Source of the DNA: Myxococcota bacterium
Lineage (GTDB): Bacteria; Myxococcota; XYA12-FULL-58-9; JALHOP01
NCBI GenBank assembly: GCA_041288095.1
Contig: JBGGMJ010000148.1
Location: 1-34,520 of the forward strand
Direction of reading: 5' to 3'
DNA length: 34,520 nucleotides
In this document: in pieces, positions 1 to 34,520 of the stretch
Layout: the number at the start of each line of letters is the position of its first letter
How positions within the stretch are numbered: position 1 is the stretch's first letter
Translations under genes and position numbers: made by a program
The notes under the pieces: generated by a model
Seen by the model: only the letters and a program-made list of their open reading frames with translations
Databases searched by the model: none
What the model was told of the DNA's origin: nothing

Positions 1-2
1 CC

Positions 3-68
3 AACATCCCGCGTCCCGCGCCAGGTCATGGCGGCGGTGAGCGCGGTGGTCGTGGGGGCCGTCGCTAA
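3..68 (+). CDS. Probable C-terminal fragment of a gene entering the window (…NIPRPAPGHGGGERGGRGGRR*)
   Basis: Frame-3 reading ends at TAA 66-68 with a Gly/Arg-rich tail. Frame 1 (stop 139-141) is an alternative; product not identifiable. Confidence 0.3.
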   Translation, partial: NIPRPAPGHGGGERGGRGGRR

Positions 69-148
69 ACGCGCCGCATCCACATTGGTGCCGGTCGCCT
101 CGTCCGCCAAAATGGACGAGGCGGCCGTCACCAATCGATGAGCCGCGT

Positions 149-766
149 TCAGATCTCGAGTGGTGCCTTGCGACTCGCCCAGTAGCCCTTGCCGTAGTCG
201 TAGACCAACTGCTCACCCGGCTCGATGGTCCGGTTGGTGGCCAGAAAGACGTGCCAACCGTCCTCGAGCAGCACCGAGCCCGACGCGCAGTTGGGCGCGA
301 AGGAGTGGTTCGCGAAGCGTGTGTGATTGCCGGCGGGCTCGGCGTCGATGAAGGCCTGCGCCATGTCGCCGTCATGCATGAACGGTCCCAGAAGCCCGAG
401 CACGAAGAGGTAACCGTTGCGCTCGCTCAAGCCCTGCACGTCGGTCTGCGGCACCACCACGATGCGGCCGGTGTACTCGCCGACGAAGGTTCCTGGTCGA
501 ATCGTCTCGGCCGCGAACAGGCCGTCGCCGGCATCCCCGGCCGAGCGGACCTCGGTCGCGGGGTGCTTCCGCAGAGGAAGGTCGCGCATGACGCCGGTGA
601 CGATGTCGATCCGCGAAAGCGGTTTGTAGTGGAGCATCGCGAACGGAGCCGGCGGGTTCGTCTGCGACAACCGTCGAATGATGGCTTCGAGCTCGGGGCT
701 CTCGAAGAGATTGGCGGCGGCGTAGGTAAGCCCGCGCGCCGCGAAGTCTGACTCGATGTCAGGCAT
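149..766 (-). CDS. SET domain protein (putative protein-lysine methyltransferase)
   Basis: Motifs GDGLFA, GTFVGEYTG, IDA..GNHTRFANHS..PNC, GEQLVYDYG..YW. No Cys-rich post-SET region. Confidence 0.92.
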   Translation of the reverse strand: MPDIESDFAARGLTYAAANLFESPELEAIIRRLSQTNPPAPFAMLHYKPLSRIDIVTGVMRDLPLRKHPATEVRSAGDAGDGLFAAETIRPGTFVGEYTGRIVVVPQTDVQGLSERNGYLFVLGLLGPFMHDGDMAQAFIDAEPAGNHTRFANHSFAPNCASGSVLLEDGWHVFLATNRTIEPGEQLVYDYGKGYWASRKAPLEI

Positions 767-793
767 TGGTCAGGCCGTCTCCACGGGGCCGAC

Positions 794-801
794 GCCGATA
801 A
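794..801 (+). promoter_or_regulatory. sigma28-like -10 box GCCGATAA
   Basis: Exact match to the FliA -10 consensus, 22 nt before ATG 824. No clear -35 box. Confidence 0.55.
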
Positions 802-823
802 CTGGGCCCCGGAGAGATCTATC

Positions 824-1810
824 ATGGCTGGAATCCAAGCACTTCGCGAGGTTGATGGTCGAGGAACGGCAATCGAGAGCGTCGACGCTCCGTTCGTGAC
901 CCCTAGCGCGCCCGCGGTCCCAACCGACGGCATCGATATGCAAGGGCGTGGGCGCCTGCTCCCCGTTGGTGAAGGCCTGTCCGAGGTGCACGTGACCGGC
1001 GCTTTGCTCGCGCAGGCAGCCGTGGGTCCGAATGTCGACAGCATGCGCAACGTGCTCCGGCGATATCGGGCCATGGTCGCCGCCCTCGGCGACGGCACTC
1101 CGTCCGCGTTGATGGCCGCCTCGTGGAACGACCGTGACCGGGCCGTAGCCGCGTACGGTGAATACCTCGCGGGCCAACGTGTCGGCGTTCCCCAGGCCGC
1201 GCTGCTCACCGCGACGGGCGTCGAGCGCAACGTGGATATCGGTACGGCGCTGGCCGCCTACCGATCATTTGTCCGCTACGACAGAGTATCACCCAATGCC
1301 GCGGCCATGCTCGCCATCGCGCAGGTACGCACCGGCACGGATATCGATGCCGTCTACCGCCGCTACAGCCGATTCCTCGATAGCGGACGCTCGCAAACCG
1401 CCGCCGCCGCGCTCGCGGCCGCCGAGATCGAGAGCGGCGACTTGGACAGCTTCAATGGACTTTCTCAGCGTTTACGTAGCTCCGGCTTCCAAGCCGATGA
1501 CGACGCCATCATCGCATCCGCGATGCTGCGTCACGGCCGGTCCAATACGGTGGTCGCCTCGCTGCACAACACCCACTTCAAGGACCGTGGCGTTCCACCG
1601 TCGGTACGCGCGTCGTTGGTTGCCGCGGGTGTCGCCAGTGATCGCTCGAGCAGTCAAATGTTCGCCGCCTACGACTGGTTTCACAGGAACGGCGAGGTCC
1701 CAGAGGCGCACGCGGTCATGTTGGCTGCGAGCTGGGCGATGCCGGCGGGCGACGGCGCGGGCGTGATGACCACCATCGCGCTCCGCAATAGCGATATGCG
1801 GGACGACTAA
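824..1810 (+). CDS. Hypothetical alpha-helical repeat protein (about 7 repeats of 33-35 aa)
   Basis: GGAGAG RBS; fills the gap between the SET gene and allA; recurring 'AAY..F...(G)....AA.LA.A' unit. Confidence 0.75.
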   Translation: MAGIQALREVDGRGTAIESVDAPFVTPSAPAVPTDGIDMQGRGRLLPVGEGLSEVHVTGALLAQAAVGPNVDSMRNVLRRYRAMVAALGDGTPSALMAASWNDRDRAVAAYGEYLAGQRVGVPQAALLTATGVERNVDIGTALAAYRSFVRYDRVSPNAAAMLAIAQVRTGTDIDAVYRRYSRFLDSGRSQTAAAALAAAEIESGDLDSFNGLSQRLRSSGFQADDDAIIASAMLRHGRSNTVVASLHNTHFKDRGVPPSVRASLVAAGVASDRSSSQMFAAYDWFHRNGEVPEAHAVMLAASWAMPAGDGAGVMTTIALRNSDMRDD

Positions 1811-1816
1811 GGCACG

Positions 1817-2323
1817 TCAGCGAGCGCGGATCTTCGCCACCGAGGCCGCGGAGATCGACCGCGCGTTAATGGTCTGCTCGTCGCAGTTGTTGCCGGCACC
1901 GCCCCGATCGACGACGAGGAAGTCGCTCGTCACGTCGAGCGCCAACAGCGGGTGGTGCCAGACCCCCTTGGCGTAGTTCACGCCTTGCCGGGCGCGGGCG
2001 AGAAACGCGCGGACGCGACCAGGGTCGAGCTCGCCGGCCGGCGCCACGACCACGAGATACTCGCGCTCCGAGAGCGGTACGAAGGCTTGGCTGCCGAGCG
2101 GATGGCGCTCGAGCATGGTGATGGCGATGGGGAAGGGTCTCGCCTGGCCACGAAAGACGTTGATGAGGGTGCGGCCGTCGCCGACATCGACGCGCGCGAG
2201 GTCATGGTAACGCTCGCAGGTGCCGCCGTTGATCGGGTAATGGTGCGCGCCGTCGAGCTCGATGACGTCCCCGAACTCCGCGAAAGCGGAGCGCGTGAGC
2301 GGCTCGACGAGCAGCTCGCTCAC
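1817..2323 (-). CDS. allA: Ureidoglycolate lyase
   Basis: [57 protein letters not shown]. Overlaps the alc stop by 4 nt. Confidence 0.95.
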
Positions 2324-3315
2324 GCCAGCTTCCCGAAGAGTCGCAGGCGGCTCACGCCTCCATCCGGGATGATGTTGAAGCGAACGTGGGTGATGGGCCC
2401 GTGCTTCTCGATCTCCGTGGAGAAGTAGAGCTGCTTGTCCGCGGCGAGCTTCTGCTCTGGGAGGAGGACCGGCCAGAACATGCTCTGAGTGATGATCGAC
2501 TGATCGGTGCCGCTCGTGATGTTGGCGGCCTGGATGCTACAGCGGTCGGGGAAGTTGCCCTTGTAAAAGGCGGTGTCGACCTCGATCTTCTCGACCGTGC
2601 CGGCGTGCCCCAACGCGAGGACAGACCAGTCGTTGCCGGGCTCGCGACGCCGCCGCGTTTCCCAGCCATCGCCCATGTTGATGCCGCGGCCGGGGAGCAG
2701 GAGCTGCTCGGGCATGTTGTAGTGCGCGTCGTTCCAGCCGACCGCGCGGCCGCCGTTCTCGAGCGCGACGAGATCGTACACCGCGCTCTTGTCGTTCTTC
2801 GACCAGTCCTTGTGCACGTCTCCGTAGACGCGCAGACGGGCAACACCTCCGTCGGGGAAGATGTTGAGGCGCACGTGCGTCCACACTCCGCTATTGTCGA
2901 CAGCGGCGTAGTTGTGTGACGTGCCTTTCAAGGGGATGGCCGGCAGCACCTCGGTCCACACCGTATTGGCGTCGGGTGCGCCCGAGACGTTCGCCGCCTC
3001 GAGCGACGCCGCCGGCGGATAGTTACCCGTGAAGTGGCTGGTGTCGACGTCGACGCCGCGGATGCGTCCGGCGACACCGAGCTTGACCACGCACCAGTCG
3101 TGGCCGGCGACGCGCTTGCGGCGCGACTCCCAACCGTCCATCCACTTGCCGTTGTCGTCGTATTTGCCCGGGATGAACACGGCCGGCTCGTTCTGGAGCA
3201 TGCGGTTCATCTCGGCGAAGAAATCGTCGGAGCAGGCTACGGCTTTGGCGCCGAGACGCGCCTGCGCCAAGTTCGTGTAGCGGGTGAAGCTGGGCAGCGT
3301 CGGATCTGGTTGCAT
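2320..3315 (-). CDS. alc: Allantoicase
   Basis: Two allantoicase repeats: [64 protein letters not shown]. Confidence 0.97.
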
Positions 3316-3327
3316 TGGGGGTCCTGG

Positions 3328-3846
3328 CTAACTTTCGTCGACGAGATCTTGGAGGCGGAAGGAAGCGATCTTGGCAATCTGCGTGAGGCACTCGCGCATC
3401 TCGACGTCGCGCGACGAGCTCAACCGACGCGCGAAGTTGTCGATGATGCTCTGCCGGTTGTGGCCCTTGACCGCGAGGATGAAGGGGAAGCCGAACTTGG
3501 CGTTGTAGTCGCGGTTGAGCTGCTGCAAGCGCGCCATTTCATCGGCTGAGCACTCGGTGAGCCCGGCGCCGGCCTGTTCGCGATTCGAGTGTTCCGTGAG
3601 CTCTTTTCTCACCGCGGCCTTGCTGGCGAGCTCTGGGTGGGCGCGGATCAAACGCAGCTGCGCGTCCTTGCCGGCTTCGTCGACGGCGTTGACCATGGCG
3701 GAGTGCAGCGCATCGAGAGTCGCGAACGGGCGCTCCGCGAAAGCGGACTTGGCCACCCATGGTGAGTGTTCGAAAACACCGCCCAAGGCGCTGACGAAGT
3801 CCGGCTCCGACATCTCGGAGAGCTCGCGCAAACCGTAGCGTTTCAT
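3328..3846 (-). CDS. uraD: OHCU decarboxylase
   Basis: FEHSPWVA, LIRAHPELA, S.REQAGAGL, Y.AKFGFPFILAVKG, KIASFRL. Start set at ATG 3846 (MKRYGL…), not the 305-aa ORF start. Confidence 0.94.
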   Translation of the reverse strand: MKRYGLRELSEMSEPDFVSALGGVFEHSPWVAKSAFAERPFATLDALHSAMVNAVDEAGKDAQLRLIRAHPELASKAAVRKELTEHSNREQAGAGLTECSADEMARLQQLNRDYNAKFGFPFILAVKGHNRQSIIDNFARRLSSSRDVEMRECLTQIAKIASFRLQDLVDES

Positions 3847-3850
3847 CCCG

Positions 3851-3885
3851 TCTTCTATGACAAACAGATAACCCCCGACGCAAAT
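3851..3885 (-). promoter_or_regulatory. Purine-operon upstream element, copy 1 (ATTTGCGT-N11-TGTTTG-N2-ATAGAAGA)
   Basis: Same anchors and spacing as 5259-5293; ends 4 nt before the uraD ATG. Confidence 0.7.
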
Positions 3886-3916
3886 GGCGGGTACTTCCAG
3901 GACCGACGAGGGACCC

Positions 3917-4360
3917 ATGGACATCCAAGGAAAGCCGATACTTCCACCCGCCACCGCTAATTCGGTGAACACCGACCCGGCGGTGGATAAAGCCGCCGAA
4001 GCTGCTCCGCCACCTGCTCCTGACCAGTTCAAGCCACCGAACAACGAGGCGCCGCCTCCCGCTCCCCCGCCACCCCCCGCCGGGCTGCCTGTCGCCGGAC
4101 CTAACGTCGAGCCCAATGTCCTCGAGGACGGCCGGCGCATCTTGCGCGAGGCGATCGAAGACGACGACACCGACGACCTCGCGCGATTCTTGCGCGAGCT
4201 GCGCAACAACAACTCACCGACCGTCGTGCGCGGCGTCGCGATCATGCTGTTTCAAGAAGCCGGCCAGCAGCACGACAAGGGCGGCATGAGCACCGAGCTC
4301 TTTCTGAAGATCAAGGAGCTCATCGACACGACGCTTCGGGGCGTGCCGCCAACCATTTAA
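3917..4360 (+). CDS. Hypothetical protein with Pro-rich N-terminus and small helical C-domain, antisense within the purine operon
   Basis: GAGGGA RBS before ATG 3917 (alternative GTG 3965 lies downstream of GCCGATAC 3934-3941). Its stop overlaps the puuE stop (TTAA). Confidence 0.7.
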   Translation: MDIQGKPILPPATANSVNTDPAVDKAAEAAPPPAPDQFKPPNNEAPPPAPPPPPAGLPVAGPNVEPNVLEDGRRILREAIEDDDTDDLARFLRELRNNNSPTVVRGVAIMLFQEAGQQHDKGGMSTELFLKIKELIDTTLRGVPPTI

Positions 4361-5253
4361 GCAGGATGCCGCGCGGCCCAATGTCGCGCGATGTCCACGC
4401 GCCGGCAGATCCAGACCCGATCGTGCGCCTCGAGATGATCGAGGAAGCGCTGCAGTGCGCGAAAGCGGGCAGGGCGGCCGACGATGCGGCAGTGCAAGCC
4501 GATCGAGAGCATCTTGGGGGCTTCGTCCCCCTCGGCGTAGAGCACGTCGAACGCATCACGTAGGTAGGCGAAGAACTGGTCGCCCGAGTTGAAGCCCTGC
4601 GCCGTGGCGAAGCGCATGTCGTTGGTGTCGAGGGTGTACGGCACGACGAGGTGCTGCTTGCCGCTGACGGTGGTCCAATAGGGAAGGTCGTCGGCGTACG
4701 AGTCCGAGTCGTAGAGAAACCCGCCGTGCTCGACGACGAGCTTGCGCGTCTGGGGACTATCGCGGCCGGTGTACCAGCCGAGCGGGGCCTCGCCGGTGAT
4801 CCGTTTTAGCGTAGCGACGGCCTCCTGCAGGTGTTGGCGCTCGGTCGCTTCGTCCATGTTCTGGTAGCTGATCCAGCGCAGGCCGTGGCTCGCGATCTCG
4901 TGCTTCGCTTCGACGAACGCGCGCACCACGTCGGGGTGGCGCTCCATCGCCATGGCGACCCCGAAGACGGTGAGCGGGAGCTTGCGCGTCTCGAACTCGC
5001 GCAAGATGCGCCAAACACCGGCGCGGCTGCCGTATTCGTACATGCTCTCCATGCTCATGTGGCGCATGGGGAAGGCCTGGGCGCCGATGATCTCGGAGAG
5101 GAAGGTTTCGGAGGCCGGGTCACCGTGCAGGACGTTGTTCTCGCCGCCCTCTTCGTAGTTGAGGACGAATTGGACCGCGACACGCGCCCGCCCGGGCCAG
5201 TCAGCGTACGGGGGGCGGCGGCCGTAGCCTTCGAGATCGCGCGGGTACGTCAT
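4357..5253 (-). CDS. puuE: Allantoinase PuuE (polysaccharide-deacetylase fold)
   Basis: [68 protein letters not shown]. Confidence 0.97.
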
Positions 5254-5258
5254 CACTC

Positions 5259-5293
5259 TCTTCTATTGCAAACACCACCCGCCTCACGCAAAT
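5259..5293 (-). promoter_or_regulatory. Purine-operon upstream element, copy 2, in the divergent puuE/uraH intergenic region
   Basis: TCTTCTAT-tg-CAAACA-N11-ACGCAAAT on the + strand, matching 3851-3885. Confidence 0.7.
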
Positions 5294-5306
5294 ACCCCAA
5301 GCTACG

Positions 5307-5657
5307 ATGGGACGCCTGACCACACACGTCTTGGATACCGCTCACGGCAGGCCGGGCGCCGGCATCGAGGTCGAGCTGTACGCCGTCGAAGGTGGACGCC
5401 GTCTGCTCAAGAAGACACGCACCAACGCCGACGGCCGTTGCGACGCGCCGCTCCTCGAGGGTGACGAGATGGGCGTGGGACGCTACGAGCTCGTCTTCCA
5501 CGCCGGCAACTACTTCGCCGCGCAAGGTGTGCAGGTGCCCGAGCCGCGCTTCGTCGACAAAGTCACGCTGGCGTTCGGTATCGCGGACCCATCCGGCCAC
5601 TACCATGTACCGCTGCTCGTTTCGCCCTGGAGTTACACCACGTACCGCGGGAGCTGA
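5307..5657 (+). CDS. uraH: 5-hydroxyisourate hydrolase (transthyretin-like)
   Basis: [38 protein letters not shown] (terminal YRGS signature). Confidence 0.97.
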
Positions 5658-5660
5658 GAC

Positions 5661-6929
5661 ATGGGTGCCTACCTCCTCGACTGGGCAGCGATGCTCACCC
5701 GCTGGCTGCACTTCATCGCCGGCGTGGCCTGGATCGGCGCCTCCTTCTACTTCATCTGGCTCGACAACAGCTTGAAGGCACCGACCGATCCCGACCTGCA
5801 GAAGAAGGGCGTGTCGGGTGAGCTCTGGGCCGTCCACGGTGGCGGCTTCTACAATCCGCAAAAGTACATGGTGGCGCCGGCGACGCTGCCGGCCGACCTG
5901 CACTGGTTCAAGTGGGAGGCCTACACCACGTGGATCAGCGGCTTCCTGCTGCTCACCTGGGTCTACTACTTCAACGCCAGCGCTTACCTCGTCGATCAGA
6001 ATGTGCTCGCCATGTCGCCCGGCACCGCTATCGGCATCTCACTGGGCGTGCTGGCCTTCGGCTGGGTCATCTACGACGTCATGTGCCGCGTGTTCGGTAA
6101 AGCGGACAAGGCGCTCGCCATTTTCGGCTTCGTCCTGCTCATCGTCGCGGCGTGGGGGCTAGCGAAAGTCTTCAACGCGCGCGCCGCCTATCTGCACGTC
6201 GGCGCGATGATCGGCACCATGATGGCGGCGAACGTCCTCATGGTGATCATCCCCGGCCAGCGCCGCGTGGTCGAAGCCATGAAGCGCGGCGAGAAGCCCA
6301 ATCCCGAGGACGGCCGCCGCGCCAAGCAGCGCTCGGTGCACAACAACTACCTGACGCTACCGGTGCTCTTCATCATGGTGAGCAACCACTTCCCCATGAC
6401 CTACCAGCACCCGCGCGCCTGGTTGGTGCTCGCGGTCATCATGGTGGCGGCGGTGATGATCCGGCACTTCTTCAATCTGCGGCACAAGGGCAAGGTGGTC
6501 ATCGCGCTGCCGCTCACCGCCGCGGGGTTGTTCCTCGCGCTCATCATCGCCATGGCTCCGAGTCAGGACGCCGAAGCGGACGTGGGTCCGCCGCCGACCC
6601 TCGAAGAGGTGCACTCGGTGATTGGCCTGCGTTGCGCGCGTTGCCACGCCAAGAAGCCGAGCTTCCCCGGACTCCTCGTTGCTCCTCAAGGTCTCATCTT
6701 CGAGGACGCCGCCGTCATCGAGGCAAACCACGAGCGCATCTACAAGCAGGTGGTCGAGACCGAGGCGATGCCCCAGGGCAACATCACCAAGATGACCGAG
6801 GACGAGCGCAACCTCATCGGCCGCTGGTGCCGTTACATGAAGAACCGTAAGCCGGGCGAGGCTGTCCCACCGCCGCCGACGGATGCGCCGCCCGCTCCGG
6901 GAGAACAGCCCCAGCCAGCGGGCGACTAG
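5661..6929 (+). CDS. puuD: Membrane urate hydroxylase PuuD with C-terminal cytochrome c
   Basis: RWLH.IAG.AWIGASFYF, WAVHGGGFY, LHWFKWEAY.TW.SG, RSVHNNYLTLPVLFIMVSNH, heme motif CARCH, MPQGN.T.MT..ER. Confidence 0.95.
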   Translation: MGAYLLDWAAMLTRWLHFIAGVAWIGASFYFIWLDNSLKAPTDPDLQKKGVSGELWAVHGGGFYNPQKYMVAPATLPADLHWFKWEAYTTWISGFLLLTWVYYFNASAYLVDQNVLAMSPGTAIGISLGVLAFGWVIYDVMCRVFGKADKALAIFGFVLLIVAAWGLAKVFNARAAYLHVGAMIGTMMAANVLMVIIPGQRRVVEAMKRGEKPNPEDGRRAKQRSVHNNYLTLPVLFIMVSNHFPMTYQHPRAWLVLAVIMVAAVMIRHFFNLRHKGKVVIALPLTAAGLFLALIIAMAPSQDAEADVGPPPTLEEVHSVIGLRCARCHAKKPSFPGLLVAPQGLIFEDAAVIEANHERIYKQVVETEAMPQGNITKMTEDERNLIGRWCRYMKNRKPGEAVPPPPTDAPPAPGEQPQPAGD

Positions 6930-7528
6930 CGCAACGAGACGCCGCCGCCGCCGGGCTTCAGGCCGTCGCCACGGAGCGGCGCTTGCGGGGCGATGCCGCG
7001 GGCGGCCTCGCGACCTGGCTCCTCGCCAGTCACGTCGGTGGCACGGAGGCTCGCGGGGGGCGTGAAAGTCACCCAGCGCGGCATCTGGCTCGTGAGGTTG
7101 GCCGCTGCCTCGCCGGGTTGCATCGGACGGCTGCCCGAGTCGAAGACGCGACCGTTCTGATTCTCCACCAAGTACGCATGCTCCGAGCGCAGCAGCTCAC
7201 CTTGCGGTGAGACGATGTGGCGCCAGATGTCGACGTAGTAGCGCCCGTCGTCGCGGAGCTGCCAATCTTCGGCGATGATCTGAGTGTTGCCGCCGTGGAA
7301 CTGGCCGGCGGTATCGACGAAGCCGAACTGTCCGGCGAAGTAACGCTGATGGGTGCCGTCACGTGACCCCTCGGTCTGCTCGATCCCCTTGTAGGTTCCG
7401 AACTGGCCGTAGTCGGCCAAGGTGCCGTGGCTTGCGATGTTGGCGAGCGCGGTTTCCCAGCCGGCCGGCGCGACGGCCGGAGCTTCGTTGCGGGGCAGGG
7501 GGCTCACTGCGGAAATGGGGCTGGCCAT
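6926..7528 (-). CDS. Hypothetical protein with beta-rich core
   Basis: AAGGAG RBS; Ala/Pro/Ser N-terminus; stop overlaps the puuD stop (CTAG). Confidence 0.75.
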   Translation of the reverse strand: MASPISAVSPLPRNEAPAVAPAGWETALANIASHGTLADYGQFGTYKGIEQTEGSRDGTHQRYFAGQFGFVDTAGQFHGGNTQIIAEDWQLRDDGRYYVDIWRHIVSPQGELLRSEHAYLVENQNGRVFDSGSRPMQPGEAAANLTSQMPRWVTFTPPASLRATDVTGEEPGREAARGIAPQAPLRGDGLKPGGGGVSLR

Positions 7529-7553
7529 GGCGGTCTCCTTCGGGTGGACCGCC

Positions 7554-7581
7554 TTATCGACCGCTGCTCCCCAAAGGTTGC
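7554..7581 (-). promoter_or_regulatory. sigma28-like promoter GCAAC-N15-GTCGATAA
   Basis: Both boxes present, 25 nt upstream of ATG 7528. Confidence 0.7.
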
Positions 7582-7589
7582 GAGCCGAC

Positions 7590-8900
7590 CTAGCCGCCTA
7601 TGTCACGTAGCAGCCGTACTTCCGCCGCCGCGAGGTCCTTGGCGACGCGCTTGCCGAGCTGGGCACGCTCGCGCGCCGTGAGGAAGGCCCCGTCGACCGA
7701 ATTCTGGATGAGCTGCTCGACATCGCCGAGCGTCAGCTGGTCGAAGATGGTGAGCAGGCGCTCGAACTCCTTGCTCAGGGTGATGCCGGAGATCGCCGGG
7801 TTGTCGGTGCAGAGCGCGACCAGCACGCCAAGCTGCAGCAAAGCGTAGATGGGATGATCGCCGAAGCTGGCGATGGCGCCGACTTGTGCGTTCGCGGTCG
7901 GACAGCATTCGAGGACCGTTCGCAGCTTGCGCGTCAGTGCGACGACCTCGGGATCCTCGAGGATGCGCGACGCGTGGCCGACGCGTGGGACCTTCAGGTC
8001 GACGATAGCGGACTTGATGCTCTCCGGGCCCGCGGACTCGCCGGCGTGGCAGGTCGCGGAAAGCGCGTCGAGTCGTGCTCCCTCGAAGGCCTCGGCGTAA
8101 GGGCCAGGTGGAAACTGCACCTCGCTGGCACTCGCGAGGTCGATGGCGACGACGCCGAAGTCTTTGTACTTCGCGGCGAGCTTGGCGACGATCGCGCCTT
8201 GGTCCACTCCGTGTTGGCGGGCGATGATGATGATGAGCCGGGCCGTGGTCTTCGTCTTGTCGACACCCTTGCGTACGCCGGCGCAGACCGCCTTGACGAT
8301 GTCTTCCATGTCGAGGCCATGAGCCGCCGCCATGAACTGAGGCGCGAAACGGATCTCGACGTGGGCGAGCTTGTCCTTCGCCGCGTCTTCGACGGTCGAG
8401 GCCGCCAACTCCTCGATGACCTTCGGGTTCTTGAGGACCCGGCCGATGACGTCGAACTTGCTGAGGTAGACGGGCAAGGTGGGGCGGTCGGCCGTCGTGA
8501 TCTGGACGTGCGGCCGGAGACCCTCGAGGTCGTTCGCCGGCAACATGATGCCGAGCTCTTTGGCGACCGAGAGCAGCCGCTCCAGCGGAATCGAGCCGTT
8601 CAGGTGGCGGTGCAGATCGATCTTCGGCATGCGCTCGGTGAACGCGCGTAGCGCTTCCGGCGGCAGCTGCGAGAGCGGGGTGAGGCGCAGCTCGGCAATG
8701 CCGCGGTCGACCGCATCCATGACGGCCTTGCCCTGAGAGCCCATGAGCTTCGCGCGCGCGGTGTCGACCTTCTCGGAAAGCCAAGGTTTTCCGCGGTTCT
8801 GCGCGACCCCGACCTTCTCGGCGCGAGGCTTGGCGCTATCGGCTACGGCCTGCCGACCGGGAGCGACAGAACTCTCCCTTATCGTCACTCGCGATGTCAC
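7590..8900 (-). CDS. add: Adenosine deaminase family protein with about 85-aa N-terminal extension
   Basis: MPKIDLHRHLNGS, EIRFAP, CHAGE, RVGHA, LECCPTAN, CTDNP (metal ligands and catalytic Glu present). Confidence 0.9.
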   Translation of the reverse strand: MTSRVTIRESSVAPGRQAVADSAKPRAEKVGVAQNRGKPWLSEKVDTARAKLMGSQGKAVMDAVDRGIAELRLTPLSQLPPEALRAFTERMPKIDLHRHLNGSIPLERLLSVAKELGIMLPANDLEGLRPHVQITTADRPTLPVYLSKFDVIGRVLKNPKVIEELAASTVEDAAKDKLAHVEIRFAPQFMAAAHGLDMEDIVKAVCAGVRKGVDKTKTTARLIIIIARQHGVDQGAIVAKLAAKYKDFGVVAIDLASASEVQFPPGPYAEAFEGARLDALSATCHAGESAGPESIKSAIVDLKVPRVGHASRILEDPEVVALTRKLRTVLECCPTANAQVGAIASFGDHPIYALLQLGVLVALCTDNPAISGITLSKEFERLLTIFDQLTLGDVEQLIQNSVDGAFLTARERAQLGKRVAKDLAAAEVRLLRDIGG

Positions 8901-8907
8901 TTCCCCT

Positions 8908-8934
8908 GTATCGGCACGTGACTCGCCGCGTTGC
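8908..8934 (-). promoter_or_regulatory. sigma28-like promoter GCAAC-N14-GCCGATAC
   Basis: Ends 7 nt before the GTG start at 8900. Confidence 0.7.
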
Positions 8935-8982
8935 TCGATTCGCCCGTAAACCTGCGTATCTGTTCAGGGACGGGCGCATGTT

Positions 8983-10404
8983 ATGGATGGCGCGATGCAC
9001 GCGGCGCGAGCGGCTGACGACACCCCGATTGCCTGGCTGCCCGAGCTCGAAGCGGCGCTCGTCTGCGTCGCCGAGGTGCTGGTCGTGCTCATGCTGCTGC
9101 GGCAGCAGACTCTCGAGCTGACGGGCATCTCCCTCCACTGGTGGGCGCTCGTCGCGCCGGCGCTCGTCGCCTCGGTCCTCGCCTCGTTCTCCGCTCGCTT
9201 CAGCGGTACGACGGCTTTGCCCTTCGGCCCGAATGCCGTGTTCGTTTTGGCGTTCGCTCGCGGCCTGGGTCCCGCGAGCCTCGGCATGTGCAGCCCGGCG
9301 GGCGGCAGCGACTGCGGGCGCGAGCTGGCCGGTTTGTTCACGGCCGCTCTACTCGTCTACGCGGCCATGGTGGCCTTGCTCACGCTCCTCATTCTCCGCC
9401 TGCGCCTCGAGAAGTACCGTCGTGTGCTGCTCATGCCGCTGGCGGCGATTTGCTGGACCTACCTCGTGGTGGCGCCGGCGTTGAAGGTCGCGGCCGAGAG
9501 CATCGCGGTCATCGTGCCGACGGCGGTGCTGCTGGTTATGCTGCTCGCGGGCGTGCGCAAGTTCGCGCCCTGGCTCGTTGCCGGTGCCTTGTGGTTCGCC
9601 CTCGCCTGGCTGACGAACGATTTTCCGCAGCCGAACGGCGCGCACGCCGCCGCAATGGTTCCAGGCTTTTCTGGGTCGGTCGTGTGGAGCTGGCTCGCTC
9701 GCTGGAGCTTCTGGATGGACGCGCTGCCGCTCGTCGCGCCGATCGCTATCGCGAACGCCTTCGGCATCATCGAGAACCTCGCCGCGGCGCGCGAAATTGG
9801 CGACCACCCTTCGGCGTCGCACACGCTCGGTATCGTCACCATCGGCACGCTTACCGGCGCTGCTCTCGGCACCGCGGCTCCGCTCACTGTGTACGTTGGT
9901 CACACGGCGTTCCATCGGCGCGGCGCGCGCTGGGTCTACGGGCTCTGCATGGTGCCGCTGCTCTGCGCCATGGGCATGTTCGGTCACAAGGTCGCCGACC
10001 TCTTGCCGGCGTCGATCTTCTTCGGCGCCACCGCCTACGTCGGCGTGACCGTCGGTCTTTTGCCTCGGCGCCACCTCGAGAGTCGCGCCGATGTCGCGCG
10101 GCTGATCATGGTCGCCATCCCCGTGCTCACCGCCGCGTTCGCGCGCGTGACGCATCCGATCATCGCCTGGGTTGCCCGCGGCGGCGGACTCACGGCGGTG
10201 GGCTGGGCTTTTCTCGCCTTCGCGGAGCCCTGGAGCGTAGCCCAAGAAGGCGCGGCCTGGGCCATGGCGGTGGCCAGTCTCTTGGGCATCGTGCACGCGC
10301 AGCCACTCACGTGGACGAGCTATTGCACCGCCGCCGTGTACGTGGCGTTGGCGCTGGCGGCGAGGGTGCTTCGCTCACGTCACTCGGCGATGATGCGCGG
10401 ATAA
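8983..10404 (+). CDS. Multi-pass membrane protein, divergent nucleobase (NCS2/AzgA-related) permease
   Basis: Many hydrophobic segments. TALPFGPN, IENL.AA.EIGD and P.TVYVGH.AF...GAR..Y resemble motifs of xanthine/uracil-type permeases. Adjacent to purine genes. Start uncertain. Confidence 0.6.
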   Translation: MDGAMHAARAADDTPIAWLPELEAALVCVAEVLVVLMLLRQQTLELTGISLHWWALVAPALVASVLASFSARFSGTTALPFGPNAVFVLAFARGLGPASLGMCSPAGGSDCGRELAGLFTAALLVYAAMVALLTLLILRLRLEKYRRVLLMPLAAICWTYLVVAPALKVAAESIAVIVPTAVLLVMLLAGVRKFAPWLVAGALWFALAWLTNDFPQPNGAHAAAMVPGFSGSVVWSWLARWSFWMDALPLVAPIAIANAFGIIENLAAAREIGDHPSASHTLGIVTIGTLTGAALGTAAPLTVYVGHTAFHRRGARWVYGLCMVPLLCAMGMFGHKVADLLPASIFFGATAYVGVTVGLLPRRHLESRADVARLIMVAIPVLTAAFARVTHPIIAWVARGGGLTAVGWAFLAFAEPWSVAQEGAAWAMAVASLLGIVHAQPLTWTSYCTAAVYVALALAARVLRSRHSAMMRG

Positions 10405-12089
10405 GTCGGACGCCACATGGCGAGCTCGAGCTCGCGGTCGAGCTCGTCTTCCGACATGGCTCGGCCCAAACCCGAGCGCGCGGCTTCGAGAGCGACGGCG
10501 CGTGCCACCGCTCGTGCCACGTCGCGAAGGCGCGTCAAGCGCGGCAAGAGGGCGCCACGCGCGAAGTCGGTGCTGTCCACCATGTCCGCCACGGCGGTCG
10601 CGGCGACGCTGAACATGGCGTCGCTCACCTCGCGCGCTTCGGCGACCATGGCGCCGAGGCCAACGCCCGGGAAGATGTAGACGTTGTTTGCTTGAGCGGT
10701 CTCGATACGATGTCCGTCATGGACGACGGGTGCGAACGGGCTGCCGGTGGCGACCAGCGCACGCCCGTTGCTCCACATGATCAAGTCGGCGACCGTGGCT
10801 TCGCTCTTGCTGGTCGGATTGGACAACGGGAAGATCGCGGGTCGCTTCACGTGTTTGGCCATGCTGCGCACGACGTCGCCATCGAACGCGCCGGGCTGCC
10901 CTGTCGTACCGATGAGCACCGTGGGCTTCACCGCCGCGACCACCTCGGCGAGGCCGATGGCCTTGCTCGGGTCGAGCTCGAAGGTGGCGGCCAAATCGTG
11001 TGACCACGCGAACGCTTGCTTGTGGGCGTCGCGATGCGGGTCGTCGCCCACCAACAGGCCACGGCTGTCGAGGACCGCGATGCTGGCTTTGATCTGCGCT
11101 TCGCTCTTCCCAGCTCTCCGCAACGCATCGGCGAGGAGCTGCGCGATGCCGACGCCAGCGGCGCCCGCGCCCATGATGACGACGCGCTGATCGGTGAGCG
11201 CCGTGTTGCTGGCTCGGCCGGCGGCGATGACCGCCGCGAGCCCAACGGCGGCGGTGCCTTGGATGTCGTCGTTGAAGGACGCCAAGCGATGGCGATAGCG
11301 CTCGTGCAACGCGATGGCGTTGTTCTTCTTGAAATCCTCCCACTGAAGCAGGGCGCGCGGGAAACAGTGCGCGACCGCGGCGACGAACTCTTCGACGAGC
11401 GAATCGTACTCGGCGCCGCGCAGGCGCGGTGCCCGATGACCGATATAGAGAGGGTCGGCGAGCAGCTCGGCGTTGTCGGTACCGACGTCGAGGCTGACCG
11501 GCAGCACCTGAGACGGATGGATGCCGGCGCACGCGACATACAGCGCCAACTTGCCGATCGGAATGCCCATGCCGCCGGCGCCCTGATCGCCCAAACCGAG
11601 AATGCGCTCGTTGTCGGTGACGACGATGAGCCGCGTCTCACCGGTCGACGCGTTGGCGAGCACTTGGGCGATGCGACCGCGGTGGGCCGGCGTAATCCAC
11701 AAGCCGCGCGCACGCCGGAAGATGTGGCTGAAGCGCCGGCACGCCTCGCCGACCGTCGGCGTGTAGACGATCGGCATGAGCTCTTCGATGTGATCGAGCA
11801 GCACGCGATAGAAGAGCACCTCGTTGCGCTCCTGTAGCGCTCCCATGCCGATGTAGCGCTCGAGCGCGTCGTTCTTGCGGGCGATGTTGTGGTAGGCCCG
11901 GTCCGCTTGCTGCTCGATGGTCGAAACCACCGGTGGCAAGATGCCGTCGAGGCCGAGCTGCTCGCGCTCCGCGTTGGTGAAGGCGGTGCTCTTGTTGATC
12001 AAGGGCGCGTTCAAGAGCTCGTGTCTGCGAACGCGGACGCGCACGGTCCACTCGCCATGGTCATCGCGTTCGAATCGGTAGCTTTCCAC
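10380..12089 (-). CDS. maeA: NAD-dependent malic enzyme
   Basis: NKSTAFT, RNEVLFY, PIVYTPTVG, VVTDNERILGLGDQG, QWEDF, FNDDIQGT, GAGAAG.G, PLSNPT, QANNVYIFPG. Confidence 0.96.
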   Translation of the reverse strand: MESYRFERDDHGEWTVRVRVRRHELLNAPLINKSTAFTNAEREQLGLDGILPPVVSTIEQQADRAYHNIARKNDALERYIGMGALQERNEVLFYRVLLDHIEELMPIVYTPTVGEACRRFSHIFRRARGLWITPAHRGRIAQVLANASTGETRLIVVTDNERILGLGDQGAGGMGIPIGKLALYVACAGIHPSQVLPVSLDVGTDNAELLADPLYIGHRAPRLRGAEYDSLVEEFVAAVAHCFPRALLQWEDFKKNNAIALHERYRHRLASFNDDIQGTAAVGLAAVIAAGRASNTALTDQRVVIMGAGAAGVGIAQLLADALRRAGKSEAQIKASIAVLDSRGLLVGDDPHRDAHKQAFAWSHDLAATFELDPSKAIGLAEVVAAVKPTVLIGTTGQPGAFDGDVVRSMAKHVKRPAIFPLSNPTSKSEATVADLIMWSNGRALVATGSPFAPVVHDGHRIETAQANNVYIFPGVGLGAMVAEAREVSDAMFSVAATAVADMVDSTDFARGALLPRLTRLRDVARAVARAVALEAARSGLGRAMSEDELDRELELAMWRPTYPRIIAE

Positions 12090-12171
12090 GGGAGGGGCTC
12101 CGTGCTCCAGGGGCTCTTCGGAGGGGGCCTAAAGCACGAAGAGCGCGCTTTGGCCAAGGGGCGCCGCGTCT

Positions 12172-14127
12172 CTACGCTTTCGCCGCGTCGAGCGCGCCAC
12201 GGATCTTCTCGTAGGGATACTCACGCACCGCGGCAAGCTCGGCGTCGGCGTCGACGACGGTGAAGAGCTTGGTGAGCGGCTCGATCGCGTCCGCCACGAC
12301 GGGCTTGTGCTCCACCCGCCTCACCATGATCTCCGCTGCCTTGAGGCGTACCCCCGGGCTTTCGGCGTCGAGGAGGCGTGCGAGGGTCGCGAGGTGCATC
12401 CGGTCGCCGAAAGCGCGCGCGACCTCGTAGACGTCGGAGGATTCGCAGGTCGTCGTAGTGAGCAGGTGATCGAGACTCTCCTGGGCGATCTCCGCGGCGG
12501 GGTGGTTCAAGGTCTCCCTGATGCGCATGCGGCACCAGAGGTCGGTGCCGGGGTCGGCGAGCAGGCCGCTGAGCGCGCTCATGACTGGTTCGGTGGACAG
12601 CGCGCCCTCGGCGCCTTGGATCGCGAGGATCGCGTGGCGGCGGAACTGAGTACCGCGGATGCCCTCGAGCACCAGCGCCTCGTGCTCCGCGCCGCTCAAC
12701 AGCTTCAGGAGCGCGTCGTACGCGAGGCTGGCCGAGCGCCCATCGCCGCCACTGATCTGCTCGCGCATGAGTGGAATGACTTGCTCGCGGGCCCGGGCCG
12801 TCATGCCGTGGGCTGCCGCGTCTTTCAGCGGCTCGATGAGGGGCTGGGCCGAGCCGCCGTCGCGCGCGATGCGCACCAGCTCGAGGATGGCCGGTGCCGG
12901 CGGCGGGCCGACCCGATTCATGATGCGCCACCAGAAATCGCCGTCGCGCTTCGCCAGCACGGCCGGCAGGTGAGTCCACGCCGCCGGTCCCATGCCATTG
13001 ATGATGTCCGCTAGAGCGTTCTTGTCGCTCACGAGATCCAGGAAGGCCGCGTCGCCCATGGCCGCCATGACGCGCACCGCCGCTCCGTCGTGGTCGTGCT
13101 CCCGGTCGGCGACGTAGCTTTCTTTGATGACGTCCACGGCGTTGGGCATGCTCACGAGTCGATCACCGCCGATAGTGGCGAGGGCTTCCATGATCGCGGC
13201 TCGGTCCTTGGATGCGTCCTTGCCCGCGATGCCGCGACGCTGTTCAAGTGCCCGCCAAAGCGGATCGACCGCGCCGGTCGCGAGCCGCCCGACCTTGCTC
13301 AAGCCGCGGCAAGCGGCCCGAAGATCTCCAGAGCTCTCGAGCTGCTTCACCCACGCCGGAACAGCGGCGGCGCCGAACGCTTCGACAGTGTGCGCGATTT
13401 CCCAGGGGCTGGCCGCGCTCTTCTCGAGCCGCAGGACGTCGGCCAAGAGCTCCGGGTTGTGCGGGGCTTGGGCCCGGATTGCGTCGAGGCCTTCGCCGGG
13501 ATCCCGCGCGAGCAGGTCGCGCAAGGCGGCTGCGTCGCCAGGTTGCGTTTCCAGGGCGGCGACCTTGGTGGCTCCTTGCAAAGCGGCGGTGTCGTCGTCG
13601 AGCAGGGCGGCCACGGTCGCGATCTGAATGGCGAGCGGCTCGCGGCAGCAAATGTCACCAAACGCGGCTTCGTCGGCGGCGCAGACGAGCTGTACGGCCT
13701 TGCCCAGGCTCATGGTTCGGCCGCTGTAATCTTGGAGGCGGTAGACGATCCGGTCGATGCTGCTCCGCGAGCCGATCTCCGCCACGAGGCCGGAGAGCCG
13801 CGCCAGCATCACGTGAGGTTGCGCGATCCTCACCGTAGTGGCGAGCACGCTCTCGATAGTGTCCTCAAGACCGAAGCCGGCGAGCTGCGACGGATGCACG
13901 CCCATCGCGCCGGCGCGGCCACCGTTCGCGGCGAGACCCAAGCGCTCGGTGCCGGGCTTTGGGGCGCCGATGGCGGCGTTGCCGGGCTCGCGGAGAGGCG
14001 TTGGACCAGGTGGTGGTGGGGCGGTGAGGGCCGCTGGTACGGCAATATGAGCGGTTGCTCCCGGGATCGTGCGTGGTGCGTTCGTCATATCCGCTCTCTG
14101 CCGCATGGAACCGCCATTAGCGGTCAT
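12172..14127 (-). CDS. Large hypothetical alpha-solenoid (HEAT-like) protein with Pro-rich N-terminus
   Basis: HEAT-like units such as L..LL.AESPGVRLKAAEIM and AIMEALATIG. Start at ATG 14127 or 14088. Confidence 0.7.
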   Translation of the reverse strand: MTANGGSMRQRADMTNAPRTIPGATAHIAVPAALTAPPPPGPTPLREPGNAAIGAPKPGTERLGLAANGGRAGAMGVHPSQLAGFGLEDTIESVLATTVRIAQPHVMLARLSGLVAEIGSRSSIDRIVYRLQDYSGRTMSLGKAVQLVCAADEAAFGDICCREPLAIQIATVAALLDDDTAALQGATKVAALETQPGDAAALRDLLARDPGEGLDAIRAQAPHNPELLADVLRLEKSAASPWEIAHTVEAFGAAAVPAWVKQLESSGDLRAACRGLSKVGRLATGAVDPLWRALEQRRGIAGKDASKDRAAIMEALATIGGDRLVSMPNAVDVIKESYVADREHDHDGAAVRVMAAMGDAAFLDLVSDKNALADIINGMGPAAWTHLPAVLAKRDGDFWWRIMNRVGPPPAPAILELVRIARDGGSAQPLIEPLKDAAAHGMTARAREQVIPLMREQISGGDGRSASLAYDALLKLLSGAEHEALVLEGIRGTQFRRHAILAIQGAEGALSTEPVMSALSGLLADPGTDLWCRMRIRETLNHPAAEIAQESLDHLLTTTTCESSDVYEVARAFGDRMHLATLARLLDAESPGVRLKAAEIMVRRVEHKPVVADAIEPLTKLFTVVDADAELAAVREYPYEKIRGALDAAKA

Positions 14128-14138
14128 CGTGTTCACCA

Positions 14139-14146
14139 GTATCGGC
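14139..14146 (-). promoter_or_regulatory. sigma28-like -10 box GCCGATAC
   Basis: 11 nt before ATG 14127; -35 box poor. Confidence 0.55.
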
Positions 14147-14217
14147 GACGGCGGACGAGCGGGCACAGCCCGTCCGGTGACGACGCGGCACTCCACGGGT
14201 GATCGACGAAAAAGGCG

Positions 14218-15063
14218 TTATCCGCGCGGTACGTAGCGATACAGGCCGACACCCGGCTCGACTTTGGCGTCGCTCCACTTGGTGTCGACGAACACGTTCA
14301 TGGCCTCGGGATAGCCGGCCGCGAGCGCCATGACGTTGGCTGGCTCGTTGTCGAGCGTGCCCACCACCGGGCCGAGCTTGTCGATCTGGGGCTTCACGTC
14401 GCGCTTGAAGTCGGCGTCGCCATACTTCGACCCATCGGGGTGCTTCGCGAAGGGCTTGAGGAAGAGGAAGTAGCGCTTGTCATCCGGCGTGAAGCCGTCG
14501 CGCTCGAGCGCCGTCAGCGTACCGGCGCCTTGGTCGGCGACGACCCGCCCGGTAAGGAAAACGACCCGTGCGCCGGCGTCCGCGAGCTTGCGCGTCAGAT
14601 CGGCGACCTCCGCGATGACCGGGTCGATGGCGGTGTGCGGATTGTCGAGGAAGGTCTTCAAGAAGAACGGCAGCAGCACCTTCATGACCTCGGCGGTCTC
14701 TTCGGCACTGACGCCGGCGGCGCGCACCGTGTCCGCGGCCGAGTAACGCACGTGCTCCAGCCGAACCTCGGCGAGGGCGGCCTTCACCTTCGGGAAGGCA
14801 TCGGCGTCCTTGGTCGCCGCCCATTCGCGCAGCACCGCCACCATGCGTGGGTCGTTGTCGTAGAGCGTGTAGTCCAGGTCGAAGATGACGACGGGCTGCT
14901 TGCCATTGCGGACATGGTCGCGGACCGTGGCGAGGAGCTTGGCGCCGACCTCGGCGCTCGACAGCGGCACGAAGCGCGTCGCCGCGATCCAGGCGGCGCC
15001 CCCCACGGGTTCCCGCGAGGGCGGCGTCGGAGGCGCGGCGGTGTTGGCCGCCACTGGGGCCAT
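14218..15063 (-). CDS. HAD-superfamily (acid phosphatase-like) hydrolase
   Basis: Motif I VIFDLDYT, motif II FLTGR, motif III DFK, motif IV LDNEPAN. Start ATG 15063 or GTG 15054. Confidence 0.85.
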   Translation of the reverse strand: MAPVAANTAAPPTPPSREPVGGAAWIAATRFVPLSSAEVGAKLLATVRDHVRNGKQPVVIFDLDYTLYDNDPRMVAVLREWAATKDADAFPKVKAALAEVRLEHVRYSAADTVRAAGVSAEETAEVMKVLLPFFLKTFLDNPHTAIDPVIAEVADLTRKLADAGARVVFLTGRVVADQGAGTLTALERDGFTPDDKRYFLFLKPFAKHPDGSKYGDADFKRDVKPQIDKLGPVVGTLDNEPANVMALAAGYPEAMNVFVDTKWSDAKVEPGVGLYRYVPRG

Positions 15064-15064
15064 G

Positions 15065-15092
15065 CTATCGCGGACAGGCTGCTCGGGCGTGC
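15065..15092 (-). promoter_or_regulatory. sigma28-like promoter variant GCACG-N15-CGCGATAG
   Basis: Spacing matches the other sites; 10 nt before in-frame GTG 15054. Confidence 0.45.
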
Positions 15093-15211
15093 TCTGATAG
15101 ACCCGGGTCGTGCGCGGCAGCGGCCGGCGCGTAGCGAAGCGGGCGTAGCAAGGCGTCGTGTTGCGTGGGTTTGCTCTTGGGGTCTTATGGGTCCGCATGC
15201 GCACGAGCCTC

Positions 15212-16513
15212 CTAGCCGCCAAAGGCGACGTTGCAGCCAACGATGACTTTCTGGGCCCAGACGGTGTAGTCGCCGCGCGCCGAGGGCAGCGCGAATCCCG
15301 AAAGCGTGTCGGCGCGGGGATTGAAGATCGATGACTCGACGTGGACCGGGATACCGAGCACGGCACCGTAGGTAGCTTCGAGCGTGATGCTCTCGGTCAG
15401 CGGGATGCGCGCGCCGAGGTTGAGCTCCATGAGCGTGAAATCGATGTTCAAGGGACTCACGGCCTCGCGTGGGGTGTTGCGCGGCGTGACGTCGAAGCGT
15501 GAAGCTAGCTCCAGGCCCGAGTCGAGCTTGTAGCTGCCCCGCAGGCCGACCGTGTACTCGTTGCGCGACTCACGTACGGAGACCTGGTCGCCACGAAGCA
15601 GGGCGCTGTCGGAGGTGACGACACGGCCGAGGATGAGGCGCTGCCGGCTCTTCCCCTGCATCTGTGCGAGGAGCGCGAAGGTCATGCGGCCAGTGGTCAG
15701 CTCCGCTTCAGCGTTCAGCGCCCACGGAATGGGATAGGTCAGCCGAAAATCGGCGGTTGGATTCGCGATCTGCACCGGCACCGCGTCGGCGAGAGAGGGC
15801 GGCGCGGTGAGCGCGAGGCGGCCACCGAGTCGCGGCGTTTGCGGCAAGAAGCCGCTCAACGCGATGGCGAAGTTGTCCGCCGGTTTGGCGTAGACGCTCG
15901 CGAGCACCAGGGTCGACCATCCATGGAGGTCGAGCTCGAGGCTGCCTTCGAGCTCGGGATCCTCGAACGGGAAGAGCTGCGCGCCGGAGGGCAAGGCGCG
16001 ATTGGCATAGGCACCGAAGTCGTAGGATGCCTGCTGGTCGAGCGACACGAACATCGGCCCGCCACCGATAGCGACCGCGACGCGCGGGCTCACCGTCCAG
16101 ATCGCGCCCAGCGGCGCCGCGTAGGCGAACGCCGTGCTGTCGGTGACGTGGTAGCGTGTCGGACCGTCAGTCCGCCATCGCGTACCAGCGGTCGTGGGGC
16201 TGAAGACGCCCGCGAAAACGCGCAGCTCCGGCCACGGCGTGCTCGCCACCGCGGTCAATGCTCCTACGGGCGAGATGATGCCGAAGGTCTCGCGCGGGTA
16301 GAGTGGCTCGGTGCTCGCGTCCTCGGGCTCGCGCTGGTAGCCGACGTGGATGTAGCTGGCGCGCGCCTCGATGTAGACGGCGTGCGGCGCTTTCGACATG
16401 CCGAGGACCGCGGGGCCCCAGTAGACCGTCGAGCCGTTCGCCTGGGTCGGACCCGCGAAGACCCCACCGGCGGGAGATGCGACGAGGAGCGCCGCCAGTG
16501 CCGTGACTAGCAC
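15212..16513 (-). CDS. OmpP1/FadL/TodX-family outer-membrane beta-barrel
   Basis: Signal peptide, hatch-like STVYWGPA.L, W..DGPTRY, alternating beta-strands, C-terminal strand VIVGCNVAF. GTG start overlaps the upstream stop by 7 nt. Confidence 0.8.
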   Translation of the reverse strand: MLVTALAALLVASPAGGVFAGPTQANGSTVYWGPAVLGMSKAPHAVYIEARASYIHVGYQREPEDASTEPLYPRETFGIISPVGALTAVASTPWPELRVFAGVFSPTTAGTRWRTDGPTRYHVTDSTAFAYAAPLGAIWTVSPRVAVAIGGGPMFVSLDQQASYDFGAYANRALPSGAQLFPFEDPELEGSLELDLHGWSTLVLASVYAKPADNFAIALSGFLPQTPRLGGRLALTAPPSLADAVPVQIANPTADFRLTYPIPWALNAEAELTTGRMTFALLAQMQGKSRQRLILGRVVTSDSALLRGDQVSVRESRNEYTVGLRGSYKLDSGLELASRFDVTPRNTPREAVSPLNIDFTLMELNLGARIPLTESITLEATYGAVLGIPVHVESSIFNPRADTLSGFALPSARGDYTVWAQKVIVGCNVAFGG

Positions 16514-18618
16514 GTCGGCCTTTTGCGCTTACGGAGCAGCATGCCCGCGATGGCGAGCATCGCGAACAATGAAGCTTCTCCCGCGGCGGCGCAGCCCATG
16601 CCAGGGTCGTCGACGACTGCATAGCTTTGCGTGAAGGTCGCGACATTACCGGCTTGATCGGTGGCGGTGAGCCGCACGCGGACCGTCGAGAGGTCAGGCA
16701 GGCCATCGAGCTTCAAGACGTCGGTCGACTTGAGCCGGCCGCTCGCGAGCTGGTGGTCATCCTTGGCGCGGCGGCCAACTGCTTCGACGACATAGTCGAT
16801 GGTGATGTCCTCCGGCTTGCTCATGTTGTCGTCGGCGTCGATGCGCAGCGGTGTGCCGCCCGCGGGGATGATGCCGCGCGGGCCGTCGCGCACGACGACG
16901 ACCGGTGGGGTCGTGTCGATATCGAGAGTGATGACCTCGGGTGACGCGTCGATGTTGCCGGAGAGGTCTTGCGCGTAGATTTTCACCTCGTGCCGGCCGC
17001 CGGTGAGTCCGCTCAAGCTGATGCTGTTGCCGACATGCACGTCCGTTTGCGCAACCCCGTCGATGTCGATGAGATGATGGATGAAGCCTGCTGGTGTCTT
17101 GTCGTCGTCGGAGTCGGCGGTGAGCTCGACCTCGGCACCGCAGGGGCAATGCGGCTCTTCGGCGAGCGCGGTGCGCGGCGGGCTACCGTCAGGACCGGCG
17201 CTGAAGAGCGAGAACGAGGCGACGATCCCGGCCGCGCTCGTGCGGACCTCGTCGATGGCTATCGCGAGTGGCGTCGAGGTGAAGACGTTCGCGGTGACCG
17301 GGACCTCACGCAGCGAGCTCAAGAAGCGCGGCATGATCGCGGCTTCCACGAACCCCGCCATGGTCGACCGCGAGAGATTGAGATCGGCACGGCCGATCTG
17401 GACGGAGAGCGCGTCCATTCCCAGGCTCTTCGGCGCGACCACGATGCGCCGTTTGCTATCGCGCACGGCTACGTCCGCGCCAACGAACACGCCGGTGTCG
17501 AACGTCGCCGAGTACTGCTCGTTCGACGGCATGCGGATCGCGACCTCGCCGTGCAAGTCCTCGACCTGCAGGGCCACGCCCCCGCCGTCGTCCCCGGTGA
17601 CGAAGCGCGGCGGGTGCTTGGCGACCACGAGAGCGTCGATGCGCGAGCCAGGGAGCGTGCCGTCGAGGATGTCGCCGATGCCGACGTCGGTGGTGCGCGT
17701 ATCGAAGCACAGCCAGCCGGCCTCCCATGCCGAGTCCATGACGCGCTGGACGAAATGATCGCTGACCCCGATTGCGGTCTGGCCTTGGGGCAGAGCGATT
17801 GGGGCTCCGGTCGGTCTCGGCCGCGGCTCGAGGGTGCTCGCATCCACGCAGGTGCTGCGCGTGGCCGGCTGAACGTCGAGGTCGAAGTCGAGGAGCAAGG
17901 CGTCCTCGGCGACGGTGATGAGGCGGGGCTGTGCCTTGAATTGCAGGCGCGCCGCGGACACCTCGCGGTCGACGAGGCCGGTGGTGGCGTCGGCGATGCG
18001 CTTGTTGAGGAGCTCCGGCAGTCCCGCCACGAGATCGGTGCGGACATAGTCGACGAGCGCATCGCGAACCGAGTCGTGCACCGCCGAGAGGATGGAGCCG
18101 TACAGCCCGCACGTCGCGAGATCGAGCGTGACGGCTTGGTTCTCCATCGAGAGCACGACCGAGTCGACGACGATCTCCGGCACGCAATCGTCGACGCCGA
18201 TCGACGCGCGGGCGCTCACCTCGAAATGGTCGATGTCGAGCGCGACGTTGCAAGCGGTGTTGGGGAGAGCGCAGACGGTGAGCTCGAGGAACGCGGAGAC
18301 GTTCACCGAGCCGGCGACGCGCAGGGCGATGGCACCCGCCTGCAGATCGACTTCGACCTGGTCGAGCGAGGCGCGTACCTCGGCGCCGCTCGCGTGGATC
18401 GCCACGTCGTCGAACCAACCGCCGCACTCGAACACGGTGCGATCGATCTCGGGCAGGGCGACAGTGTCGGGGAGGATGGTGTCCGCCGCGCGCAAGGCGG
18501 TGTCGATGGATTCCTGGGTGATCTGGGCCCGGACCGCCGACGGAGCATAGCTCGCCTCACAGGTGGCGAGCGCCAACCGTGGAAGCAGAATGACCAAGCT
18601 CAAGACCAACGGACGCAT
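16507..18618 (-). CDS. Secreted surface protein: putative BPI/LBP/CETP-like region, Ig-like beta domains and MYXO-CTERM-like tail
   Basis: Signal peptide. AQITQESID…LPEID and AIGVSDHFVQ…AWEAGWL resemble BPI N- and C-lobe starts. DLSGN/DTTPP/DQAGN are Ig-like motifs. Tail GCAAAG-hydrophobic-RKRKR. Confidence 0.7.
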   Translation of the reverse strand: MRPLVLSLVILLPRLALATCEASYAPSAVRAQITQESIDTALRAADTILPDTVALPEIDRTVFECGGWFDDVAIHASGAEVRASLDQVEVDLQAGAIALRVAGSVNVSAFLELTVCALPNTACNVALDIDHFEVSARASIGVDDCVPEIVVDSVVLSMENQAVTLDLATCGLYGSILSAVHDSVRDALVDYVRTDLVAGLPELLNKRIADATTGLVDREVSAARLQFKAQPRLITVAEDALLLDFDLDVQPATRSTCVDASTLEPRPRPTGAPIALPQGQTAIGVSDHFVQRVMDSAWEAGWLCFDTRTTDVGIGDILDGTLPGSRIDALVVAKHPPRFVTGDDGGGVALQVEDLHGEVAIRMPSNEQYSATFDTGVFVGADVAVRDSKRRIVVAPKSLGMDALSVQIGRADLNLSRSTMAGFVEAAIMPRFLSSLREVPVTANVFTSTPLAIAIDEVRTSAAGIVASFSLFSAGPDGSPPRTALAEEPHCPCGAEVELTADSDDDKTPAGFIHHLIDIDGVAQTDVHVGNSISLSGLTGGRHEVKIYAQDLSGNIDASPEVITLDIDTTPPVVVVRDGPRGIIPAGGTPLRIDADDNMSKPEDITIDYVVEAVGRRAKDDHQLASGRLKSTDVLKLDGLPDLSTVRVRLTATDQAGNVATFTQSYAVVDDPGMGCAAAGEASLFAMLAIAGMLLRKRKRPTC

Positions 18619-18642
18619 AGGCAAGATTGTCCCTGAACGGGC

Positions 18643-18670
18643 TTATCGACCGTTCGGACCCATTTGATGT
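18643..18670 (-). promoter_or_regulatory. sigma28-like promoter ACATC-N15-GTCGATAA
   Basis: 24 nt upstream of ATG 18618. Confidence 0.55.
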
Positions 18671-18696
18671 GTCCCCGGGGATGCCAGCGGTGTTTT

Positions 18697-18719
18697 GGGT
18701 GGGGCGACTAGACCCACCC
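18697..18719. terminator. GC-rich hairpin GGGTGGG…CCCACCC downstream of the coiled-coil gene
   Basis: 7-bp perfect stem; no U-tract in the minus direction, so terminator function is uncertain. Confidence 0.3.
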
Positions 18720-18736
18720 GGGGCCCGTGCGGGCGC

Positions 18737-19699
18737 TCAGCGCATGTCTTTGAGGATGCTGCCCAGTAGCTCGTGGCTCGATTTCAGGACGCGGAGGGCT
18801 TCCCGCATCGCGGCTTGCCATTCGTCGTCGCTGAGCCGGCCCTTCAGGAGATCGGCGATGCAACGACCGGCGAGCGAGACCGATTGAGCGAGCTCCTCGA
18901 CGTCGCCGACGGTAAGCAGGGGCGGCGGCGGCGGGGTGCCTTTTTCGCGCTCGACCGCCTCGCGCTCCGCCCGTTCAGCGCGTTCCGCCCGCTCCTCGAG
19001 CTCGCGCTCGCGTAACGCTTGCTCTTTCGCGGTCTCTTGCTCGCGGCGTGTGTGCTCCTGCAGCGCCGCGCGCTCGCGGCGGGCGTGCTCCTCGACGGCT
19101 TCGCGTTCGCGTCTCGCGGCTTCGTCGCGCGCCATGGCCTCGCGCTTGGCGGCTTCCTGGCGGGCCTCGGCCTCGCGGCGATCCGCGTCATCGCGAGCCT
19201 GTTGCTCGCGCAACGCCGCTTCTTGCAGCGCCTCCTGCTCGCGGCGCATCTGCTCGCGCAGCGCCTCTTGCACGCGGTTGTGATAGGCCTCGACCTCCTG
19301 CTTCTTGGTTTGCAGGAAGGCGTTTAGCTTCTTGACGCTCGCCTCGGCTGCATCGCGCAGCTCTTTTTCGCGCTGGGCTTCCTGGCGCGCTTCGTCGAGC
19401 TCGGTTTCCTTGGCTGCCCAGACCTCGCGAATGCTCTGCATGCGCTCTTCGAGGGCGCGGACCTTCTTGCGCAGGATGGCGATCTTCTCTTCGCCGCTGG
19501 TGCGGCCGAGCTGGTCTTCCCCTTCGACGCGGATGGGGTCGAACAGCTTGTTCGGGGGCACGTCCTTCTTTTGAGGCTTTGGGCGCGGTGGTGGCGGCGC
19601 TGCGTCCGCTCGCGCGGACGCAGCCGATGCCTGCTGAACCTCGTTCAGCAAGTCCAGGACGCCCTCGAGCTCCTGGGTGGCTGTCCGGTCACGCGCCAT
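18737..19699 (-). CDS. Cytoplasmic coiled-coil protein with 11-aa tandem repeats
   Basis: E/R/A/Q-rich helix between two Pro-rich linkers. TACATT -10-like box 6 nt before ATG suggests a leaderless transcript. Confidence 0.8.
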   Translation of the reverse strand: MARDRTATQELEGVLDLLNEVQQASAASARADAAPPPPRPKPQKKDVPPNKLFDPIRVEGEDQLGRTSGEEKIAILRKKVRALEERMQSIREVWAAKETELDEARQEAQREKELRDAAEASVKKLNAFLQTKKQEVEAYHNRVQEALREQMRREQEALQEAALREQQARDDADRREAEARQEAAKREAMARDEAARREREAVEEHARRERAALQEHTRREQETAKEQALRERELEERAERAERAEREAVEREKGTPPPPPLLTVGDVEELAQSVSLAGRCIADLLKGRLSDDEWQAAMREALRVLKSSHELLGSILKDMR

Positions 19700-19737
19700 G
19701 GGTCGAATGTACCGGCCGCGAGCCGGGAGACCAAGTC

Positions 19738-20481
19738 TCAGGCGCCGGCGGGGGCTCTTTCGCGCCTCGCGGTCTTCGCTCCTTTGCGGGCTCGGATGTT
19801 GAGCAGCTCGACACCCAGGGCGAACGCGATGCCGAAGTAGATGTAGCCGCGATTGACGTGCTGGCCGAGAGCCTCAGCGACCAACATGACGCCGATCAGT
19901 AGCAGGAAGGCGAGGGCGAGGATCTTCATGCTCGGATGTCGCTCGACGAAACGGGATACCGCGCCCGAGAACGCCACCATCACGATCACCGCGATGATGA
20001 CGGCTGTCATCATGACCTCGATCCGCTGCGCCATACCGACGGCCGTGATGACCGAGTCGAGTGAGAACACCAGATCCAAGGCGAGAATCTGGATGATGGC
20101 GCTGGTGAAGCCGCCGGCGCTCGCTTTCGGCTCCTCGGGCTCCGTCTCGGTGCGGGCGAAGATCTCGTGCGTCGACTTGGCGAGCAGGAAAAGACCGCCA
20201 CCCGCCAGGATGAAGTCACGGCCCGAGAAGGCGTGCCCGAGGATCTCCGGCGTCAGCGGCTTCGTCAGGGCCATCATCGCGTTGATGGCTCCGAGGAGCG
20301 CGAGACGCCCAACGAGTGCCGCGCCCAAGCCGATGAAGCGGGCGCGTTTCTGCTGCGCTTGCGGCAGGCGGCCGACGAGGATGGCCACGAACACGACATT
20401 GTCGATGCCGAGGACAATTTCGAGAGCGGTGAGGGCAGCGAGGCTTACCCAGGTCTGCGGGTCGGTGAGGAGCTCTTGCAC
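19738..20481 (-). CDS. TerC family membrane protein
   Basis: LEIVLGIDN, GGLFLLAKSTHEI, DLVFSLDSVITAVGM, F..RHP..K.LAL.FL.LIG. Confidence 0.94.
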   Translation of the reverse strand: MQELLTDPQTWVSLAALTALEIVLGIDNVVFVAILVGRLPQAQQKRARFIGLGAALVGRLALLGAINAMMALTKPLTPEILGHAFSGRDFILAGGGLFLLAKSTHEIFARTETEPEEPKASAGGFTSAIIQILALDLVFSLDSVITAVGMAQRIEVMMTAVIIAVIVMVAFSGAVSRFVERHPSMKILALAFLLLIGVMLVAEALGQHVNRGYIYFGIAFALGVELLNIRARKGAKTARRERAPAGA

Positions 20482-20513
20482 GGCGCTAATGTGAGTCGTG
20501 TGGTGCCGCTCGG

Positions 20514-22049
20514 CTAGCCGACACGCGCCTCGACGCGTTGCGCGTGCTCGACCGTCGTGCCTCCCACGAGCACGTGCGTGACCTTGCCGGCGGCATCGCG
20601 CAGGAAGAAGAACTCCTCGTCGTTGTCGCCGCTACGCGTGTCGCCGATGCCGACAAAGGTGTCCTTCTTGTCGGGGACCGGCGTGAGCGTTGCGCCCGGT
20701 TGGAAGACCAGGTCGCCGCTCGCGTTGGTGGTGAGGGTGCGCTTGGCGCCGCCGCCGCGTTGGTAGAGCCCCATCAGCTCGGCCCAAGCCGGGTCGCGCG
20801 GTTCCGCGCCCTTGGGTGGCGCCGAGCGGGCAACGTCGACGAGCTCGGCAAGGATGATATCGACAGCGCGGTTCTGTTGCAGGCTCCAGTCGTTGGTCAG
20901 CGCCACGACGCCGAAGGAGCCGTCGGTGGTCATGCGCATGACGCTCGCGAAGCCGAGACCGCTGCCGGTGTGACCGAAGGCACGGGTGCCGAACTTGAGC
21001 GCCAGCGTCAGCAGCCCGTAGCCGAACTGCGAGTCCTGGGTCTCGTCGATCGCCGCGGTCTTGCGCATGGTGGCGACGCTCGCGGGCGACAGCACACCGG
21101 GCGTGCTCGCGGGATCACGGAGGAAGCCGATCCAACGCGCCACGTCGAGGGCCGTGGACTTGCAACCCGATGCCGCGCCCATGGCGCCGGGTGTCCGCAA
21201 TAGCGGCACGGCGGCGCGCTCGACCTTGTCGCCGTTGGTGAAGGGCGGCTCGTAACCCATGGCGCAGCGCTTGAGCTTGGCGTCGTCGAGCGTGAAGCCC
21301 GTGTCGTGCATGCCGAGCGGCTTCAAGATGTGGTTTGCGACGTAGCTCTCGTAAGGCTCGCCCGAAACGCGGCTGACGATCTCGCCGAGGAGCATGAAGC
21401 TCAGATTCGAGTACTTCACGCCCTTGTCCGGGTTCGGCAGCACCCGCGCTTTCGGTAGCTGCTCGGCGACTTCGGCCCATGTCGGCCACGAGCCGCGCTC
21501 CCAGAACTGGCCCGGTTGCCAATAGGCGAGCGCCGCGTCACGGCTGAGCCGGCCGGTGTGCGACAGGAGCTGGTGCACGGTGATGCTGGCGACCAAGTCC
21601 TTGCGGCCGCCAACGCGCGCGAACTCCGGCACGAGGTCTACCACCTTCGCGTCGAGCGACAGCTTACCGCGCTCGACGAGCTGCATGATGGCGGCAGCGG
21701 TGAGCGACTTGCTCATGGAGTTGATGCTGTAGAGCGTGTCGTTCGAGGTGGACTCGCCGGTCTCGAGGTTCTTGAAGCCGAGGGCGCCGTTGTGAACGAG
21801 ACGGCCTTCGAAGAGCACCGCGTACTGGACGCTGGGCGGCGCCGCCGACTTTCCGAGCCACGCCTCGAGCTTGGCTTCGGCGTTGCGCATGGCGTCGCGC
21901 ACGGTAGGGCGCACGAGCGCCGGACGCGGGTCCTTGATGCGGCGGATTTCCCCCGGCGCGCTCGGCACGTCTTGGTTGCGCGCGGTGGGAACGGCGGCCG
22001 GCTGAAGCCGCGGTGCGGCCGAAGCGGAGAGATTGCCTAGGATGTTCAT
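20514..22049 (-). CDS. Serine hydrolase, beta-lactamase/AmpC-like family, with extra C-terminal domain
   Basis: SxxK (SMSK), LLSHT, YSN, LKPLGM.DT, GHTG. No signal peptide; start ATG 22049 (MNILGNLS…). Confidence 0.9.
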   Translation of the reverse strand: MNILGNLSASAAPRLQPAAVPTARNQDVPSAPGEIRRIKDPRPALVRPTVRDAMRNAEAKLEAWLGKSAAPPSVQYAVLFEGRLVHNGALGFKNLETGESTSNDTLYSINSMSKSLTAAAIMQLVERGKLSLDAKVVDLVPEFARVGGRKDLVASITVHQLLSHTGRLSRDAALAYWQPGQFWERGSWPTWAEVAEQLPKARVLPNPDKGVKYSNLSFMLLGEIVSRVSGEPYESYVANHILKPLGMHDTGFTLDDAKLKRCAMGYEPPFTNGDKVERAAVPLLRTPGAMGAASGCKSTALDVARWIGFLRDPASTPGVLSPASVATMRKTAAIDETQDSQFGYGLLTLALKFGTRAFGHTGSGLGFASVMRMTTDGSFGVVALTNDWSLQQNRAVDIILAELVDVARSAPPKGAEPRDPAWAELMGLYQRGGGAKRTLTTNASGDLVFQPGATLTPVPDKKDTFVGIGDTRSGDNDEEFFFLRDAAGKVTHVLVGGTTVEHAQRVEARVG

Positions 22050-22059
22050 GAGGCGCCGT

Positions 22060-22086
22060 TTATCGGCGTTGGCCGGCGAACGGTGT
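22060..22086 (-). promoter_or_regulatory. sigma28-like promoter ACACC-N14-GCCGATAA
   Basis: Perfect -10 box, 10 nt before ATG 22049. Confidence 0.65.
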
Positions 22087-22104
22087 GTCAGGGCCGGTGA
22101 CGCT

Positions 22105-23361
22105 CTAGCGTGTCTCGGGTGTCGCCAGCAGGCCGACCAGCGTGAGCCCCGCCGCGGCCGACAGGTAGTAACCGACATAGGCGAGCCCGAACGTCCCCGC
22201 GAGCCAAGTCGCGATGTAGGGCGCGAACGAAGCGCCGAAGATGCCGGCGAGGTTGAAGGTGAGCGAGCTGCCGGTATAGCGCACGGCGGGTGGGAACATC
22301 TCGGAGAGCACGGTGCCTAGTGGCCCATAGGTGAGTCCCATGAGCGTGAGGCCGATGATCATGGTGAGCAGCGCGCCGATGGTACCGGCGGTGAAGAGAG
22401 GAGCGAGAACGAGCCCGAACGTAGCGATGCCGAGCGACGCGGTGATCAAGACGCGCCGGCGCCCGCGCTCGGCGAAGTGCGCCGACAGAGGGATGGCGAT
22501 GGCGAAGAAGACCATGCCCGCGAGCTGCATGACGAGGAACGACTCGCGCGAGTGACCGAGCACTGTCGTGCCGTACGAAAGACAAAACACCGTCATCAGA
22601 TAGAAGATGACGAAGGTCGCGAGCGACGTTAAGACGCCGGCGGCGACGAGGCGAGGGTGGTCGCGCAGGACCGCGATGATCGGGATCTTCACGCGCTCGC
22701 CACGATGCATCGCCTCGCGAAAGACCGGCGTTTCGCCGAGCGTCATGCGCACGTAGAGACCGACCAACACGAGCAGGCAGCTCGAGACGAATGGAATGCG
22801 CCAGCCGAAGGCGAAGAATTGCTCGTCGGTGAGCAAGCGCGACAGCAGCAGGAACGAGCCACCCGAAAGCACGAAGCCGAGCGGCGCTCCCAGCTGCGGG
22901 AACATGCCGTACCAGGCGCGCTTGCCCGGCGGCGCGTTCTCGACCGCGAGCAACACGGCGCCGCCCCATTCACCGCCGAGCCCGAGACCCTGGCCGAAGC
23001 GGCACAAGGCGAGCAGGGCGGGCGCGGCGATGCCGATGACCTCGTACGACGGCAAGAGGCCGATGACGACGGTCGACAGGCCCATCGTCAGCAGCGCCGC
23101 CACCAAAGTGGCTTTGCGGCCGATGCGGTCGCCGAAGTGTCCGAAGAGCGCGGAGCCGATGGGGCGTGCGATGAACGCTATAGCGAACGTCGCGAGCGAG
23201 GCCAGCGTCGCCGTCGCCGGCTCGGAGGACGGGAAGAACAGCTTGGGAAACACCAGGACCGCGGCGGTCGCGTAGATGTAGAAGTCGAAGAACTCGATCG
23301 TCGTGCCGGCGAGGCTCGCAAAGAGCACTTGGTGCGGACGATTGAGCGTTGGTTGAGCCAC
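22105..23361 (-). CDS. MFS transporter, metabolite:H+ symporter (MHS) family
   Basis: GTTIEFFDFYIY, RPIGSALFGHFGDRIGRK, QGLGLGGEWGGA, GWRIPF, ETPVF. Probable GTG start 23361. Confidence 0.93.
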   Translation of the reverse strand: MAQPTLNRPHQVLFASLAGTTIEFFDFYIYATAAVLVFPKLFFPSSEPATATLASLATFAIAFIARPIGSALFGHFGDRIGRKATLVAALLTMGLSTVVIGLLPSYEVIGIAAPALLALCRFGQGLGLGGEWGGAVLLAVENAPPGKRAWYGMFPQLGAPLGFVLSGGSFLLLSRLLTDEQFFAFGWRIPFVSSCLLVLVGLYVRMTLGETPVFREAMHRGERVKIPIIAVLRDHPRLVAAGVLTSLATFVIFYLMTVFCLSYGTTVLGHSRESFLVMQLAGMVFFAIAIPLSAHFAERGRRRVLITASLGIATFGLVLAPLFTAGTIGALLTMIIGLTLMGLTYGPLGTVLSEMFPPAVRYTGSSLTFNLAGIFGASFAPYIATWLAGTFGLAYVGYYLSAAAGLTLVGLLATPETR

Positions 23362-23436
23362 GTGGCGATCTAACGAGACGCGCGTCGCGAAGCCAGCGCC
23401 GCTGTCAACGGGGTGCCGCCCCGTCACCGGCGCTCG

Positions 23437-23464
23437 GCAACGACGCGTTGGCCAACCGCGATAA
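23437..23464 (+). promoter_or_regulatory. sigma28-like promoter GCAAC-N15-CGCGATAA
   Basis: 10 nt before ATG 23475. Confidence 0.65.
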
Positions 23465-23474
23465 CGCCGGCCTC

Positions 23475-24137
23475 ATGGCCCAGCTCGACTTCTGCAGGTC
23501 CGCGGCAATTGCCCACGTGCACCAACGCATTGAGGCCGGTGTCATCCCTGCCGGCGAAATCGTCGCGGTTGGAGATGTCTCGGTTACCGGCCGCGTCCCG
23601 GAAGCCGTCGCGACCGCCGAAGCCTTGATCGCGGACTTCAAGCGCGAGCACGCAGGCACGGAGGCGTCGTCCCCCACGCAGCCAGTCGCGGCCCAAGAAG
23701 GTTCCTGGTCGCATCGCTTCGGTCGCTTTGCCCAAGCGGTCGACCGCTACTTGCCCGACACCGAAGTGAAGGAACGCATCGTCGTCCGCGTGCGGCACGC
23801 CACGGGCGAAGCGACCTATCCCGTCGACGTCACTGATCCCTTCGCGACCAGCGCCGCACGGCAGGCGGCGCAGACGACCCTGTTCGCCGGCGCGGCTCCC
23901 TTCGTCGGCCCAGGGGTCATCTTCGCCGGCGCCGCCATGTGCTGGAAGCGCTCACGCGAGGACGCCGACGCGAACACACGGATCGCCATGAAGCGCACCG
24001 CGACCAAGCTGGGCGCGCTCAGCGTGTTGCGCATGCTGCCGGTGACCGAGCCGATGTGCTTGATCCTCGGCGGCACCGAGCTCGCGGCGAAGCGCGCCTT
24101 GCAGCAGCGCGCGAGCTACACGAGCGACGGCGCCTAA
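23475..24137 (+). CDS. Hypothetical protein with C-terminal hydrophobic segments
   Basis: Fills the gap between the MFS and lipoprotein genes; motif-associated ATG. Confidence 0.65.
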   Translation: MAQLDFCRSAAIAHVHQRIEAGVIPAGEIVAVGDVSVTGRVPEAVATAEALIADFKREHAGTEASSPTQPVAAQEGSWSHRFGRFAQAVDRYLPDTEVKERIVVRVRHATGEATYPVDVTDPFATSAARQAAQTTLFAGAAPFVGPGVIFAGAAMCWKRSREDADANTRIAMKRTATKLGALSVLRMLPVTEPMCLILGGTELAAKRALQQRASYTSDGA

Positions 24138-24147
24138 CGCCGGGCCG

Positions 24148-24690
24148 CTACAAGACGAAGAGTCTGTCCGCGACGAAGTCGTCGGAATACCCCGGATTGA
24201 AGCCACAGGTCGCCTCGACTTCGGGGGCTTCCACCTCGGCAACGGTGCCGCTCAGGATGACCGACAGTGACGCGAAGCTCATGCCGGCCTCGAGCTCGCA
24301 GCCGTCACCATCGAGGGACTCCGATGCATGCAGCGTCGCGTCGACGAGCAGCACGCGCGCGGTGACCGAGCTCTCGCAGTCGCTGGAGAATGCAACACCC
24401 TCCTGAAAGCCGTCCTCATCGAGCCGGCGCAGGCTGTCATCGTCGTAGACCACGTACCCAAACGGCTTGTCGAAGGACTCGCTCAGCAGGAACTTCGTGC
24501 CGGCCGGAATGCGCTCCGAGCCCGACCATTGGCTCTGGCCGATCCAGCGCATCGCCGCGTGCTCGGCGAGCAGGGTCCCGGTGCAATAGCCGGTGAAGAT
24601 CTGCACGCTGGCCGGGTCGATTGGCTCTGGGTCGCTGGAACAAGCGACGGACAGGAAAGCGATGGCTGCGGCGACAATGGTCAGTCTCAT
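24148..24690 (-). CDS. Putative lipoprotein
   Basis: MRLTIVAAAIAFLSVA-C lipobox; AAGGGGG RBS. Confidence 0.8.
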   Translation of the reverse strand: MRLTIVAAAIAFLSVACSSDPEPIDPASVQIFTGYCTGTLLAEHAAMRWIGQSQWSGSERIPAGTKFLLSESFDKPFGYVVYDDDSLRRLDEDGFQEGVAFSSDCESSVTARVLLVDATLHASESLDGDGCELEAGMSFASLSVILSGTVAEVEAPEVEATCGFNPGYSDDFVADRLFVL

Positions 24691-24783
24691 GAAATCCCCC
24701 TTGTGGCGCGCAGTTCGCCAGAAAGCGGCTCGAAGGCAAGTGACACACGGATCCAATCGAGCGGCGCGGACGCCGGCGGCGCG

Positions 24784-24789
24784 TATAAT
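24784..24789 (+). promoter_or_regulatory. sigma70-type -10 box TATAAT
   Basis: Perfect hexamer in GC-rich intergenic DNA, 43 nt before ATG 24833. Confidence 0.55.
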
Positions 24790-24832
24790 GACGAGCGCAG
24801 TCTCACCCCTGTCTCTTTCGAGGAGCCCTCTC

Positions 24833-25303
24833 ATGGCCCGCTCACGCGTAGCGTCACGTCTTGGTATGCTGATCCTTGCTGGCGCGCTAACGCCTGCATT
24901 CGCTGCATGCGGCAACAAGACCTACACCAAAGGCGGGACCCCGGTGCTGATCCCGATGCCGCCGGACCGGAATGACGACCGGAACGACGATCGGTCCGCC
25001 CGACAGCTGCCACCCGACAACCAGCCCGATAGTCGCGAAACGCAGACGCGGCCGGTCGTGGTCGCGGACTCCCCCTCGAGCGCACCAGCGGCCGAGTCGG
25101 CTCCCGCGACGAATCACGGGCAGGAGCGCGCGGCCGAAGTGCATGAGCGCAACGAGGAGCGAAAGGCCGAGCACGACAGCGCCAGCGAGGTGAAGCAAGA
25201 CGACAACGCCGCCGTCGCCGGGAGCGCCCATGACAAGAGCGACGACAAAGGCAAGTCGAAGGGCAAGGGGAAGGGTAAAGGCAAAGGCAAGAAGGGCAAC
25301 TGA
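24833..25303 (+). CDS. Putative disordered lipoprotein with (KG)n C-terminal tail
   Basis: GAGGAG RBS; …AFAA-C lipobox; ends KGKSKGKGKGKGKGKKGN. Confidence 0.75.
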   Translation: MARSRVASRLGMLILAGALTPAFAACGNKTYTKGGTPVLIPMPPDRNDDRNDDRSARQLPPDNQPDSRETQTRPVVVADSPSSAPAAESAPATNHGQERAAEVHERNEERKAEHDSASEVKQDDNAAVAGSAHDKSDDKGKSKGKGKGKGKGKKGN

Positions 25304-25317
25304 CCCGATCGATTGCC

Positions 25318-26223
25318 TTAGCCGGGCGCACCAAAGCCGTAGACGTCGCGGAAGCTCGAGTCGCGCGAAGCGGCGGGTACGCGTTGGTTGCTCACGACCT
25401 CGTCGAGCCCCCGCGTGATCTCGATGCGCACGTTCGGTCGCTGGCGGTGGATATGACCGCGGATCGCTTCCGCCAGATCTTGGCGCGCGGGCACTGGCAC
25501 GCGGCGCAACGCCGTCCACAAGGCGTCGATGTCCCACATGCCCATCGGGCTCGAGATGAGGCTCGCGATCAATTGAACATCGCGTCCCAACCGTGGCAGC
25601 GCCTCGCTTTGGCAGCGCGCGATTGCGGCATCGAGCACCGCTCGACTCTCCTGAGTCAACGCTCCCTTCGCTTCGCAGCGCGCACGCCAGCGCTCGAGGA
25701 TGTGACAGAGACGGGCCTTGTCGGTGCCGTCCGCTGCAGCCATCCGATCGAGCATCGACTTCAAGTCATGCGACTTGATCCTCGTGTGGTTGGCACGTTG
25801 GATTCTCATTTCACCGACGGCTCGCAGAACGGCACCCGTCGCGGCTCGCACGCCCAGGAGCGCGATGCTCGCGGGCACCAGAACGAACACGATTGCGAGG
25901 GAGACGCCCTGCCATCCGCCCGTCGCGAGGCCGGCTCCCACGCTCAGCAGGGCGGCGGACCCTTGGGCGATGCGGTCGAAGCTGTCGGCCCATACTTCGC
26001 GGTGCGTGTAGTTTTTGGCGAATGACGTGGTGAAGTCGTCGTCGATGAAGCCCGCTACGCCGCGCGTCAATCTCGCGAAGTCCGCTGCAGCGGTCTTGTG
26101 ATCGCGCAGAGCGCCCCGCAGCAGCTGCGCCATGTCCGCTTGCGCGGGCACGGTGCCCGAGGCGACAGCGCTCGCTTGGAGGCCGAAGCATTGGCTCGTC
26201 GCGTTCGCTGTCGCGCCACTCAT
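25318..26223 (-). CDS. Hypothetical protein with central hydrophobic hairpin
   Basis: AALLSVGAGLATGGWQGVSLAIVFVLVPASIALLGV; Ser/Ala/Thr-rich N-terminus; no Sec signal. Confidence 0.7.
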   Translation of the reverse strand: MSGATANATSQCFGLQASAVASGTVPAQADMAQLLRGALRDHKTAAADFARLTRGVAGFIDDDFTTSFAKNYTHREVWADSFDRIAQGSAALLSVGAGLATGGWQGVSLAIVFVLVPASIALLGVRAATGAVLRAVGEMRIQRANHTRIKSHDLKSMLDRMAAADGTDKARLCHILERWRARCEAKGALTQESRAVLDAAIARCQSEALPRLGRDVQLIASLISSPMGMWDIDALWTALRRVPVPARQDLAEAIRGHIHRQRPNVRIEITRGLDEVVSNQRVPAASRDSSFRDVYGFGAPG

Positions 26224-26230
26224 ATCGAGC

Positions 26231-26259
26231 TTATCGCCCAACCCGACGTTTCGACCTGC
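26231..26259 (-). promoter_or_regulatory. sigma28-like promoter variant GCAGG-N16-GGCGATAA
   Basis: 7 nt before ATG 26223. Confidence 0.5.
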
Positions 26260-26301
26260 CCGCCCGCCCTGGTGCCTTGGCGTCAGGGGGCGAGACTGAG
26301 G

Positions 26302-26375
26302 CGCGCGATGCAGGATTTGAACCTGCGGCCTATAGCTCCGGAGGCTATCGCTCTATCCAGCTGAGCTAATCGCGC
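26302..26375 (-). tRNA. tRNA-Arg (anticodon CCG)
   Basis: Acceptor stem GCGCGAT/ATCGCGC, D-arm AGCTCAGCTGGATAGAGC, anticodon arm ATAGC-CTCCGGA-GCTAT, T-arm GCAGG-TTCAAAT-CCTGC. Followed by CCT, so the CCA end is not fully encoded. Confidence 0.97.
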
Positions 26376-26431
26376 GTGGGGCCGGGGTGTAGTCGACGGC
26401 GGCGCCGGTGTCTAGGGCGAGGTTGAAACGC

Positions 26432-26458
26432 GCAACTTCTGCCGCACCATGTCGAAAA
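26432..26458 (+). promoter_or_regulatory. sigma28-like promoter GCAAC-N14-GTCGAAAA
   Basis: 33 nt before ATG 26492. Confidence 0.6.
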
Positions 26459-26491
26459 CCCGATCATAGATATTTCAGGGATGTGTGCGTC

Positions 26492-27691
26492 ATGGGAGGC
26501 GTGGTGGACGGCATTCAACGTATGATCACCGCGAACCGTGACCTCGGGGCGCGCATCACCGAGGCGCGCGGCTGGCGCGGAGAGCTGGCGGCGATCCACG
26601 GAGACAGCCGGCACCCGTCTGGGTTCAGCAAACACTTCGTCGATTGGTGTGTGCAGTCCGGTTTAGCGGACGCTGATTTCTTGAAGGCCGGGCGCGCCGG
26701 CTTCGGTGGCTTTACCGAGTATCGGGGCTATAGCCCGCGACCCGCCATCGTGCTCGTCCACGGCAACGGCTGTGACGCGACGGTCATGGCGCCGACCATC
26801 ACCGAGCTGATGCGGCAGGGCTTCGGCCCCCAGGACATCTACGTCGTCAGCTACGGCAAAGGGGATCCCGAGCAGGCGGCGAACGAGACCCACGCGCCCG
26901 CTTACGCGCGCAATCTCCGAACCTTCCTCGATGCGGTCGCCGGTTACACCGGTAGACAGTTGGTCGTCGTCGGCCACTCCAAAGGGGTGACCGACGTCCA
27001 GCTCGCGATCCATGGCGTCAGCATCGACGAGGGCGGCGATGTCGTGCGTTTCGCCAACAAGCTGCCCGTACGCACCTTCATCGGCGCCGCCGGGGCCAAC
27101 CAAGGCTTGAGCGAGTGCCGCACGCTGCCGTTTCTGCCGGTGTCGAACCGCTATAACGGATTTCATCCGGAAGCGAAGCTCTATCAAGTGCTGCCCAAGC
27201 TCGGTAAGGCCGCCGATAGGGTCTTCAGCATGGTGGCGCGCGACGACGAGCTCGAGGACGACGAGCTCAAGACCGCGCAGGTACCGTTCCAGGACGGTCA
27301 GGTGGTCCTCGGGAGCGGCGGCCACATGGCGCCGATCTGGGAGCCTGATGCGCTGGCCTCGCTCATCGCCGACCGGCGTTACGATCTCATCGCCCGCGAC
27401 GCCTACGAATCGATCCGCCCGGGTCTGAAGTACGCCAACCCCTTGTCTCCGTTCGCTCTAGCGGACGCGATGCTCGTTGCCGGGGAGCACTTCCTCGGTG
27501 CTGGTTTCGAAGCCGCTCGCCTCCGCGATCCAGCCATGCGCGCCGGGTGTGGGATTGCGACGCTCTTCGAAGCCGCGCGCGCCGCTTTCCTGCAGATGCC
27601 TCAGGTACCCATGGCGCTGCTCGCGTCCGCCGGCGTGCGCACGCCTGAAGCGGCGGCCATCGCTGGTGAGATCAGCAGGCGGGCTCGTTAG
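26492..27691 (+). CDS. Alpha/beta-hydrolase, class 2 lipase-like
   Basis: IVLVHGNG, FLDAV.GYTG, nucleophile elbow VGHSKG, GAAGANQGL, DDE, GH. No signal peptide. Confidence 0.85.
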   Translation: MGGVVDGIQRMITANRDLGARITEARGWRGELAAIHGDSRHPSGFSKHFVDWCVQSGLADADFLKAGRAGFGGFTEYRGYSPRPAIVLVHGNGCDATVMAPTITELMRQGFGPQDIYVVSYGKGDPEQAANETHAPAYARNLRTFLDAVAGYTGRQLVVVGHSKGVTDVQLAIHGVSIDEGGDVVRFANKLPVRTFIGAAGANQGLSECRTLPFLPVSNRYNGFHPEAKLYQVLPKLGKAADRVFSMVARDDELEDDELKTAQVPFQDGQVVLGSGGHMAPIWEPDALASLIADRRYDLIARDAYESIRPGLKYANPLSPFALADAMLVAGEHFLGAGFEAARLRDPAMRAGCGIATLFEAARAAFLQMPQVPMALLASAGVRTPEAAAIAGEISRRAR

Positions 27692-27717
27692 CGTCGCGGT
27701 GACTCCGGCTCGCGCTC

Positions 27718-28998
27718 TCAGGCCGCCAGCAGCGACGGACGATCCCACTTCGTTTGGAAGGCAGCGATTCGCGGCGCGATGTTCGCGCGCCAGAGCTTGC
27801 CGTTGAAGACGCCGTAGTGGCCGGCTTCGGGCTCGACGTAGTAAGCGCGCTTGGCGGCGGGGATGCCCGTGCAGAGCTCGTGAGCCGCGGAGGTCTGTCC
27901 GACGCCGCAGATGTCGTCTTTACCGCCTTCGATGACGAGCAGCGGGACGTCGATCTTCGAGAGGTCGACGCGGCGGCCGTCGAGGACGAGCTCACCCTTC
28001 GGCAGCAAATGCCGCTGGAAGATCACATCGATCGTCTCGGTGTAGAACTTGCCTTGCAGGTCGAGCAGCGCGTTGTACTCGTCGTAGAACTCGCGGTGCT
28101 TGCGGATGGCCTCCTGCGCCCCGGTGACGAGGGCCCAGAAGTAGTCGATGTGCGCGTTGGCGTGCTTTGCCAGGTTCTGGCCGACGAAGCCTGCCTGTTG
28201 CAGCAGACCGGGCATGACCATGCGGCTGAAGCCGTCATGGCCGAACGGCACCATGTGCAACATGTTGGTCTTGAAGAGCGCCAGTGAGGTCTTGGTCGCG
28301 AAGGCGTTGCACTCTTGCGGGTTGACGCGCGTGTCGACGGGGCCGGCCATGAGCGTCAGTGAACGTGGTTTGCAGTCGTCGGCGTCCTCGCTCATGAAGG
28401 CGACAGCCGCGAGCGCGGCGGGCGAGGGCTGGCAGACGGCGGTGAGATGGCAGCCGGGGCCGGCGACTTTGAGGGCGCGCCGGATATGCGCGACGTTGTC
28501 GGCGAGGCCGAACTCGCCGGCGGCGGCGGGCACCGTGGAGGCGCACTTCCACTCGGTGACGTAGACGTCGCCGCTCTTGAGCATCTCCTGAGCCGTGGCG
28601 CGCAGGAGCGTCGAATGGTGTCCGGACATCGGCGTGACCAGTACGCCGCGCGGTTGACCCGCGAGGCGTTGCTTCAAGGCCGCCGCGGCGGACGGGGCGA
28701 GAGCGGAGGTATCGCGGGTGAACCGCACGAGACGGTAAAACGGGGTCTCGTCGGCGATCTCCTCGCGGATCGGCACCGTGTGGCCGTCGATCTGGACCTC
28801 GCGAATGTTCCACTCGGGCTTCGGATAGACGCGCGTGAGTCGATCGAAAAGGTCAGCCCCCGCGACCAACATCCGGGCTCCGGGTGTCTGCGATAGCGGA
28901 TTTGCCTCGTTGCCCCAGACCGCGGCGGTCATGGCTGCCGCGGCGCGCGCTGGCATGAGTGCAGCTTGACTCGCGTCGTGCCAGAACTTCAGCAGCAT
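27718..28998 (-). CDS. phaZ: Polyhydroxyalkanoate depolymerase, intracellular (Cys-nucleophile) type
   Basis: PMSGHHSTLLR, AVCQP, MAGPVDTRVNP, FYDEY.A..DL...FY.ET, EG.KDDI.G.GQT, GHYGVFNG. Confidence 0.94.
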   Translation of the reverse strand: MLLKFWHDASQAALMPARAAAAMTAAVWGNEANPLSQTPGARMLVAGADLFDRLTRVYPKPEWNIREVQIDGHTVPIREEIADETPFYRLVRFTRDTSALAPSAAAALKQRLAGQPRGVLVTPMSGHHSTLLRATAQEMLKSGDVYVTEWKCASTVPAAAGEFGLADNVAHIRRALKVAGPGCHLTAVCQPSPAALAAVAFMSEDADDCKPRSLTLMAGPVDTRVNPQECNAFATKTSLALFKTNMLHMVPFGHDGFSRMVMPGLLQQAGFVGQNLAKHANAHIDYFWALVTGAQEAIRKHREFYDEYNALLDLQGKFYTETIDVIFQRHLLPKGELVLDGRRVDLSKIDVPLLVIEGGKDDICGVGQTSAAHELCTGIPAAKRAYYVEPEAGHYGVFNGKLWRANIAPRIAAFQTKWDRPSLLAA

Positions 28999-29044
28999 GG
29001 ACCATCCGAATGAACCGCCCGCATGATCACGGGTCTGTTGAGTC

Positions 29045-29071
29045 GTATCGGTCGGCTCGAGCGAGAGTTGC
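29045..29071 (-). promoter_or_regulatory. sigma28-like promoter GCAAC-N14-ACCGATAC
   Basis: 46 nt upstream of the phaZ ATG. Confidence 0.65.
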
Positions 29072-29088
29072 GTGAAACCCCTACAGAG

Positions 29089-31059
29089 TCACAGGTTCTG
29101 ATTCTTGAAGCGGAAGGGGAAGGTAACGTACGCGGGCCCGCCCTTGGGCTGCGGGAAGCTCCATTTGCCGATCGCCTCGCGAACGCAACGCGTCATTTCT
29201 TGCGAGCGCAGCTCGTCGAGCACCACCCGGACACTGCCCGGGCGGACGTTGCCGTTCTCCTCGACGACCCACGACAAATCGAGACGGCCGTCAGCGTCGG
29301 GCTCGGAGGCCTGGCAGCGCTGGACGTCGCGGGCGTGGCGGTTGATCGCCATCTTGACCTCGTTGCCGTCGAGGCGGCCCGGCGGCGCCACGTTGAAGCC
29401 CGCGAAACCACTCTTGTCGACGAGGTTTGCGTTGTTGCCGTTGCGATCGTTGCGCAGAAGGGCGGCGGCGCTCGAGACCGGCGGGCCTTTGCCTTTCTCG
29501 ATCATCGGCTCGGGCACACCACGTAACAAGCCGGAGACGCGGAAGTCACCGATCGAAACCTGCTTGGGGGTCTGGGCTGCCTGGATGGTGGTCACGCCGG
29601 CGTTGGGATCCGGCTTGTGCCGCTTTTGCGGACGAATCGGCACCGGCGGCGCGTCGGCTACCGGCTCATCCGCGATGGCGGATGGAGTCGGAGTCGCGAG
29701 CTCGGGGTTCGTCGTCGTGGCGAGCTCTTCCTTCGGGATCTGCGTGGTGAGCTCCGGCACGGGGATCTCCGGTGGCCGGTCGCGGAAGCCAATCTCGCGG
29801 ACGATGTATTCTTCGTTGGGGATCGGCGTCGTCAAGAACTCGCGCCGATTGCCGGGCATGGCGACGACGACGATGTTCACGACCATGGCGAGCATGGCCG
29901 CCATGACGGCTTCGGGCTTGGGGATCCAGCGCCGCACGTCGAAGCGCTTCACCAGCGGATCGGGCGCCGACACGCAGCGCACGTAGATGGTGTACGGACC
30001 GTAGCTCACCTCGGCGAACTCGCGCGCCGCCACACGCATGCCCACGAGCGGACCGCTGCGGTAGGTGGGGGCGCGTTGATCGCCGCGGTGGAACATCTTC
30101 CACGTCGAGTCTTGCGGCACCTGCACGTCGTAGATGCCGGGGTCGCGGTGGCTCACCAGCGGAAAACGATCGACCGCCGGCACCGTCCACAGCGACTGCG
30201 GGAACGAAGGCTCGTCGCCCCACCAGTAAGTGTCGCCGGGCTTCACCAGCGCCACGTCGTGCAAACGTGATCCGACGGAGACCAGCACCTCGACGACGAC
30301 GCCTCGCCGGTTCATGCGGGCGGTCTCGAGCTGCGCCTCGGCGTTGCGCATGACGCTGATGATCGCCGGCACGTCGTCCGGCACGCGCTCGGCGTCGACG
30401 TCGTCCGCATCGTAGTCGGGGTCCTCTATAGCGGGCGAGCTCAGCTCGTCGTACGAGGGCTCCGGGGCCGCGTGGTTGGTGTCACCGCTGGCGCCGTTGC
30501 TCGAGTCGACACCGTCCGGCGCGTCGCCGGCGTCTTCGACCGAAGGGTCGATGTCGGTGTCCGGGCGAAAGGACGGCTCGCGCACCACGTCTTCGGCGCG
30601 CAGGCTGACCGAGGGGAGGCTGTCTTCGGTGGGAGGCAAGGGCGCCTCGCCCACGTGGGTGTTGGGCGCCTTCTGACCGGCGTTGGTGTCTTCGTCGTCG
30701 TCTTCTTCTTCGTCGTCCTCGACCCAACCTTCCGAGAGCGAGTCGTCAGCGGCTTCCTCCGCGCCTTCGACCGAGCGTGCGCGGATCGCGAAGTCGCAGA
30801 TGGTGACCGTGTGGCTGGGCTCGAGGTCGGCGCGCGCCTGCTGCACGCCGTCGACGCGAATGCCGTTGGTGCTGCCGGCGTCGACGATACGGATGCTGTT
30901 GTTGTCGAAGAAGAGACGCGCGTGGACGCGCGAAACGTGGGTCGAATCGAGGAAGACGTCAGCTTCGGGATCGCGTCCGATCGTGGCAGGGGACGCGCGC
31001 AACCGGACCCTGAGGTACGGCTTTCCCTGCTGGCGAACGCGAACCTCGATTTCCGTCAT
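29089..31059 (-). CDS. FHA domain, single TM and AgmX/PglI (TonB-C-like) C-terminal domain protein, GltG-like
   Basis: FHA motifs IGR, VSR.HA, D.GSTNG; acidic linker; TM AVMAAMLAMVVNIVVVAM; Pro-rich spacer; C-terminal C...W.FP.PKGG...VTFPF. Confidence 0.88.
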   Translation of the reverse strand: MTEIEVRVRQQGKPYLRVRLRASPATIGRDPEADVFLDSTHVSRVHARLFFDNNSIRIVDAGSTNGIRVDGVQQARADLEPSHTVTICDFAIRARSVEGAEEAADDSLSEGWVEDDEEEDDDEDTNAGQKAPNTHVGEAPLPPTEDSLPSVSLRAEDVVREPSFRPDTDIDPSVEDAGDAPDGVDSSNGASGDTNHAAPEPSYDELSSPAIEDPDYDADDVDAERVPDDVPAIISVMRNAEAQLETARMNRRGVVVEVLVSVGSRLHDVALVKPGDTYWWGDEPSFPQSLWTVPAVDRFPLVSHRDPGIYDVQVPQDSTWKMFHRGDQRAPTYRSGPLVGMRVAAREFAEVSYGPYTIYVRCVSAPDPLVKRFDVRRWIPKPEAVMAAMLAMVVNIVVVAMPGNRREFLTTPIPNEEYIVREIGFRDRPPEIPVPELTTQIPKEELATTTNPELATPTPSAIADEPVADAPPVPIRPQKRHKPDPNAGVTTIQAAQTPKQVSIGDFRVSGLLRGVPEPMIEKGKGPPVSSAAALLRNDRNGNNANLVDKSGFAGFNVAPPGRLDGNEVKMAINRHARDVQRCQASEPDADGRLDLSWVVEENGNVRPGSVRVVLDELRSQEMTRCVREAIGKWSFPQPKGGPAYVTFPFRFKNQNL

Positions 31060-31131
31060 GATCCCAGATGTTCCCTGCAGAGAGGCGTTCGGGTTTGGCT
31101 CCCTCGAGGCTTTTGACTATGTAGTCCTAAC

Positions 31132-33180
31132 GTGAAACGCGTCGTTTGCACATTCTTTGCGCTGATCTTGCTTGATTGCGGGATTGCGCCTCGCCTGTTT
31201 CCCCCGCCCGTCATTCCAAAGAGCCCGTCGGCTTCCGACTGGCCTGATGCGGGGGCAGCGATCCTCGAGGACGAGGCGACGCTGGACTATCGTACCACCT
31301 CGGGCGTGGGCGAGCCGGCGCACGGCATCGCCGTTCTAAGTCACCGCCGCCGCATCAAAATTCTCAACAAGGAAGGTTTGACGTATGGCGTCATCGATCT
31401 GCCGGTCGACGCTTACTCGACCGTCACGCGCGTCGATGCCCAATCAGTAAGCCCAGACGGCGCCATCGTCGCCTTCGACCGCGACGATCTCGACATCGGC
31501 ACGTGGCCGAACCTGCCGCAGCACCCCGAGCTCAAGATCCTGCGGGTGAAGGTCCCCGACGTGCAGGTGGGCGGCCTCGTCGACATCTCCTACGAGCGTG
31601 TCTACGTCGACGTCGACATGGTGCCGCCGTGGGTGTTCGCGCAGCGCTTGCCGGTGTTGCGCTCGACCTTCTCGGTCGTCACCAACAAGGACATGAAGGT
31701 CGATCTGCGCGCCGGCGTGGGCAACAAGGTCATCGAGCGTGATCCGCTTCGGCGGACAGCGCAAGACGGCCGTGACCGCTTGGTGTTCGTCGAGAACAAC
31801 GTGCCACCCATCCATTTCGAGCCGTCGGCGCCCCACGACGCGCGTATCGGACCGTGGGTCGCGACCGTCATGGTCTCCTCGGAAATCGGCGGCCAGCGCC
31901 AACGTTTGGCGAGCTGGGAAGACGTGCGCCGCAAGATCGAGGGCATGTTCGCGCTCGTGGACGCCCCCGCGGAGTCGGGTCCAGCGGAGTCACGTTATGC
32001 GCGCGTGCGCGACGCCCTACGCGGAGTCGACGTGCGCGGCCTCGCGACCATCGAGCTCGCCGGCGCGAGCCCACAGCCCGCCGACGTGATGTTGTCAGGC
32101 GCGAGCCCCGCGTGCACGCGCGACGCCGCGGCCATTCTCGCCGGAGCGATGGCGGGCGGTGATCTACCGGCGTACCCGGCGCTCATCACGTCGCCTATCG
32201 GGCCACCGCTGCTCGAGGGTTTCCCCGCCATGTACCCGTTCGTGCGCGCCGTCATCGCGGTCGACGTCGGTGCCCGTGTCGCCGCCGACCCGACATGCAC
32301 CGAAGACCCCGAGAGCCGCGGTCTGTTGTGCAGCGTGGCGCGCGAGAGCTACGCCTTCGTCGATCCGCTCTGCAAATATTGCCGGTTCGGCGAGCTCCCC
32401 AGCGAGCTCACCGGCGGCCGGGCGCTGGTGTTCCTGCCGGACAAGTCACGTTGGGTCGACGTGCCGATCGACGAGCCCGAGCGCAACCGCACGCTCACCG
32501 AGTTCCGCTACGTGTTCGAGGTCGATGGCCGCTTGCACGGCAACATGGCCGGCGAGGCCGTCGGCGCCGTGGCGCGCACTTTCCGCAAACAGATCGTCGA
32601 CGGCATGACCGGCGAGCAGACGCGCGAGCTAGTCTTCAAGGTGCTCACCGGCGGCGAGGGCGAGCTCAAGTACGCTAAAGCGTCCATTTCCGACATCGCC
32701 GACGCCGACAAGCCGCTCAAGCTGCGGGGCACCGTCGAGACCAAGGCACAGAAAGAGGACGACGAGCTCTACACCACGCGCATCATCGACTTCGCCGGCC
32801 CCGCCTTGCCCGGCCGCTTCCGCTCGTTGCGGCGCTATGACGTGTTGCTCGAGGCTCCGGCATGGCTCGACACCAACGTGCAGATCGAGCTGCCGGTCGG
32901 CTACTCGGTAGGCGAGATGTTGCCCGAGGTGCGTATCTCCAAGCCCTTCGCCGAATACGCCTCGGGCTTCGTCATGCGCAACAAGGCGCTCTTGTTCTCG
33001 CGCCGCCTGGTCATCCGCGCCCACCAGCTCGACGCAACGCAATACGAGGAGTTCCGCGAGTTTCTCGACGAGATCGGAACCGCCGAGGGAGCGGCTATCC
33101 GCATCGGCCTGGTCGAGACCCCGATGGCCCCGACGCCGGACCCCAAGACCAAGAGCAAGGGTCGTCGCCGTCCGCGCTGA
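31132..33180 (+). CDS. DUF3857 / transglutaminase-like / DUF3858-type envelope protein
   Basis: DWPDAGAAILEDE, RIKILNKEG, P.VQVGG.VD..Y, W.F...LPV..S, VP....EP.AP, IELP.GY, Y.EFREF. Signal or lipobox-like N-terminus. Confidence 0.8.
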   Translation: MKRVVCTFFALILLDCGIAPRLFPPPVIPKSPSASDWPDAGAAILEDEATLDYRTTSGVGEPAHGIAVLSHRRRIKILNKEGLTYGVIDLPVDAYSTVTRVDAQSVSPDGAIVAFDRDDLDIGTWPNLPQHPELKILRVKVPDVQVGGLVDISYERVYVDVDMVPPWVFAQRLPVLRSTFSVVTNKDMKVDLRAGVGNKVIERDPLRRTAQDGRDRLVFVENNVPPIHFEPSAPHDARIGPWVATVMVSSEIGGQRQRLASWEDVRRKIEGMFALVDAPAESGPAESRYARVRDALRGVDVRGLATIELAGASPQPADVMLSGASPACTRDAAAILAGAMAGGDLPAYPALITSPIGPPLLEGFPAMYPFVRAVIAVDVGARVAADPTCTEDPESRGLLCSVARESYAFVDPLCKYCRFGELPSELTGGRALVFLPDKSRWVDVPIDEPERNRTLTEFRYVFEVDGRLHGNMAGEAVGAVARTFRKQIVDGMTGEQTRELVFKVLTGGEGELKYAKASISDIADADKPLKLRGTVETKAQKEDDELYTTRIIDFAGPALPGRFRSLRRYDVLLEAPAWLDTNVQIELPVGYSVGEMLPEVRISKPFAEYASGFVMRNKALLFSRRLVIRAHQLDATQYEEFREFLDEIGTAEGAAIRIGLVETPMAPTPDPKTKSKGRRRPR

Positions 33181-33209
33181 CGGGAGTTTGTGGTAAGCTC
33201 GGAGGTAAG

Positions 33210-34184
33210 ATGCGGTGGGTGTCGGCCATCCTCGTGGCCTTGTACGTCAATCTCTTGATCGCGCCGGACGTCCTCGCGGCCAAGAGCTCCGCGTCCAAGA
33301 AGTCTTCGAAGTCGAAGACCAGCGAGAAGACCCTCCTCGAGGTCATGGGCTCGGTCGCCGGTGCGACGGTGCTCTTCGACGATCAGGTGCTCGGCGAGAC
33401 GCCGCTCAAGAACAAGGTCGTGCCCGCCAAGACCGGCACGGTCACCGTCCGCAAGCTCGGGTTCCTCGAGTTCAAGCAGAAGGTGACCGTCAAAGCCGGT
33501 GACACCACGAAGGTCACGGCCGACCTTTTGCCCTTCGCTGGCGTCATTCACGTCACCTCGAACGTTAGTCACGCGCAGGTCTCGGTCGACGGCAAGGTCG
33601 TCGGTAGCGTGCCGCTCGATTACGAGGTGAAGATCGGGACGCGTCAGATCACCGTGAGCGTCGCCGGCTACCCTCCGTTTCAGCAGACAGTGCGGGCCAA
33701 CCCCGGCGAGACCTACGACATGCGGGCCGCCTTCGGGAACAAGCCTGGTCAGATCGCGGCGCTTCCCCTCGAGGTCGACGGCTCGGCGCCGCCGTTCCAC
33801 GGGGGCAAGCACGACAACTTGGCGCTCGTCCCGCTCGAAGCGCCGCCGCGCGAGCCGTCGCTCGAGCTGCCTCTCGAGCCGGTGTTGCAGCCGAGCCTCG
33901 TGCCCTCGCTGCTACCGCCCGGCGGCGTCGGCACCGGAGGCACGGGTGAGCTCGCGCTCGAGGGTCTGACGAGCGGTGATCCGATGGAGCCGGGGCTCGC
34001 GCCGCTGACTCTGAACGCTCGCATGGGGCGCCCCAAGCCTTGGTACAAGGAGTGGTGGGCGATTACCGGCGCGGGCGCGCTCGCGGTGGTCGGCGTCGTT
34101 GCCATCGTCCTCATCGCCAAGGGCGGTGGCGGTCCGGAGGAGATTCCTCCGGACGTCAGCTGGCAACCGAACCCGCTGGATTAG
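33210..34184 (+). CDS. PEGA domain protein with C-terminal membrane anchor
   Basis: GGAGG RBS; signal peptide; two PEGA repeats (GA.V..D....G.TPL…K.GF; S.V..AQVSVDG..VG.VPL…GY); KPWYKEWW followed by a TM helix. Confidence 0.9.
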   Translation: MRWVSAILVALYVNLLIAPDVLAAKSSASKKSSKSKTSEKTLLEVMGSVAGATVLFDDQVLGETPLKNKVVPAKTGTVTVRKLGFLEFKQKVTVKAGDTTKVTADLLPFAGVIHVTSNVSHAQVSVDGKVVGSVPLDYEVKIGTRQITVSVAGYPPFQQTVRANPGETYDMRAAFGNKPGQIAALPLEVDGSAPPFHGGKHDNLALVPLEAPPREPSLELPLEPVLQPSLVPSLLPPGGVGTGGTGELALEGLTSGDPMEPGLAPLTLNARMGRPKPWYKEWWAITGAGALAVVGVVAIVLIAKGGGGPEEIPPDVSWQPNPLD

Positions 34185-34210
34185 CTTCCCGCGACCGCCG
34201 TCGTGTCGAG

Positions 34211-34520
34211 TCAGTGCGGCGCCAGCGTCAGGTCGTAGCGCACCAGCGGCGAGCGCACCGCGATCGCGTCGTAGAGCCGATGCGCGGCCGCGTTGTCCGC
34301 CTGCGTCATCCAGTAGATCTTGAGCCACCCCGCGCGGCGCCCGATCGCGGTCAGCGCGTCGATCAGCGCGCGCCCGAGGCCGCGCCCGCGCGCCTGGGGC
34401 TTCACGTAGAGATCCTGCAGGTAGCAGACGGCGCGCGTGCTCCAGCCGTAAGGGTGGGTGACGAACAGCAGGAACCCCACCGCCGCGCCGCCGGAATCGG
34501 CGGCGATCAGGCACTCCATC
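34211..34520 (-). CDS. GNAT family N-acetyltransferase (5' end outside the window)
   Basis: CYLQDLYV.PQARGRGLGRALI, YWMTQADN..A.RLYD. Confidence 0.92.
   Translation of the reverse strand, partial: MECLIAADSGGAAVGFLLFVTHPYGWSTRAVCYLQDLYVKPQARGRGLGRALIDALTAIGRRAGWLKIYWMTQADNAAAHRLYDAIAVRSPLVRYDLTLAPH

Follow-up and report, generated by a model that had tools for sequence, protein, structure and literature searches.

A two-box signal precedes about 360–400 genes of this uncultured myxobacterium (G000; assembly 90% complete) and is likely a promoter; it also occurs within the type III secretion locus of cultured myxobacteria. On balance we lean towards reading it as the promoter of a FliA paralog whose gene lies in the T3SS* locus. 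This sigma would turn on late parts of the machine together with dispersed cargo genes. The regulon, if this is true, likely marks the T3SS*-exported proteins. To the original prediction, made from a stretch of 34,520 nucleotides (the window), are thus added a likely sigma factor, the T3SS*-locus paralog and not a flagellar or FlgM-paired one, and a likely export route.

The −35 box in this genome is RC(G/A)CAAC, and the −10 consensus of the matrix is GCCGATA(A/C), an 8-nt box that fits the −10 box of sigma-28 (FliA/WhiG) promoters (GCCGATAA). The spacer of 14–15 nt up to this box (N16/17 to CGATA) matches the fixed spacer of about 15 nt of sigma-28. GCAAC-N16/17-CGATA occurs in 193 copies in the genome (133 at N16, 60 at N17), versus 1–15 pairs at every other spacing from 8 to 29. 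The canonical sigma-28 −35 (TAAA/TAAAG) does not take part: TAAA precedes CGATA once and six times at N16 and N17, with no excess in this genome, and TCAAG is likewise not enriched. Matrix matches are found in 404 of 3031 upstream regions, versus 34–48 when wrong spacers are used, and those of at least 14 bits number 333 per Mb outside coding interiors versus 16 per Mb inside. These counts bear out the prediction of a sigma-28-type promoter, spread over the genome, whose −35 box is altered to CAAC, and of its enrichment before genes over background; the proposed search for sigma-28-family genes showed them to be present.

The site is kept in 35 of 38 orthologues of regulon genes in the congener G002, versus 4 of 250 other genes. 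An ATG follows the box by 7–11 nt at 84 of 471 sites, compared with 20 at 0–4 nt and 21 at 12–15 nt. Only 2% of the 101 genes starting 3–14 nt past the box have a Shine-Dalgarno sequence, versus 57% of the 239 starting at 15–60 nt; the pile-up and the missing SD are together the pattern expected of leaderless transcripts. Boxes with a −10 only show, as a class, a modest excess (30 sense versus 17 antisense, 2595 genes). The regulon is predicted to have expanded in this lineage until it covers roughly one in ten transcription units.

All 12 sequences proposed as sites in the window were located there in sense orientation. Seven are strong and recur in congeners; of the others, four are weak or consist of a −10 box only, and the one at 15065 did not hold up. 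The sites and their genes are as follows; leader scores refer to the N-terminal composition discussed below.

794–801 (+): −10-only box, 6.4 bits, 22 nt before the orphan 824–1810 (leader score 0.75); kept in 2/2 orthologues; probable weak regulon member
3934–3941 (+): −10-only box, 4.7 bits, before the proline-rich ORF 3965–4360, which has no orthologue in the congener comparison; membership doubtful
6926–7528 (−): 200-aa orphan, S/P/A-rich leader, no signal peptide, no match in Pfam or NCBIfam; leader score 0.83; candidate T3SS* cargo
7554–7581 (−): strong site, GCAAC-N17-CGATAA, 17.8 bits, 25 nt before ATG 7528; conserved at 3/3 homologous loci
7590–8900 (−): adenosine deaminase with N-terminal extension of ~90 aa; PF00962 and TIGR01430 from residue 92; leader score 0.91; candidate cargo
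8908–8934 (−): strong site, 20.5 bits, 7 nt before GTG 8900, mRNA probably leaderless; conserved 3/3
14139–14146 (−): −10-only box, <8 bits, before the orphan 12172–14088 (leader score 0.9); kept in 1/1 orthologue (G002); probable weak regulon member
14218–15198 (−): HAD-family hydrolase gene
15212–16513 (−): 433-aa signal-bearing protein, no match in Pfam or NCBIfam; gene overlaps the next
16507–18618 (−): 703-aa Sec-exported BPI/LBP-like protein, signal-like N-terminus
18643–18670 (−): strong site, variant −35 ACATC, 14.1 bits, 24 nt before ATG 18618; conserved 2/2
20514–22049 (−): serine hydrolase, beta-lactamase family, PF00144 from residue 68; hydrophilic leader, score 0.93; candidate cargo
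22060–22086 (−): strong site, −35 ACACC, 19.2 bits, 10 nt before ATG 22049, mRNA probably leaderless; conserved 2/2
23437–23464 (+): strong site, 16.3 bits, 10 nt before ATG 23475; conserved 1/1
23475–24137 (+): 220-aa orphan; intermediate leader score 0.42
26231–26275 (−): two overlapping weak candidate sites (4.4 bits at 26231; alternative of 10.7 bits at 26248–26275) before the orphan 25318–26223 (leader score 0.85), which has no orthologue in the fetched congener stretches
26432–26458 (+): strong site, −10 CGAAAA, 19.3 bits, 33 nt before ATG 26492; conserved 1/1
26492–27691 (+): Lipase_2/PhaZ7-like hydrolase, PF01674, no signal peptide; low leader score 0.35; converges on phaZ
27718–28998 (−): intracellular-type PHB depolymerase PhaZ, TIGR01849 over cut-off
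29045–29071 (−): strong site, 19.6 bits, 46 nt before ATG 28998; conserved 3/3

The seven strong sites are kept (13–22 bits) at 15 of the 15 homologous loci found in congeners G001–G003, two of these loci being distant 33–38% homologues of the 6926–7528 gene. The statement that the signal is missing before the purine genes, maeA, terC and the MFS, lipoprotein, FHA, DUF3857 and PEGA genes is correct for sites of at least 11 bits, and 29 of 30 orthologue rows for 11 site-less window genes stay below 8 bits; the thirtieth is an artefact of slicing near the end of a locus, which caught the deaminase site. The regulon is scattered, as had been claimed, and does not form an island: the window has 6 genes where 2.3 would be expected, which places it second among 106 contigs longer than 20 kb. 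One 15.4-bit match, at 25506, is antisense and lies inside a gene.

The proposed HAD promoter at 15065 scores 3.1 bits, with an ATG merely 1 nt past the box, and was rejected. The probable start of the HAD gene is 15198, and the gene is probably the third of an operon read from the 18670 site, in which 15212–16513 probably accompanies the BPI-like gene. The G002 HAD orthologue carries an 18.9-bit site within a 36-nt stretch that is absent from G000. The 703-aa protein aligns in its Atlas structure with LBP/BPI clusters at TM 0.66–0.68, depending on the target, and is one of four paralogs, all preceded by a site; it is predicted to be co-regulated but not T3SS cargo. Besides this gene, three of the seven strong-site genes have low or middling leader scores (0.35–0.52). 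The gene originally called a lipase does match PF01674, but is nearer to a PhaZ7-like depolymerase (NF050060, E 3.4e-9, below cut-off). With phaC present in the genome, the substrate of PhaZ may be PHB that the cell itself makes.

The motif is quite probably read by a FliA paralog encoded at 35188–36072 of contig C92, our best candidate, which lies inside a T3SS* locus that also encodes SctJ, N, L, Q and a SycD/CdsG-like chaperone. Its top family match is TIGR02479, at 163.7 bits (below the cut-off of 189.6). Region 4.2 is altered, with KSWxSRLH (KSWTSRLH in G000) in place of ESRVCQLH, and the protein belongs to a separate clade. It lacks the (E/D)SR(V/I)(S/C)Q helix of flagellar FliA and no FlgM adjoins it; flagellin was not found in the 90% complete assembly. 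ECF sigma factors with an S-R-L-like helix end read AAC, which at −35 is an ECF hallmark, and the helix end of the candidate resembles theirs. Among 300 genomes, which are kin and not independent samples, a motif excess of at least 5 is seen in 157 of 183 with the T3SS*-locus sigma versus 27 of 117 without, where seven clear exceptions nonetheless reach an excess of at least 20. Family f17 has a median motif count of 17 (control 5) with the sigma and 1 (control 1) without. In the motif-enriched genomes G010, G013 and G015 the only FliA seen is of the T3SS*-locus type, and each of 12/12 Myxococcaceae genomes has a single FliA-type match.

The T3SS* set of G000 comprises SctI, J, L, N, O, Q, R, S, T, U and V (R, S and T recognised by sequence and gene order only) and TPR chaperones, with no secretin of its own. 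SctU and SctV are encoded on other contigs (C41 and C31), and three secretins lie elsewhere; the T3SS* is found across this uncultured order. Of 36 related loci, 26 have the motif before the SctI-like gene; before a needle-like 185-aa gene it occurs in 18 of 26, versus 0–2 for five neighbouring genes. It occurs five times within the T3SS* locus of a Myxococcus-genus genome. In Myxococcus-genus G111, 12 of the 19 matches are no more than 100 nt from a gene start, and three of these belong to the T3SS*. For the 185-aa and 73-aa genes, needle tests gave weak matches: PF09392 at E 0.043 for one homologue, 7y6c_F as top PDB match (E 0.19) and TIGR02105 in 1 of 25 rows. The model is a helical hairpin (pLDDT 71.5) with no Foldseek match; the neighbouring gene matches CdsG (E 6e-5).

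The lack of signal peptides and the S/T/P-rich leaders mark the targets as candidate T3SS* cargo. Signal-like N-termini are found in 7.6% of 434 regulon proteins versus 25–30% of about 2500 others, and at least three TM segments in 0.5% versus 5.4%. The N-termini are rich in S/T/P/Q and poor in L and aromatics, the T3SS-substrate type, as a population and not for every gene. Even when only signal-less proteins are compared, leader composition tells regulon members apart (AUC 0.77), and the classifier still separates at residues 50–74 (AUC 0.65). A score of at least 0.7 is reached by only half of the regulon proteins, by 4 of 8 flagellar substrates alone, and not by SctI itself (0.28). In a held-out test 7 of the 8 proteins that have a needle-like tail reached it, versus 1 of 17 machinery or chaperone proteins, as did 10 of 13 site-bearing genes in G111 versus 21% of 150 background genes. 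Most targets are orphans or hydrolases, in line with the original prediction, and orphans and peptidases are enriched: 109 of 147 targets have no Pfam match versus 25 of 75 controls, and 14 of 38 Pfam matches are peptidases versus 4 of 50. Class I (CesT-like) chaperones, searched as PF05932, gave no match in G000 or in any of 14 control genomes.

It is possible, if rather unlikely, that the same sigma serves a general lifestyle or growth-phase programme, with most targets cytoplasmic and only the products of the few T3SS* genes exported. Lon, a ClpX-like ATPase, a Crp-type regulator and a DEAD-box helicase paralog are housekeeping-type members, and oxidoreductases, a desaturase, a Flp pilin, Sec-exported BPI-like proteins and phaZ (with phaC present) also belong to the regulon. 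N-terminal divergence is not significantly greater than in controls (identity 0.70 vs 0.80 in the regulon, 0.83 vs 0.87 in controls; p 0.24, 38 versus 250), signal 'swap' among paralogs is weak (10 versus 3 of 52 pairs), and in the part of PMC3627812 drawn on here FliA accounts for 92 of the 140 attack-phase promoters in Bdellovibrio. Against such a programme stand the strong depletion of signal-peptide and multi-TM proteins and the same leader type in the held-out T3SS-associated proteins. S8, S9, M14, M20 and serine hydrolases lack the signals of their paralogs or homologues (74 of 110 distant homologues of the 20514–22049 hydrolase are signal-like at the N-terminus), and the small Myxococcaceae regulon consists mostly of T3SS* genes and leader-bearing orphans.

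Other sigma factors are poorer candidates than the T3SS*-locus paralog. It is improbable that the motif is recognised by an ECF or another conserved sigma outside the FliA family, its link with the T3SS*-FliA being coincidental co-inheritance. The AAC at −35 is ECF-like, and in G022, G048 and G062 the motif count is 41–52 versus 8–10 with no FliA-type gene found; the sigma near a split SctV-like gene in G022 is an ECF. Against this, the 8-nt −10 is of the sigma-28 type, the autoregulation expected of a cognate ECF gene is not seen (an 11-bit site within 400 nt upstream in 0 of 38 mapped sigma-domain genes, 40 tried), and in most T3SS* loci the FliA gene has the motif next to it, while f17 and f21 genomes that lack this gene show the motif at background level. 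Very improbable, in turn, is a reading by the FlgM-paired FliA on C127 or by a flagellar FliA missing from the assembly, with a flagellar export route. G000 does have a FliA–FlgM pair, a third FliA occurs in G001–G003 (flagellar in G001), and no FliA types other than these were found in the motif-enriched G005 and G016. These sigmas, however, retain the canonical (E/D)SR(V/I)CQ helix, and the flagellin and flgM promoters of G001 and G005, relatives with their own FliA, are TAAAG/TCAAG; TAAA and TCAAG are not enriched before CGATA in G000. The C127 type is close in only 6 of 40 relatives, whereas 20 of the 21 genomes from the same order show motif enrichment, and G005 has a true SctV, so that the sigma not found there may have fallen into an assembly gap.

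If the T3SS*-locus sigma reads the motif, its gene would be transcribed from one of its own promoters (co-directional in G111, with gaps of at most 28 nt). On the same condition it is fairly probable that many, not all, targets are T3SS* substrates, like a flagellar class-3 or HrpL regulon, and the cargo would break down a prey or host cell in contact with the bacterium, as the T3SS* does in M. xanthus.

As proposed here, flagellar class-3 (FliA/FlgM) systems and the HrpL hrp-box regulon of plant-pathogen T3SS have a dedicated alternative sigma that couples type III export to late substrates, and dispersed effector genes can be told by their promoter box and S/T/P-rich N-terminus. HrpL, however, is an ECF sigma; here a group-3 FliA would use an ECF-like −35 with no FlgM beside it, and the regulon is several times larger. 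The FliA attack-phase regulon of Bdellovibrio bacteriovorus, as far as its source goes here, comprises 92 promoters with mapped starts (PMC3627812) and shares a FliA-type sigma, the CCGATA −10, an N16 spacer, many non-flagellar, protease and uncharacterised genes and a predator-related lineage. It differs in its −35 (TTAAG there, RC(G/A)CAAC here), in number (about 360–400 predicted here) and in its sigma, which is the flagellar FliA there and a separate T3SS*-locus clade here, where relatives' flagellar promoters keep TAAAG. Chlamydia also combines a FliA-type sigma with a T3SS in a non-flagellated bacterium but, in the portion of PMC12282069 used, its sigma-28 binds only hctB and tsp by ChIP-seq, which is not a T3SS cargo regulon.

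The needle-less T3SS* of M. xanthus (MXAN_2434–2464) has, in the excerpts available, the same set and order of SctI, J, L, N, O, Q, R, S, T and chaperones and no secretin of its own in the locus (PMC10433427). The sections drawn on from PMC12075869, PMC10433427, PMC12428579, PMC10849154 and PMC3459982 name no regulator, promoter or effector; there 'putative T3SS* effectors are unknown', needle homologues are called absent, and reviews, in the same limited extracts, confine Kil and T3SS* to Cystobacterineae. The present analysis proposes a promoter, candidate cargo and needle-like genes with weak matches, and the T3SS* sigma and motif are present in Myxococcaceae genomes as well.

The genome studied here (G000), whose contig C148 is the window, comes from an uncultured myxobacterial lineage in the same phylum as the Myxococcaceae and is 5.85 Mb in size, 66% GC and 90% complete. 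Its 5057 genes were called with a custom hexamer model, and gene starts are therefore approximate. Among hexamers in the 3031 upstream regions, CGATAA has the strongest strand bias (225 sense, 98 antisense). When sequences preceding CGATA were counted with no −35 box assumed, GCAAC emerged at 16–17 nt (133 and 60 copies), with 1–15 copies at each of the other spacings from 8 to 29; the canonical −35 boxes TAAA, TCAAG and CAAG show no excess before CGATA and were ruled out. The original prediction of a dispersed sigma-28/FliA-like regulon, for which enrichment over background was the check, is partly borne out: the matrix, RC(G/A)CAAC, 14–15 nt, GCCGATA(A/C), reaches at least 11 bits in 404 of the 3031 regions, on which it was itself trained, versus 34–48 in five wrong-spacer controls scored with the same matrix, and about 360 sites are therefore real. 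At 14 bits or more, coding interiors hold 16 matches per Mb, and the sequence outside them 333 per Mb. In the 800 kb compared of the congener G002, orthologues of regulon genes keep the site in 35 of 38 cases versus 4 of 250 controls. Start codons cluster 7–11 nt past the −10 box, and genes at that distance have no Shine-Dalgarno sequence, as would be expected of leaderless transcripts from a real promoter. That the motif is a real promoter is practically certain; it is of a non-canonical, non-flagellar sigma-28 type, and differs from the canonical sigma-28 promoter and flagellar regulon. All twelve sites that had been proposed for the window are present where they were placed. As promoters, seven are strong and four are weak or consist of a −10 box only, while the site at 15065 fails and was rejected.

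The expected sigma-28-family factor with altered −35 specificity has a likely counterpart in one of two FliA-like genes of G000, both of which score slightly below the TIGR02479 cut-off. One (contig C92) lies within the locus of the 'needle-less' myxobacterial type III secretion machinery (T3SS*), together with SctI, J, L, N, O, Q and a TPR chaperone, and carries the altered helix KSWTSRLH. The other (contig C127) keeps the canonical DSRVCQLH helix and is followed by a FlgM-like gene; among 40 relatives, only 6 have a close homologue of it. No flagellar cluster surrounds this FliA-FlgM pair (G000:C127:21744-22853, L001), whose flgM is preceded by a TCAAG-type box. The two types fall into distinct clades in a quickly built tree of 55 proteins, and KSWASRLH is found in all of the at least 120 homologues listed for the T3SS*-locus sigma of Myxococcaceae. 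Across 44 related loci, the motif (at least 13 bits, within 300 nt upstream) is found upstream of the SctI-like gene in 26 of 36 cases and of a 185-aa gene in 18 of 26; before five neighbouring genes of the same loci the counts are 2/34, 0/13, 0/24, 0/19 and 1/40.

Comparison of 300 genomes, which are kin and hence not independent, shows a motif excess of at least 5 over a reversed-pattern control in 157 of 183 genomes with the T3SS*-locus sigma versus 27 of 117 without it (G173 is left out of the 300-genome claims, yet included in the raw tallies). The 45 genomes of family f21 have neither the sigma nor the excess. The flagellated relatives G001 and G005 possess a third FliA, located in the flagellar cluster, and the flagellin and flgM genes of their flagellar set have TAAAG or TCAAG boxes, as read by eye; no flagellin was found in the 90% complete G000. 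Seven genomes in which the T3SS*-locus sigma was not detected still show an excess of at least 20. True SctV is present in G005 and G023, the latter also having a divergent member of the C92-type clade, and a FliA-type gene was sought but not found in G022, G048 and G062, despite their motif excess. Genomes of family f10 have a divergent, shortened SctU/SctV-like pair (G022:C24, L308:5365-8394) and a motif excess, with no detectable FliA; the sigma near the split SctV-like gene of G022 is an ECF and was rejected as the reader of the motif. None of 38 sigma-domain genes has an upstream site, which argues against an autoregulated ECF in this role. The T3SS*-locus sigma is probably the factor that reads the motif. 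No paper describing its promoter or regulon was found, and subscription papers and supplements could contain one.

Regulon products were scanned against Pfam for a sample of 147 high-confidence targets (of 401 in all) drawn from the 40 densest stretches of 20 kb, with 75 of 292 operon-first genes from the same stretches as controls. Pfam matches were obtained for 38/147 targets versus 50/75 controls; peptidases make up 14 of the former matches and 4 of the latter. By a hydropathy rule, 7.6% of 434 targets have signal-like N-termini, versus 25–30% of controls; proteins with at least three TM segments make up 0.5% and 5.4%, respectively, and there is no enrichment of translocator-like proteins with 1–2 internal TM segments (20% versus 18%). 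Residues 2–25 of the targets contain more S, T, P, Q and A and less L, F, D, E and K. This leader composition separates targets among signal-less proteins too (AUC 0.77), and the signal is weaker deeper in the protein yet present (AUC 0.65 at residues 50–74). A high leader score (at least 0.7) in this G000-trained classifier is found in 7 of 8 held-out proteins with the needle-like C-terminal profile (see below) and in 1 of 17 machinery or chaperone proteins, as well as in 4 of 8 flagellar substrates and 7 of 10 additional 'substrate-like' proteins chosen by locus context or by eye. The window serine hydrolase has a hydrophilic leader, and a signal is present in 74 of 110 distant homologues. 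Two further comparisons did not help the case for export: signal swaps among paralogs are a weak effect (10 versus 3 of 52), and the N-terminal divergence of targets versus controls is not significant (p 0.24). A search for CesT-type chaperones (PF05932) gave no match, but gave none in the 14 control genomes either, and is uninformative. The regulon is mixed, including four Sec-exported BPI/LBP-like paralogs, a Flp pilin, Lon, oxidoreductases and phaZ. Because phaC is present in the genome, a prey-directed PhaZ is not required, and the view of this enzyme as necessarily aimed at prey was dropped. On balance, export of many targets through the T3SS* is slightly favoured.

The 185-aa gene has a 111-aa gene on one side and a CdsG/SycD-like TPR gene on the other, which is the order of sctE-sctF-sctG. 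The C-terminal 40 residues of its product match needle families weakly, and this tail recurs elsewhere in G000.

Needle-like trios and tail-sharing proteins
G000:C92:36795-38544 (L002): 111-aa / 185-aa / TPR trio, 'needle-less' T3SS* locus
G029, L227/L228: the same trio, 'needle-less' T3SS* locus
G111, L235/L236: the same trio, 'needle-less' T3SS* locus
G000:C10:81060-82268: protein with the needle-like tail
G000:C46:1720-2649: same tail
G000:C82:35586-36476: same tail
G000:C181:33054-33959: same tail
G000:C188:8081-8926: same tail
G000:C210:21230-22954: same tail
G000:C210:35166-35663: same tail

Repeated 73–74-aa helical-hairpin genes in Myxococcaceae T3SS* loci (73 aa in G029) likewise show weak similarity to needle subunits. 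The predicted model of the needle-like protein is a helical hairpin, an uninformative shape for which a fold search gave no match, and a profile search for needle identity returned only unannotated family members in the best 120 of 609. According to PMC3459982, SctF has been lost in the Myxo systems. The assignment of the needle-like genes as a needle subunit is a lead, with the balance tipped a little against it. Three of the seven further tail-sharing proteins are in clusters with LcrH/SycD-like TPR genes, and all seven are possible tip, translocator or filament variants. Inserts break up the T3SS* locus of G000 (G000:C92:6713-35154), namely potassium-transporter-like, RND efflux, HD-domain orphan and leader-bearing orphan genes; relatives without them are more closely packed, and SctU and SctV of G000 are on other contigs.

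In the Myxococcaceae genome G029 the matrix gives six sites within the T3SS* locus; further sites, dispersed elsewhere, are found ahead of orphans whose leaders are similar. The T3SS*-locus sigma of G111 is 98% identical to a Myxococcus protein. Five sites are inside the T3SS* locus of this genome, and of its 19 pattern matches (control 8), 12 are no more than 100 nt from a gene start. Of its site-bearing genes, 10 of 13 have a leader score of at least 0.7, versus 21% of 150 background genes. Most have no Pfam match; one has DUF1521, a domain of the T3SS-secreted NopE. Two DUF1521-like proteins of G000 (C129:56272-57825 and C10:7744-8709) have no promoter site.

In the likeliest mechanism, the sigma of the T3SS* locus would drive transcription of the rod and needle-like genes, its own operon and the dispersed cargo; the cargo would be exported via the T3SS* by an unstructured N-terminal signal, and would then digest the contacted cell. 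Flagellar class-3 and hrp-box control are known systems that work alike, as does the FliA programme of Bdellovibrio (PMC3627812). A bolder reading is offered with considerable doubt. The Myxococcota T3SS* locus may hold a flagellum-derived FliA retuned to a CAAC −35 box, whose promoter would label the machine's late programme in full: a needle-like subunit, divergent and in sctE-sctF-sctG order (the system not being needle-less), the Tad pilin in G000, and the missing effectors. Cargo genes of this kind would number roughly ten in Myxococcus and several hundred in the uncultured order. If true, the latter set would rank with the largest known T3SS repertoires and be directed at microbial prey. 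Reviews and a 2025 paper (PMC10433427, PMC12075869, PMC12428579 and PMC10849154) state that prey lysis by M. xanthus needs the T3SS* and describe its effectors as unknown or hypothetical; the first three call its regulation unknown. A promoter box shared by the T3SS* locus and a few leader-bearing orphan genes of a Myxococcus genome makes the question of effectors and regulation directly testable in a tractable laboratory strain. The motif also provides an annotation rule for hundreds of orphan genes in the uncultured order, and suggests that the non-flagellar T3SS that branched off earliest has retained the flagellar sigma-28/late-substrate logic.

Several other features of the window were observed. 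Two converging PHB-depolymerase-like genes (26492-28998; one PhaZ7-like without a signal, the other an intracellular PhaZ) have a strong site each. The BPI/LBP-like, signal-bearing and HAD hydrolase genes at 14218-18618 are probably one operon; the C-terminus of the BPI/LBP-like protein matches the MYXO-CTERM family weakly, and the HAD gene of G002 has an extra promoter absent from G000. An ordinary urate/allantoin degradation cluster (1817-6929; ureidoglycolate lyase, allantoicase, OHCU decarboxylase, PuuE, HIUase and urate oxidase) is interrupted by a proline-rich ORF (3965-4360) not found in the congener stretches. At 149-766 is a stand-alone SET-domain protein without a promoter site, conserved in the congeners (74–87%).

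Follow-up and report, generated by a model that had tools for sequence, protein, structure and literature searches.

The genome that contains the analysed 34,520-nt stretch of DNA (the window) carries a two-block promoter of sigma-28 type that is distributed genome-wide, is conserved in relatives and is linked to the sigma operon of a secretion system of type III (T3SS) encoded in the same genome; the proteins behind it have a statistically peculiar N-terminal composition. We propose with moderate confidence, on sequence grounds, that these genes form a sigma-28-type regulon in which the N-termini would act as T3SS export signals; the unstructured, signal-less starts are plausible candidates for such signals. 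A sequence-only reading of the window had listed eight motif-linked genes with signal-less N-termini and taken them for exported or injected effectors. Its observation is real and partly confirmed, and its effector interpretation is partly supported: a T3SS is present and the N-terminal bias holds, flagellar export does not apply, and export itself is what we infer from sequence. Three points that this reading had named as able to refute it were put to the test, namely the apparatus, the start codons and the frequency of such N-termini in motif-less genes.

A genome-wide two-block promoter

The motif had been left undefined; the element found here upstream of the listed genes is GCCGATAA-like and forms one half of a promoter composed of a -35 block GCAAC, a spacer of 15 or 16 nt and a -10 block CCGATA(A). 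The -10 equals the 'flagellar' sigma-28 consensus GCCGATAA given in the accessible text of PMC8325347, while the -35 is unlike TAAA. Exact GCAAC-N15-CCGATA occurs 81 times and the N16 form 36 times, compared to 0-4 occurrences at every other spacing from 5 to 24. At a PWM score of at least 18, 163 + 79 sites were detected versus 2-8 at six phase-matched control spacings. Lowering the threshold to at least 17 yielded 297 sites before 278 genes, with a coding ORF within 200 nt downstream of 279 sites. Start codons lie 8-11 nt past the hexamer in 47 of the 278 genes, followed by a trough at 13-18 nt, and this sharp peak indicates leaderless mRNAs. A literature search found no description of this promoter or regulon.

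Within the window, promoters are retained in genomes that are ~77-80% identical. The full two-block form precedes three of the eight listed genes; the other five do not have it. GCAAC-N16-TCGATA(A) at 7555..7581 (minus strand, PWM 19.0) lies before gene 6926-7528, and both blocks are kept in the same-genus genome G030 between divergent flanks. GCAAC-N15-CCGATA(C) at 8909..8934 (minus, PWM 21.2), preceding an adenosine deaminase gene, is kept in G030 and G066, as are the -10 and -35 region of ACACC-N15-CCGATA(A) at 22061..22086 (minus, PWM 17.7), which precedes a beta-lactamase-family gene. The starts at 8900 and 22049 are located 8 and 11 nt past the -10 hexamer, within the leaderless-type peak. 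Three further window genes outside the earlier list carry both blocks: a PHB depolymerase gene (PF06850, 27718-28998, minus) behind the highest-scoring promoter in the window, GCAAC-N15-CCGATA(C) at 29046..29071 (minus, PWM 21.4, kept in G030 and G066); a class-2 lipase gene (PF01674, plus strand, start near 26492, end 27691) behind GCAAC-N15-TCGAAA at 26432..26457 (plus, PWM 17.8, kept in G030); and gene 23475-24137 behind GCAAC-N16-GCGATA(A) at 23437..23463 (plus, PWM 17.4, kept in G066). These three, starting at 23475, 26492 and 28998, make up half of the window's six genes with strong promoters, and their N-termini lie at the 16th percentile.

Starts and leaders of the eight listed genes

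All eight N-terminal peptides are encoded exactly where the sequence-only reading had placed them, with starts at 824 and 3917 on the plus strand and at 7528, 8900 (GTG), 14088, 15063, 22049 and 26223 on the minus strand. Position 3917 is the second ATG of ORF 3884-4360; 14088, 15063, 22049 and 26223 are internal ATGs within longer open frames. None of the eight has a hydrophobic Sec core, as the maximal 12-residue Kyte-Doolittle mean over the first 46 residues is 0.11-1.30 (limit chosen in this analysis, 1.8). Richness in Ser/Thr/Pro extends to seven of them when scored as S/T/P/N/Q (0.36-0.44 in residues 2-26, the 81st-93rd percentile of 2169 background genes) and fails for gene 824 (0.20, 28th percentile). 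In the window, seven such N-termini among ~29 genes are not above chance (16% background rate, binomial P=0.16); the association of N-terminus and motif is significant at the genome-wide scale only. The claim that enzyme domains start after the leaders could be followed for the three proteins with a Pfam domain, and there it holds: adenosine deaminase begins at residue 92, beta-lactamase at 68 and HAD at 58.

The three full promoters serve genes with conserved starts. Gene 6926..7528 (minus) encodes a 200-aa protein with N-terminus MASPISAVSPLPRNEAPAVAP, no Pfam family and no hydrophobic segment (S/T/P/N/Q 0.40); its ATG and first residues are kept in G030. The deaminase gene (7590..8900, minus, PF00962), whose GTG belongs to the leaderless class, encodes an N-terminal extension of ~90 residues, predicted by AlphaFold to be unstructured over residues 1-41 (pLDDT <50) and then to form two helices. 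This extension is present in nine of 26 aligned homologues, all of them the nearest, and ordinary homologues, 314-365 aa long, do not have these ~90 residues, which fits the earlier idea of an export leader added to an ordinary enzyme. The beta-lactamase-family protein (20514..22049, minus, PF00144) has a 67-residue leader, MNILGNLSASAAPRLQPAAVPT, with the domain from residue 68; its ATG is conserved in relatives and its leader sequence is variable.

The remaining genes are uneven. Genes 824 and 14088 have a conserved -10 only. The first, 824..1810 (plus), encodes a 328-aa protein of no Pfam family with an N-terminus that is not S/T/P-rich, 22 nt downstream of a GCCGATAA -10-like element at 794..801 (plus, no GCAAC -35, two-block PWM <12, kept in G030 and G066). 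The second, 12172..14088 (minus), encodes a 638-aa protein of no Pfam family, MTNAPRTIPGATAHIAVP, and follows the -10-like element GCCGATAC at 14139..14146 (minus, no GCAAC -35, 50 nt before the ATG, kept in G030); its ATG and first four residues are kept in G030, with divergence beyond. Genes 3917, 15063 and 26223 score below 12. The 147-aa Pro/Ala-rich ORF 3917..4360 (plus, no Pfam family) is part of a strain-specific insertion of 0.5 kb that separates the OHCU decarboxylase gene from the PuuE gene, and is absent from all three same-genus genomes, G030, G066 and G086, which have 12-36 nt in place of positions 3289-3765 of the query (window 600-16600). The 301-aa protein of no Pfam family at 25318..26223 (minus) lies in a variable island adjoining tRNA-Arg (26300-26375), with no matching region in relatives. 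For the HAD-like hydrolase (14218..15063, minus; weak HAD matches, all under curated cut-offs), the start is doubtful: in place of ATG 15063, two same-genus genomes have ATC and CTT, respectively, and conservation starts ~60 nt downstream. The starts at 824, 7528, 8900, 14088 and 22049 are conserved in relatives, and that at 15063 is not.

Regulon proteins, secretion genes and sigma factors

To compare N-termini across the genome, we used a home-made composition class, termed T3S-like, of signal-less starts rich in Ser/Thr/Pro/Asn/Gln. Such starts are not equally common in motif-less genes: 89 of 223 promoter-bearing genes (40%) have them versus 342 of 2169 others (16%). Conversely, Sec-like hydrophobic starts occur in 7% of regulon genes versus 31% elsewhere. 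Mean S/T/P/N/Q content in residues 2-31 is 0.312 in the regulon versus 0.245 in other genes (P=1e-19). Among signal-less proteins, an S+T excess and a K+R deficit are limited to the first 30 residues; over their whole length, regulon proteins have slightly more S/T/P/N/Q and Ala and fewer hydrophobic residues. The N-terminal effect is equal in leaderless and leadered genes and moderate in size, as ~60% of regulon genes have no T3S-like N-terminus and 7% of the proteins have Sec- or lipoprotein-like N-termini. No Pfam family was found for 82 of the 100 top regulon proteins versus 11 of 40 random genes. Named members with a leader and no Sec signal comprise two subtilases, an M64 peptidase, a GH3 enzyme, a serpin, a lipase and a beta-lactamase-like protein; the subtilases, peptidase, GH3 enzyme and serpin also fit the leader-on-enzyme idea. 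Several other members resemble cytoplasmic proteins: glutathione peroxidase, SCP2, a fusion with homoserine dehydrogenase, a Ser/Thr kinase and a PHB depolymerase of the intracellular type. The sigma-28 regulon of flagellar systems, too, includes motor and chemotaxis proteins that are not secreted, and membership of the regulon does not prove export.

The search for secretion genes that the earlier reading had suggested identified SctV, SctR/S/T, SctU, SctN, SctJ and SctL, together with FliM/N-like SctQ and YscO-like, FliK-like and SctI-like proteins. This is a Myxococcus-type, needle-less, non-flagellar T3SS. The flagellar route falls away for this genome: in an assembly missing ~10%, there was no match to the flagellin family and no tblastn match to FlgG, FlgH, FlgI or FlgK of a same-genus relative. 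Two FliA/WhiG-like sigma factors were detected (best family TIGR02479 FliA_WhiG; 164 and 166 bits, under the curated cut-off of 189.6). One (C92:35188-36078) closes an operon situated at the T3SS cluster's edge; the other (C127:21744-22571) is followed by a FlgM-family anti-sigma gene. Lower-scoring sites lie ahead of the sctI-sctJ operon (17.2), of sctV (16.7) and of the sigma operon (15.3 and 16.5). A perfect site (23.9) belongs to the same operon in a complete 9.0-Mb genome from another family, where the operon lies inside the T3SS cluster. Of the related loci, 70 have at least 2.6 kb of DNA upstream; in 51 of these, a sense-strand site of PWM at least 17 is found upstream of the sigma gene by 1.3-2.3 kb, against two in antisense. 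Over 121 genomes, motif counts follow these sigma types. Within genus g18, 0-2 sites occur in each of the four genomes that lack the T3SS-type sigma, compared to 17 in the single genome that possesses it; the present genome has 117 exact sites. Myxococcus-like genomes possess the sigma with motif counts at background (~5). Since the motif-rich genome G022 (60 sites) has no T3SS-type sigma and, besides a flagellar FliA, just the FlgM-linked type, the T3SS-type factor is a candidate cognate sigma rather than an established one.

Competing explanations and known systems

In the reading we propose, one or both FliA/WhiG-family sigma factors would read the ~280-gene regulon from its promoter (GCAAC, 15-16 nt spacer, CCGATA(A)), and FlgM export would couple the regulon to secretion. 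A large subset of the products, including hydrolases normally exported by Sec, has an unstructured, S/T/P/A-rich, Lys/Arg-poor N-terminus without a Sec core; this may be a non-cleaved signal recognised by the T3SS export gate. Against this explanation, a set of ~280 substrates would be very large, and five of the eight listed genes are without a full promoter.

A possible, if not very likely, alternative is a programme under a sigma-28-family factor, physiological or developmental in nature (for instance for predation, starvation or stationary phase), whose products remain inside the cell or exit by other paths and whose N-termini reflect young, lineage-specific, partly disordered proteins. 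WhiG, for example, drives sporulation in Streptomyces. The many members without a family, the cytoplasmic-type enzymes and the slight composition bias over the whole protein length would agree with this, as would the co-option of sigma-28-family factors for non-flagellar programmes described in the accessible text of PMC8325347 and PMC12871210. However, the finding that S+T excess and K+R deficit do not reach beyond the first 30 residues, the four-fold depletion of Sec-type N-termini, the same promoter on the sigma operon within the T3SS cluster, and the leaders in place of Sec signals on normally extracellular enzymes (subtilases, M64 peptidase, GH3, serpin, lipase) argue against it. We consider it unlikely that another machine, such as a Tad/Kil-like pilus, a T6SS, outer-membrane vesicles or another route, exports the proteins and the sigma merely co-regulates them with the T3SS: the N-terminal composition agrees with that of T3S signals. 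In favour of such a machine, the needle-less T3SS of M. xanthus lacks a secretin, a needle and a translocon, cooperates with a Kil/Tad pilus and has effectors stated to be unknown, according to the available portions of PMC12075869 and PMC10433427.

That the leaders are artefacts of start codons set too far upstream, with frames running on by chance at 67% G+C, is very improbable. In its favour, half of the eight starts are ATGs inside longer frames, coding conservation begins ~60 nt downstream of the non-conserved ATG 15063, and public gene calls place the starts of two close homologues of the deaminase further downstream (387 and 396 aa). Yet five starts are conserved, the first start after a directly upstream promoter bounds the protein, the 8-11-nt peak suggests that start codons are mRNA 5' ends, and the deaminase extension is alignable in nine homologues, its second half being modelled to fold onto the barrel. 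We regard as scarcely credible a reading in which a flagellar export apparatus, governed by flagellar FliA, takes the proteins as its late substrates. The -10 is the flagellar one and one same-genus genome has a full flagellar cluster with FlhA-FlhF-FlhG-FliA, but the flank of that cluster maps mid-contig (C79) in the present genome, which has its 117 exact sites despite the absence of flagellar genes (flagellin family; FlgG, FlgH, FlgI and FlgK by tblastn), and genomes with flagellar-type FliA alone mostly have <10 sites (0-18).

The Salmonella/E. coli paradigm for such a circuit is the flagellar class-3 regulon, governed by sigma-28 (FliA) and the secreted anti-sigma FlgM. The present system resembles it in a FliA/WhiG-family sigma, in the FlgM-family gene adjoining one sigma and in a regulon that would hold substrates of a type III export gate, as well as in the -10 GCCGATAA (accessible text of PMC8325347) and spacing geometry. 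It differs in having no flagellum, a -35 GCAAC instead of TAAA, one sigma embedded in a non-flagellar T3SS cluster, and a regulon of ~280 genes, most of them orphans, in place of a few dozen genes for flagella and chemotaxis. The T3SS has the gene set and order of the M. xanthus needle-less system (mxan_2434-2464), the 'Myxo' NF-T3SS of Abby and Rocha: SctI-like, SctJ, FliG-like, SctL, SctN, FliK-like, FliM/N-like SctQ, SctRST, SctU, TPR LcrH-like and SctV (PMC12075869, PMC10433427, PMC3459982). In their accessible text, these papers contain 'sigma' 0 times, mention no promoter and give the effectors as unknown. SctN is 65% identical to that of the 9.0-Mb Myxococcus-like family genome, which has about five exact sites, whereas in the present genus the promoter spread to ~280 genes. 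If the proposed reading is true, the regulon would supply candidate substrates of this machine. The hrp box of Pseudomonas syringae, which marks scattered effector genes under the alternative sigma HrpL encoded with a T3SS, has served to find effector genes; similar sigma factors are encoded in other T3SS clusters. Here, too, an alternative sigma is encoded with a T3SS, but HrpL belongs to the ECF sigmas, with another box and a system targeting plants, while the sigma here is of the flagellar FliA/WhiG family and the targets would be bacteria, if the organism is a predator. Campylobacter jejuni exports sigma-28-dependent non-flagellar proteins (Fed, Cia, FspA) via its flagellar T3SS, and chlamydial sigma-28 has a handful of targets. 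Both share with the present system a sigma-28 promoter before non-flagellar proteins that leave, or here would leave, by a type III gate; Campylobacter keeps its flagellum and Chlamydia has few targets, and neither has hundreds of orphan targets as found here.

A sigma-28-type promoter and its genes

In the genome from which the window derives (assembly of 5.85 Mb in 212 contigs, 90% complete, 67% G+C; the window is its contig C148), some 280 genes stand behind a conserved sigma-28-type promoter. In the window, a word like GCCGATAA is present upstream of the eight starts (824 and 3917 on the forward strand; 7528, 8900, 14088, 15063, 22049 and 26223 on the reverse strand) for which the sequence-only reading had proposed N-termini resembling type III export signals. 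Counted over the whole genome, this word forms the -10 half of a two-block element: CCGATA comes exactly 15 nt after GCAAC in 81 places and 16 nt after it in 36, and each of the remaining spacings between 5 and 24 nt has zero to four pairs. Because iteration of a position weight matrix (PWM) at a low threshold drifted into coding periodicity, the final PWM was derived from half-anchored sites (328 and 214), with (g)CCGATA(a) as its -10 block. It returned 163 + 79 sites at a score of at least 18, versus 2–8 at six control spacings picked so as to keep codon phase, and 241 + 125 versus 26–45 at a score of at least 16. Among the 297 sites scoring at least 17, 279 have a correctly oriented open reading frame (ORF) with coding GC3 within 200 nt, yielding 278 genes. 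The -10 block agrees with the sigma-28 (FliA/WhiG) class element, given as the flagellar consensus GCCGATAA in passages of PMC8325347, and the spacer of ~15 nt is fixed, as in that class. The -35 block departs from the class element TAAA, being GCAAC, with GAAAC, GCACC and ACAAC as minor forms.

Start codons lie 8–11 nt past the -10 hexamer in 47 of the 278 genes and 13–18 nt past it in only 10, with a broad spread beyond. This peak and trough indicate frequent leaderless mRNAs, as would be expected were about one-fifth of the transcripts to begin at the start codon; the window starts with leaderless spacing are 8900 (-), 22049 (-) and 23475 (+). A GTCA word 13–16 nt upstream of GCAAC accompanies 32 of 245 strong sites genome-wide; some of the promoters may thereby have a further upstream element. 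The PIP and hrpII boxes of Xanthomonas and Ralstonia (TTCG-N15/16-TTCG) were discarded as candidates, with one match each versus ~2 expected.

Six strong sites fall in the window, before the genes for a PHB depolymerase (PWM score 21.4), an adenosine deaminase (7590–8900; 21.2), a 200-aa protein starting at 7528 (19.0), a class-2 lipase (17.8) and a beta-lactamase-like protein (17.7) and before a gene at 23475 (17.4). Both blocks are kept wherever the region exists in three same-genus genomes, at ~77–80% DNA identity. A look-up of public RNA runs for positions 6500–9500 of the window listed none. The eight genes had been called motif-bearing with no motif given; the whole promoter precedes three of them (7528, 8900 and 22049), 824 and 14088 have the -10 alone, likewise kept in same-genus genomes, and 3917, 15063 and 26223 score below 12. 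All eight quoted peptides are indeed encoded at these positions, those at 14088, 15063, 22049 and 26223 from internal ATGs of longer open frames. The start codons at 824, 7528, 8900, 14088 and 22049 are conserved in relatives and the ATG at 15063 is not; behind the conserved starts, leader sequences drift, with indels, among same-genus genomes.

Two parts of the window vary within the genus. Gene 3917 lies in a strain-specific 0.5-kb insertion (3889–4365, with a Pro/Ala-rich 147-aa ORF) that is missing from all three same-genus relatives. It sits between OHCU decarboxylase and PuuE allantoinase genes in what we take, from the look of the translations, to be a purine-degradation cluster (ureidoglycolate lyase, 1817–2323; allantoicase, 2320–3315; PuuE, 4357–5256; PuuD-like, 5661–6929). 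A variable island at 23400–26375, absent or different in same-genus genomes and located beside tRNA-Arg(CCG) (26300–26375), holds four small genes without known family, one of them behind a strong promoter site. Divergent from gene 824, a bacterial SET-domain protein is encoded at 149–766 (-) (PF00856, E = 7e-20).

Secretion machine, flagellar genes and sigma factors

A Pfam search bore out the earlier observation that the window encodes no secretion apparatus, and the genome search proposed along with it revealed a non-flagellar type III secretion system (T3SS). On contig C92, Pfam matches identified SctT, SctS, SctR, a FliO-like protein, FliM/N-like SctQ, FliK-like and YscO-like proteins, FliH/SctL, a FliG-like protein, SctJ and an SctI-like protein, with SctN found by tblastn; SctV is encoded on C31 (Pfam) and SctU on C41 (tblastn). 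The core export set of the ‘Myxo’ type non-flagellar T3SS (SctR, S, T, U and V, SctN, SctJ, SctL and SctQ) is thus complete, and TPR LcrH-like genes lie within the cluster. Back in the window, a 656-aa protein (29089–31059, -) begins with an FHA domain, which the YscD cytoplasmic-domain family matches as well, and continues with a long acidic/Pro-rich linker; this protein probably does not belong to the T3SS.

The alternative flagellar export route fell away, as no rod, ring, hook or filament genes were found in the 90%-complete assembly: the flagellin family PF00669 had no match there, nor did FlgG, FlgH, FlgI and FlgK of a same-genus genome by tblastn. The same-genus genome that supplied these queries, G030, carries a full flagellar cluster (L026, G030:C2:130001–150000) with FliOP, FlhB, FlhA, FlhF, FlhG, FliA, FlgG, FlgH, FlgI, FlgJ and FlgK. 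Its flanking DNA has its counterpart in the middle of contig C79 of the window's genome (C79:32393–35555), where the cluster is lacking at the syntenic place. A single genus of Myxococcota thus includes gain or loss of flagella.

The FliA_WhiG model matched three candidate sigma factors in the genome. One, beside sctV on C31, was rejected as the regulator since it is RpoH (334 bits, above that model's cut-off). For the remaining two, the best family is TIGR02479 FliA_WhiG, at 163.7 and 166.1 bits versus a curated cut-off of 189.6. The first, here termed the cluster sigma (C92:35188–36078), lies at the edge of the T3SS cluster as the last gene of an operon that begins with a 185-aa Gly-rich and a 141-aa TPR LcrH-like protein (C92:36795–37943, -; locus L016:16795–17943), followed by a 159-aa protein. 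This operon is 12 kb from sctJ; in a complete, Myxococcus-like 9.0-Mb genome from another family, whose T3SS cluster has the same gene order, the same four genes immediately precede sctI-sctJ. The 185-aa protein has a needle- or rod-like C-terminal heptad region, and by analogy the 141-aa protein may be paired with it as a chaperone is with a translocator or needle subunit, in a system regarded as needle-less. Neither the 185-aa nor the 159-aa protein has a Pfam match at E ≤ 1, and the only Pfam signal, T3SS_needle_F on the homologue of the 185-aa protein in another genome (G118), is not significant (E = 0.02). The second sigma factor (C127:21744–22571) is directly followed by a FlgM-family ORF (PF04316, 30.8 bits versus a cut-off of 25). 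Judged by these family matches, the sigma factor and its putative anti-sigma factor FlgM (C127:21744–22853; locus L002:1306–2415) appear to be a flagellar checkpoint pair that outlived the flagellum in this genome.

Several observations link the promoter to FliA-family sigma factors, one of them encoded with the non-flagellar T3SS cluster. In the window's genome, weaker sites occur ahead of the sigma operon (scores 15.3 and 16.5), the sctI-sctJ operon (17.2) and sctV (16.7); the 9.0-Mb genome has a perfect site (23.9) before its sigma operon and, inside the cluster, sites of 21.1, 19.6 and 16.2 before small genes and TPR genes. A search with a sigma alignment gave 80 loci from Myxococcota metagenome-assembled genomes, Myxococcaceae, Archangium, Hyalangium and Myxococcus sp., 70 of them with at least 2.6 kb of upstream DNA. 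Sense-strand sites scoring at least 17 were present in 51 of the 70 versus two on the antisense strand (P = 2e-19), always 1.3–2.3 kb upstream of the sigma gene.

Counts of the exact pattern in 121 genomes of the phylum (reversed control pattern, 0–7) ranged from 91 to 143 per genome in the window's genus and from 1 to 60 in its order. One other family has 17–53 sites wherever an orthologue of the cluster sigma at least 50% identical exists, and in genus g18 of that family four genomes without the orthologue have 0–2 sites versus 17 in the one with it. Where a flagellar-type FliA beside FlhA is all that a genome has, the count is mostly below 10 (0–18). One or both paralogues would read the box; two sets of counts blur a finer assignment: the genome G022 has 60 sites with the FlgM-linked type and no cluster-type sigma, and Myxococcus-like genomes have the cluster sigma and only ~5 exact sites.

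Encoded proteins and their N-termini

Genes marked by the promoter, referred to here as the regulon, mostly encode orphan proteins with few Sec signals. Among the 100 best-scoring, 82 lack a Pfam family at E ≤ 1e-6 (72 of 90 when only proteins of 100 aa or more are counted), versus 11 of 40 random background genes (P = 2e-9). Members of usually secreted types comprise two subtilases, an M64 peptidase, a GH3 glycosidase, a serpin, an S33-type hydrolase, a lipase and a beta-lactamase-like protein; their domains start at residues 68–160, behind leaders such as MTSTTDSTRRGTGVRGTPSG or MNSSVTKASGHSASQAGISSSG and with no Sec signal. Others look cytoplasmic: a glutathione peroxidase, a homoserine dehydrogenase fusion, SCP2, a PHB depolymerase and a Ser/Thr kinase. 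Ordinary homologues of the window's deaminase (314–365 aa) span only two-thirds to four-fifths of it, and its N-terminal extension occurs only in the nine nearest of 26 aligned sequences. In the AlphaFold model (mean pLDDT 89), residues 1–41 are predicted to be unstructured, with helices at 39–52 and 55–71 before the barrel. The active-site columns His, Asp and Glu are kept in this protein (alignment A3), and at columns 296–302 the sequence is DLASAS-E in it and in its nearest homologue, as against DLAG(D/N/Q/A)-E in the remaining 24.

N-terminal composition was compared for 223 regulon genes among 4,148 called by GC3 and a background of 2,169 others with an in-frame stop at most 15 codons from the first start. 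The Ser/Thr/Pro/Asn/Gln fraction (STPNQ) of residues 2–31 is 0.312 in the regulon versus 0.245 in the background (P = 1e-19) and, among signal-less proteins only (201 versus 1,391), 0.319 versus 0.260 (P = 6e-14). A Sec-like hydrophobic N-terminal segment occurs in 7% versus 31%. By a composition proxy (signal-less and STPNQ of at least 0.36), type III-like N-termini are rarer in genes without the motif, as the sequence-only reading implied: 342 of 2,169 versus 89 of 223 in the regulon (odds ratio 3.5, P = 5e-16). Among signal-less proteins, the Ser+Thr excess and Lys+Arg deficit are found only within the first 30 residues, while Pro and Ala are mildly up along the whole length of regulon proteins. 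Leaderless translation was rejected as a cause of this composition, with no difference between leaderless (0.310) and leadered (0.322) genes (P = 0.32). Type III signals are non-cleaved and unstructured, occupy the first ~20–30 residues, are Ser/Thr/Pro-rich and have no hydrophobic core; the regulon shift runs in their direction. The effect is real but moderate.

For the eight window proteins, no hydrophobic core was found, as proposed (top 12-residue hydropathy means of 0.11–1.30). Ser/Thr/Pro richness held for seven (STPNQ of 0.36–0.44 over residues 2–26, the 81st–93rd percentile of the background) and not for 824 (0.20). Seven such N-termini among ~29 window genes are within the 16% background rate (binomial P = 0.16), and half of the window's six strong-promoter genes (three) stand at the 16th percentile. 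The suggestion that enzyme domains begin only after the leader applies to the adenosine deaminase (residue 92), the beta-lactamase-family protein (68) and a HAD-like protein (58, weak matches), the other five having no Pfam family.

Proposed export of regulon proteins and comparison with known systems

The T3SS has the gene order described for the needle-less T3SS* of Myxococcus xanthus (PMC10433427, PMC12075869). The needle-less T3SS of myxobacteria is needed for prey lysis, and its effectors are called unknown or putative in reviews and a 2025 study (PMC10433427, PMC12075869). Whether the regulon leaders serve as export signals for the T3SS is, in our estimate, an even bet. On this reading, release of FlgM through the T3SS would turn the regulon on, and the hydrolases in it would act on prey. 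The chief competing explanation is a programme of sigma-28 type whose proteins, for the most part young and in part disordered, are no cargo of the T3SS; it accounts for both the excess of orphans and the cytoplasmic members, yet leaves unexplained why the Ser/Thr and Lys/Arg effects are confined to the N-terminus and why secreted-type hydrolases lack Sec signals. Building on the export reading, we tentatively propose, as possible rather than probable, that the needle-less T3SS* kept the flagellar late-gene switch and uses it to drive its cargo. The earliest-branching non-flagellar T3SS would have retained a FliA-type sigma factor recognizing a GCCGATAA -10 and, in this genus, FlgM. GCAAC-N15/16-CCGATAA would then be a genome-wide tag of T3SS* substrates, which would number ~280 in this genus and only a few in Myxococcus-like genomes. 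Simply by gaining the promoter and a disordered leader, hydrolases of ordinary kind would have become prey-lysing effectors.

The word ‘sigma’ occurs 0 times in the main text of PMC12075869, PMC10433427 and PMC3459982, whose supplements may hold sigma annotation, and the literature titles and abstracts searched held nothing on a FliA-type factor, a sigma-28 link to the T3SS or the box in myxobacteria. Each of the five exact sites in the complete Myxococcus-like genome stands 28–70 nt before an ORF, which opens the question to a direct test in a model organism. The gene that opens the sigma operon is behind one of them, two other marked proteins begin MSNRIGRSTFVPPTPTPAAT and MSRIDSRPRAISNPSAAPTR, and three of the five encoded N-termini are Ser/Thr/Pro-rich as judged by eye.

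A box tied to the cluster sigma would provide a short, concrete candidate list in Myxococcus-like genomes and a very long one in the uncultured genus. If the leaders work as export signals, the regulon would offer a simple case of metabolic and digestive enzymes recruited as effectors. The box would also show a flagellar sigma-28 checkpoint surviving the change from flagellum to secretion system, which bears on the origin of injectisomes. For flagella, it is textbook knowledge that sigma-28 and FlgM control type III substrates, and HrpL is a sigma factor of a T3SS cluster whose box marks effectors.

Follow-up and report, generated by a model that had tools for sequence, protein, structure and literature searches.

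A Conserved Gene Pair Encoding a Predicted Surface-Anchored BPI/CETP-Like Protein and a Divergent FadL-Type Barrel in an Uncultured Myxobacterium-Like Organism

Results

Organization of the Locus

The window, a stretch of 34,520 nucleotides from an uncultured myxobacterium-like organism, includes two overlapping genes on the minus strand, the features of which are collected in Table 1. The open reading frame that includes gene 1 (16507-18624, minus strand) opens with a TTG codon and would specify 705 amino acids, and the ATG at 18618 leads to the 703-amino acid protein 1, which has the same sequence as the database protein P0003. The end of gene 1 and the start of gene 2 share 7 nt (16507-16513). 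This overlap and the size of protein 1, both described in an earlier note made from the sequence, were confirmed by the open reading frames and their translations, and the end of gene 1 is overlapped by the start of gene 2 in the genus. A translationally coupled operon is the best explanation for the arrangement. None of the genes around the pair suggests a role in lipid metabolism, and no biosynthetic genes adjoin it.

Table 1. Features of the two-gene locus (positions in the window).
Feature	Position	Strand	Basis and remarks
Gene 1 (protein 1, BPI/CETP-like, predicted secreted and surface-anchored)	16507-18618	-	Open reading frame and translation; 703 aa; stop codon 16507-16509
Signal peptide, about residues 1-19, A-L-A cleavage motif	18562-18618	-	Read from sequence; cleavage site inferred
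Double-TULIP (BPI/LBP/CETP-like) lipid-binding domain, predicted, residues 25-477	17188-18546	-	Profile, Foldseek, VIA-align
Two Ig/FN3-like beta-sandwich domains, residues 478-570 and 571-672	16603-17187	-	Model secondary structure, VIA-align, weak Pfam matches
MYXO-CTERM-like sorting tail, residues 673-703	16510-16602	-	Read from sequence: Gly-Cys676, hydrophobic helix, RKRKR
Gene 2 (protein 2, divergent FadL/TodX-family outer-membrane barrel)	15212-16513	-	Open reading frame; 433 aa; GTG start
Conserved promoter-like element upstream of gene 1, sigma28-type -10-like GTCGATAA	18636-18669	-	Sequence conservation

The sequence GTCGATAA sits inside a short inverted repeat (AACGG-N9-CCGTT). The sigma28-like box noted before corresponds to a genuine conserved element, which is identical among three species of the genus against diverged DNA on either side. 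The full 34-nt pattern occurs at a single site in the genome, and the -10-like part (GTCGATAA; CGATAA box) was found upstream of 13 of the 14 family loci examined. A genome-wide count of the motif gave 78 sites, compared to 1 for the control. The promoter-like motif is common to many genes of unknown function, and a search for a flagellin gene in the lineage found none. From these observations the sigma28-like regulon seems to be large, in an organism with no detected flagellin gene.

Protein 1 Includes a Predicted Double-TULIP Domain

The AlphaFold2 model of protein 1 (pLDDT 89.1, pTM 0.80) consists of a hydrophobic leader, an alpha/beta region (residues 25-477), two beta-sandwiches (residues 478-672), and a C-terminal helix (residues 684-697), in agreement with the signal peptide, the alpha/beta region of about 450 amino acids, and the two Ig-like domains described previously. 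A TULIP lobe is made of a helix, a long curved sheet, and a long helix, and the order of the secondary structure elements in the model matches two such lobes in tandem joined by a central sheet. The best structural match according to VIA-align was CETP (Z 17.0, 420 aligned residues, model residues 26-477), followed by BPI (Z 16.3, 416 aligned residues) and LBP (Z 14.8), with aligned lengths of 394-420 across the three. Foldseek comparison of the model produced E values of 8.5e-20 for BPI, 9.8e-18 for LBP, and 5.6e-15 for CETP, the latter with a TM score of 0.67 normalized to CETP. The two-lobed tubular fold, on which the original proposal depended, was thus recovered in both comparisons.

The amino acid sequences led to the same group of proteins. 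A profile built from 74 family members and compared to the sequences in the PDB matched both lobes of human BPI (E 8e-8; profile positions 32-447, chain residues 3-422) and gave E 0.003 for LBP; BPI and then LBP are the closest solved structures by sequence. Two strings that had been taken as reminiscent of BPI both occur in the translation of protein 1, and the HMMER alignment of human BPI with the family profile puts them where the note had placed them, the first where the N-lobe of BPI begins (BPI residues 3-20) and the second on a C-lobe segment (BPI residues about 255-280). An ESM Atlas feature search listed clusters with PF02886 (scores 0.93 and 0.91). Protein 1 itself has no match to the Pfam BPI/LBP/CETP families (PF01273 and PF02886), and none of the 65 family members analyzed reached the gathering cut-offs of these models; sub-threshold matches were found to PF02886 in three members, to PF01273 in one, and to JHBP in one. 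At 50% identity the unannotated family falls into about 89 clusters, and Pfam catches none of them. Profile and model comparisons together place residues 25-477 among the BPI/LBP/CETP-type double TULIPs, with membership established at the superfamily level.

The predicted TULIP domain is strongly acidic (net charge -29, pI 4.4; family median net -31), with only 5 lysines in 456 residues, and the N-lobe has a net charge of -22 and a pI of 4.1. Conserved cysteines are found at positions 65, 116, 123, 145, 170, 257, and 304, and the pairs 123/170 and 257/304 are nearly invariant in the family. BPI has a single conserved disulfide in the N-lobe, and its cysteines do not align with the conserved cysteines of the family in the HMMER alignment.

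Leader, Stalk, and Sorting Tail of Protein 1

The signal-peptide region of the model is helical with low pLDDT. Residues 478-672 matched complement MG and FN3 domains in VIA-align (Z 9-10.5) and Big_3_3 and Big_13 in Pfam, both below threshold; these two Ig-like domains are probably a stalk. The C-terminus has the tripartite MYXO-CTERM layout of a Cys motif, a hydrophobic helix, and a basic end, and Cys676 is kept in 92% of the 74 family members. The MYXO-CTERM-like anchor claimed before has all three elements and scores 16.6 bits with the TIGR03901 model, under the cut-off of 20. The genome encodes a myxosortase-family protease (G000:C99:8642-9406) that scored 118.5 bits with the NF040914 Mrt_core model (cut-off 100) and under the cut-offs of the MrtP, MrtX, and MrtC models. 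A loose tail pattern matched 22 ORFs, about 17 of which resemble genuine MYXO-CTERM tails by eye. Protein 1 is most likely lipid-anchored at the cell surface through its MYXO-CTERM tail by myxosortase.

Protein 2 Is a Divergent Member of the FadL/TodX Family

Searches with Pfam and NCBIfam assigned no family to protein 2, and a PF03349 search of the genome found two other genes, neither of them protein 2 nor its paralogue. Nonetheless, profile and fold comparisons agree with the FadL-like label that the earlier note had given to the barrel. Alignment of protein 2 to an annotated OmpP1/FadL transporter using hhalign gave 97.8% probability (E 9.8e-13, 403 aligned columns), a profile comparison to the PDB matched the Pseudomonas aeruginosa FadL homologue 3dwo (E 7e-4), and the relatives P0103 and P0104, at about 30% identity, carry PF03349. 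This family was matched at E <= 1 by 10 of the 18 sequences in a barrel alignment that includes three canonical FadLs added on purpose. The AlphaFold2 model of protein 2 (pLDDT 83.5, pTM 0.81) matched 3dwo (E 1e-22, TM 0.76) and E. coli FadL (TM 0.73) over the full length in Foldseek. The best 24 matches listed are all FadL, TodX, TbuX, or CymD (TM 0.60-0.76), and BamG chains of Bacteroidota appear at ranks 25, 26, and 29.

The model places an N-terminal hatch inside the barrel. The hatch of FadL carries an NPA motif, and the PDB titles of FadL entries name N33A, P34A, and delta-NPA mutants. The consensus of the barrel family in this region is W-N-P-A, which aligns to N-P-G-A of a canonical FadL, and protein 2 has G-P-A, with Gly in place of the consensus Asn. 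Protein 2 has an exceptionally short leader with no basic N-region, and its N-terminal hatch is also short. Sequence and predicted structure identify protein 2 as a divergent member of the FadL/TodX family at the superfamily level.

The Gene Pair Is Conserved within the Order

The linkage of the two genes was surveyed in 22 genomes of the order, which include 22 full-length protein-1 loci (E <= 1e-140). A barrel gene is located downstream of protein 1 on the same strand at 14 of these loci, within about 100 nt in 13 cases and at 2.2 kb in one, as expected from the proposal that homologues of protein 1 are linked to FadL-like genes. The paired loci are spread over five families of the order, the pair is present in half of the genomes (11/22), and almost all barrel genes of the order (14/15) adjoin protein 1. 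No pair was detected in the 39 genomes searched outside the order. Two of the four protein-1 paralogues in the organism's own genome are paired with a barrel, and the same order and strand are found in two ancient paralogue pairs (identities of 33-35% and 43-46%). In G005 and in the database proteins P0024 and P0058, protein 1 and the barrel are part of one open frame, an arrangement that represents one further lineage. At the other eight full-length loci there is no barrel gene nearby, nor was one detected on the same contig with protein 2 as the query, and a profile search within 5 kb of three such loci found none, which suggests that the TULIP protein can function without a dedicated barrel.

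Discussion

The analysis shows the two folds with their superfamily-level memberships, a conserved order of the two genes, and sorting machinery in the genome. We favor, with a probability of roughly 0.55, a cell-surface device in two parts for handling hydrophobic molecules, in which the TULIP protein captures them and the FadL-type barrel takes them up. Protein 1 would be exported by its signal peptide, stabilized by disulfides, and lipid-anchored by myxosortase through the MYXO-CTERM tail once it reaches the cell surface. The two Ig-like domains would project the acidic double-TULIP tube of roughly 450 residues, whose hydrophobic interior could collect lipid-like molecules, with prey, vesicles, or the environment as their source. 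Protein 2, a predicted FadL-type barrel with an internal hatch, would come into contact with protein 1 and take in the cargo. This hydrophobic cargo would most plausibly be a fatty acid or some other lipid that is compact or has a single chain, and the barrel may deliver it to the outer membrane and periplasm by analogy with FadL channels.

A more elaborate model can be put forward tentatively, and we hold it to be considerably less probable than the general scheme. The pair would be a new outer-membrane lipid-acquisition machine in which the stalked, lipid-anchored TULIP docks on its own FadL-type channel for direct hand-off. In some lineages the machine would be made as one polyprotein, where the MYXO-CTERM helix, the arginine cluster, and the barrel leader would form a hairpin in the membrane, to be cleaved twice. 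A FliA/WhiG-like sigma factor would switch it on, together with a regulon of at least 70 genes, in a lineage where no flagellin was found.

The pair could be read in other ways. That the two genes are merely neighbors with no shared function is very improbable, given the same order and strand across the paired loci and families, the persistence of the arrangement in the two paralogue pairs, the start-stop overlap, and the in-frame fusions. A search of RNA runs found none that contains the locus. Extraction of LPS from prey outer membranes by protein 1 and its transfer to the barrel, the cargo considered in the earlier note, is just as improbable, even though BPI and LBP are the closest sequence matches among solved structures. 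The LPS-binding site of BPI is a cationic tip of the N-lobe, and the charge computation revealed no such tip in protein 1; the TULIP domain is strongly acidic and a BPI-type tip is therefore absent, which makes LPS binding unlikely. Besides, the best structural match is CETP, and FadL channels are known for single, small hydrophobic molecules and not for whole LPS.

Protein 2 might be a dock instead of a channel, similar to PorV or BamG, with extracellular loops that hold or position protein 1 at the surface, while protein 1 alone binds prey membranes, extracts lipid from them, or permeabilizes them, an activity known from BPI and suggested for TipA. Not every FadL homologue is a channel: BamG and PorV, homologues with non-transport roles, bind surface proteins by their loops (PMC12578637). 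TipA, according to a preprint, binds and destabilizes membranes without a channel partner (bioRxiv 10.1101/2025.09.09.675085). The BamG chains among the fold matches of protein 2, its short hatch with an altered NPA-type motif, and the loci that lack a barrel fit such a role as well. However, transporting FadL, TodX, and CymD channels lead clearly among the fold matches (E 1e-22 to 1e-14, compared to 4e-10 for BamG), and the MYXO-CTERM tail is an anchor already, so a protein dock is unnecessary; we consider this explanation unlikely. Traffic in the outward direction, where the barrel releases a hydrophobic compound made by the cell itself (a lipid, pigment, signal, or secondary metabolite) from the outer membrane to the surface TULIP for display or for passing to neighboring cells or vesicles, is less probable still. 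CETP and other double TULIPs move lipids both ways, and the genes lie behind a promoter-like motif shared with many genes of unknown function. The lateral opening of FadL joins the barrel lumen to the outer membrane (PMC12578637). Biosynthetic genes are nonetheless absent beside the pair. In addition, to our knowledge no FadL-family exporter is known.

The way in which Gram-negative bacteria, predators especially, bring bulky external lipids to FadL is poorly understood, and the usual view is that FadL captures free fatty acids unaided. The conserved TULIP-FadL pairing looks like a lipid-capture and uptake device for which there is no earlier description. If this uptake reading is correct, a translationally coupled BPI/CETP-type carrier and FadL-type barrel would fill in the missing "collector" step, give eukaryotic lipid hand-off chains an equivalent in bacteria, and provide a compact two-protein system for the study of TULIP unloading into a membrane protein. 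The analysis also defines an unannotated protein family and hints at a large sigma28-like regulon.

Comparison with Known Systems

Human BPI, LBP, and CETP (PF01273 and PF02886; PDB 1bp1/1ewf, 4m4d, and 2obd) have in common with protein 1 a two-lobed fold of about 450 residues. Unlike them, protein 1 is bacterial and strongly acidic rather than cationic, its conserved cysteines are more numerous and form a different set, and the TULIP is followed by two Ig-like domains and then a sorting tail at the C-terminus. The view that this group is mainly eukaryotic, adopted in the earlier note, needs revision, because a structure is available for a BPI-like double TULIP from a bacterium. According to the preprint, this protein, TipA of Bdellovibrio, holds lipids and binds membranes, and TipA and TipB are the products of the two-gene operon bd2538/bd2539 of Bdellovibrio bacteriovorus (bioRxiv 10.1101/2025.09.09.675085). 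As bacterial double TULIPs are known, the novelty of the pair lies in the surface anchor and the dedicated FadL partner. Both systems are two-gene operons with a double TULIP in predator-type organisms, and in both a beta-sandwich works in attachment to the TULIP; fusions to beta-rich domains in further bacteria are mentioned in the preprint. However, the partner of TipA is a small, separate beta-sandwich adaptor that opens the N-lobe, in a system that also has a homodimerizing hairpin, whereas here it is a FadL-type barrel; the beta-sandwiches of protein 1 are fused at the C-terminal side and followed by a MYXO-CTERM anchor. The likeness to TipA is by description, since no TipA chain was among the PDB matches of protein 1 in either the profile or the Foldseek search.

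E. coli FadL, the P. aeruginosa FadL homologue, and TodX, TbuX, and CymD (PF03349) have the barrel-with-hatch fold predicted for protein 2. The latter differs from canonical FadLs in being too divergent for the Pfam model and in its shorter hatch with Gly for Asn in the motif, although the family consensus retains an NPA-type motif. In Myxococcus xanthus, traA and traB form an operon. This system, like the present pair, combines genes for a MYXO-CTERM surface protein and a partner in the outer membrane (PMC11980579), but TraA is a recognition receptor and not a TULIP, and TraB is not a FadL-type barrel. The VolA-FadL system of Vibrio cholerae (vca0863/vca0862) likewise combines a surface-anchored lipid-handling protein with a FadL homologue; VolA is a lysophospholipase and surface lipoprotein encoded downstream of fadL, cotranscribed with it, and proposed to feed the channel (PMC3656444). 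In contrast, protein 1 is a predicted non-enzymatic lipid-binding tube, encoded upstream of its barrel and probably anchored by a C-terminal tag.

Results

The genes for protein 1 and protein 2 lie on the minus strand in DNA with a G+C content of 65-69%, and none of their same-strand neighbours hinted at a function. The 703-aa product of the protein-1 gene is identical to a database entry, and its ORF overlaps that of protein 2 by 7 nt; both ORFs and the overlap are thus as the earlier note described them. Comparison with Pfam and NCBIfam gave no match above a curated cut-off for either protein: protein 1 produced only weak Ig-like matches and partial matches to MYXO-CTERM-anchored families, and protein 2 produced zero matches.

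Coordinates of the gene pair, its neighbours and related features. Positions without a prefix are those of the window; G000 is the organism's own genome, other G numbers are genomes of its order, C numbers are contigs and L numbers are extracted loci.
Feature	Position	Strand	Remark
Malic enzyme gene		same as pair	downstream of pair
HAD-like protein gene		same as pair	downstream of pair; true start probably beyond a non-coding gap
674-aa ORF	12172-14196	-	downstream of pair; no family, no Pfam match
Protein-2 ORF	15212-16513	-	433 aa, GTG start
Protein-2 leader	16450-16513	-	very short, no basic residue ahead of conserved mature N-terminus
Protein-1 ORF	16507-18624	-	TTG start; ATG two codons on (18618) gives 703 aa
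34-nt element	18636-18669	-	upstream of pair
-10-like box in inverted repeat	18640-18658	-	inside the 34-nt element
320-aa ORF	18737-19699	-	directly upstream of pair; Glu/Arg/Ala-rich, coiled-coil-like
TerC gene		same as pair	upstream of pair
Beta-lactamase-fold gene		same as pair	upstream of pair
FliA/WhiG-like sigma factor	G000:C127:21744-22571 (L023:745-1572)	+	
FliA/WhiG-like sigma factor	G000:C92:35188-36072 (L024:689-1573)	-	
Canonical motif upstream of paralogue	G000:C79:37228-37254		
Canonical motif upstream of paralogue	G000:C134:37079-37105		
Canonical motif upstream of paralogue	G000:C160:25933-25959		
658-aa ORF between protein 1 and barrel	G019:C351 (L016), 5195-7171	+	no Pfam match
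TULIP-only ORF	G009:C14:5518-6456		
TULIP-only ORF	G008:C197:62550-63560		
TULIP-only ORF	G010:C15:43981-44904		

A word-indexed search gave just two close relatives of protein 1, and searches of this type returned 3 and 6 near relatives; the protein-1 family was uncovered only by an exhaustive HMMER search with residues 1-490. This search gave 89 cluster representatives at E <= 1e-3, including 49 at E <= 1e-10 and 25 at E <= 1e-30, mostly proteins of 700-740 aa that share the layout of protein 1. An alignment of 74 of the representatives, A1, showed one invariant Trp and near-invariant cysteines. The A1 profile was compared with all PDB sequences and matched human BPI with an E value of 8e-8 over both lobes (profile positions 32-447, chain residues 3-422), followed by LBP at E 0.003. 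In the alignment to BPI, the two sequence strings that had been flagged in the earlier note map exactly to the start of the N-lobe and to the C-lobe segment named there. An independent language-model look-up listed clusters with PF02886 for protein 1. The Pfam cut-offs of PF01273 and PF02886 were reached by none of the 65 of 74 A1 members that were scanned, five of which had sub-threshold matches to the TULIP clan. The order also has ORFs of ~1,030-1,100 aa whose similarity to the profile is confined to the TULIP region (E 1e-14 to 1e-23), including in families that lack the 700-aa proteins; these ORFs probably represent another, distantly related double-TULIP family.

The AlphaFold2 model of protein 1, built with A1 as input, had a pLDDT of 89.1 and a pTM of 0.80. 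The top Foldseek matches in the PDB were BPI (E 8.5e-20), LBP (E 9.8e-18) and CETP (E 5.6e-15; TM 0.67 by target length), and other TULIP proteins came after them. VIA-align aligned 420 residues (model 26-477) to CETP with a Z score of 17.0 and 416 residues to BPI with a Z score of 16.3, and gave a Z score of 14.8 for LBP. Proteins with a single TULIP, among them juvenile-hormone-binding protein, Takeout and Der p 7, aligned at Z scores of about 10 with the N-lobe alone. These results support the two-lobed BPI/CETP-type fold proposed before. Residues 478-672 form two Ig/FN3-like sandwiches (VIA-align Z 9-10.5). The last 31 residues consist of Gly-Cys, a hydrophobic helix and RKRKR; of the 74 family members, 92% share the Cys. 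The MYXO-CTERM model scored 16.6 bits on this tail (cut-off 20). A loose tail pattern found 22 ORFs in the genome, about 17 of which looked by eye like real MYXO-CTERM tails, and a myxosortase-family protease (NF040914, 118.5 versus a cut-off of 100) is encoded there. The tag is a cell-surface sorting signal according to the mBio 2025 myxosortase paper (PMC11980579). From the conserved tail Cys, the protease and the role of the tag, surface display of protein 1 may reasonably be inferred. Attachment as an N-terminal lipoprotein through Cys20 was ruled out, since the preceding residue is Thr and Cys20 occurs in just 42% of the members; a disulfide bond seems the more plausible role for this Cys.

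Sequence and fold comparisons place protein 2 in the FadL family. A profile of 13 relatives retrieved two proteins of ~30% identity that carry PF03349, together with canonical FadLs at weaker scores. PF03349 matched 10 of the 18 sequences of an extended alignment at E <= 1, three of the 18 being canonical FadLs added by hand. PDB sequences matched by the profile included 3dwo, a FadL homologue from P. aeruginosa (E 7e-4), and, at E 0.19, FadL of E. coli. An hhalign comparison with an annotated OmpP1/FadL protein gave a probability of 97.8% over 403 columns, in which the W-N-P-A of the protein-2 family aligns with the N-P-G-A of the annotated protein. The AlphaFold2 model (pLDDT 83.5, pTM 0.81) pointed in the same direction: the best 24 Foldseek matches listed were all FadL, TodX, TbuX or CymD, with 3dwo at E 1.1e-22 and TM 0.76 and E. 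coli FadL at TM 0.73. The FadL-like label initially given to the protein is therefore correct. A PF03349 search of the genome found two ordinary FadL genes elsewhere and missed both the protein-2 gene and its paralogue.

Conservation of the gene pair was assessed in 22 genomes from the order and in 39 others from elsewhere in the phylum, taking E <= 1e-140 to the profile as the mark of a full-length protein-1 gene. There were 22 such loci in 11 genomes from five families of the order, plus two fragments at contig ends in one genome (G015). Of the 22 loci, 14 are followed on the same strand by a protein-2 gene; 13 of these genes are no more than about 100 nt away, and the one in G019 is 2.2 kb away, behind a 658-aa ORF. 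Conversely, 14 of 15 protein-2 genes adjoin protein 1, the exception being a split gene on G004:C52. The association of the two genes postulated in the earlier note thus holds within one order, on the basis of its 22 genomes and two fused database proteins. Four paralogues of protein 1 occur in the organism's own genome: the one studied here and that on C79 are paired, those on C134 and C160 are not; a profile search found no barrel within 5 kb of the protein-1 genes on C134, C160 or G004:C29. The two paired paralogues share just 35% identity in protein 1 and 46% in protein 2, indicating that the pairing is older than their split. No full-length protein 1 turned up in the 39 genomes outside the order, where the best matches covered the Ig-like part alone. 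A search of metagenome contigs with a narrower alignment gave one related locus, 89% identical.

Throughout the genus (five loci in four genomes, including both paralogue pairs) ~38 nt separate the stop codon of protein 1 from the downstream Gly-Gly-x-Phe-x-Gly-Pro-Thr that is conserved in protein 2, and the protein-2 leader has 12-20 residues without a basic N-region. Homologues of other lineages have ordinary signal peptides. In G005:C140 (L006), and likewise in P0024 and P0058 of the database, one continuous reading frame of 1138-1169 aa encodes both proteins, and in it the arginine cluster of the tail runs directly into the hydrophobic leader of the barrel, with an Ala-x-Ala site. These arrangements argue for strict co-production of the two proteins. 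A polyprotein cut twice would, we infer, be topologically consistent.

The 34-nt element upstream of the pair is identical in three species, with diverged flanks, and has a single copy in the genome. Its core, GTCGATAA, is similar to a sigma28 promoter -10 element. The -10-like box is inside a short inverted repeat, AACGG-N9-CCGTT, conserved in three species, that may act as an operator or fold into a 5' hairpin. At 13 of 14 protein-1 family loci a CGATAA hexamer precedes the start codon by 14-67 nt, and about 10 of these fit G[AC]AA-N15-NNCGATAA by eye. These observations bear out the sigma28-like box proposed ahead of the pair as a conserved element. In the genome as a whole, [GT][AC]AA-N15-NNCGATAA had 78 sites versus 1 for the reversed control; the bare hexamers of the two were about equally frequent (848 and 734). 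The sites are mostly GCAAC-N16-CGATAA, and 74 of the 78 are followed by an ORF of at least 80 aa starting within 120 nt, mostly of unknown function. The canonical motif precedes the three other protein-1 paralogues; the box of this locus has a variant -35 and is outside the 78 sites. The genome encodes two sigma factors that match FliA/WhiG better than any other family, with scores of 166 and 164 bits that stay under the cut-off of 189.6. A flagellar role for the box was rejected, as a search of the genome, which is 90% complete, turned up no flagellin. The 78 sites look like a large set of genes controlled by an alternative sigma factor, and, considering the motif counts, the FliA/WhiG-like sigma factors and the failure to find a flagellin, the box appears to be part of such a non-flagellar regulon.

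Discussion

We propose, with a probability of about 0.55, that the two proteins act in capture and uptake. Hydrophobic molecules would be gathered by the anchored TULIP of protein 1 and let in through the FadL-type barrel. In the main rival reading, which we consider unlikely, protein 2 would serve as a dock and not as a channel. BamG and PorV are FadL homologues with such a role (PMC12578637), and BamG chains are among the lower Foldseek matches of the protein-2 model.

Other explanations are less likely still. Chance adjacency of the two genes is one, which the linkage in the order speaks against, and outward traffic through the barrel is another. A third is LPS binding by protein 1, which the earlier note had suggested as possible cargo. 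BPI binds LPS through a cationic N-lobe. The double TULIP of protein 1 is strongly acidic (net charge -29, pI 4.4), the N-lobe has a net charge of -22, and the family median is -31, so a general lipid carrier fits better than a BPI-type LPS binder.

In the openly accessible literature we found no account of a BPI-like/TULIP or MYXO-CTERM protein paired with a dedicated FadL-family barrel. BPI-like double TULIPs already have a precedent in bacteria: TipA of Bdellovibrio, as described in a preprint (bioRxiv 10.1101/2025.09.09.675085), is a solved example that holds lipids, binds bilayers and has a beta-sandwich partner; the Foldseek survey in the same preprint includes double TULIPs fused to beta-rich domains. 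VolA of Vibrio cholerae is a surface lipoprotein whose gene is cotranscribed with that of a FadL homologue, which VolA is proposed to feed (PMC3656444). Together, these two precedents support the logic of capture by protein 1 and uptake through protein 2.
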